From the NCBI GenBank assembly GCA_001004665.1, contig LCRO01000007.1, positions 1 to 33,870 on the forward strand: a stretch of 33,870 bases of DNA. Reading direction: 5' to 3'. The translations under genes were made by a program, and so were the position numbers. The notes under the pieces were generated by a model that was not told the DNA's origin, made no database searches, and saw only the letters and a list, made by a program, of their open reading frames with translations. Positions 1 through 33,870 of the stretch are shown here, piece after piece. The DNA is from Candidatus Adlerbacteria bacterium GW2011_GWA1_54_10 (GTDB taxonomy: Bacteria > Patescibacteriota > Minisyncoccia > Phycocordibacterales > SBAW01). The first letter of the stretch is position 1; each line of letters begins with the position of its first letter.

Positions 1-1989
1 ATGCGCTCAAGGCGCGGCGAGGATTTGATATGGAACGGTTCGCCCGCCGCACCCCGCGCCGGCCGCGCCTCCGTGCGGCTTGTTTTTGACAACAGCGACC
101 GCGTGCTCGACCTCGACTTCGACCAGGCAGCGCTCGAGAGAGTGGTACACCACGGCGGGGAGAATGAATATGTTTTGAACGGATCGCAGGTACGCCTGCG
201 CGACATTGCCGGACTCCTTGCGGGAGCGAACATAGGCGCCTCCGGCCATCACATAATTTCACAGGGCGAGGCGGACAGGATCCTCTCCGCGCCTTTTCCA
301 CTGCGGCGCGAGATGGTGGAGGACGCGCTCGGCCTCACCGCGTATCTCTATAAGCGCGAGGAGGCGGAGCGCAAGCTCCAAAAGACGGGCGAGAATATAC
401 GCGAGGTGGAAAGCCTGCGCCGCGAACTTGTTCCTCATCTTAAATTTTTGGGTTCGCAAGTCAAAAAAATCGAGCAGGCGCAGACGCTCCAGGGCGAATT
501 GTCACGGCAGTATGCGGAGTATCTCTCGAGCGAGCGAGCGTACCTGCAGTACACGCAAAACACCCTTAAGGAAAACAGGGAACTTCCAGAAAGCGAGCTT
601 CGCGAGCTTAATAAAAAAGTCGAGCACCTACGAAAAGCGCTCGATAAAAAGCAGGATGTGGAGAGCGGAGAGCTTGTAGAGCTGGAGGCGCGCGGCCGCG
701 CCGCACGCGCCGCACGCGAGAAATTGGGTCGCGAGCTTGGGCGAGTAGAGGGCGAGATTTCCGCGCATACGCGACTTGCCGGCGAGAGCGGCGGCATATC
801 GGCAAAAGAAGCCCGCCAGTTCGGCGAGCAGGTGCTTGCGCTCGCGGAGAGCTCGCGATTGACGGACATAATGGCGCTCGCGCGGGAATTTTTGCAGAAA
901 ATCTCGCGGTTTATGCACAGCGGCGGCGCGGAAAAGTTTGAGGAGGAAAAAAACCGGCTTGAGCGCGAGCTGTTGCGGCTTGCAAGCGAGGAGCTTGAAA
1001 TCTCGGAGAGTACAGCGTCCATGCGCAAAAAAATGGAGAGCGAGAACGAGGCTAACCGTGCCGCGGAGCGGGAGCTGTTTGCCGCGATGGCAAGGCGCTC
1101 GGAGCTCGAGAGCATTTTCTCCGGAGTACGGGCGCAGGAGGAACTTCTCGCGCGCGAGTGTGAGAGGTTTAAGGAAGAGTTGCGCGAGGCGGCGGCGCTC
1201 CTGGGGAGGGATGCTTTGGCTTACGAGGAGCACGCCGTGTTCGATGACGAACCGCGAGGAGCCCAAGAGGAGCGCCGCCGCAAGATCGAGCGTCTCAAGA
1301 TAAGGCTTGAGGAGTCCGGCACGGCCGGAGCGGAGGATGTTTTGCGCGAGCATCAGGAAACGACCGAGAGGGACCAATTCCTCGCGCGCGAGCTTACCGA
1401 CTTGGCGAAGTCTGCGCAGTCACTGCGGGAGCTTATAGGCGACCTTACGGCGACGCTTGAGACGCGCTTCAAAGACGGGATAGAAAAGATCAATAAGGAG
1501 TTCGACGCATTCTTCAAAATACTGTTCGGGGGCGGCACCGCGTCGCTTGCGATGATAAAAGAAAAGAAATTAAAAAGAGGCGCTCCGGAAGCTGAAAGCG
1601 AAGAGAACGATAAAGAAGAGGATGTCGAAGTTGAGGAGGGAATAGACATTGTGATTTCCCTACCACACAAAAGAATAAAAGGACTCCACATGCTCTCCGG
1701 CGGCGAGCGGGCGCTTACCTCGATAGCGCTTATCTTTGCCATGTCGCAGGTCAATCCGCCCCCATTCCTTATACTCGACGAGACCGACGCGGCGCTCGAC
1801 GAGGCCAACTCTCGCCGCTACGGCGACATGCTAGAGAATTTGGCCAAAAAATCCCAGCTCATCTTGATAACTCACAACCGCGAGACAATGTCCCGCGCGA
1901 GCGCGCTTTACGGCGTTACGATGGGCGGAGACGGCGTCTCGAAACTGCTTTCGGTAAAATTCGAGGAAGCAGTAGCCGTGGCCAAGTAA
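1..1989 (+). CDS. smc: SMC-family ATPase (5'-partial; unusually short coiled coil)
   Basis: RSRRGEDLIWNGS head segment, Q-loop ISQGE, signature LSGGE, Walker B/D-loop ILDETDAALD and H-loop ITHN. Walker A lies upstream of the window, so Met1 is internal. Confidence 0.9.
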   Translation: MRSRRGEDLIWNGSPAAPRAGRASVRLVFDNSDRVLDLDFDQAALERVVHHGGENEYVLNGSQVRLRDIAGLLAGANIGASGHHIISQGEADRILSAPFPLRREMVEDALGLTAYLYKREEAERKLQKTGENIREVESLRRELVPHLKFLGSQVKKIEQAQTLQGELSRQYAEYLSSERAYLQYTQNTLKENRELPESELRELNKKVEHLRKALDKKQDVESGELVELEARGRAARAAREKLGRELGRVEGEISAHTRLAGESGGISAKEARQFGEQVLALAESSRLTDIMALAREFLQKISRFMHSGGAEKFEEEKNRLERELLRLASEELEISESTASMRKKMESENEANRAAERELFAAMARRSELESIFSGVRAQEELLARECERFKEELREAAALLGRDALAYEEHAVFDDEPRGAQEERRRKIERLKIRLEESGTAGAEDVLREHQETTERDQFLARELTDLAKSAQSLRELIGDLTATLETRFKDGIEKINKEFDAFFKILFGGGTASLAMIKEKKLKRGAPEAESEENDKEEDVEVEEGIDIVISLPHKRIKGLHMLSGGERALTSIALIFAMSQVNPPPFLILDETDAALDEANSRRYGDMLENLAKKSQLILITHNRETMSRASALYGVTMGGDGVSKLLSVKFEEAVAVAK

Positions 1990-1996
1990 GATTCCA

Positions 1997-2032
1997 TGAT
2001 ATAATCTATTCAGTCGATCTTAAATTAGGAGG
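1997..2032 (+). promoter_or_regulatory. Extended -10 promoter and Shine-Dalgarno for the 2038 ORF
   Basis: TGaTATAAT at 1997-2005. AGGAGG at 2027-2032, 5 nt before GTG 2038. Confidence 0.6.
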
Positions 2033-2037
2033 GGCAC

Positions 2038-2307
2038 GTGAATCTAGTCAGGTTTACACGGATTCCCGCGCAGTTAAGGTGGGCCTTCGACTACTACCCG
2101 TTTGAAATCCGGCATGGTCGGGTCTCCAGTGGTAATGGGCCGCTGTTGGTCGGGGTGTGGCGGCGTAAGGGGTCTGGTCAACCATATGAGCCTGTTTCGG
2201 CTCAGTTTGTGGCCAACCATATTGCATCAAAAGTGCGTGGGAGCTACGTGCTTCCGCAAACCGACGAGGATCTAAACACTGCCCTGCGGCAACTCCAAGT
2301 GGCTTAA
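2038..2307 (+). CDS. Hypothetical protein (89 aa)
   Basis: Fills the smc-rnr gap and has its own TATAAT and strong SD. Stop overlaps the rnr stop. No recognised motif. Confidence 0.6.
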   Translation: MNLVRFTRIPAQLRWAFDYYPFEIRHGRVSSGNGPLLVGVWRRKGSGQPYEPVSAQFVANHIASKVRGSYVLPQTDEDLNTALRQLQVA

Positions 2308-4277
2308 GTCAGCTCGAAATCGAGCTGTCGCATAGCCAGGTCGGCCGCAATCAGGCGCACTCGGACGGAATCTCCGAGTGCGTATTTCTTTTTCTTGCGC
2401 GCTCCGACAAGCGCATATTCTTTTTGTGAATAGTTGTAATAATCGTCTCGGAGAGTGCGTACATGCACAAGACCCTCCGCGGCGCTTTCTTTTTCTTCCA
2501 CGTACAGGCCCCACTCCGTCACGCCGGATATCACGCCGTCGAAAGTTTGTCCTATCTTATCCTGCATGTACTCCACCTGCTTATAGCGGACCGACTCGCG
2601 TTCGGCGTCTACGGCCCTTGCCTCCGCCTCGGATGCCTCGATGCACATTTTTTCGAGGTTGGCATATTCTTTGCGGGTTATAGGCTTACCATTCAGGTGT
2701 GATTCCAATATGCGGTGTGCCAGCATGTCTGGGTAGCGGCGTATCGGCGAGGTAAAGTGGGTGTAATACTCGAATGCGAGCCCGAAGTGCCCGATATTTT
2801 TGGTTGAGTATATCGCCTTTGCCATACTGCGGAGAGTTGCCGTGCGTATAAGGTGCTCCTCCGGCTTGCCTTCTATCTGTTTGAGTAATTTTTGAATGTC
2901 TTTAGTGGAGAATTTTTTCTGCTTATTCTTCCCGAATTCATATCCCACGGCGCGGACGAATGTCGCCAGCTCCTCGATGCGGTCGGACTTCGGTTCGTCA
3001 TGTATGCGGTAAAGAAAGATAAGATTCTTTTCCGGCACGTTTTCCGCGAGCTTGGAAATATAGCTTGCCACCTCGCGGTTAGCGAGCAGCATGAACTCTT
3101 CTATCAGTAAATTAGTCCCCATTCTTTCTTTTCGGCGCACGGACAGTGGCTTGCCGTTTTTATCCAGTTCGAAGTGCACCTCACTGTCGCCGAAGTCTAT
3201 TGCCCCTTCTTTTTCTCTATTCTTGCGCAAGATGCGGGCCAGATTTTGTAATATTAAGAGCTCATTTGCGAAGGTCAGACCTTCGCAAGCTTGCGAAGGT
3301 CTGACCTTCGCATCCGCAGTATCGAGCACCATCTGCGCCTCCTCGTATGTAAACCGCCTGTCGGAGCGGATTACGGATTTTTGGAATTTCCGTCCCAGCA
3401 CTTCGGCGTTTTTATTCATACGAAAGACTGCCGAAAAAGCGAGCCGATCCTCCCCTGGCTTTAGCGACGCCCCCCCCGCCGAGATCTCGTGCGGGAGCAT
3501 TGGAATGGTCGCATCGACGAGGTACACACTGGTGCCGCGGCGCCTCGCCTCGTCGTCTATGGCGGTTCCGGGTCGGCAGAAGAAAGTAGCATCGGCAATA
3601 TGCACGCCGATCTCAAACTCGCCGTTCGGCATCGCTACGCAGGAGAGAGCGTCGTCGAAGTCCTTGGCGTCCGCGGGGTCTATGGTAAAGGTCGGCGTGC
3701 CACGAAAGTCAGTTCGGCGCGCCGCCTCGGACTTAAGGATTTGGTCGTGATCGTGCCCCAGAGCCTGTGCCTCGGCCAAAACATCGGTTGGAAAATCCGT
3801 CCGAAAGCCGTGCTCCAGCACTATGGCGTTCATCTCTACCCTGTGCTCGCCCGCCTTGCCTAAGTGTTCTATTACTGTGCCTTTTGCGGCAATGCCGTCA
3901 AAAAAGTCCAGATGTATCAGAACTTTCTCTCCCTCGGCGAAATCGCGCCCTTTTATCTGTATGGGGCGGTAGAATTTAATATCGTCCGGCTGGACAAAGA
4001 CGGCACCTCGAGAACCCTGTTTTAAGGCGTCGCCTTGAATAATCGTTCCAACAAAATCTTCTTTCGCGCGCGTTATGATTTTTTTGACTTTTCCTTTGGG
4101 ACGGGGAAAAAGCGCCGCAAGTTCCACTTCCACCGTATCGCCGTTAAGAGCGCCCCCCAGGTCATCAGTCCGGATTTCGATGTCTTCTTTATCTTTCTCC
4201 CACGCTACATAACCCACCGCCTTTCGCGTGAGCTCTATGATGCCGGTTATGTGTTTTTTGCCCTTGATATTGCGCAT
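2304..4277 (-). CDS. rnr: Ribonuclease R (RNB + S1 domains)
   Basis: FTIDPADAKDFDDALS catalytic motif, LIEEFMLLAN, HFTSPIRRYPD and a C-terminal S1 domain. Confidence 0.95.
   Translation of the reverse strand: MRNIKGKKHITGIIELTRKAVGYVAWEKDKEDIEIRTDDLGGALNGDTVEVELAALFPRPKGKVKKIITRAKEDFVGTIIQGDALKQGSRGAVFVQPDDIKFYRPIQIKGRDFAEGEKVLIHLDFFDGIAAKGTVIEHLGKAGEHRVEMNAIVLEHGFRTDFPTDVLAEAQALGHDHDQILKSEAARRTDFRGTPTFTIDPADAKDFDDALSCVAMPNGEFEIGVHIADATFFCRPGTAIDDEARRRGTSVYLVDATIPMLPHEISAGGASLKPGEDRLAFSAVFRMNKNAEVLGRKFQKSVIRSDRRFTYEEAQMVLDTADAKVRPSQACEGLTFANELLILQNLARILRKNREKEGAIDFGDSEVHFELDKNGKPLSVRRKERMGTNLLIEEFMLLANREVASYISKLAENVPEKNLIFLYRIHDEPKSDRIEELATFVRAVGYEFGKNKQKKFSTKDIQKLLKQIEGKPEEHLIRTATLRSMAKAIYSTKNIGHFGLAFEYYTHFTSPIRRYPDMLAHRILESHLNGKPITRKEYANLEKMCIEASEAEARAVDAERESVRYKQVEYMQDKIGQTFDGVISGVTEWGLYVEEKESAAEGLVHVRTLRDDYYNYSQKEYALVGARKKKKYALGDSVRVRLIAADLAMRQLDFELT
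3267..3312. repeat. Perfect 46-bp palindrome (inverted REP-like doublet) in frame inside rnr
   Basis: TGCGAAGGTCAGACCTTCGCAAGCTTGCGAAGGTCTGACCTTCGCA equals its own reverse complement. Each half is itself a hairpin. Confidence 0.95.
3996..4038 (-). repeat. REP-like element in frame inside rnr; homologous to 15376-15420 in rpoD
   Basis: Minus strand TCAAGGCGACGCCTTAAAACA matches rpoD TCAAGGCGACACCTTAAAACA at 20 of 21 nt. Confidence 0.8.
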
Positions 4278-4306
4278 TTTACCATATTCGTGCTACAGTG
4301 TCGCGC

Positions 4307-4684
4307 GTGCTTACCATCCGTTTAACCCGTGTCGGCAAAAAGAAGGACGCATCTTTCCGCGTTATTGTCGTGGACTCGAAGAAAAAGGTGAAGGCCGGAA
4401 ATTATTTGGAAATGCTCGGCTCCTACGACCCGCGCGTTAACAAAGCGGATATCAAGGGCGAGCGCGTAAAGCACTGGTTATCGCACGGGGCCAAGACAAG
4501 CGACACGGTGCATAATTTGCTGATCTCGCAAAAAGTAATTGAAGGGAAGAAAATAAACGTATTGCCGAGGAAGACGGTTCCCAAGCTCGAAGAGCCAAAA
4601 TCCAAAGCCGAAGAGCCTAAAGCAGATGCTACTGTTACTACGGAGGTTGCAGAAGCGGCATCTGCTGATACAATTCAGGAGTAA
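4307..4684 (+). CDS. rpsP: 30S ribosomal protein S16
   Basis: MLTIRLTRVGKKKDASFRVIVVDS...YLEMLGSYDP. GTG 4307 is preferred over 4298 by family N-terminus. Low-complexity C-terminal tail. Confidence 0.95.
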   Translation: MLTIRLTRVGKKKDASFRVIVVDSKKKVKAGNYLEMLGSYDPRVNKADIKGERVKHWLSHGAKTSDTVHNLLISQKVIEGKKINVLPRKTVPKLEEPKSKAEEPKADATVTTEVAEAASADTIQE

Positions 4685-4707
4685 TTATATAAAATTAATA
4701 TACCGAT

Positions 4708-5064
4708 ATGGCAGAACAAGATCAGGATTTTTTGGAGTTTGTCGTTAAAGGGCTTGTTGATCATCCGGAAAGCATCAAAATCAGCCGCGTTGTGGATGAA
4801 ATGGGCGTGCTTTTGACCCTCGATCTCAATGCCGAGGACATGGGCAAGGTTATAGGCCGCAGTGGCAACACGGCGAAGGCCATCCGCACGCTTTTGCGCG
4901 TAGTGGGAATGAAGAACAATGCGCGCGTCAACCTTAAGATAAACGAGCCCGAGGGCGGCACGCGCGGTTCTGCGGATACCGGATGGGACGGCACGCATGA
5001 GGCGCCCGCCTCTCCCGCGATGAAGTCCGTCGACGAGGCGATGGAGGACCTCTCCAAGTTTTAA
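4708..5064 (+). CDS. khpA: KH-domain RNA-binding protein (KhpA/YlqC family)
   Basis: EDMGKVIGRSGNTAKAIRTLL GxxG KH motif. Conserved position after rpsP. Confidence 0.9.
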   Translation: MAEQDQDFLEFVVKGLVDHPESIKISRVVDEMGVLLTLDLNAEDMGKVIGRSGNTAKAIRTLLRVVGMKNNARVNLKINEPEGGTRGSADTGWDGTHEAPASPAMKSVDEAMEDLSKF

Positions 5065-5179
5065 GCGAAGCAAAAACCAAGTTTGAGAGAATGTTGGTAG
5101 GCGCGACGGCGCCGGACATAGAAAAATTTTCAGCAGAAAATTTTTTGCATTCGGTGCAAACTTGGTTTTTTGCGAAGCG
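5064..5179 (+). repeat. ~115-bp structured repeat, copy 1
   Basis: Terminal inverted arms AAAAACCAAGTTTG/CAAACTTGGTTTTT and an inner hairpin. Aligns to the reverse complement of 20968-21081. Confidence 0.9.
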
Positions 5180-5182
5180 TGT

Positions 5183-5842
5183 ATGAATTTCCATGTAATA
5201 ACGCTTTTTCCGGAGGTTATCGAGGCGTATGCTAATGTCTCGATTTTGGGGCGCGCTCAAAAAGAAAAAAAGATCAAAGTGATTGTGCATCAACTGCGCG
5301 ATTTTGCCGGAAATAAATGGGGCAAGGTGGACGAGAGGCCTTATGGCGGCGGCCCAGGCATGGTCTTGCGTGCGGAGCCTGTAATAAAAGCGGTGCAAAA
5401 GATACTAAAAACTAAAAATCCAAAACTGAAGACTAGGATTATTATCACTTCGGCTGGAGGGAAACCCTTGACCAATGCATACGCAAAGATCCTCGCAAAA
5501 AAACATCAAAATATAATTATAGTGTGCGGGCGATACGAGGGTATAGATGCGCGCGCGAAAAAAGTACTAAAAGCGGATGAGGTCTCGGCCGGACCCTACA
5601 TTTTGACCGGAGGCGAGCTACCGGCGCTCGCCATAGTGGACGCCGCCGCGCGGCAGATACCGGGCGTCCTCGGCAAATTCGAGTCGCTTGAGGAGGGCAG
5701 GGTCGCCAGCCACGACGTTTATACACGTCCGGAGATTCTTAAAGTAAAAGGGAAGTCGTATAGAGTCCCGAAGGTTTTGCTTTCGGGCCATCATGCCAAA
5801 ATAAACGCTCTGCGGCAGAAAAGGCGAAGCGCTCAAAAATGA
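5183..5842 (+). CDS. trmD: tRNA (guanine37-N1)-methyltransferase
   Basis: MNFHVITLFPE, VDERPYGGGPGMVL, CGRYEGIDAR, YILTGGELPA. Start set at ATG 5183. Confidence 0.95.
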   Translation: MNFHVITLFPEVIEAYANVSILGRAQKEKKIKVIVHQLRDFAGNKWGKVDERPYGGGPGMVLRAEPVIKAVQKILKTKNPKLKTRIIITSAGGKPLTNAYAKILAKKHQNIIIVCGRYEGIDARAKKVLKADEVSAGPYILTGGELPALAIVDAAARQIPGVLGKFESLEEGRVASHDVYTRPEILKVKGKSYRVPKVLLSGHHAKINALRQKRRSAQK

Positions 5843-6462
5843 GCAGACTGCCCCCAAAATGGTCCTCGGAGTGGAAAAGGCGTGAGACAGAAATAAAGGG
5901 CCGCCTCGATGAATTTTCAAGAGTTCCGGTATCGGAACATTTTTACGAGCTGTGCTTCTGCATTCTAACGCCGCAATCCAAAGCCCGACATGCCGAGCGG
6001 GTGGTCTGTGAGCTAAAGTGCGACAAATTTTATGAGCGAGGATTCGACCCGACTCCGTATCTTAGGAATCCGAAAAATTACATCCGCTTTCACAATACAA
6101 AGTCCAAGAGGCTTCTTCGGGTCCGAGCTGTTTTTCCTAAAATTGCGGCGAAAATCCACAATTCAGATTCGTCGGTTCTTTTGCGCAGGGAACTTATTGA
6201 ATTGATCCCGGGATTCGGAATGAAAGAGAGCTCGCACTTTTTGCGCAACATTGGCGTGCACGGGCTTGCTATCATTGACCGCCATGTCGCGAAGCACTTG
6301 AAGCAGTTGGGGCTAATACCCAAAATTCCTAAAACAATCTCCAAAAAGCAGTATCTGGAAATAGAAAAAAAATGGCACTCATTCGCAAAAAAAGTCGGCA
6401 TCTCGCTCGACGAACTCGACCTTCTTTTTTGGTCCATGGAGACCGGAGAGGTGAGAAAATAA
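5839..6462 (+). CDS. ogg: 8-oxoguanine N-glycosylase/AP lyase (HhH, archaeal/Thermotoga Ogg-like)
   Basis: ELCFCILTPQS, IRFHNTK, HhH motif GFGMKESSHFLRNIG, AIIDRHV and ELDLLFWSMETG. Confidence 0.85.
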   Translation: MSRLPPKWSSEWKRRETEIKGRLDEFSRVPVSEHFYELCFCILTPQSKARHAERVVCELKCDKFYERGFDPTPYLRNPKNYIRFHNTKSKRLLRVRAVFPKIAAKIHNSDSSVLLRRELIELIPGFGMKESSHFLRNIGVHGLAIIDRHVAKHLKQLGLIPKIPKTISKKQYLEIEKKWHSFAKKVGISLDELDLLFWSMETGEVRK

Positions 6463-6479
6463 GCTTGGGGACAGGGGAG

Positions 6480-6507
6480 TTGCGCGGGAAAGGGGATCTG
6501 ATACACT
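6480..6507 (+). promoter_or_regulatory. Putative sigma70 promoter for rpoBC
   Basis: TTGCGC (6480-6485), 16 bp, then TACACT (6502-6507) with a TG extension. Confidence 0.5.
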
Positions 6508-6530
6508 ATCCGACGAAACCAACGGGCCGT

Positions 6531-6559
6531 GCCTTTCGTAGCTTTAGCGAAGGAGGGGC
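6531..6559. repeat. Short imperfect palindrome (REP-like) in the rpoBC leader
   Basis: CCTTTCG-TAGCTTTAG-CGAAGG hairpin. Confidence 0.55.
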
Positions 6560-6713
6560 ATAACGAATGAGTATCGAGAAGGAGGTTTCGATACGAAATA
6601 ATAGTGGTACCAAAGGCCACCTGAAATTCAGCAATCTGGAACAGGGGCGCTTTATGCGCTCGCTCTTGTTGTGTTTTTAGCCGATATCCCACTTAACCAT
6701 TAATTAAACCGCC

Positions 6714-13571
<6,858 letters not shown>

Positions 13572-13618
13572 ATCGCCACCATTCAGACGTATTGTAAAGT
13601 TAGTGTAAAATAACAGGG

Positions 13619-15241
13619 ATGGATCCTGTAGTGCAGAAAATAAAAGAGAAACTTAATATAGCGGACGTTATAGGACAATATGTGCCTTTGCGTCGCGTCG
13701 GCCGCAACTGGACCGCAAAGTGTCCCTTCCACAAGGAGCGCACGCCGAGCTTCCATGTCTCGCCGGAGCGGGGAACCTATATGTGTTTTGGCTGTGGGGA
13801 GAAGGGCGACGTTTTTTCTTTTGTTCAAAAAATGGACGGACTCGATTTTCCTACTGCTTTAAAGCAGTTGGCCGAGAAAGCGGGAGTGAAGCTGGATAGG
13901 CTCTCTCCGCAAGATTCGACCTTGCAGAGAGAAAAAGAGGAAAGACTCCACGAAGCGTGCGAAGCGGCTGCCAAATTTTTTGAATCGGAACTTAAAAAAA
14001 GAAAGGACGTACTTGGATATATAAAGACCCGCGGTGTTACTCTGGAGACGGCGGCGGTGTGGCGACTGGGGTACGCGCCGGCGGATTGGGAGCAGTTGTC
14101 GCGGCATTTGATGGCGACAGGCTTTGCAGCGGACGAATTAGTTCAAGCTGGTCTCGCAGTAAAGTCCGAAAAAACCCCCGGGACGGTCTTCGACAGATTC
14201 CGCGGGCGAATAATGTTCCCGATCTTTGACGCGGCAAATCAGGTAATAGCCTTTTCGGGGCGTTTTTTTGAAAATATTCCAAGCGCTAAAGGAGCAGAGC
14301 CGGCAAAATATGTAAACTCACCCGAGACGGAGCTGTTCAGGAAGTCGAGAGTTCTGTACGGATACGACAGGGCATTCAAGGCGATACGCAAAGCGGATTG
14401 CATTTTGCTTGTGGAGGGGCAGTTCGACCTCATTCTTGCGCATCAGTCAGGTATTCCGTTTGCCGTGGCGCTCTCCGGAACCGCGCTGACTGGAGAACAT
14501 TTGGCGCGTCTGGGGAGGCTTTCCAAGCGCCTGGTGCTCGCTCTAGACGCCGATGCGGCGGGCCTCCGAGCCGGCCTTAAATCCGCATTGATGGCGCTTG
14601 CGGCGGGATTTGACGTAAAAGTCCCTGTCTTTCCGGCGGGAAAGGACCCTGCGGATCTCGCGCGCGAAAACCCGGAGCTGTTAAAAGCCGCCGTGCGTAC
14701 AAGCAAGACTGCAGTCGAGTTCTTTCTTAACTCGCTGCAATTCTCCGCGCGTGACGGGCGCGGATATAAAAAAATAGTAGAGGCGCAAGTATTGCCTCTC
14801 ATCGCCGTCATGGAAAGCAGGATAGACCAGGATCATTTTATCGGAGTCGTCGCGCACGCGATCGACGTTTCGCCGGAGGCAGTGCGCTCGGAAGTCATTA
14901 AACTTGAGGGCTTGCCCGGCATCGCGGGAGCGATGCCGGGTTCACCGGAAATTCACGAAAAAAGTGCAGAATCTTTGCTTACCCCGCTCCAGAAAAAAGC
15001 GGGAATGCTGATATTCAAATTCGGCATAGATTCCAAAGCCGTTCGCAGGCTTTCCGAAGCGCTTGGCGAAGAGAAACTCCGCGAACTTGAGAGATCGCTT
15101 GAGCCGCATGCAGAGGAACTCCGGTTCCGCTTCGACAGGGAGCTCGGCGACCATACGAGCGAGGCTCGGATAACGGAAGACATCATAGTTGATATTATTC
15201 GGCTGATGGAGCGCGAACGTGTCAAAATGAAGTTTACGTGA
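13619..15241 (+). CDS. dnaG: DNA primase
   Basis: CHC2 zinc finger CPFHKERTPSF...CFGC, DRFRGRIMFPI, KYVNSPET, and TOPRIM VEGQFD and DAD. Confidence 0.95.
   Translation: MDPVVQKIKEKLNIADVIGQYVPLRRVGRNWTAKCPFHKERTPSFHVSPERGTYMCFGCGEKGDVFSFVQKMDGLDFPTALKQLAEKAGVKLDRLSPQDSTLQREKEERLHEACEAAAKFFESELKKRKDVLGYIKTRGVTLETAAVWRLGYAPADWEQLSRHLMATGFAADELVQAGLAVKSEKTPGTVFDRFRGRIMFPIFDAANQVIAFSGRFFENIPSAKGAEPAKYVNSPETELFRKSRVLYGYDRAFKAIRKADCILLVEGQFDLILAHQSGIPFAVALSGTALTGEHLARLGRLSKRLVLALDADAAGLRAGLKSALMALAAGFDVKVPVFPAGKDPADLARENPELLKAAVRTSKTAVEFFLNSLQFSARDGRGYKKIVEAQVLPLIAVMESRIDQDHFIGVVAHAIDVSPEAVRSEVIKLEGLPGIAGAMPGSPEIHEKSAESLLTPLQKKAGMLIFKFGIDSKAVRRLSEALGEEKLRELERSLEPHAEELRFRFDRELGDHTSEARITEDIIVDIIRLMERERVKMKFT
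13902..13932. repeat. Imperfect hairpin in the dnaG interdomain linker
   Basis: TCTCTCCGCAAG-ATTCGAC-CTTGCAGAGAGA: 12-bp stem with 1 mismatch. Core AAGA-TTCGA-CCTT resembles AAGG-N5-CCTT. Confidence 0.55.
14915..14940. repeat. Perfect 11-bp-stem hairpin in frame in the dnaG C-terminal linker
   Basis: CCCGGCATCGC-GGGA-GCGATGCCGGG, encoding PGIAGAMPG. Confidence 0.7.
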
Positions 15242-15258
15242 TATACTATTGTTGAAAG

Positions 15259-16527
15259 ATGGCTAGCAAGAAAAAAGCCAAGAACGAGACGAAGCGGCGC
15301 TGCAAAGGCGCCGTGAAAGCTAATAAATTCCGCGCGAAGGCGGCCAAGCGGAGGGCCAAACTTGCGCCTAAAACCTCAAGGCGACACCTTAAAACAAAGG
15401 CTCCCCAAAGTGTCGCCTTTAAATCCAAGTCACCGGCCGTATCTGCAAAAATAGTCAAGAAGATCGAAGAACAAAACAAAAAAGCCGAAGCTCTTATGGT
15501 ACGCGGGCGCGCACGCGGCTTTGTCACATATGACGAAATTCTAAAGAGCTTCCCGAACATAGAGGAGGACGTTTTGTTTCTTGAAGATCTGTACGAAAAA
15601 TTTTCCACCGCACACATAGATGTGCTCGAGGGTGGCGGTATGCTCGAGGTTATGGAGGAACCCGTGGAGAAGGGCTATACGCGCAGTGACAGCCAGTACG
15701 ACTCTATACAAATGTACCTTCGCGAGATAGGGAAGTATCCTCTGCTCTCGGCGCAGGAAGAGCGCGACCTGGCCAGGCGCATATCGCTGGGCGACAGGGA
15801 GGCGCGCAATCTGCTTGCACGCGCGAACCTGCGACTCGTCGTGTCGATCGCCAAAAAATACGTAGGGCGTTCGCCGGACCTTACCTTACTCGACCTAATA
15901 CAAGAAGGGAATCTGGGTCTCTTTAAAGCCGTGGACAAATTCGACTTCACCAAAGGATTTAAATTTTCGACCTATGCCACTTGGTGGATACGGCAGGCCA
16001 TAACGCGCGCGCTCGCGGACCAGAGCCGCACCATACGCATTCCTGTGCATATGGTCGAAACTATCGCCAAATACAAGCAGGTCTCGCGCCGGCTGGCGCA
16101 GGACCTCGGGCGTGACCCCTTGCCCGAGGAAATAGCGCTTGAAATGGGGCTCGACGTGGAGAAGGTTTACCAGATAGAAAAAATAGACCAGGACACGGTG
16201 TCACTCGAATCGCCGGTCGGCTCGGACGACGACGACGGCAAGTCGGTGCTCGGCGATTTTATAAAAGACGACAAGATACTCTCGCCCGACCAGGAGGTGG
16301 CTCGGCGCATATTAGCGGACCAGCTGCGCGAGATTTTGGATGAATTGTCCCCGAAGGAAAGGGAGATTTTGAAACTGCGGCACGGACTGGAAGACGGCAT
16401 TTATCACACGCTCGAGGAGGTGGGAAAAAAATTCGGCGTTACGCGCGAGCGCATTCGTCAAATAGAGGCCAAGGCGCTCGAGCGCATCCGCACGCACGAA
16501 AAAGCTAAGCGCTTGAGAAGCTATTAG
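15259..16527 (+). CDS. rpoD: Primary sigma70 factor with basic N-terminal extension
   Basis: Region 1.1 remnant ([12 protein letters not shown]), [37 protein letters not shown] and [13 protein letters not shown]. Confidence 0.95.
15376..15420 (+). repeat. REP-like inverted doublet in frame in the rpoD N-terminus
   Basis: AAGGCGACAC...GTGTCGCCTT inverted arms. Core AGGCGACACCT differs by 1 nt from the RAYT-flanking AGGTGACACCT. Confidence 0.8.
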
Positions 16528-16531
16528 AACG

Positions 16532-16563
16532 ATAAACCCCGCCTATTGGCGGGGTTTATTTTT
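16532..16563 (+). terminator. Intrinsic terminator after rpoD
   Basis: ATAAACCCCGCC-TATT-GGCGGGGTTTAT followed by a T run. Confidence 0.85.
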
Positions 16564-16647
16564 GCACCGGATAATGAGAGCGATGTATATGGATATCGCA
16601 AGCAGGCCGGCCAGGTACAAGAATGGATGGTCAAGCCAGTACTCCAC
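16543..16647 (-). CDS. Small single-TM protein, 34 aa (not in ORF track)
   Basis: GTG...TAG encodes MEYWLDHPFLYLAGLLAISIYIALIIRCKNKPRQ. AGGAGGAGG lies 5 nt upstream, and TACAAT is at 16682-16677. Confidence 0.65.
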   Translation of the reverse strand: MEYWLDHPFLYLAGLLAISIYIALIIRCKNKPRQ

Positions 16648-16713
16648 TGCGGCCTCCTCCTACCGACTCTGCCGGCATTGTATACCCGCGTTCGCGTAGG
16701 GCATACTGGGTGG

Positions 16714-17559
16714 GTGGGGACAACCAATTTACCGATCAAACACTGGAGCCACTCATCTTTGATGGCGTTTCTGCGCAATCCGCTGGCGTGGTATAAGCGC
16801 TATGTTGAGCTGGTTTACGATATACCGAGCAGTCCGTCGTCCATAGTTGGTCGCGCGGGGCATGTTGCGCTTCAGCACTATTATTCTGGAATAAAAAAAG
16901 AAGACACAATCGCACTTGGACTCGAATATATGCGCGGCGTGCCGGATTTCGAGATAAATTTCGGTGTCGCAAAGACCCGCGCGGCAAAGCGTAAAAAGCG
17001 CGAGCAGATGGAGCGCGAGTACATTCAGGCGATAAATTTTTATCTGGAGCGTCCGCCCCGCTACAACGTGCTCGGAGTCGAGGTCAAGGCCCTCGCAGAA
17101 GTTGCAGGATTGCCTCTGCCTCTTAAGGCGGTTTCGGACCTGGTGGTGCGCTCGCGGGTAGACAAGCGAGCGGTCGACATCGTGGACCACAAGTTCGTGG
17201 ACCACTTCAGCGGGCGCGGGGTGGCCAAATCACTCTTTGTCATACAAGCAATCTTTAATTATTACACCGTGCGGGAGTTCTTTAAAAAGCCGGTGAGACG
17301 CTTTATCGTGCAGGAGTGCAAGAAGAGCCGCAACAAGTACGGCGGGCGGCAGCTACGGCGCTATATAATTGACTTCCGCGATTGCAAAGATGAGTTCGCG
17401 CTCTTCCACAGGCTTATAAAAGATGCGACGCAAGAGATAGGTCGCGAGCGACTTTACCTGCCCAATCCGTCGGACATGTTCGAAGGGGAGAACAGTTTTG
17501 ATATTTACCGTCTAGGGCTGGTGGGGCAGAAAATCGAGGAAGACCTCGTTGACAGCTAA
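16714..17559 (+). CDS. PD-(D/E)XK nuclease-like protein (RecB/Cas4-like fold)
   Basis: HWSHSSL...NP, GRAGHVALQHY, VLGVE, AVSDLVV...IVDHK and Q..Y motifs. Start reassigned to GTG 16714 (TTGTAT-18-CATACT-6-GTG). Confidence 0.7.
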   Translation: MGTTNLPIKHWSHSSLMAFLRNPLAWYKRYVELVYDIPSSPSSIVGRAGHVALQHYYSGIKKEDTIALGLEYMRGVPDFEINFGVAKTRAAKRKKREQMEREYIQAINFYLERPPRYNVLGVEVKALAEVAGLPLPLKAVSDLVVRSRVDKRAVDIVDHKFVDHFSGRGVAKSLFVIQAIFNYYTVREFFKKPVRRFIVQECKKSRNKYGGRQLRRYIIDFRDCKDEFALFHRLIKDATQEIGRERLYLPNPSDMFEGENSFDIYRLGLVGQKIEEDLVDS

Positions 17560-18221
17560 GTGTCCCGCCACCGTACCAAATTTAATTTGGTACGGTGGCG
17601 GGCGGGGAGCACCACGCTCTCGCCGCCCATCGTAAGGAAGGTATACGGAGTACCTTGGCCGCCCGCGGCGACGGCCTCCTGATACTCGGTCGCGACTTTT
17701 TGCGCGAATTTGCCGCTCTGCAGACATTCGTTGAAAGCGCCAACATCAAGGCCTATCTCTTGCGCTATGACTGGCAGCTGATTCAAATCAAGGCCGTTGT
17801 TAGAAGGGGTCACTTCGTAGACTTTGTCTATATAGCGCCAGAAGGCCGCGTCGCCGCCCTGGTCTGCCGCGCACTCGGAAGCTTGCGCCTCCTGCGGCGC
17901 CTTGGAGTGTATCTGCGTAAGAGGGAAGTGGCGGAAAATCCATGCGACATTGCCCTTATCCCCGTAGTAGTCCATTATCTGGTGCATTGTTACGTGGAAA
18001 TCCTTACAGAAGCTACACTCAAGGTCGGCGTACTCGACTACCTTAACCGCGGCATTCGGATTGCCCAAAATATGGTCCTGCCCGGGCGTATATGCGCGCA
18101 CACTCTGCGGGTTGCCTCCGGTGTTCCCACCGGTGCCGCTCTTGCCGGCCCAAAAAACTGCGCCTGCGATAAGTGCTCCCGCGACCACGATAACTACAGG
18201 CAAAACATAATTTTGGTTCAT
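17556..18221 (-). CDS. DsbA/thioredoxin-like oxidoreductase, C-terminus replaced by palindrome
   Basis: N-terminal TM, DHILGNPNA, EYADLECSFC (CxxC), FRHFPL and GTP cis-Pro loop. The last 13-15 codons come from a palindrome. Confidence 0.85.
   Translation of the reverse strand: MNQNYVLPVVIVVAGALIAGAVFWAGKSGTGGNTGGNPQSVRAYTPGQDHILGNPNAAVKVVEYADLECSFCKDFHVTMHQIMDYYGDKGNVAWIFRHFPLTQIHSKAPQEAQASECAADQGGDAAFWRYIDKVYEVTPSNNGLDLNQLPVIAQEIGLDVGAFNECLQSGKFAQKVATEYQEAVAAGGQGTPYTFLTMGGESVVLPARHRTKLNLVRWRDT
17564..17602. repeat. Perfect 19-bp-arm palindrome
   Basis: CCCGCCACCGTACCAAATT-T-AATTTGGTACGGTGGCGGG. Confidence 0.95.
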
Positions 18222-18284
18222 ATGTCCTTATTCTACAAAGCTTTTTATCAACGCAACAGCCTTGACTAATACATTGATTTGTTT

Positions 18285-18863
18285 CTAAAACGGCAGGGTG
18301 TGGGTGAGTGAGGCCTGGTCCGAGGAAGTGGTTTCCCACATGGAGGTATCGAGCTTGATGTCGCGAAGGCCCTCGAAGTCTTTGTATTTGAGCAGGCTGT
18401 TCTTTATCGCGTACTCGTACAGCTCTTTGGTGATGCGCACATCGTCAAGACAGTATGCTTTTACTTTCTCAAACTCTCCGGCCGCCCACCATTTGCCGGC
18501 ATCAAGCCCGTTGCCGCTTTTTTTCTTCCCGAGCGTCGCTTCCGCGACGCTGTCGAGCCGTAATCTTCTGCCCAAAACTTGCTTGATCTCTTTCAGCAGG
18601 TCTATATGCTTTATCTTCGAAAGGTCGCCCGCGTAATATTTGTTAAGTATTGGAATGTCGAAGTGCTCCGAATTATAGCCCACCAGCATGTCCGCGCTCT
18701 CGAGCATCGGCCACAGCGCACCCAGCTCGTCTTTGGTAAAGCAGGAATATTTGTCGCCGTGCGTATCATGTATACCGACCACGGTTATTTCCAACTCGGA
18801 AAAATCGGGCAATCCGCCGGTAAAGACGCCTTCCGTCTCTATGTCGAGTGTGATGCGCCGCAT
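18285..18863 (-). CDS. RNase H-fold DEDD 3'-5' exonuclease-like protein
   Basis: TLDIET (Exo I), VGYNSEHFDIP (Exo II) and YCLDDV (Exo III). Confidence 0.8.
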   Translation of the reverse strand: MRRITLDIETEGVFTGGLPDFSELEITVVGIHDTHGDKYSCFTKDELGALWPMLESADMLVGYNSEHFDIPILNKYYAGDLSKIKHIDLLKEIKQVLGRRLRLDSVAEATLGKKKSGNGLDAGKWWAAGEFEKVKAYCLDDVRITKELYEYAIKNSLLKYKDFEGLRDIKLDTSMWETTSSDQASLTHTLPF

Positions 18864-18864
18864 A

Positions 18865-20130
18865 TTACAGATTTAAAAAGAATGCGCCAAGTTCGTCGCG
18901 AGAAAGGGATTCTTCAGCACCGGTTTCCATGTCGCGCACGGAAAAACGCCCCGTCGCAATTTCATCCTGCCCAAAGACGAGGAGCCACGGTATCTTATGC
19001 TTGCCCGCAGCCTTTATCTGGTCGCCGAGCTTTTTCTCGCCAAAGTCTATGGCCGCATTAACTCCTTGCCGCCGGAGCTCTCCTGCAAGACTTTGCGCGT
19101 CTGGCGCGAGCTCGGCGCTTGTAACCGCGATATACAAGTGTGTCGGCGGCCGATACTCTGGCAGCATATTGCGCACGGCGAGGAAATCGCGCACGGTGAC
19201 GTCGCCCATTCCAAACCCCACACCCGGCAAAGGCTCGTCGTCAAAGAGCTCGGTCAGGTTATCGTACCGGCCGCCGCCGAATAGGGAGCGATTATTGTCC
19301 GGATGCGCGTCGAATACCTCAAAAACGATCCCGGTGTAGTAGTTAAAGCCGCGCACGACCTCGGGTGCGTAAATTATGTTGTTTATTCCGGCATTGCGGA
19401 AATCTTCTACTATCTTTGCGACGTCCCGAGGCTCCTCTTTGGGCGAGAGCTCGGCCTGCGCAATACCGAGCCCCATCAGTCCTTCTTTGAATTCCGCTTC
19501 GGGCGCTTTTGCGCGTCGGTCGAGGATGTAAAAAAGTTTTTTTGACTGCTCGGGAGAGAGTGAGTGTTTTTGCACCAGATCGTTAAAGTGGGCGCGGTCC
19601 CCGATCTTAATTACGAAATCCCGTTCCGTCGCGCCGAATGCCCCCATAAGCCCGTACGCCACGCCTATTATCTCGGCGTCAGCCGCAAGGGCGCGACTGC
19701 CGAAGCAATCTACGTTCAATTGCCAGTGCTCGCGCAGGCGACCGCGCTGAGGCCTCTCGTACCTAAAGACGTTCGGCATGGAATAGAGACGCAAAGGGAA
19801 ACCGAGATCGCGCCGCCGCGCGGCCACCATGCGCGCGACCGACGGAGTCATCTCCGGGCGCAAAGTCACCTCGCGCCCGCCGCGGTCGATAAAGGTATAA
19901 GTTTGGTCTTTTATTATTTCCTCATTCTCCGCGCCCTTGGCCTTGTATAGCTCGGAGGGCTCGAGGACGGATGCGTGATATTCTACATACCCGACGCGCT
20001 CGACGAAGCGCCGGCAGGTCTCGAAAAAATAATTCAGGAATGACTGATCCTCCGGATAAAAGTCGCGCACGCCCTTGTAAGGCTCCGTGGACAATCTTTT
20101 TTCTTTATTGGGCGCGGCGTTTTTACTCAT
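18865..20130 (-). CDS. hisS: Histidine--tRNA ligase
   Basis: KGVRDFYP, LRPEMTPSVAR, FRYERPQRGRLREHWQ, VRGFNYYTG and GGGRYDNL. Confidence 0.95.
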   Translation of the reverse strand: MSKNAAPNKEKRLSTEPYKGVRDFYPEDQSFLNYFFETCRRFVERVGYVEYHASVLEPSELYKAKGAENEEIIKDQTYTFIDRGGREVTLRPEMTPSVARMVAARRRDLGFPLRLYSMPNVFRYERPQRGRLREHWQLNVDCFGSRALAADAEIIGVAYGLMGAFGATERDFVIKIGDRAHFNDLVQKHSLSPEQSKKLFYILDRRAKAPEAEFKEGLMGLGIAQAELSPKEEPRDVAKIVEDFRNAGINNIIYAPEVVRGFNYYTGIVFEVFDAHPDNNRSLFGGGRYDNLTELFDDEPLPGVGFGMGDVTVRDFLAVRNMLPEYRPPTHLYIAVTSAELAPDAQSLAGELRRQGVNAAIDFGEKKLGDQIKAAGKHKIPWLLVFGQDEIATGRFSVRDMETGAEESLSRDELGAFFLNL

Positions 20131-20140
20131 GGCGCATTTT

Positions 20141-20155
20141 CTGCTATTCTAGCAG
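20141..20155. promoter_or_regulatory. Symmetric bidirectional extended -10 promoter (hisS/truB)
   Basis: CTGCTA-TTC-TAGCAG reads TGcTATTCT on + and TGcTAGAAT on -, in a 27-bp divergent gap. Confidence 0.55.
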
Positions 20156-20157
20156 AT

Positions 20158-20964
20158 ATGCAGGGCTTGTTGAATACGGATATGGCGGCAAAACGATCTT
20201 CTACAGGGCAAGTCCTAAATCTCTACAAAAATCTTGGCGAGACGCCGCGCGAGCGGCTGGAGCGTCTGCGCGGGCGCGAGCGCCATCTGGAGCACGAAGT
20301 CCTGTCTTACGCGGGGCGGCTCGACCCGATGGCCGAGGGGGTGCTCCTTTGTCTTGTGGGCTCCGCCAACAAGCGCCGCGAAGCGTACCTGGAGCTTTCC
20401 AAAGAATACATGCTCGACGTGCTCTTCGGTTTTTCCACGGACACTTACGACATTCTTGGCCGCGTGATGGAGACCGGCGATGGCGGCGGCATTGCGCGTG
20501 AGCGCGTCGTCAAAGTCCTAAATCAGTTCCGCGGCGAACTGTCGCAGCAATATCCGCCATTCTCGTCCAAAGTCGTCGAGGGTAAATCGCTTTTTGAGTG
20601 GGCGCGCAGCAATTCCCTAAGCTCGCTTGTCCTGCCGAGCCGCAGCGTGACAGTTTATGAGATCGCGCTCGAAGGGCTCTACAAAGTAGAAGAGCCGGAT
20701 TTGCTGGCGTATATACAGGAGAATATCGGTAAGGTAAACGGTGATTTTCGGCAGGAAGAAGTGTTGCGTCTTTGGGAGCGGCATCTTAAGGCATCGGGTA
20801 AGAGGAATTTCCCGTGTGCCACCGTCAAAATATCCTGCTCGTCCGGCACTTACGCGCGTTCCATATCTCACGGCCTTGGCGCGGAGCTCGGCATCCCGGC
20901 GCTTACACTCCATCTGCTTCGAACCAAAGTGGGGGATTTCAGCGTCGATAAGTCGCTAAGATAA
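20158..20964 (+). CDS. truB: tRNA pseudouridine(55) synthase-like
   Basis: YAGRLDPMAEGVL catalytic Asp motif, STDTYDILG, YPPFSS, CSSGTYARS and LLRTKVG. An alternative start at ATG 20182 is possible. Confidence 0.85.
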   Translation: MQGLLNTDMAAKRSSTGQVLNLYKNLGETPRERLERLRGRERHLEHEVLSYAGRLDPMAEGVLLCLVGSANKRREAYLELSKEYMLDVLFGFSTDTYDILGRVMETGDGGGIARERVVKVLNQFRGELSQQYPPFSSKVVEGKSLFEWARSNSLSSLVLPSRSVTVYEIALEGLYKVEEPDLLAYIQENIGKVNGDFRQEEVLRLWERHLKASGKRNFPCATVKISCSSGTYARSISHGLGAELGIPALTLHLLRTKVGDFSVDKSLR

Positions 20965-20967
20965 TCG

Positions 20968-21081
20968 GGCTCCGAAAAAATCAAGTTTGCGCCGAACGCG
21001 GAAAATTTTCAGCAGAAAATTTTCCTACTTCCGGTGCCGTCGCGCCCAGAGACTTCTCTCAAACTTGATTTTCGCTTCGCT
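20968..21081 (-). repeat. ~115-bp structured repeat, copy 2
   Basis: Reverse complement aligns with 5064-5179 (about 80% by eye), with compensatory stem changes. Confidence 0.9.
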
Positions 21082-21087
21082 ATCAGC

Positions 21088-22080
21088 TTACCAATCCAGC
21101 TCACCGGTTTTGTATTCCGTAACTCTTGTCTCGAAAAAGTTTTTTTCCTTGGGCATGTCTATTATTTCCGACATCCAAGGGAAAGGATTGTCTTTGTAGT
21201 ACTGCCGAGGAAGGCCGATGCGCTCGAGGCGCCTGTCGGCGACATGCTCGACATACTGCTTTACGGTAGCCGGCACCAGCCCGACTATCCCGCGTGGCAG
21301 AGCGTCATCCACGTAACTTTTTTCCAACTCGACGCCTCGCATGATGTTTTGCGTAAGCTGCTCGCGGAACTGCGGAGTCCATATGGCTGGATTCTCCGCG
21401 ACAATGGTGTTTATAAGGTCGGCACCGAAGGCAAGATGCACCGATTCATCCCGCAAAATAAACTGGAACTGCTCGCCGATGCCGACCATTCGGCCCTTGC
21501 GTAGCATCGAGAGCGCCATTGCGAACCCCGCGTAAAAGAAAATGCCCTCCATTATCACATAGTAGCCAACGAGGTCGTGGACGAACTTCTGTATGTTTTC
21601 CGCGCCCTCTGTACTAAAGCCCGGATCGAACACGCTTCTGGTCATCTCCACGACAAAATCGTCCTTATCCTTTATAGAGGGAGTAGTGTTGTACATGCTG
21701 TATATATCGTCGGGATTCAGGCCGAGCGTGTCGCAACAGTAAATAAAGGTATCGGTATGAACCGCCTCTTCGTACGCCTGACGCAGAAGATATTGCCGGC
21801 ATTCGGGGTTGGTGATGTGCCTGTAAATCGCAAGCACGAGATTGTTTGCAGTAAGCGATTCAGCAGTGGAGAAGAAACCGAGATTCCACATTATCATCCG
21901 GCGCTCGTCCTCGCTTAGGCCGCCCGGCTTCTTCCACAGCTCGACGTCCTGCTGCATTGAGACTTCCTCGGGCACCCAGTTGTTGGCCACGCCTTTTTTG
22001 TAGTGAGTACGCGCCCATGTGTAGCGCATGGGCAAAATTTTGTTCGGGTCCGTCGTCGAAGCTCCGTTTATGACTCCCAT
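21088..22080 (-). CDS. nrdB: Ribonucleotide reductase beta subunit, class Ic (R2c)-type
   Basis: NNWVPEEV, FFSTAES, EEAVHTDTF, MEGIFFY, RDESVH and EKNFFETRV. Start set at ATG 22080, just after the nrdA stop. Confidence 0.95.
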   Translation of the reverse strand: MGVINGASTTDPNKILPMRYTWARTHYKKGVANNWVPEEVSMQQDVELWKKPGGLSEDERRMIMWNLGFFSTAESLTANNLVLAIYRHITNPECRQYLLRQAYEEAVHTDTFIYCCDTLGLNPDDIYSMYNTTPSIKDKDDFVVEMTRSVFDPGFSTEGAENIQKFVHDLVGYYVIMEGIFFYAGFAMALSMLRKGRMVGIGEQFQFILRDESVHLAFGADLINTIVAENPAIWTPQFREQLTQNIMRGVELEKSYVDDALPRGIVGLVPATVKQYVEHVADRRLERIGLPRQYYKDNPFPWMSEIIDMPKEKNFFETRVTEYKTGELDW

Positions 22081-22081
22081 A

Positions 22082-24928
22082 TCAGGCGCTGCAGGACTCA
22101 CAGGGTTCGCTTAATATGTCTATTTTTTGGGCTGACGCGCCCGGATCTTTTGAAACAACGGCGATGGTTTCCTGTATTATCACTGCCGAGGCCACTTCTT
22201 CTCCTAAAATTATGGAGGGCGCGGCAGTCTCATCCGATTTGCTGGTTGCTCCGAATTTAGAGAGATTGACCGTAGACTTCTCTACGCGGCTTGCGCCGAG
22301 CGTGCGCAGGTAGTAAGTAGTCTTGAGGCCAAGGCTCCATGCATACTGGTAAACCTCGGATAGTGCGCGTCCGGAAGTTCCGCTGTAAAAAATATTTAGC
22401 GACTGACTTTGGTCTATCCAGCGCGATCTTGCCGCGGCGGCCTTTATAAGCCATTGAGGCTCTATCTCGAAGGCTTCTTTGTACTTTTCGCGGAGCATGG
22501 GCGGTATCTCCTCAATCTGCTGTATTGAGCCGTCGTGGAATTTTATTTTTTCCAGCATGTCCTTGCCCCATAGACCGAGCTTCTTTAAATCCTCGACAAG
22601 ATACTCGTTGAGGAGCATAAAGTCGCCGGCCATGTTCGATTTAACATACAGATTTTTGTAAATGGGCTCGGTCGTCGGGTAACATCCGACTATGTTGGCA
22701 GTCGAGGCCGTCGGTGCGTTGGCCATCGTGTTGGAATTGCGCATGCCCCACTGCCGTACCGCTTCGCGCACTAGCCTCCAGTCTAGAGTTTCCGCGCGCG
22801 GGAGGTCTATTTTTTGCCCGCGCTCCTGCTCGAGCATAGAAATCGTGTCCTGCGGGAAGATACCGCGGTCCCACTTGGAACCGCCGTAGGTCTCGTAAGT
22901 GCCGCGCTCTTTGGCGAGCAGGGACGAAGAGAGTATCGCGTGATAGGCCATCTGTTCCGCCACGGAGTCGCTGAGACGCACCGCATCCTCGGTATCGAAG
23001 TTGATATCCATTTTGTATAGAGCATCCTGCAAGCCGCGAAGCCCGAGGCCCACCGGCCGGTGGCGCATATTGGAGCGGCGCGTTTCTTCCGTCGGGTAGT
23101 AATTTACGTCCACAACATTGTCGAGCATTCGCATTGCGACGGGCACAATGCGCGCCACGGCCTCGCGGTCGAAGGCGCCGTTTCGCACGAATTGCGCGAG
23201 ATTGAGGCTTCCGAGGTTGCAAACCGCGGTTTCCTGCGCGCTCGAGTTGAGGGTTATTTCCGTGCAGAGGTTGCTGCCGTGCACCACGCCGACATGGTCT
23301 TGCGGCGAGCGGACATTGCAAGGGTCCTTCCATGTTATCCACGGGTGGCCGGTCTCGAAGAGCATTGTCAGATTTTTGCGCCAGAGGTCCTGCGCGCGCA
23401 CCCGCTTGTGATGCAAAATCTCACCCGAGGCCGCCTTTTGCTCGTACGCTATGTATCTCTCCTCGAAGGCCTTGCCGTACAAGTCGTGGAGGTCAGGAAC
23501 ATCGGATGTGGAGAAAAGGGTCCAGTATCCGTCCTCGGCAAGGCGTTTCATGAACAAGTCGGGTATCCACACGGCGGTGCTTAGGTCGTGCGCGCGGCGC
23601 CGCTCGTCGCCCGTGTTCTTGCGGAGTTCCATAAAATCCTCTATATCGAGGTGCCAGTACTCCAGGTACGCCGCCGCGGCGCCGCGTCTGCGGCCTGAGC
23701 GGTTTATCGAGATGGTTACGTCATTGGCTATCTTGAGGAATGGGATCACTCCCTGGCTCTCGACGCCGGTAGTTTTTATGAGCGAGCCGGTTGCGCGTAC
23801 AGGCGTCCAGTCGGTGCCGACGCCTCCGGCATACTTAAGTAGCTGGGCGGAGCTTGCATATTCTTTGAATATTGCATGCAGGTCGTCCGGCACCGTCGAA
23901 AGGAAGCACGAGGAAAGCTGGGGCCGCAGGAGGCCAGCGTGGTATAGCGTGGGCGAGGAGGGAGTGTAATACATCGCCGACATAGCTTCGTAAAATTCTA
24001 TTGCATGGCGCTGGCGCTCCTCCGGAGTCTTTTCGGCAAGAGCGACTCCCATTGCGACGCGCATCCAGAACATTTGCGGGGTTTCAAGCAGTCGGCGGGT
24101 TTTATGCTCGCGCGAAATATAATTCTTCTCCAGCGTCTGCAGTCCCAGGTACTTGAAATCGCGGTCCCTTTCTATCTGCAGAGTCTCGCCGAGGACGGCT
24201 AGGTCATACTCAAGCATTCGCGGGTCGTATTGCCCTATGGAAACTCCTTTCCCCATGGACTCAGCAAACGCGCGCTTGTGCGCCTCCTCCAGATCGGCAT
24301 AATCAACCTTGCCGAGCACGTCGCGGTACATGGATTGCAGAAGGAGCCGCGCGGCAACCAGCGAGTGTGCAGGGTCGCGCTCTATCAAACTGCGCACGAC
24401 CATCACGAGCACGTCGTGGATGTCTTTGGTCTTGATGCTCTCGTACAGCTCGGCGCGCACGCGAGCGATTATTTCGGGCACATCGATATGACGCTCCTGC
24501 CCCAAAGCGGCGCGCAGGAGCGTGCGGGTAAGCTTGCTCTCACTGAAGTTTTCCTTGCGGCCGTCGCGCTTTTCGACAAGGAGGCGGTTTTCCGTTATTT
24601 TTTCGGCAATTTTTGCCTTGTGGTCCTCGCGGACCTTGGCGTGTTCGTAGCGGTAAATAATGTATGACTTCGCGACGTTGAAATAGCCTCGCTCCATGAG
24701 CGCGGTTTCGACCAGGTCCTGTATATTCTCGACCGTCGGGATGAATGCGGTGTTGCCGAATTTAAGGTCTATCGCGTCTACGACCGCCTTTGTAATATCA
24801 ATCGCGTCCTCATCGTGGCTGTCGCCAAGCACCGCCGCAAAGGCCTTTTGTACCGCGACTGTTATCTTTTGCGGATGGAAATCGGCTATTTCGCCGTTCC
24901 GTTTTTTTATTTTTAGCGTCACTGCCAT
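22082..24928 (-). CDS. nrdA: Class I ribonucleotide reductase alpha subunit with two ATP cones
   Basis: IKKRNG and VEKRDG ATP cones, QLSSCF, SNLCTEI, AVCNLGS, LKTTYYLR and C-terminal CESC. Confidence 0.95.
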   Translation of the reverse strand: MAVTLKIKKRNGEIADFHPQKITVAVQKAFAAVLGDSHDEDAIDITKAVVDAIDLKFGNTAFIPTVENIQDLVETALMERGYFNVAKSYIIYRYEHAKVREDHKAKIAEKITENRLLVEKRDGRKENFSESKLTRTLLRAALGQERHIDVPEIIARVRAELYESIKTKDIHDVLVMVVRSLIERDPAHSLVAARLLLQSMYRDVLGKVDYADLEEAHKRAFAESMGKGVSIGQYDPRMLEYDLAVLGETLQIERDRDFKYLGLQTLEKNYISREHKTRRLLETPQMFWMRVAMGVALAEKTPEERQRHAIEFYEAMSAMYYTPSSPTLYHAGLLRPQLSSCFLSTVPDDLHAIFKEYASSAQLLKYAGGVGTDWTPVRATGSLIKTTGVESQGVIPFLKIANDVTISINRSGRRRGAAAAYLEYWHLDIEDFMELRKNTGDERRRAHDLSTAVWIPDLFMKRLAEDGYWTLFSTSDVPDLHDLYGKAFEERYIAYEQKAASGEILHHKRVRAQDLWRKNLTMLFETGHPWITWKDPCNVRSPQDHVGVVHGSNLCTEITLNSSAQETAVCNLGSLNLAQFVRNGAFDREAVARIVPVAMRMLDNVVDVNYYPTEETRRSNMRHRPVGLGLRGLQDALYKMDINFDTEDAVRLSDSVAEQMAYHAILSSSLLAKERGTYETYGGSKWDRGIFPQDTISMLEQERGQKIDLPRAETLDWRLVREAVRQWGMRNSNTMANAPTASTANIVGCYPTTEPIYKNLYVKSNMAGDFMLLNEYLVEDLKKLGLWGKDMLEKIKFHDGSIQQIEEIPPMLREKYKEAFEIEPQWLIKAAAARSRWIDQSQSLNIFYSGTSGRALSEVYQYAWSLGLKTTYYLRTLGASRVEKSTVNLSKFGATSKSDETAAPSIILGEEVASAVIIQETIAVVSKDPGASAQKIDILSEPCESCSA

Positions 24929-25012
24929 GTTCGGGAATAGTAATTATAGGCCGCGATGCGCCGAAGTGGCTGTGCATAACGAACGACAAAATTAAATCAC
25001 CTTCAGGGCAAC

Positions 25013-25040
25013 TTGACTCATGAAAACAGTGTGCTACAAT
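25013..25040 (+). promoter_or_regulatory. Sigma70 promoter for the DUF1360-like gene
   Basis: TTGACT-16-TACAAT with a TG extension. Confidence 0.55.
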
Positions 25041-25052
25041 TTCGTTCATTAT

Positions 25053-25499
25053 ATGTACCGGCCCAAAGAAGACCAGATTTTTTGGAATTTCCTGTTTTCC
25101 GCGCTTTTTACGGTCGTGCTTGCCACAGCAATGTGGATTCTTTATCGCGCGCAAGGCGGTTTCCCAAGCTCGGTCCCGGTTTTTGACGCCGTTCTTATGT
25201 CTTTTGCCGCTTTCCGTATCACGCGTCTTATAATTTATGACAAAATAACCCTTTGGTTCCGAAATTTTTTTCCGGAGGGCGGGGGACTGCGCGGTACGAT
25301 ATGCGACCTTCTTGCGTGTCCATGGTGCGTCGGCTTTTGGGGTGCACTCGCGGTGTCGTGGTTTTACTTTATGTTCCCGTGGGCGTGGTACGTTATTCTT
25401 TTTTTGGCGCTCGCCGGCATTGGATCCCTACTGCAAGTAACAGCGAACCTTATCGGGTGGAAGGCCGAGCAGCTTAAGCGCACTACTGAAAGATTATAG
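25053..25499 (+). CDS. Membrane protein, DUF1360-like
   Basis: AAFRITRLIIYDKIT and LLACPWCVGFW. Start at ATG 25053, because 25020 lies within the promoter. Confidence 0.75.
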   Translation: MYRPKEDQIFWNFLFSALFTVVLATAMWILYRAQGGFPSSVPVFDAVLMSFAAFRITRLIIYDKITLWFRNFFPEGGGLRGTICDLLACPWCVGFWGALAVSWFYFMFPWAWYVILFLALAGIGSLLQVTANLIGWKAEQLKRTTERL

Positions 25500-25923
25500 G
25501 TATGACAAGCTCCTCATCGTATTCCGGCAACCCGGAAGGGTTGTCTCTCTTCAGCACCACGTTTCCTTTGGAGCCTTCTGGCTGTGGAGGAAAGGATATT
25601 TGGAGATAAAATGGCACGAATTCCGCAGTCATCCATTCCCCCTGCGCTTGCGCCGGAGCCTGCGCTATAACCTCGCCTGCGACGTTGCGTATCTCGATGG
25701 GGAAACTTGCCTCGAAGTACCAGTTGCCGCGTGCCTTTCCGGATATGATGAGCGGCGGAAAAACGGCGTCTCCGATGCGCGGCGTATCAACCTCTATGCG
25801 GTCCGGTTTTTGAGCCCTTTCGTCCACCGTTGGCGCTTTTACCGGGTCGGGCAGGATAATAAGCGCCGCCGCTCCCGCGGCTATCACCACGAAAAGCGCG
25901 ATTATAATTCCCCAACGGTTCAT
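25483..25923 (-). CDS. Membrane-anchored Gmad2 Ig-like domain protein
   Basis: N-terminal TM, ISGKARGNWYFEASFPI, GEWMT..FVPF and DNPSGLPE. Confidence 0.75.
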   Translation of the reverse strand: MNRWGIIIALFVVIAAGAAALIILPDPVKAPTVDERAQKPDRIEVDTPRIGDAVFPPLIISGKARGNWYFEASFPIEIRNVAGEVIAQAPAQAQGEWMTAEFVPFYLQISFPPQPEGSKGNVVLKRDNPSGLPEYDEELVIPIIFQ

Positions 25924-25956
25924 ACGGATAGTAATCTCGATGATACCACATGAAAG

Positions 25957-26715
25957 CTATGGTCGTGAGGAGGCGCGGAGAATATCTTTTATGAGAGCTT
26001 CACTCTCTCTCGGACCGAAAACCGCATGCGTTTTGACGCCGCTCTCGAGGACTACTGCATCGTTGCCGCCTTCCTCGAGTGCGTCTCCGACATAAAGCAT
26101 GTCGGTGACCTCAATGCCCGTAAGTTCCGCGAGCCGCTTTATACCATAAGCCTTGGTAAGACCCTTGCGAGTAATGTCTATTGAAGTCAGCCCGCCGATG
26201 CCGACGGAAAAGTCCGGAAGTTTCTTGACTAGCGAGTTGCGAATACGGACCCTCGTTTGTTTTTTTGGATCCCACTTTTGCTTTTCGTCTATTGGGGCTC
26301 CCTGTCCGAGGCCGGAGAAAGTTATTTGCGCGCCGCGGTCTTCTATCCGCTCTCCCCATAGACCGCCTCGGAGCTCCATGCCGTTTTCTTCAAGAGCCTC
26401 TTTTAGCACCGCGAAAATTTTCTGTTTTTCCTGTTCCGAAAAGCAGTGATCGTACTGCGGCTTCCACCCTTCTCGGTACACATAGCATTGCGCCGCGTTG
26501 GTGGGAAATATGTACAGCCGCTCGAGTGGCGCGTCCTCGGGGAGTGCGGGCAAAAACTGCTTTTCGAACTGCTGGAATCCGGCTCCGGACATTACTGCGA
26601 CCGGCATTTTTTTTAGCAAGTCGGCTATGAGCAGGCCCATTTCGGCGCTCATACGCCATTTGCTCTCCGCAAGCGTACCGTCGAGGTCGAAGGCGATTAG
26701 TTTTGGCTTAACCAT
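25957..26715 (-). CDS. HAD-IIB hydrolase, phosphomannomutase-like
   Basis: FDLDGTL, IEDRGAQITFSGLG, IGGLTSIDIT and YVGDALEEGGND. Confidence 0.8.
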   Translation of the reverse strand: MVKPKLIAFDLDGTLAESKWRMSAEMGLLIADLLKKMPVAVMSGAGFQQFEKQFLPALPEDAPLERLYIFPTNAAQCYVYREGWKPQYDHCFSEQEKQKIFAVLKEALEENGMELRGGLWGERIEDRGAQITFSGLGQGAPIDEKQKWDPKKQTRVRIRNSLVKKLPDFSVGIGGLTSIDITRKGLTKAYGIKRLAELTGIEVTDMLYVGDALEEGGNDAVVLESGVKTHAVFGPRESEALIKDILRASSRP

Positions 26716-26739
26716 GGAGGACGGTCCTTGATAAAGTAA

Positions 26740-28662
26740 TTATTGCAAATTCTCCGGCAGGAGGATATCCATCAATTTTTTCAGAGAAACTGCGGCGACT
26801 GCGACCACAGTATCCGCCGCGCCATAGTAAATTAAAAGTTTGTCTCCGCGCAACACTGCTCCGCAGGAGAAGACGGCGTTGCGCACCTGTCCCACGCGCT
26901 CATACTCCTCTGTAGGCTCCAAAATGGTGTCCACGCTGCGCGAAACGATTAGTGAAGGATTCTTCAGGTCGAGCAAGGCGGCACCAAGCCGGTAAGTGCC
27001 CGTTTTCGAAACTCCGTGATATATCATAAGCCAGCCTTTTTTTGTCTTGATAGGCGGACCGGCTATTCCTATCTTGCGGCTATCCCACATCGCCGGCCTC
27101 GGTCCCATTATCTCGATGCATCTCGATACTCGCGATTTTTTGAAATCGAGCACATCAAGATAGTCCGCGCATAACTGCGGGTCTATGCGGTGCAGAAGCA
27201 TGTATTGGCCGGATATTTTTTCGGGAAAGAGGCACGCATCCTTGTCCTGCACGAGGTCGGGCGTTATCAAAACCGGCCGTTCCCATTTGTCGAAACGTCT
27301 CGCGACGAAGTCCTTGATGGAAATTGAGGTTAGCGCCGCGCGCCACGGATTTTTTCCGTCAAAAGCCGTGTAGCAAAGATAAAGAGTGTTGCCTATGCGC
27401 GTAAGGCGCGGGTCTTCGCAGCCGGAGCTCGCGCCGGGGACTTTTTGGAGCTCGAATTCCTCGCGGGGAATATAGGCCGGCTCATTATGGCGGTAATTTA
27501 TTTTTATACCGTTCCTGCTTGAGGCGTAGCCAAGCACCGAAGTGTTGTCCTCGCCTTGCGCGCGGTAAAGGAGATGAATTTCGCCATCGATATCCACCGC
27601 CGCCGCGTTAAAAACAGCCTTGCTTTCCCATTTGTGCCCGCCTATCGGCCCCAGTATCGGATTTTCCTTTGCGCGGCATGCCAGATCCACGCGCCGCTCC
27701 GGTATCATTGCAGAGAGCAGGTCGCGCAAATTTAGCGATGCTTTTGCACAAACTGTGTCCGCCGCGCCGTAATAAAGGTCTATCCTGCCATTTTTGTCCA
27801 AAGTTGCGCCGGAAGGGAAGACGATATTCGGCACCGCGCCGTAGCGCTCGTAAATTTCCTGAGGGACTATGATAGGGCCCTTTGTCCTGCCGACTATCTG
27901 ACGCGGTTCTTTAAGATCGAGCAAAAGTGCCTCGATACCGAAGACACGCTCGCCGCCGCCGAAGTAGTTGTGTATATAGGAATAGAAAAGGAGCCACCCT
28001 TCCGGAGTCTTGAGCGGCACCGAGCCGACCTCGACATGGTCGTGCTCAAAGCGCAGGGGATTAATGGAGTGTTCCGATATTTCTGAGTGCCATTTTTCCC
28101 AAAACGAAAGATCCCAGAGCTCTTCTATCCTGTCGCACTGCGCGATTGCTATGCGCGCGGGTGGCTCATCGGTGTGTGCGGTTAAAATAAACGTGATCTT
28201 TCCGTTTACACGCTCGGGGAATAGCGCTGCCGCCTTGGCGTTGAAAGAGGTTATCAAGTGCTTGCTCTCTATCGTCTCCAGATCTTTCGATACCGCGCAG
28301 GCGACTTTTATGTTCTGTGGGCCGAATGGCATACCGCCGAGCGCGGTGTAGAAAATATAGTACTTGCCCTCGAAAAATGTCACGCGCGGATCCTCGCAGC
28401 CGTACTTGTCCCACGGCTCTGTCGGCACGATGAACTGCCGCCGGCTCTGGAAGTGCTCGCCGTCGAGCGAGAGCGCCTTGCCTATGGTCGAGATGCCCGC
28501 CGGCGTCATAAGCGCGTCAGGCCGGCCCTGTGCGCGATAGAGCAGGTGAGTTATGGTGCCTTTTTTGATTGGCGATGGGTTGAAGGTCCCGCGCGCCTCC
28601 CAGTGCCGCTCGTCCGCGGGCGCTATCAGAGGATTATGTTCGCTCCTGCGTACAACGTACAT
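26740..28662 (-). CDS. Tandem two-domain GH130-like glycoside phosphorylase/hydrolase
   Basis: Two repeats of NP..., FN.., GCEDPR, YTA and YYGAAD. The real start is ATG 28662 (MYVVRRSEHNP); the ORF-track extension overlaps the upstream gene. Confidence 0.85.
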   Translation of the reverse strand: MYVVRRSEHNPLIAPADERHWEARGTFNPSPIKKGTITHLLYRAQGRPDALMTPAGISTIGKALSLDGEHFQSRRQFIVPTEPWDKYGCEDPRVTFFEGKYYIFYTALGGMPFGPQNIKVACAVSKDLETIESKHLITSFNAKAAALFPERVNGKITFILTAHTDEPPARIAIAQCDRIEELWDLSFWEKWHSEISEHSINPLRFEHDHVEVGSVPLKTPEGWLLFYSYIHNYFGGGERVFGIEALLLDLKEPRQIVGRTKGPIIVPQEIYERYGAVPNIVFPSGATLDKNGRIDLYYGAADTVCAKASLNLRDLLSAMIPERRVDLACRAKENPILGPIGGHKWESKAVFNAAAVDIDGEIHLLYRAQGEDNTSVLGYASSRNGIKINYRHNEPAYIPREEFELQKVPGASSGCEDPRLTRIGNTLYLCYTAFDGKNPWRAALTSISIKDFVARRFDKWERPVLITPDLVQDKDACLFPEKISGQYMLLHRIDPQLCADYLDVLDFKKSRVSRCIEIMGPRPAMWDSRKIGIAGPPIKTKKGWLMIYHGVSKTGTYRLGAALLDLKNPSLIVSRSVDTILEPTEEYERVGQVRNAVFSCGAVLRGDKLLIYYGAADTVVAVAAVSLKKLMDILLPENLQ

Positions 28663-28664
28663 AG

Positions 28665-29732
28665 TTATAGTGTAACCGGTTCCAAAACGGCGTGTTCGTG
28701 AGATTGAAGTTTGAGGAGGAACTCGCGCAAGGAGACTCTCGCGGCGGCGACATGCTTGTAGGCGTACACGACGCCCGGCTTCCAGTCGTTCTCGTACCAC
28801 TCTTCGGGCTCCAATACCGGATAATTTGAGCGATAAAGAACTTTTGTCGGATCGCCGAGATCGAGCAACATCGCGCCGACCTTGTATCCGGGACCGCCCG
28901 CAGGGTTCATCCCGTGATAAAAAAGTAGCCACCCTGCGGGGGTTTTTACGGGCGGCGCGCCCGCGCCGCGCACAAAGGCGTCCCATTGCCCGCTCCGGCC
29001 GCCGCGGTTGTTGTTGCTTTTTATCGGCCACTCCCGCAGGCACTCCAAGTCCTCTATATAATCGATCATTATACTCGGAGTCAGCGCGTGCAGTATGGCG
29101 AATTTGCCGTTTATTTTTTCGGGGAAGAGGACCCAGTTCTTATGCATTTCATTCTTGGGCGAGAGCGGCAGGGGCGGAGGCCAGTCCCATACGCGCGCGT
29201 TAATCGCTCCTAGCGGGAGTGAGGTCAGTGCGAGCCGGAGTGACTGCCAGCTCTCGAACATCCCGAAAGAAAGATATGCGCGGCCCTCCTCTTCTATTTT
29301 GACCGCGCGCGGGTCCTCGAAGCCGCCCCATCCGCCGCCCGAGGCGTAAACATCCGGACTGTACGCACGCGGTCCATGGCGGCGCCTCGCGGCCGACTCA
29401 AGCAGGATCTCCGACGGATCGAGCGCGAGAGTACGCCCTCCAAAATTTATCCCATCGCCGCTTGTCGCATGCCCTATGCGCGAGATGCCATCGCGCCCGA
29501 GCGCGCGATAAAAAAGGTGCACGCGCTCATCGTGCACAATCGCCGCTGGATTGAATACCGCCTCGCTCTCCCACCAATTTTGCGGGTTAGGGGAGAGAAT
29601 GGGATTGCCGCGGTGCCGCGCAAGCGCAAGGGGTCGGTGCCTAAGGGAAAGCCAGTAAAAAAACAGGGAGAGTGCGGCAAGCAGAAGTCCCGCCAGTGCA
29701 AAAAAAAGGACTGGCAAGTCAGGCGCGCCCAT
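28665..29732 (-). CDS. Membrane-anchored GH130-like protein with apparent C-terminal internal deletion
   Basis: N-terminal TM, AVFNPAA, GFEDPRA, KNWVLFPEKING and LFYHG. It lacks the SGA...YYG..D segment. Confidence 0.8.
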   Translation of the reverse strand: MGAPDLPVLFFALAGLLLAALSLFFYWLSLRHRPLALARHRGNPILSPNPQNWWESEAVFNPAAIVHDERVHLFYRALGRDGISRIGHATSGDGINFGGRTLALDPSEILLESAARRRHGPRAYSPDVYASGGGWGGFEDPRAVKIEEEGRAYLSFGMFESWQSLRLALTSLPLGAINARVWDWPPPLPLSPKNEMHKNWVLFPEKINGKFAILHALTPSIMIDYIEDLECLREWPIKSNNNRGGRSGQWDAFVRGAGAPPVKTPAGWLLFYHGMNPAGGPGYKVGAMLLDLGDPTKVLYRSNYPVLEPEEWYENDWKPGVVYAYKHVAAARVSLREFLLKLQSHEHAVLEPVTL

Positions 29733-30072
29733 AGCGGTCCTCTAGGCGGGTGATATCAGCCTCGTCAAAATTGCCAAACGCTATCTCCAGTATGCGCAAC
29801 CCCTCGGGGCTGGCCGCGACGCGGTGCCGCGCGCCGCGTTTGCTAAAAAAGTTTTCTCCCGCATGCGCATCATGCTCCGCGCCCTCTATGGTAATAACGC
29901 CGGAGCCGCCGAGAACGCGCCAAAACTCGTCGCGGACCTCGTGAGTCTGGAGAGAAATAGCCTCGTCTGGATTTACCGTAACCAATTTGACCGTTGTCTG
30001 CTCATTGAGGGTGAAGCGCTCAAAATTTCCCCACGGTCTAACTTCCTTCTCATAATTAGAGAGACCCTCCAT
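29719..30072 (-). CDS. Cupin, mannose-6-phosphate isomerase type II C-terminal-like
   Basis: RPWGNF, ISLQTH..RDEFW, HRV, ILEIAFGNFDEADITRLEDRYGR. Start set at ATG 30072. Confidence 0.85.
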   Translation of the reverse strand: MEGLSNYEKEVRPWGNFERFTLNEQTTVKLVTVNPDEAISLQTHEVRDEFWRVLGGSGVITIEGAEHDAHAGENFFSKRGARHRVAASPEGLRILEIAFGNFDEADITRLEDRYGRA

Positions 30073-30110
30073 GACTTTATTGTAGTGCATAAAATGTTTA
30101 TACTGGCACT

Positions 30111-30470
30111 GTGTCCACAGGCAAAAAAGTTATCGCGGTGTCGGGAGGTTTTGACCCGTTACATATGGGTCACATACGGTTCTTTGAGGGGCCAATATAC
30201 TCTATGACGAGCTTATGGTGATACTCAACAACGACAAATGGCTCCGCGAGAAGAAGAATTCATCTTTATGCCGCAAGCAGAGCGCGCCGAAATCATCGCG
30301 GCGCTTCGCGCCGTAGATCGAATGATACTAACCGACCACGCCGAGGACGATGAGGATAGGAAAGCATATGCCGAATGTTGCAGGAGGTCCGGCCGCATAT
30401 CTTTGCCAACGGCGGGACCGTCCGCGGCAATATCTCCGAGCATGCGCTTTGTCGCCGATAACTTAAAATA
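30111..30470 (+). pseudogene. Frameshifted cytidylyltransferase-family (HxGH) gene remnant
   Basis: KVIAVSGGFDPLHMGHIR, DELMVILNNDKWL, FMPQAERAEII..LRAVD and VRPHIFANGG fall in shifting frames. The 3' end stops at the RAYT-flanking palindrome. Confidence 0.85.
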
Positions 30471-30488
30471 ATCGCGAGTATCTAGAGG

Positions 30489-30515
30489 TTGTCTAGAGGT
30501 GACACCTCTAGACAA
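30489..30515. repeat. Palindrome at the 3' end of the RAYT gene
   Basis: TTGTCTAGAGGTG-A-CACCTCTAGACAA, with an extra half copy TCTAGAGGT at 30481. It contains the transposase stop codon. Confidence 0.95.
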
Positions 30516-31185
30516 GCGTTGGGGTGCGCGTACGGTAGAATTCCTGAGCATTACAAAGCATTTCAGTAAAATCGGGATTTGGATAAAATTCTCGCAACAT
30601 ATTACCGGTTATCGCACCCTCCGGCCGATTTTGGCCAAAAAAATCAATAAGGCTGGAATATTGATATTGAAACAATTTATTTTCAATTTTTTTTAATTCG
30701 CCGCTTCCGGTTTTCCATTGAGGTTCGAAAAGCTCTATCGGATTAAACAGCACATATGGCACGACTTGCTTGAAGTAAATATTGTCGGAAATATGCTTTG
30801 AGCGAAAAGGCTTTACAAACAAATTACCCACCCTTGCCCTTTTTACATTGAAGTACATCGTATAACCAGTGCTGAGCTTACGCATGAATTTTGTTATTCC
30901 TCCTTCTGTCAAGGCTTTTAAAATCAAATGAAAATGAGATGGCATCAGGCAGTAGGCTCCTATTGCAACAATAAGCTCTTTTCTGGGTAAGGATAATATT
31001 TCTTCGTGAGTTATGTCGCGATCAAAAGAACTGCGCTCGACAGGGGCAACATTATTGGCCAGATAAAGCATCTGTGTAAAACGCAAATAATCACTTGTTG
31101 TCTCAAAGACTTTTCTTTTTTCGACTCCGCGGCTATAGCAATGGAACCATTCATTAGGAGCAAGGGGAATACGCCGGTAGGTCAC
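30508..31185 (-). mobile_element. Y1 HUH transposase, REP-associated (RAYT)-like
   Basis: FHCYSRGVEKR, YCLMPSHFHL (HUH), YFN...GNLF..PF, YVLFNP (catalytic Tyr) and YSS. Visibly more AT-rich than its neighbours. Confidence 0.9.
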
Positions 31186-31200
31186 AAGGTAAGTATACCC

Positions 31201-31222
31201 TGTCTAGAGGTGACACCTCTAG
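31201..31222. repeat. Palindrome at the 5' end of the RAYT gene
   Basis: TGTCTAGAGGTGACACCTCTAG is identical to 30490-30511. Confidence 0.95.
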
Positions 31223-31226
31223 GTGC

Positions 31227-31265
31227 GCCGAGGGGCCCCGGCGCCTTGGCGCGGGACCCCTCGGC
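31227..31265 (-). repeat. GC-rich long hairpin upstream of RAYT
   Basis: Minus strand GCCGAGGGGTCCC-GCGCCAAGGCGC-C-GGGGCCCCTCGGC. Confidence 0.7.
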
Positions 31266-31416
31266 TGGATCTTGCCGTACTCCACAGTGCTTGACCTAAG
31301 GTTAGCCACTAAATACTGTCCTTAACCGATAATTGCTAACCGATTTTCAGAGAGTTAAGTGACAGCGGCTCGCCGAGCTCCATTGCCGTCTTGTTTTTCT
31401 CTCTCGCGTGCATATA

Positions 31417-32532
31417 CTAACGCATCTGCACTGAACCAAAAGTGAACCGTGAGTCATTAATTTTAGCGGCATGAGGATGTTCTCCCGTAAAATCAATTGA
31501 CGCCTCGCTATATGTCCTGCCTCCGATTCTGCTGTCCGCAATGCCCGCCGAGCTTCGAGCGTGTCGGGCAGCGCCGCCCATCGGCAGATACACAGAAACT
31601 TCGGTTCCTTTGCGTTTTTGGCTTTGGATGCGGATCTTGCCGCCGTGCGCCCTTACCATCTCACTTACAATAGTGAGCCCCAGACCCGAACCCGCCTTTT
31701 TAACTTTGCGGACGCGCGAAATGTCCGCGCGGTAAAAGGGTTCAAAGATGTGGGAAAGGTCATCCCGCGACATTCCTATGCCTGTGTCCGTTACGGAAAA
31801 AAGCACCATGTCCTCACTCGGCCGAAGTTCGACCAGGGCAGTGCCTTGCGCTCCTTTGGGCGTGTAATAAAGTGCGTTTTTTACAAGATTGTCCATTATC
31901 TGTTCGAGCGCCGCGCCGTTGCCCCAAACTACGCATCCGGTTTCCTTCCGCATGGATATGCGGATGCTCCTCTCGCGGGCAAGCGGCAGATTTCGCTTTA
32001 CGACAGCCTCGGCCAGCGGAGCGAGGTCTACGCTCTTGAACTGCATCCGCTCGGGGCGCGTCAAATTTTCGAGCGAAAGAAGGTTGTTGATTATCTCGGA
32101 AACGCGGCCGAGTTCCTCGATAGTCTCGAGAAAGATTTTGCGGGTGCTCCTTGGAAGCTTTTCGTCAATGAGTGCGACCTCGCTCGAAGTTTTTATCGTA
32201 GATAGAGGCGTACGCAACTCGTGCGCGACGTCGCTTATAAACCGCTTCTGGTACCTCAAGGTCTCGTGCGCAGGCTTCAAAATCGCGCGGGTAACGATAA
32301 AACCGAACAACGCCGCAGCCGCTATGATGGCGCCGAAGATAAGCCAGCTTTGTCGGGTAAAGATAAGTGCGAGAAAAAGCGCCGCGAGTGTAAGCAAGAC
32401 GAATCCGACCTGTAGCGCGATTATATTGACCGAGGTGCGGAAAAAAAGGTCCTCGCGATATTTACTCGCGTACTTCGCCCACAAGGCGATAACCGACGCC
32501 GCGTACCGTCTCAAAAATGGGTATGTCGTCAT
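31417..32532 (-). CDS. Sensor histidine kinase (HisKA + HATPase), two TMs with almost no loop
   Basis: FISDVAHELRTPL, NLVKNALYY, DTGIGM, IFEPFYR and GSGLGL. Start uncertain; the ORF overlaps the regulator by 71 bp. Confidence 0.9.
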   Translation of the reverse strand: MTTYPFLRRYAASVIALWAKYASKYREDLFFRTSVNIIALQVGFVLLTLAALFLALIFTRQSWLIFGAIIAAAALFGFIVTRAILKPAHETLRYQKRFISDVAHELRTPLSTIKTSSEVALIDEKLPRSTRKIFLETIEELGRVSEIINNLLSLENLTRPERMQFKSVDLAPLAEAVVKRNLPLARERSIRISMRKETGCVVWGNGAALEQIMDNLVKNALYYTPKGAQGTALVELRPSEDMVLFSVTDTGIGMSRDDLSHIFEPFYRADISRVRKVKKAGSGLGLTIVSEMVRAHGGKIRIQSQKRKGTEVSVYLPMGGAARHARSSAGIADSRIGGRTYSEASIDFTGEHPHAAKINDSRFTFGSVQMR

Positions 32533-33145
32533 GGCCGAGCTTCTTTCTCAAATTCTTCATATGCACGTCAAGCACGTTGCTCCACGACAGCGAATTGAAG
32601 TTCCACACGTGGTCGAACAGCTTCTCTCGCGACAGAACCTCGTTCGGTTGCCGCATAAAGCACTCGAGGAGTGCGAACTCCTTAAGTGTGAGAGGAATTT
32701 CCTCTTTCTCCTTGCGCACGACGCGCGTCGCCATGTCCATTTCAAGAGGACCCACTTTAAGAACTACCGGCTTTTGCTCCGCCGGCCGGCGCAGAACCGC
32801 GTTGATGCGCGAGAGCAGCTCCTCGAAGGAGAACGGCTTGACGATATAATCATCAGCGCCCTTGTTCAAGAGGTCAACTTTGTGCTCGGTCTCATTGCGG
32901 GCGGTGAGGACGATAATCGGAGTGGTTACGTTCTCTTTACGGACGCGCTCTGTTATCTGGGCTCCATCCATACCGGGGAGCATGAGATCGAGCAGGACGA
33001 GATCATACTCGTTTCGGTACAGTAAAATGCGGTTTAGCGCTTTCTCGCTGTCCGCGAGCCAGTCTACGGCATAGCCTTTAAGCTCCAGTCCTTTTTTTAG
33101 GGCTTTAGCGAGACGTTCCTCATCCTCGACGATTAAAAGGTGCAT
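32462..33145 (-). CDS. OmpR-family response regulator
   Basis: LIVEDE, LLDLMLPGMDG, GADDYIVKPF, LTLKEF, and ETVRGVGY winged helix. Confidence 0.95.
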   Translation of the reverse strand: MHLLIVEDEERLAKALKKGLELKGYAVDWLADSEKALNRILLYRNEYDLVLLDLMLPGMDGAQITERVRKENVTTPIIVLTARNETEHKVDLLNKGADDYIVKPFSFEELLSRINAVLRRPAEQKPVVLKVGPLEMDMATRVVRKEKEEIPLTLKEFALLECFMRQPNEVLSREKLFDHVWNFNSLSWSNVLDVHMKNLRKKLGHDDIPIFETVRGVGYRLVGEVRE

Positions 33146-33251
33146 AGATGAATAGTTTATATTGGCAATATCGACCTAAGACAGTATCAATATTGTAACC
33201 TGAATGGTTAATGAAGCCTAGTTCAGATTTTGTGCATAGTATAATAACTGT

Positions 33252-33719
33252 ATGCTCGATTCGTTGTTTATCTTCGGGGCGGTATGGCTTGTGTGGGTGC
33301 CGCCTGTCGCTCTGGGGATATATTTTCTGTCTTCGTCGCGCGCGGAAAAAATGCGCCTCGCGGCGCTGGCGGCGATAGCCCTGCCAGCCGCATTCGCGCT
33401 ATCCCGTATTGCAAGCCTTTTTTACTACAGTGAGAGGCCTTTTGCGGATGGCGGGATCATGCCGCTCGTTACGCACGCCGCCGACAACGGTTTTCCGTCC
33501 GACCACGCGCTTCTTGCGTTTGCGGTTGCTTTTGTAGCGCTTGAGCGCAACCGCACGCTCGGCTCGGCGCTCGTTCTTATCGCTATTTTAGTTTCCGTTT
33601 CGCGCATATGGGCCGGGGTGCACAATCCCATAGACATTGCAGGTTCCATCCTTGTCGCGGCGCTTGGGACGCTCATGGCGATTTCAGCGCGCCGCTACAT
33701 ACTGAAGCCGGTCTATTGA
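33252..33719 (+). CDS. PAP2 phosphatase (undecaprenyl-pyrophosphate phosphatase/BcrC-like)
   Basis: ERPF, FPSDH and [13 protein letters not shown] motifs; hydrophobic. Confidence 0.85.
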
Positions 33720-33870
33720 GCCTTTATTTCGATTTCGGCGAGGAGGGCTTCTATGTCGGCGACGGAAACAGGTTTGACAAGATGGTGGTCGAAGCCCGAC
33801 TCGCGCGCTTTTTGCTTGTCGCTGTCCTGGCCGTAGCCCGTAAGTGCGATGAGTGTCGCTCGAGAACCGC
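33713..33870 (-). CDS. C-terminal receiver domain (partial), likely hybrid kinase or CheY-like
   Basis: Hand translation: [38 protein letters not shown]...stop. Confidence 0.85.

Follow-up and report, generated by a model that had tools for sequence, protein, structure and literature searches.

The window analysed here, a stretch of 33,870 nucleotides, is one contig of a 596-kb, metagenome-assembled Patescibacteria-like genome of a groundwater bacterium; its quality figures give a contamination of 4.5%. It contains a RAYT-like transposase gene and, inside the genes rnr, rpoD and dnaG, short hairpin-forming segments (Table 1). ORFs outside the window are our own longest-ORF calls, and the Pfam check covered the named host genes. 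Intergenic space is almost absent in this 0.6-Mb genome; three RAYTs and several hairpin families are nonetheless kept.

Table 1. Genes and hairpin features in the window, in order of position.
Feature	Position	Strand	Remarks
rnr (RNase R)	2304-4277	-	host of two palindromic sites
Family A inverted doublet (REPIN-like)	3266..3312		inside rnr; RNase R residues 322-338
Family F doublet, one arm decayed	3996..4038		in rnr; residues 80-94
Imperfect bulged hairpin	13902..13932		dnaG linker, residues 95-105; 11 bp
rpoD (sigma-70)	15259-16527	+	host of family F doublet
Family F doublet	15378..15419		in rpoD; AAGGCGACACCTT, 16 nt, AAAGTGTCGCCTT; residues 40-54
Partial E1 copy TCTAGAGGT	30484-30492		immediately before hairpin 30489..30515
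Family E1 hairpin	30489..30515		13-bp stem, 1-nt loop, CTAGAGGTGACACCTCTAG; overlaps last codons of RAYT, 3' end
RAYT-like HUH/Y1 transposase gene	30508..31185	-	225 aa; 1 of 3 paralogues
Family E1 hairpin	31204..31222		9-bp stem, CTAGAGGTGACACCTCTAG; 19 nt upstream of RAYT start codon

RAYT genes and their flanking hairpins

The window RAYT scores 21.5 bits against Pfam Y1_Tnp, below the cut-off of 23 that its two paralogues pass (23.6 and 38.2 bits), and 31.3 bits against NCBIfam REP_Tyr_transpos, for which the RAYTs (31-45) lie below the cut-off of 80. Its AlphaFold model (pLDDT 89) finds as top Foldseek match in the PDB 4er8_A (E 1.8e-5, TM 0.66 on target), with IS608 and ISDra2 TnpA next in the list. 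A profile search likewise ranks the 4er8 TnpArep first (E 0.055) and aligns the HUH and Tyr motifs; His84 and His86 of the HUH motif, Tyr144 and Asn148 are invariant across 13 aligned sequences. The predicted bracketing of this gene by AGGT-GAC-ACCT palindromes is confirmed by the two E1 hairpins at 30489-30515 and 31204-31222, the former with a fold of -13 kcal/mol (z -6.7).

Three RAYT paralogues were detected by tblastn, namely the window copy (C7, 100%), C3:83636-84289 (38% identity to the window RAYT, E 2e-43) and C10:5063-5644 (39%, E 2e-43). All three have their own cognate hairpin on both sides (families E1, A and D), with a stem of 9-13 bp, a 1-nt loop and an AGG-N5-CCT core. Unlike in an insertion sequence, there is one RAYT per hairpin family, the paralogues being 38-39% identical and the hairpin different for each; multicopy transposon ends of the IS type were not found. 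Of 30 relatives, 18 have RAYT homologues, and eight of the 11 RAYT loci fetched from them have an AGG-N5-CCT, loop-1 hairpin on either side. These RAYTs would be expected to act on the hairpins of the genome.

Palindromic segments inside rnr, rpoD and dnaG

The palindrome predicted in rnr at 3267-3312 proved to be perfect over 46 nt, with the doublet running TTGCGAAGGTC-A-GACCTTCGCAA, then TGCGAAGGTC-T-GACCTTCGCA. As single-stranded DNA it folds with -27.8 kcal/mol (z -10.1), and none of 200 shuffles folds as well. By sequence, it pairs two copies of the hairpin of the C3 RAYT (83636-84289), not of the window RAYT, in a perfect inverted doublet. The 19-nt family A core has nine copies in the genome at one mismatch or fewer, of which three lie beside the C3 RAYT, and it was found in none of 30 relatives. 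The insert adds a net 11 residues relative to 16 of 19 orthologues and lies, in the model, in a disordered loop of pLDDT below 50 between helices 311-320 and 336-356. Neither an empty-site allele nor an excision product was seen, which contigs from four other public runs (three studies) could not show in any case, as they enter the palindrome from both sides and break at it.

The second rnr site and the rpoD site belong to family F, whose 42-45-nt doublets occupy 13 loci, 11 of them in ORFs. At 3996-4038 one arm is a perfect 13-mer (AAGGCGTCGCCTT, 4024-4036) and the other is decayed. Despite the poor fold (z +0.39), the predicted site is upheld by its match to a doublet profile built without either window copy (E 9.1e-7) and by its alignment with other doublets. 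Compared with each of the 19 orthologues, the segment has 4 to 11 extra residues; in the model it is a loop that links strands 74-81 and 93-97, and both rnr sites lie in loops of low confidence. The palindrome predicted in rpoD was recovered at 15378-15419, with two 13-nt arms that are 92% complementary, a fold z of -4.95 and a match at E 3e-11 to the same profile, which contained the orthologous copy of the sister genome G001. It is placed in the Lys-rich N-terminal tail ahead of region 1.1 (residues 71-127). A homologous doublet stands at the same position only in the orthologue from G001, one sister species; the remaining 15 orthologues covering the region have no such doublet, and their segment is shorter by 4 to 11 residues.

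Two of the three valid window sites are of family F. No RAYT of this genome has a family F hairpin at its flanks; in three relatives, the closest RAYT homologues carry at their flanks hairpins with an AGGCG-W-CGCCT core, as in family F. Across the doublets the spacer shows conservation, and bases pair in 95% of arm-to-arm cells. In a covariation table of 11 copies, which are related and in part orthologous, arm-to-arm pairing is kept by two-sided changes at three of 13 pairs, and in the left arm six of 11 copies have disrupted in-arm pairing. Since its two arms pair together, a doublet of 42-45 nt acts as a single unit. The family A doublet in rnr and the family F doublets thus share the hallmarks of a REPIN, i.e., inverted REPs at a fixed short spacing with mutual pairing.

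The degenerate copy proposed in dnaG (13902-13932) did not hold up. Its fold is weak (z -2.3, equalled by six of 200 shuffles), it has no doublet-profile match even at E<=100, and the segment spans 19 residues versus 18-24 in the 15 orthologues from the same genus, all of them hairpin-free at this position. Alignment with orthologues separates rnr and rpoD, with lineage-specific inserts, from dnaG, of equal length, and we rejected the latter as a member of the system.

Hairpin families and host genes across the genome

Rather than the single palindrome family originally predicted, the genome holds at least six hairpin families alongside the three RAYT paralogues. Taken loosely, AGG-N5-CCT shows hardly any enrichment: it occurs 147 times genome-wide, where 20 dinucleotide shuffles give 101.5±10.7 (max 122) and 20 synonymous-codon shuffles 120.4±10.3 (max 143). 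The subset with a palindromic inner part (41 versus 6.65±2.8 in shuffles) and that with 7-bp stems (22 versus 0.25) do bear out the expected excess. They exceed every shuffle, also within ORF interiors, where 40 synonymous shuffles give 5.7±2.7 against 26 observed and 0.3 (max 1) against 12, respectively. Hairpin density is about 4-fold higher outside ORF interiors than within. A REP/RAYT unit (REPtron) is expected to have many, mainly extragenic copies, whereas here each family has 3-10 copies and 12 of the 22 perfect 7-bp-stem AGG-core hairpins lie inside ORF interiors.

Beyond the RAYT flanks, copies are single or inverted doublets dispersed through the genome, and hairpins beside the matching RAYT are identical over 19-23 nt to copies at unrelated loci. 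About half are intragenic, in housekeeping genes, always in frame and stop-free. Among the RAYT-cognate families, A is found in rnr and a glycosyltransferase gene, D in UvrB, LigA and GatC, and E1 in a Mur ligase gene, where its third copy (C8:24350-24368) sits within a 13-residue insertion. The family A element is read in varying frames and orientations, giving unrelated peptides (AKVRPS, RRSDLR, EGQTF). Of the conserved GTAG or CGTC tags expected at one end of a REP hairpin, GTAG is present in family D (tGTAGCAAGG) and in the RAYT-flank hairpin of G014 (L166); it does not occur in families A, B, C, E1, E2 and F. No target-site duplication, as a MITE with terminal inverted repeats would leave, was seen at the three junctions inspected (rnr, MnmA, Mur ligase).

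Other hosts are UvrB, UvrD, LigA, MnmA, TsaE, Mur ligase, PNPase, pol III delta', PheT and TsaD. Relative to orthologues, the inserts add 13 residues in Mur ligase (4/5 orthologues), 13 in MnmA (5/5), 15 in UvrB (3/5) and 2 to 6 in LigA; the UvrD insert, of 13 or more residues and decayed, and the TsaE insert are common to G001. The clean insertions, of 33-45 nt, include conserved non-palindromic spacers. The hairpins of MurA, PheT, GatC (C16) and an M13 peptidase show no net length change versus orthologues, so that simple insertion does not explain them. The anticipated in-frame peptide insertions into loops or linkers of housekeeping enzymes are found in rnr and rpoD, among others, and these four equal-length cases depart from that expectation.

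Origin of the elements and comparison with known systems

With a probability of roughly 0.8, sequence and structural models point to a 0.6-Mb Patescibacteria-type host of a REP/REPIN-RAYT system whose hairpins lie in frame within housekeeping genes. As a plausible mechanism, the RAYT would bind hairpins formed by single-stranded DNA, as in the solved E. coli enzyme, cut next to them, and then copy or move the element. Insertions into genes would persist only if the frame is kept and the site is a tolerant surface loop or linker, a limit on survival that would lead the same few loops to gather elements repeatedly in different species; at one spot in UvrB we observe three different elements in three species. 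The inserted peptides would be translated and are most likely neutral passengers. The genome carries, as the cost of keeping RAYTs and hairpins, elements in RNase R, sigma-70, UvrB, UvrD, DNA ligase, tRNA-modification and cell-wall enzymes.

MurA and PheT contain long perfect palindromes at codons where hairpin-free orthologues have a segment of equal length and where the sister genome G003 has another species-specific hairpin, at exactly the same codons. It is conceivable, if doubtful, that fixed loops of essential proteins serve as landing pads at which one hairpin is exchanged for another with protein length unchanged. Such exchange might, equally tentatively, mean that one hairpin replaces another where a small palindrome already existed, or that old copies co-evolve in place with changing RAYT specificity. 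If true, this would be cassette exchange within coding sequence, not simple insertion filtered by selection.

The same equal-length palindromes in MurA and PheT would also suit a local origin, in which palindromes, not mobilised by RAYTs, arise or are perfected in place, for instance by template switching in imperfect palindromes at replication, or spread by gene conversion among short hairpins that resemble one another, the RAYT adjacency being a separate matter. In its favour, PheT orthologues encode K/R-S-D-L at this place from AAGTC-N-GAC, a small palindrome resembling the family C core, in MnmA an ancestral GGCGAC, matching the element arm, precedes the insertion, and family F lacks a RAYT neighbour in the genome. 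However, perfecting in place cannot yield the same 23-mer nine times, and the 19-23-nt identity between unrelated loci and matching RAYT flanks, the clean 33-45-nt insertions with their conserved spacers and the matching flanks at eight of 11 RAYT loci of relatives make a local origin improbable.

We consider it quite improbable that selection rather than tolerance retains the elements, i.e., that they were recruited for a function in genes, as DNA or mRNA structure (pause, processing, stability) or as peptide loops altering enzymes. Hosts are rich in DNA repair/replication and RNA/tRNA enzymes, a bias similar to one published (available part of PMC3733652), the same loops are occupied across several species, and copies common to G000 and G001 have persisted since the split. 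Since most genes of a 0.6-Mb genome are housekeeping genes, a bias among the hosts may be trivial; moreover, one element yields unrelated peptides in different frames and orientations, one arm at rnr 3996-4038 and the UvrD copy have decayed, and most same-genus orthologues are without inserts. That the sites are chance palindromes or assembly artefacts is extremely unlikely and, despite the weak enrichment of the loose motif (147 vs 101±11), the chance-level dnaG site and the 4.5% contamination, is refuted for rnr and rpoD and stands for dnaG alone, since palindromic subsets exceed every shuffle, a sister genome assembled independently has elements at the orthologous positions, the rnr palindrome and its flanks are on contigs of four runs from three studies, and no copy interrupts the ORF in which it lies.

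Descriptions of REP and REPIN elements usually place them outside genes, and to our knowledge intragenic copies have received little follow-up since 2013; our literature search found no paper on an intragenic REP-RAYT system in this phylum. The preferred reading, a REP/REPIN-RAYT system within genes, would offer a compact natural case of how elements persist without neutral landing space, and would allow study of which protein loops tolerate 4-15 added residues and of whether hairpins and RAYT specificity co-evolve. The inserts also give rise to lineage-specific indels in Patescibacteria marker genes such as rpoD, of relevance to annotation and phylogenomics.

The present case is not the first of its kind, since Di Nocera et al. 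(2013, PMC3733652), in the part available to us, already described intragenic GTAG- and CGTC-tagged REPs, in frame and in several phyla; the original prediction's view of coding-region insertion as peculiar to Rickettsia elements is therefore outdated. Many of the hosts given there are replication/repair genes (UvrA/B/D, DNA ligase), tRNA synthetases and RNA enzymes, and loops or linkers are considered to tolerate the insertions (PMC3733652). Like those REPs (PMC3733652), ours are short hairpins, single or as dimers, in frame inside protein genes. They differ, as far as the available part goes, in their ultra-small Patescibacteria-type host, in that the GTAG tag is confined to family D among the families of this genome, in their 3-10 copies per family, and in that ORFs hold about half of the perfect copies and 11 of 13 family F loci.

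Pseudomonas REPINs are extragenic and number in the hundreds, whereas the copies here are few, many intragenic and presumably translated. Shared with the Pseudomonas system (Bertels and Rainey 2011, PMC3116915, available part), in which the replicating unit is an inverted REP pair, are the inverted pair, a single-copy RAYT with REP flanks and species-specific families. The window RAYT resembles E. coli TnpArep on its REP hairpin (PDB 4er8) and IS200/IS605 TnpA in fold and in its HUH and Tyr motifs. It departs from the E. coli enzyme in a sequence identity of 14%, in its length (225 aa vs 165) and in an additional helical C-terminal part.

For Rickettsia palindromic elements we know of no dedicated transposase. 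The likeness to them is one of behaviour, namely in-frame palindromes in a reduced genome. In the available parts of two reports (PMC10969869, PMC3733652), the Rickettsia elements lie in frame in unrelated metabolic and housekeeping genes, with peptide additions compatible with function. Unlike the first-described of these, of about 150 bp (PMC10969869), the elements here measure 19-46 nt and adjoin RAYT genes.

RAYT paralogues and their flanking hairpins

The RAYT of the window (REP-associated HUH/Y1 transposase-like protein) scores below the cut-offs of both Pfam Y1_Tnp (21.5 bits, cut-off 23) and NCBIfam REP_Tyr_transpos (31.3 bits, cut-off 80), and a phmmer search of it against PDB sequences returned no match. 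Motifs, profile and fold are stronger evidence of its identity than these low sequence scores. His84 and His86 of the HUH motif, Tyr144 and Asn148 are invariant in an alignment of 13 relatives, and a 13-sequence RAYT profile searched against PDB sequences ranks E. coli 4er8 first (E 0.055), with both motifs aligned. Using an AlphaFold model (mean pLDDT 89), we obtained a sole structural match below E 0.001, namely 4er8_A, a RAYT bound to a REP hairpin (E 1.8e-5, TM 0.66 on target); IS608 and ISDra2 TnpA stand lower in the match list. Homologues carry the source names Paceibacterota, Patescibacteria or Kaiserbacteria, one of them being annotated 'REP element-mobilizing transposase RayT'. Pfam agrees with the gene names of the original prediction.

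This RAYT is indeed bracketed by palindromes, with an inverted repeat adjoining the upstream one. The idea of a single palindrome family tied to it had to be given up: the doublet (two inverted hairpin copies, REPIN-like) in the RNB domain of rnr matches instead the flanks of one of two further RAYT paralogues (38-39% identity, tblastn). The paralogue on contig C3 is flanked on both sides by TTGCGAAGGTC-W-GACCTTCGCAA (W, A or T), which defines hairpin family A, and that on contig C10 on both sides by tGTAGCAAGGTCTCGCCTTGCTACa, family D. Because family A flanks the C3 gene, the rnr doublet represents two inverted copies of the C3 RAYT's hairpin. Allowing up to one mismatch, the genome contains nine copies of the family A core, and a set of 30 relatives, 18 of them with RAYT homologues, has none. 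Among 11 RAYT loci fetched from relatives, eight carry an identical hairpin on both sides, with a 1-nt loop, an AGG-N5-CCT core and a species-specific stem; the remaining three show a one-sided hairpin, unrelated palindromes, and no palindrome of at least 8 bp, respectively. Since matching hairpins flank the gene at 8 of these 11 loci, the AGG-N5-CCT core of the original prediction genuinely characterises this RAYT clade. A cognate hairpin copy also stands in frame within the RAYT gene itself, in the C10 paralogue and in the RAYT loci of relatives G003 and G018 (L169 and L170).

Features of the window (bare coordinates), of other contigs of the genome (C) and of loci fetched from relatives (L)
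Feature	Position	Strand	Description
RNase R/II (rnr)	2304-4277	-	Pfam
rnr RNB-domain doublet	3267-3312		family A
rnr N-terminal doublet	3996-4038		family F
DnaG	13619-15241		Pfam
dnaG candidate	13902-13932		rejected
Sigma-70 (rpoD)	15259-16527		Pfam
rpoD doublet	15378-15419		family F
PD-(D/E)XK nuclease ORF	16546-17559	+	convergent with next ORF
ORF	17556-18221	-	
39-nt palindrome	17564-17602		CCCGCCACCGTACCAAATT-T-AATTTGGTACGGTGGCGGG
CCATGGAGGACGGTCCT copies	26711-26736; C6:66900-66925		apparently non-coding inter-ORF DNA
RAYT flank hairpins	30489-30515; 31204-31222		CTAGAGGTGACACCTCTAG
RAYT	30508-31185	-	Pfam, weak IS200-like Y1 transposase
Inverted repeat	31227-31265		GCCGAGGGGCCCCG / CGGGACCCCTCGGC, 14-nt arms 11 nt apart
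RAYT paralogues	C3:83636-84289; C10:5063-5644		
Hairpin within RAYT	C10:5463-5481		family D, encodes EQGETLLS
Hairpin within RAYT	L169 1651-1671; L170 1902-1924		cognate copy, in frame
Second rnr	C17:287-2200		51% identity
gatC	C16:3838-4146; C5:11589-11921		
pheT break	C10:21643-21653		
M13 peptidase hairpin	C2:27109-27125		
Larger mnmA element	C2:21463-21550		MnmA residues 141-172

Palindromic cores in rnr, rpoD and dnaG

The genome comprises 596,207 bases in 18 contigs (54% G+C; completeness 96%, contamination 4.5%), the window being bases 1-33870 of contig C7, and about 90% of the genome falls within our rough ORF calls. Against shuffled controls the loose AGG-N5-CCT motif is barely enriched (147 observed; dinucleotide shuffling gave 101.5±10.7 and synonymous-codon shuffling 120.4±10.3, with 20 shuffles each), whereas its palindromic subset is clearly so, with 41 observed versus 6.65±2.8 in shuffles and, for 7-bp stems, 22 versus 0.25. 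Within ORF interiors, 40 synonymous shuffles yielded 5.7±2.7 palindromic copies versus 26 observed, and 0.3 with 7-bp stems (maximum 1) versus 12 observed; the intragenic copies are thus not accounted for by protein composition or codon usage. Of these hairpins, 10 fall in the 17% of the genome that lies outside ORF interiors and 12 in the other 83%, so that density is still about four times higher outside.

The original prediction had placed related hairpins in frame, apparently in loops or linkers, at two sites in rnr and one each in rpoD and dnaG; all but the dnaG site are real, as are the RAYT flanks. The RNB-domain site is a perfect 46-nt palindrome (fold z -10.1) where the gene has 15 codons, compared with 4 in 16 of 19 orthologues (net +11 residues); the other three (G009, G007 and G026) each carry a distinct insertion at this spot or right next to it. 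In the RNase R model (mean pLDDT 78), residues 325-333 form a loop with pLDDT <50 that separates RNB-domain helices 311-320 and 336-356. Logan contigs from four DNA runs are broken at this palindrome, which leaves pieces at 2900-3296 and 3283-3700 and a 46-nt contig spanning exactly the palindrome; no piece bridges it and no joint of an empty site was seen, such contig ends being uninformative on mobility or expression. In runs X2, X4 and X5, some contigs read from 3312 back to 3267 with GGCC between, perhaps reflecting another arrangement of the element in the community, and the palindrome has 2-4 times the depth of its flanks, which fits a multi-copy element. The rnr stretch is present in public runs labelled groundwater and soil metagenomes, with no RNA run among those listed.

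The second rnr site is a 43-nt family F doublet with one decayed arm, which folds poorly (z +0.39) but is recognised by a profile of nine other copies (E 9.1e-7). Each of the 19 orthologues has a protein segment here that is shorter by 4 to 11 residues, and in the model the segment loops out between two strands in the N-terminal domain. The rpoD site, also a family F doublet, falls in the Lys-rich tail ahead of region 1.1; a homologous doublet occupies the same place in the G001 orthologue and is absent from the other 15 covering orthologues, which are 4 to 11 residues shorter. We read this as a single insertion that both genomes inherited from a shared ancestor. The dnaG candidate was rejected as a member of the hairpin system: its segment has 19 residues versus 18-24 in 15 same-genus orthologues, none with a hairpin there, it has no profile match at E up to 100, and its fold (z -2.3) is equalled in 6 of 200 shuffles.

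Host genes and family F doublets

Hosts confirmed by Pfam include RNase R, sigma-70 and PNPase; UvrB, UvrD, NAD-dependent DNA ligase (LigA), a pol III delta'-like protein and RecR; PheT, MnmA, TsaD, TsaE and GatC; MurA and a Mur ligase; and a transketolase subunit, M17 and M13 peptidases and two glycosyltransferases. Net insertion lengths, measured for hosts beyond the window against five sister genomes, are +13 residues in the Mur ligase (versus 4 of 5 sisters) and MnmA (5 of 5), +15 in UvrB (3 of 5), +13 or more in UvrD (common to G001), +4 to +12 in TsaE (same element in G001), +4 to +8 in RecR and +2 to +6 in LigA. Zero net change was found in PheT, which bears a perfect 42-nt family C doublet, in MurA, with a 31-nt family B palindrome, in the C16 GatC and in the M13 peptidase, whose hairpin lies in a conserved equal-length segment, may be due to chance and was set aside. 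At the same codons of MurA and PheT, sister genome G003 has its own hairpin, AAGCAAGGTCCGACCTTGCTT, and G004 and G009 bear other elements at the UvrB spot; the G004 uvrB locus (L183) carries its own AGG-core hairpin, CTGGAAGGTTTAGCCTTCCAG, in a segment 5 residues longer. Either very few loops can accommodate an insert, or small palindromes already in place draw in new elements or give way to them.

RNA-level removal of the inserts was set aside, since every intragenic copy is in frame and stop-free, which splicing would not need. One element is read in differing frames across hosts and gives unrelated peptides, which speaks against a peptide function. A larger in-frame mnmA element adds 28 residues around hairpin GGCGATTTCTTAGCAAAGAAATCGCC, and its peptide GYGDF-AKKSPEVASP-L-KPP recurs in a 43-residue UvrB insertion of G009 (L184); it seems to represent another class of palindromic element in coding regions, longer than the first.

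Family F, to which a list of 13-mers present at least three times served as the lead, has the consensus AAGGCGACNCCTT, a conserved spacer AANACCAGGGCTCNCC, then AAGGTGTCGCCTT. A profile search found 13 loci at E <0.01, five of them the profile's own training copies, and 11 of the 13 fall within ORFs that are 100 codons or longer. Arm-to-arm pairing holds in 95% of cells, with changes on both sides at 3 of 13 pairs (one pair is AU in five copies and GC in four), and 6 of 11 copies lack intact pairing within the left arm. Because the arms pair with each other while the left arm's internal pairing is often broken, the conserved unit is the doublet rather than the single hairpin, on a modest test of 11 related copies, some orthologous. 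The family F hairpin flanks none of the three RAYTs of this genome. Since hairpins that share its AGGCG-W-CGCCT core do flank the genes most similar to the window's RAYT, those of G002, G005 and G008 (52-54% identity), we infer that family F is an older product of that RAYT lineage.

Several observations stand apart from these families. The perfect 39-nt palindrome between convergent ORFs (19-bp stem, 1-nt loop) is without an AGG core and was not seen repeated elsewhere. Neither copy of the CCATGGAGGACGGTCCT motif lies within a larger hairpin family, and no Rfam family matched in the window at gathering thresholds. The second rnr and the two gatC genes may be paralogues or, given the contamination figure, contigs of another organism. 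The pheT reading frame changes at a point where about 37 residues are missing relative to the G008 orthologue. A frameshift, a deletion or an error in assembly may account for this; no hairpin element was seen there.

Relation to known REP and RAYT systems

Taken together, the elements are best described, from their sequences, as a REP/REPIN-RAYT system with many intragenic copies that are predicted to be translated; that the RAYT is active, and that the inserts are translated and neutral, we infer. A literature search on RAYT/REP in Patescibacteria or the Candidate Phyla Radiation found nothing relevant, and as far as our searches reach the system is undescribed in this phylum; Additional file 3 of PMC3733652, a list of intragenic REPs with their host proteins, may bear on its novelty. 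That paper, by Di Nocera and colleagues, describes REPs within genes in several species. Many of the hosts serve replication or repair, or are tRNA synthetases or RNA enzymes; the authors propose that flexible linkers or loops take up the insertions, and report for each REP family its own tyrosine transposase genes with REPs on their flanks. In-frame insertion is likewise described for Rickettsia palindromic elements in a 2024 review (PMC10969869). The system is thus of a known kind, found here in an unusually small genome.

Follow-up and report, generated by a model that had tools for sequence, protein, structure and literature searches.

A perfect 46-bp palindrome in the RNase R gene of a Patescibacteria-type genome is a REP-like inverted doublet of a dispersed hairpin

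The window analysed here, a stretch of 33,870 nucleotides from Candidatus Adlerbacteria bacterium GW2011_GWA1_54_10, carries on its reverse strand an open frame for ribonuclease R (Table 1) that scores 658.9 bits against TIGR02063 (cut-off 597.85), displays the CSD-RNB-S1 layout and retains the acidic RNB motif D200/D206/D208/D209, residues that we presume to be catalytic. Its named homologues come from the Paceibacterota, Parcubacteria, Nomurabacteria and Adlerbacteria, which puts the host among the Patescibacteria (CPR), and its structural model (88 sequences) matches solved RNase R with a TM score of 0.82. The initial annotation had described a perfect 46-bp palindrome just after the FTYEEAQ motif of this gene, composed of two hairpin units placed head to head around AAGCTT, and this description was borne out. 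The segment equals its own reverse complement, its arms (3267-3289 and 3290-3312) pair at 23/23 positions with no gap, and it begins 7 codons after the motif. Two 21-nt hairpins, each with a 10-bp stem and 1 unpaired base, face one another across an AGCT spacer, AAGCTT being the palindrome centre. In the gene the palindrome runs from the last base of codon 322 to the end of codon 337 and is read as AKVRPSQACEGLTFA; that both strands encode this peptide, in the open frames 2304..4277 and 3091..3750, follows from the symmetry and is a by-product of it. The antisense frame (3091..3750, +), which nothing suggests to be a gene, was set aside as a presumed shadow of the RNase R frame.

Table 1. Features of the window discussed in the text (positions count from its first nucleotide).
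Feature	Position	Strand	Remarks
RNase R (host gene; open frame of 657 aa)	2304..4277	-	Pfam RNB, CSD2, S1; TIGR02063
Perfect 46-bp palindrome: two 21-nt REP-like hairpins, inverted, on either side of a self-complementary 4-nt spacer	3267..3312
Second hairpin unit in gene direction	3267..3287	-	codons 331-337, CEGLTFA
Spacer AGCT, symmetry centre	3288..3291
First hairpin unit in gene direction	3292..3312	-	last base of codon 322 and codons 323-329, D-AKVRPSQ
Second hairpin, decayed, same general type, 2 stem mismatches	4020..4040	-	in frame, peptide IQGDALK
Sister-family 21-nt hairpin at the stop of the window Y1 gene	30492..30512
Non-cognate Y1/HUH transposase-like gene, belonging to a sister repeat family	30508..31185	-
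Sister-family 21-nt hairpin upstream of the window Y1 gene	31203..31223

The genome (G000; 596 kb in 18 contigs) yielded a list of 189 hairpins and palindromes, in which the 46-bp palindrome is the longest, and base composition predicts only about 1e-8 palindromes of such length per genome. As RNA the 46-mer is predicted to fold into a single hairpin at -41 kcal/mol, and a search for an exact duplication flanking it found none. A CT dinucleotide lies immediately 5' of each palindrome arm, and published TnpA-REP cleavage sites are described as carrying CT (PMC8266576); because the other 7 copies of the unit do not have CT in that orientation, we draw nothing from this. The decayed hairpin of Table 1 falls in the N-terminal part of RNase R, in a stretch that exceeds its counterpart in the closest-scoring of the relatives shown by approximately 7-10 residues. 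We also observed a second RNase R (G000:C17:287-2200; 51% identical, with a short loop) and a second TrmD-like gene (G000:C12:592-1281), each on a small G+C-richer contig, which are possibly contamination of the bin.

Could the palindrome be an assembly that folded back on itself? The region was found in 20 public runs, which come from groundwater and soil metagenomes and include no listed RNA data set, and 8 of these were examined, all as contigs. In 6/8 runs one contig enters from the left flank and reaches 3296, a second begins at 3283 and continues through the right flank, and the palindrome shows no differences; of the remaining two, one covers the right side only, from 3275, and one neither side (runs X10 and X13 do not cover both flanks). 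Spanning of the site was thus obtained from both flanks but not by any single contig in the 8 runs, a break inside a 46-nt palindrome being what a graph of 31-letter words would be expected to give, and neither a joint skipping the palindrome nor an empty allele was found in them. The 90% protein cluster of this RNase R contains 5 members (of 9) that cover the whole site, four of which share the same 15 residues while the fifth differs at two, both falling within the second hairpin unit; some cluster members may derive from the window's own sample. Since the palindrome flanks are unique and keep the RNase R frame, as those of a fold-back would not, we regard a fold-back artefact as extremely improbable: the two flanks never share a contig in these contig-only data, but independent contigs cross the centre from either side in most runs, the cluster members carry the same or nearly the same residues, and equivalent doublets occur in other species. 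A second 46-nt perfect doublet of the RNase R unit, with the opposite arrangement, a GGCC spacer and a similar depth, was observed in runs X1, X2, X4, X5, X6 and X13; it is absent from the G000 assembly, including its contig ends and gaps, and the runs also contain related 38-44-nt doublets of other organisms.

Alignment of orthologues disclosed a length difference at the site. For the genus comparison the 29 best-scoring relatives of 36 searched were fetched, 28 of which were resolved at the site, and the segment from FTYEEAQ to GAIDF measures 43 residues in 20/28 and 44-73 in 8/28, as against 54 in the window gene. The 120 database homologues (window gene included) have 43 residues in 78 cases, 52-55 in 18 and other lengths in 24, a distribution to be read with the knowledge that the query contained the insert and the search therefore favours insert-bearing (long) matches. 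The initial annotation had proposed a recent insertion, and of this proposal the insertion stands, while its recency is only suggested, by the identity of both units to copies that flank a transposase gene (see below); there is no close empty site with which to date the insert, because the closest homologue from another species shares 76% identity. In the structural model a helix (311-324) is followed by coil (325-336) and a further helix from 337, with pLDDT <50 at 326-332, and the palindrome-encoded segment is accordingly predicted to be a disordered loop in an intact-looking RNase R. In the solved RNase R chains 8CDU_C and 5XGU this segment is approximately 49-50 residues long, whereas most relatives have 43, and the region therefore tolerates length change.

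The palindrome does not appear to have been simply added to the gene. Its 46 nt occupy the place of approximately 13 nt, a net gain of 33 nt or 11 residues, and since 11 residues were gained as against the 15 that the palindrome encodes, host codons must have been replaced. We tabulated 76 short loops and found Gly at position 15 in 76/76, mostly Pro at position 16, and Tyr or Phe at position 17 in 63/76. The loop of the window gene has no Gly left outside the palindrome, the host Gly-Pro codons having been lost, and the second unit encodes Gly333 and Phe336 ahead of the conserved Glu-Leu, matching the Gly and the Tyr/Phe of the short loops. Judged from these alignments, the host codons around a conserved Gly-x-aromatic motif were replaced, with the Gly and Phe now supplied by the repeat, although the exact junctions of the insert cannot be fixed without a close empty-site relative.

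The initial annotation missed that this unit recurs across the genome and is linked to a Y1 transposase gene. At ≤2 mismatches the genome contains the 21-mer 9 times, in 8 cases exactly in either orientation, and allowing 3-4 mismatches adds none; two copies form the RNase R doublet and the other 7/9 lie outside doublets. Three copies bracket the gene G000:C3:83612-84295 (- strand), at its stop and upstream of it (C3:83604, 84300 and 84355), and the first unit of the RNase R palindrome is identical to all three. This gene, which is the cognate Y1 gene of the RNase R unit and lies outside the window, encodes a protein of 227 aa that passes Pfam Y1_Tnp narrowly (23.5 versus 23 bits) and reaches 32.8 bits versus the 80-bit cut-off of NF047646, the NCBIfam model for REP-associated tyrosine transposases. 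Residues H87, H89 and Y147, the last of which we take to be catalytic, are invariant in 120 homologues. The best PDB match of its structural model (mean pLDDT 88) is 4ER8, the E. coli REP-associated tyrosine transposase in complex with a REP hairpin (E 4.5e-6, TM 0.44/0.58), followed by the IS608 and ISDra2 transposases; a PDB sequence search with the same protein gave no match, and a profile search gave ISDra2 only, with an E value of 0.37.

The association of hairpin and Y1 gene is not confined to this pair. The genome has three divergent single-copy Y1 genes, the two besides that on C3 each having its own 21-nt family, and clear own-family hairpin pairs were found at 8 of 10 Y1 loci in three genomes (one further pair is decayed and one locus has none). 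In genome G020 no exact hairpin of the family found in its RNase R gene was present at its 6 Y1 loci, and the cognate Y1 gene was not found among them. The exact 21-nt unit of the window occurs in 0/300 other genomes of the order and in 0 viral contigs; the only other genome record that contains it, L056, has the unit and 3 variants of it in and around a related Y1 gene. A search of metagenome contigs for the doublet pattern returned 1 locus, a doublet of the exact unit with a 1-nt spacer, in frame in another gene, presumably a DNA ligase; the AGCT doublet was not found elsewhere in these contigs, from which records near the source genome may be left out. Rfam yielded only four microRNA-precursor models, far below their thresholds. 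We also observed hairpin copies that sit in frame within the Y1 genes they belong to, ahead of the HUH motif (L056:1725 and G000:C10:5462), and a copy of the hairpin family of the window Y1 gene in frame in the open frame C8:23953-25272. Separately, 4/9 unit copies (G000:C2:43808, C3:42339, C3:83586 and C3:84380) lie 5-8 nt from a 9-mer that, to our eye, looks like a DnaA box, where 0.09 such neighbours would be expected by chance (32 hairpins, 18 such 9-mers); the RNase R copies have no such 9-mer.

We compared these features with the REP/REPIN-RAYT systems as described for TnpA-REP (4ER8), for the Pseudomonas REPINs (PMC3116915) and for the short perfect REPs of group 3 (PMC8266576). Shared with them are a short perfect hairpin in dispersed copies; copies that bracket a low-copy Y1/HUH gene in inverted arrangement, as also in L056; several pairings of gene and repeat in one genome, with a separate family for each; inverted doublets folding as a single long hairpin; and a protein with the HUH motif, the Tyr and the TnpA-REP fold. 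On the other hand, none of the 9 unit copies has a GTAG, GTGG or CGTC foot within 6 nt on either side, families here comprise roughly 10 mostly single copies whereas REPs are mostly extragenic, high-copy and mainly in doublets, spacers here are of 0-4 nt, about half of the well-preserved copies (17/32) lie inside genes, the 227-aa protein falls below the NF047646 cut-off, and the host is of Patescibacteria type. Because hairpin copies bracket a Y1/HUH gene whose product has a 4ER8-like model, we class the RNase R palindrome as a REP-like (REPIN-like) inverted doublet that lacks the GTAG foot, and it is called REP-like because three features of the REP/REPIN-RAYT systems, namely the foot, a match to the curated model, and an extragenic high-copy distribution, do not apply to it. 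The IS200/IS605 elements (IS608, ISDra2) share the Y1 HUH fold and subterminal hairpins; here, however, it is the hairpin that is dispersed and not the gene, the three Y1 genes being divergent single copies, and as a further difference from IS200/IS605 elements or MITEs there are no near-identical whole-element copies and no target duplication at the 46-mer. The Rickettsia palindromic elements, among which RPE-1 is given as about 150 bp with one conserved peptide in the summaries contained in PMC10969869 and PMC3733652, likewise are palindromic repeats translated in frame in a bacterium with a reduced genome, leaving genes undisrupted, but the window unit is 21 nt, is read in three frames and has a candidate transposase in the genome.

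RNase R is one of several genes occupied in this genome. Hairpins of the core type with ≤1 stem mismatch number 32, versus 1, 3 and 1 in three simulated genomes, and 17/32 fall inside open frames of at least 150 aa, at least one of them probably by chance; across genes the 21-nt unit is read in all three frames. Four further genes, which we take to be PepA, UvrB, LeuRS and PheT, were compared with 29 relatives each. PepA is 8 residues longer for a 46-nt pair of units in the same direction with an AAAT spacer; UvrB gains 15 residues at one loop and, relative to 29/29 relatives, 3 residues for a 7-codon unit at another; LeuRS gains 1 and 0 residues, and PheT, with a spacer-less 42-bp doublet, about 0 to 1. 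Relatives carry other repeat families in the same loops of these four proteins, some without any change in length. Poorly conserved columns hold 24/25 of the in-gene hairpins in five gene sets, a result that is partly circular because inserts themselves lower conservation.

Our data further indicate that the RNase R loop has likely been filled by hairpin pairs in several other lineages. The G020 RNase R contains a doublet of its own 11-copy family in the same place, with the same 25-nt spacing and in the same frame; its intact unit differs from the window unit by three compensated base pairs, and its spacer is AGAA. DNA at the site was examined for these two doublet-bearing genomes only, and the remaining homologues were analysed as back-translated proteins: among the 18 with 52-55 aa, 13 can encode one hairpin and 9 two (the window gene included, and 4/9 near-identical), whereas among the 78 short loops 5 can encode one and 0 two, and among the 24 loops of other length the count is 0. 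The hairpin-encodable loops agree in position and frame, yet represent several stem sequences or repeat families. In a quick tree built without the loop from 115 of 120 proteins (5 were dropped for anchor mismatch), the 13 hairpin-encodable homologues, a group defined once the tree had first been inspected, need 8 changes, and a single clade is rejected with a p-AU of 7e-12; a 31-row RNase R tree that includes the loop leaves G000 and G020 unresolved. Small groups with good support contain filled, differently filled and empty loops side by side, close relatives having different inserts or none (P0014/P0034/P0094; P0036/P0120/P0109), and P0036 and P0010 have the same insert flanks but differ at residues corresponding, in either unit, to a paired position. 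As far as can be read from these protein and DNA comparisons, the pattern would mean repeated gain, replacement, or exchange of a gene segment. Longer, GC-rich or imperfect hairpin inserts (63-73 aa segment) were also observed in the same loop in L022, L023, L026 and L028 (genomes G022, G023, G031 and G007), and the G023 loop-insert peptide recurs in the G023 PheT.

Taking these results together, we are confident, if short of certain, that the palindrome is an inverted pair of the genome's own 21-nt REP-like hairpin, likely placed by a Y1/HUH enzyme and likely tolerated because it sits in frame within a predicted flexible loop, the encoded peptide being most likely a neutral passenger. In the mechanism that we infer, the hairpin is mobilised by the Y1 transposase-like protein, which would nick single-stranded DNA at or near hairpins, and strand transfer or fold-back synthesis primed from a 3'-OH would make an inverted doublet. 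PMC8266576 has TnpA-REP enzymes cleaving and rejoining single-stranded REP DNA, with a 3'-OH that may prime synthesis or transfer, and PMC3116915 has REP doublets excising asymmetrically with a few terminal bases left behind. The C3 enzyme might have placed either a single unit or a pair in RNase R, fold-back copying could have generated both the pair and the symmetric spacer, and approximately 13 nt of target would have been replaced by the repeat. Purifying selection would then keep only those placements in which the fixed core of the repeat reads Gly-x-x-Phe before the next helix, which would explain why other families occupy the same register in other lineages.

Other routes to the same locus deserve consideration. 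In one, which is quite possible though we lean against it, a single unit arrived and template switching during replication copied the inverted arm and perfected the spacer, the doublet itself never having moved. The initial annotation had suggested arm-to-arm conversion, a process that the two 21-mers do not require but that could account for the symmetry of the 4-nt spacer. The symmetry of AGCT, and likewise of the GGCC spacer of the second 46-nt doublet in 6/8 runs, fits such copying, as do the spacer-less doublet of pheT and the 7/9 family copies outside doublets; non-symmetric spacers nevertheless exist (AGAA in the G020 rnr, AAAT in the same-direction pepA pair), the same two-unit geometry recurs in several lineages, and template switching would still require a mobile unit. 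A selected function for the insert, either as an mRNA hairpin adjusting the translation or decay of rnr or as a peptide that refills the canonical short helix, we consider very unlikely. The stable RNA fold, the longer segment of 8CDU_C and 5XGU and the repeated filling of the loop could be cited for it, but 78/120 homologues do without an insert, the inserts are unrelated in sequence within segments of 44-83 aa, the model gives coil and not helix, the second unit carries two substitutions in one cluster member, and the Rfam matches all fall below threshold.

A further possibility, unlikely in our judgement though by no means negligible, is a sub-mechanism of the preferred route in which recurrence stems from targeting and not from selection alone: the empty site, with its Lys/Glu-Gly-Pro-Phe codons, would resemble a centre-less repeat, pair with it and be replaced, and an occupied site would later be converted to whichever family is active. 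Consistent with this, the empty rnr site ranks 2/660 alignment columns for likeness to the repeat core, net gains in UvrB, LeuRS, PheT and PepA are often smaller than the repeat, P0036 and P0010 differ within otherwise shared inserts at a paired position in both units, and the two sets of close relatives named above hold different inserts or none. However, the likeness score was set after the site was known and used the best of 8 columns, the occupied sites in the four other genes rank 28/607, 83/824, 192/683 and 20/465, and insertion with later deletion, selection for Gly and Phe, or gene-segment exchange predict the same patterns. As a general rule, target-likeness found no support in 4/5 genes. 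Its boldest form, that Patescibacteria hairpins overwrite coding sequence because Gly-Pro-Phe codons mimic them, attract them and are replaced, with families displacing one another, is in our view improbable; were it true, a foot-less REP transposase would be a natural short-patch sequence writer in the core genes of streamlined genomes.

As one palindrome in one gene, the RNase R insert is an example of a phenomenon already published. Intragenic GTAG/CGTC REPs and REP dimers have been described in frame in housekeeping genes, e.g. uvr, ligase and tRNA synthetases, and those in loops were thought neutral (Di Nocera et al. 2013, PMC3733652, where in one reported case, Xanthomonas recB, different REPs occupy roughly the same position), and Quentin et al. 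(2018, PMC6006769) describe REPs lying in frame within genes of tnpA-REP subclass 2.4. Those elements share with ours the in-frame single units and dimers within genes, but belong to another repeat class and phylum, whereas here one loop has been filled in many lineages, in one register and with host codons replaced. RNase R is absent as a REP target from 4 supplementary files of PMC3733652, in which only ribonuclease BN appears, and we found no published description of such repeats in CPR bacteria, or of REPs in RNase R, in the open-access literature. What is new is therefore the recurrent, codon-replacing occupation of one RNase R loop. How REP repeats spread is still described as open in PMC8266576, and coding hot spots such as this loop offer what intergenic REP copies rarely give, a site that can be aligned in its empty, filled and refilled states so that rules for the junctions might be read from it; the present case suggests that target bases are replaced rather than that the repeat is cleanly inserted. 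The finding also explains odd loop peptides in CPR proteins, which could be mistaken for conserved features or assembly errors.

Two further observations concern the remainder of the window. The segments 5064-5171 and 20975-21081 are inverted copies approximately 16 kb apart (72 nt at 85% and 28 nt at 93%), intergenic-looking and each with an internal hairpin, and positions 6714-13571 hold a single 2285-aa open frame that we take to be an apparent fusion of RNA polymerase beta and beta-prime.

Follow-up and report, generated by a model that had tools for sequence, protein, structure and literature searches.

A probably mobile three-way-junction repeat at gene ends and in frame within genes of Patescibacteria

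Introduction

Several systems of short folded repeats have been described in bacteria. The RPE of Rickettsia, a bacterium with a reduced genome, are dispersed repeats of 100-150 nt that fold and lie in frame in unrelated housekeeping genes (PMC10969869). The REP/REPIN repeats associated with RAYT and the CGTC/SRM repeats associated with the GIY-YIG protein Ssn are strand-asymmetric hairpins with GA-rich motifs, found near stop codons and sometimes in genes (PMC3733652, PMC11893778). GA-rich motifs and in-frame copies are thus features of REP/RPE-type repeats (PMC3733652, PMC10969869). Finally, bacterial MITEs such as Correia, RUP, and ERIC are short, non-coding, able to form stem-loops, and located near coding ends (PMC10969869).

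Here we describe a repeat family found in a 33,870-nt stretch of a Patescibacteria genome (the window), which resembles each of these systems in part. It also recalls folded single-strand recombination sites, namely integron attC and the attP of CTXphi, where exchange of one strand would leave a layout of the type X ... inverted X - head - X.

The two copies in the window

Copy 1 (5065..5178, + strand) fills the gap between khpA (4708..5064, +; PF13083) and trmD (5183..5842, +; PF01746). It starts at the first base past the khpA stop, and trmD begins 4 nt past its end. It scores 104.9 bits with covariance model R1, which was built from 23 copies including copy 1 itself. Copy 2 (20969..21080, - strand; 80.9 bits) lies between the convergent genes nrdB (21088..22101, -; PF00268), 7 bases past the stop of which it starts, and truB (20158..20964, +; PF01509), which ends 4 nt from it. 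The initial annotation had described a two-copy element with about 80% identity. Both copies are real, with 94 of 114 aligned positions identical (82%; BLAST 83%, E 2e-26 within the genome), but the 596-kb genome holds five full copies by the covariance model. The proximity of both starts to stop codons, a compensatory C-G to T-A change in the outer stem, an A-T to G-C change in the inner stem, and GCGAAGC at the start of both copies and at the end of copy 1, all reported initially, are indeed seen in the sequence.

In the MFE fold, copy 1 begins with GC and a GAA triplet (5065..5069, +). The GC pairs with 5177-5178 and the GAA faces the GAA at 5174-5176 in a predicted 3x3 purine internal loop. 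The GCGAAGC motifs had been read as mini-hairpins; such folding is possible, but two facing GNA triplets in an internal loop are the better reading. The 5' arm of the outer stem (5070..5085, +), variable in sequence with complementarity retained, pairs with 5157-5173, within a 3' arm (5157..5178, +) made up of a T tract, the GAA triplet, and the terminal GC. The 5' strand of the inner stem (5089..5094, +) pairs with 5147-5152 and closes at the junction with a T.G pair (5094/5147) that is near-invariant in the family. Branch 1 (5095..5118, +) carries a short stem, a GTA/GGA internal loop, and the hairpin GGCGC-GACG-GCGCC (5100-5113). This central hairpin, unmentioned in the initial annotation, turns the fold into a three-way junction. 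Branch 2 (5121..5146, +) is an A/T-rich hairpin with an AGCA loop (5132-5135). Fold z-scores are -5.3 as RNA and -6.3 as DNA for copy 1, and weaker for copy 2 (-2.5 and -4.2). Copy 2 looks partly decayed: its branch 1 GC hairpin has one C.A mismatch and its branch 2 loop is inverted to TGCT. This inversion, also reported initially, is rare, as TGCT occurs in 1 of 107 distinct copies of the family and AGCA in 86.

Other features of the window were also recorded. A perfect 46-nt palindrome (3267-3312), made of two inverted units of the AGG-TCAG-ACCT type, lies in frame in the RNase R gene and belongs to a different repeat family. A 225-aa Y1/RAYT-like ORF (30508-31185, -; PF01797 E 3e-4, under the cut-off) has AGG-TGAC-ACCT palindromes on both sides (30480-31225), a REPtron-like layout with a repeat that differs from the present family; these palindromes may be related to the RNase R insert. 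A single 2285-aa ORF (6714-13571) is, from its motifs, presumably a fused rpoB-rpoC.

Fold and covariation

Family members have a stem of 20-25 bp that is closed by a terminal GC pair plus a GNA/GNA internal loop and frequently bulges on its 3' side. The terminal GNA/GNA loops are common and often swapped for a perfect inverted repeat. Among the 107 distinct copies, the T.G pair at the junction is found in 99, and the GACG loop of the GC hairpin, behind a GA-rich internal loop, in 80. In an alignment of these copies fitted to the covariance model, all 44 model pairs covary with changes on both sides, and the GACG hairpin does so at all five of its pairs; 88.9% of cells are paired, vs. 59.2% after shuffling and 36-51% with slid partners. 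With MAFFT alone, in an alignment of 30 copies, covariation is again seen at 15 of 15 predicted pairs. The covariation first proposed from two copies holds with more of them.

G.T pairs are more frequent than A.C pairs (261 vs. 73, or 161 vs. 73 with the invariant pair removed), and G.A more frequent than T.C (248 vs. 96). Because G.T outnumbers A.C, one strand appears to be the folded strand. Which strand is favoured does not depend on host transcription, and it varies along long contigs.

Within-genome subfamilies have heads 88-90% identical and arms 46-60% identical, and the diverged arms still pair, in 149 of 149 and 83 of 84 arm cells. We take paired, fast-changing arms, replacement of GNA/GNA by an inverted repeat, and a flipped loop to be marks of template switching at DNA hairpins (quasi-palindrome correction), a process able to produce covariation in the absence of selection. 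Some of the covariation may thus be mechanical rather than selected, and near-perfect covariation in this family need not imply a functional RNA.

Distribution of the family

Family matches were found by BLAST in 25 of 61 relatives. A scan of the order with R1, in which 25 candidates were scored per genome, gave at least 337 matches in at least 59 of 151 genomes, with 1-32 copies per carrier at unrelated sites; three genomes had 32, 20, and 19 copies after rescoring. In a phylum-wide draw, the family was present in 3 of 151 genomes, this one among them. Across the genome collection, a core pattern matched 118 loci (about 280 estimated), none in a record titled outside Patescibacteria or unclassified bacteria, and viral contigs gave 0 core-pattern matches. 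As to Rfam, a check suggested at the outset, there was no hit at either window copy (E<=5), nor any above the gathering score at the copies of 15 further family loci. No published description of the family was found in the literature searched, which included few subscription papers.

This genome (G000) also carries diverged structured inserts missed by R1 (C2:21460-21580, C6:52300-52420, C5:32200-32300, C4:32500-32650, C5:6141-6247). The hosts of the in-frame inserts are mnmA, tsaD, recG, and a parB-like gene; one further copy has GCGAAGC ends. The in-frame ones are more diverged and at the same loops, and two have the same architecture. At L297:1242-1384, a second, REP-like hairpin is nested within the AGCA loop of a family member.

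Empty sites and in-frame copies

The initial annotation had proposed looking for empty sites in relatives, and both empty and independently refilled sites are found. Between khpA and trmD, the gap is at most 10 nt in 10 of 26 relatives, other family members directly follow the stop, oriented the opposite way, in 4 of the 26, and remnants are discernible by eye in 2 more. In a khpA+trmD tree of 27 rows with a weak backbone, carriers are scattered, several adjoining non-carriers with good support. Alternatively, such scatter could reflect repeated losses of an old copy; two of the 'empty' khpA sites retain a short stretch resembling the element end. After nrdB, one of 29 relatives has a clear copy, in antisense. 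Six relatives (L181, L187, L188, L189, L202, L206) have a short palindrome of the CCCTGAGC-GNA-GTCGAAGGG type right past the nrdB stop. A strain-level empty allele of copy 1 was not seen in four low-share DNA runs, none spanning the whole stretch.

Members of the family are also found within coding sequences. In recJ, a spacer that measures 4 residues in 4 of 5 relatives, and is an unrelated 15 residues in the fifth, corresponds in this genome to 34 residues, about 30 of them added by the element. Overall, 11 of 168 shell-less dispersed copies lie in frame inside ORFs, 8 in antisense and 3 in sense, in hosts that include recJ, mnmA, recG, ksgA (twice), and tsaD. Two ksgA records have the element at the same site but in opposite orientations, in frame either way. 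As with RPE, the insertions thus affect unrelated protein-coding genes. Unlike RPE, the family is mostly intergenic, both of its orientations are read in frame, and it has a conserved three-way-junction head on a hypervariable stem with no terminal CGTC tag.

A search covering genes with a homologue in this genome found no frame-breaking genic copy, which argues against splicing; a self-splicing element was therefore set aside, all genic copies found being in frame and most antisense. We discarded four tblastn spans or splits (L001, L013, L105, L372) that proved to be spurious antisense frames. That families recur at the same gene junctions was given no weight, because chance could give it.

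The repeat is thus very probably mobile in some form. The initial idea of an undescribed mobile structured repeat family agrees with the covariation, the multiple copies, the empty sites, and the Rfam result.

Flanks and the tRNA-tail form

Dispersed copies leave no target duplication: in 163 shell-less copies, direct flank matches average 3.61 nt, vs. 3.51 nt in shuffled pairings. Inverted similarity between flanks is in excess (20 vs. 6.4 at >=6 nt). Dispersed arms were also considered as direct copies of local flanks, and the flank test was not supportive. An 8-nt match between an arm of copy 1 and the khpA end is treated as chance or microhomology, since the arm of copy 2 has it as well.

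The same two hairpins occur as a 75-nt module behind tRNA and tmRNA genes. This tRNA-tail form was not found in the genome of the window. For 31 of 52 tail-module matches, a tRNA on the same strand is located at most 260 nt upstream. By eye, the arms here derive from the target, with an inverted copy on the left that extends two bases beyond the direct copy on the right; a direct repeat of at least 12 nt is present in 18 of 48 cases vs. 0.6 expected. This arm layout is seen at tRNA, tmRNA, and rplL ends. One such module is located at the rplL end (L422), and a genome outside this class has two in a single tRNA cluster (L450:760-860 and 1332-1440).

The tRNA-tail relatives show the X ... inverted X - head - X layout, which resembles one-strand integration at attC or CTXphi attP. 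In contrast to these sites, there is no integrase among the nearby ORFs covered and no R-box or dif consensus, and dispersed copies have no upstream duplicate X. A speculative extension, which we consider rather doubtful, is that the head is a portable recognition module writing its own arms from the target, copied in inverted form on one side and directly on the other. Dispersed repeats, in-frame inserts, and tRNA-tail cassettes would then belong to one protein-less, self-retargeting mobile system, in which a host enzyme acts on a folded single strand.

Search for a mobilizing enzyme

No mobilizing enzyme was found in searches over the 151 order genomes and neighbouring ORFs. The associated transposase that the initial annotation had suggested looking for did not appear: Pfam revealed no transposase or recombinase among 95 of the 233 distinct ORFs beside dispersed copies (small, non-shell), nor among 60 of the 123 cluster representatives near tRNA-tail copies. 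These neighbours are mostly housekeeping proteins or have no family, with one LAGLIDADG-type ORF per set.

Y1/RAYT is found in 36 of 59 carriers and 55 of 92 non-carriers (co-occurrence p=1.0), and none of the 10 top-scoring, IS200-like Y1 loci holds a family copy. In contrast to REP and SRM repeats, the family does not flank RAYT or GIY-YIG genes, carries no GTAG/CGTC terminal tag, and is not a doublet of a 20-40-nt unit. The REPIN label initially considered does not fit, as alignment A4 has no conserved terminal tag or doublet and there is no RAYT association. GIY-YIG, present in 148 of 151 order genomes, is uninformative because it is near-universal. The SRM/CGTC (Ssn) assignment was rejected, since GIY-YIG loci had a family match in 0 of 30 cases and, in carrier genomes, in 3 of 20, just one of them within 100 nt and on one side. 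Five high-copy genomes had a serine recombinase in 4, a tyrosine recombinase in 5 (as in all 14 controls), and IS110 in 1.

The sole enzyme signal, a weak one, comes from reverse transcriptase (RT), matched in 31 of 59 carriers vs. 31 of 92 non-carriers (odds ratio 2.2, p 0.028 uncorrected). It would suit a SINE-like element copied via RNA by a resident RT of the DGR or intron type, with arms made by fold-back synthesis; the RNA-like conserved T.G pair and ornate junction and the target-derived arms of the tRNA-tail form point the same way. However, no RT was matched in 8 of 18 high-copy genomes, several enzyme families were tested in related genomes, and no tail, 5' truncation, or own promoter was seen. 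This origin is therefore unlikely, if the best placed of the alternatives.

Position at mRNA 3' ends

Within -25..+20 nt of a stop codon lie 75 of the 168 copies. Many neighbours are highly expressed genes, copy 1 stands where several relatives have a terminator-like hairpin, and junction bases are more conserved than stems. All of this could fit a structured RNA selected by the host at mRNA 3' ends (for termination, exonuclease blocking, or translation control) that had spread in the distant past and was kept for its function. However, the strand-specific fold is more often antisense to the adjoining gene: 44 of the 75 copies are antisense, 24 sense, and 7 both (p 0.02 ignoring relatedness). 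The sense orientation hinted at initially is thus not a rule of the family, which weakens a cis-acting RNA reading. In-frame copies are likewise antisense in 8 of 11 cases, most relatives have no element at either window site, copy 1 shows no terminator or promoter pattern, and Rfam gives no match. We regard a host-selected RNA as improbable, slightly more so than RT-driven copying.

An insertion sequence-derived shell

Like MITEs, the family is multi-copy and non-coding, with empty sites in relatives. Unlike them, the window copies have no fixed terminal inverted repeats and no target duplication, and their arms differ from copy to copy; they are therefore not canonical MITEs, contrary to one of the initial labels. 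Fixed terminal inverted repeats shared with an insertion sequence (IS) occur solely in one subfamily, in three genomes (G063, G136, and G076), where a genuine MITE shell surrounds the head. Such repeats enclose 19 near-identical copies in G063, and 9 of the 19 have, by eye, a clean A/T-rich 7-bp target duplication. In G063, a 266-aa PF13612 transposase has these ends on either side, and the IS itself, of about 970 bp, is seen at G063:C20:3941-4911 (L246) and in G136 and G076; we take it to be IS982-like. Hairpin cargos captured by the shell number at least four; they are unrelated to one another, and one of them is a CGTC-type REP doublet.

An ordinary MITE of a DDE insertion sequence is very unlikely for the family and holds for the shell subfamily alone, since the head is a cargo of the shell, which takes up other hairpins as well and is empty in one minimal case, and since neither the shell motif nor PF13612 (in 9 of 151 order genomes) is present in this genome and shell-less copies have no target duplication.

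Discussion

The most probable explanation is a multi-copy folded repeat that codes for no protein, comes and goes at gene ends, and is found in frame in tolerant protein loops. It likely spreads as a selfish DNA hairpin under the action of an enzyme whose gene lies elsewhere. In such a mechanism, one strand would fold into the long stem and three-way junction, and the enzyme would recognize the conserved head through the T.G pair, the GA-rich loops, and the GACG and AGCA loops. The element may enter short palindromes or hairpin-prone sites. Fold-back or template switching would then re-template one arm from the other, so that fast-changing arms stay fully paired, the AGCA loop flips, and flanking bases are drawn into the stem. 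Copies would persist where they are least harmful, just past stops or in frame in surface loops. By likeness to REP and SRM repeats, a single-stranded DNA substrate is plausible (PMC3733652, PMC11893778).

From this analysis, the family appears to work like a selfish palindromic repeat of the RPE/REP type and does not qualify as a MITE, REPIN, or SRM (PMC10969869, PMC3733652, PMC11893778). New here are the finding that dispersed and tRNA-tail members share one head, the shell derived from an IS, and the contrast between head and arms.

About two in five genomes of the order carry this repeat, some of them 20-30 times, even though Patescibacteria are deemed streamlined. Core proteins (RecJ, MnmA, RecG, KsgA, TsaD) gain about 30 residues from it, which has been overlooked in annotation. 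Finally, the family has many copies and a sharply delimited head, its arms come from the target in one form, and another form has been captured by an IS, so that the question of how RPE-type repeats move becomes testable.
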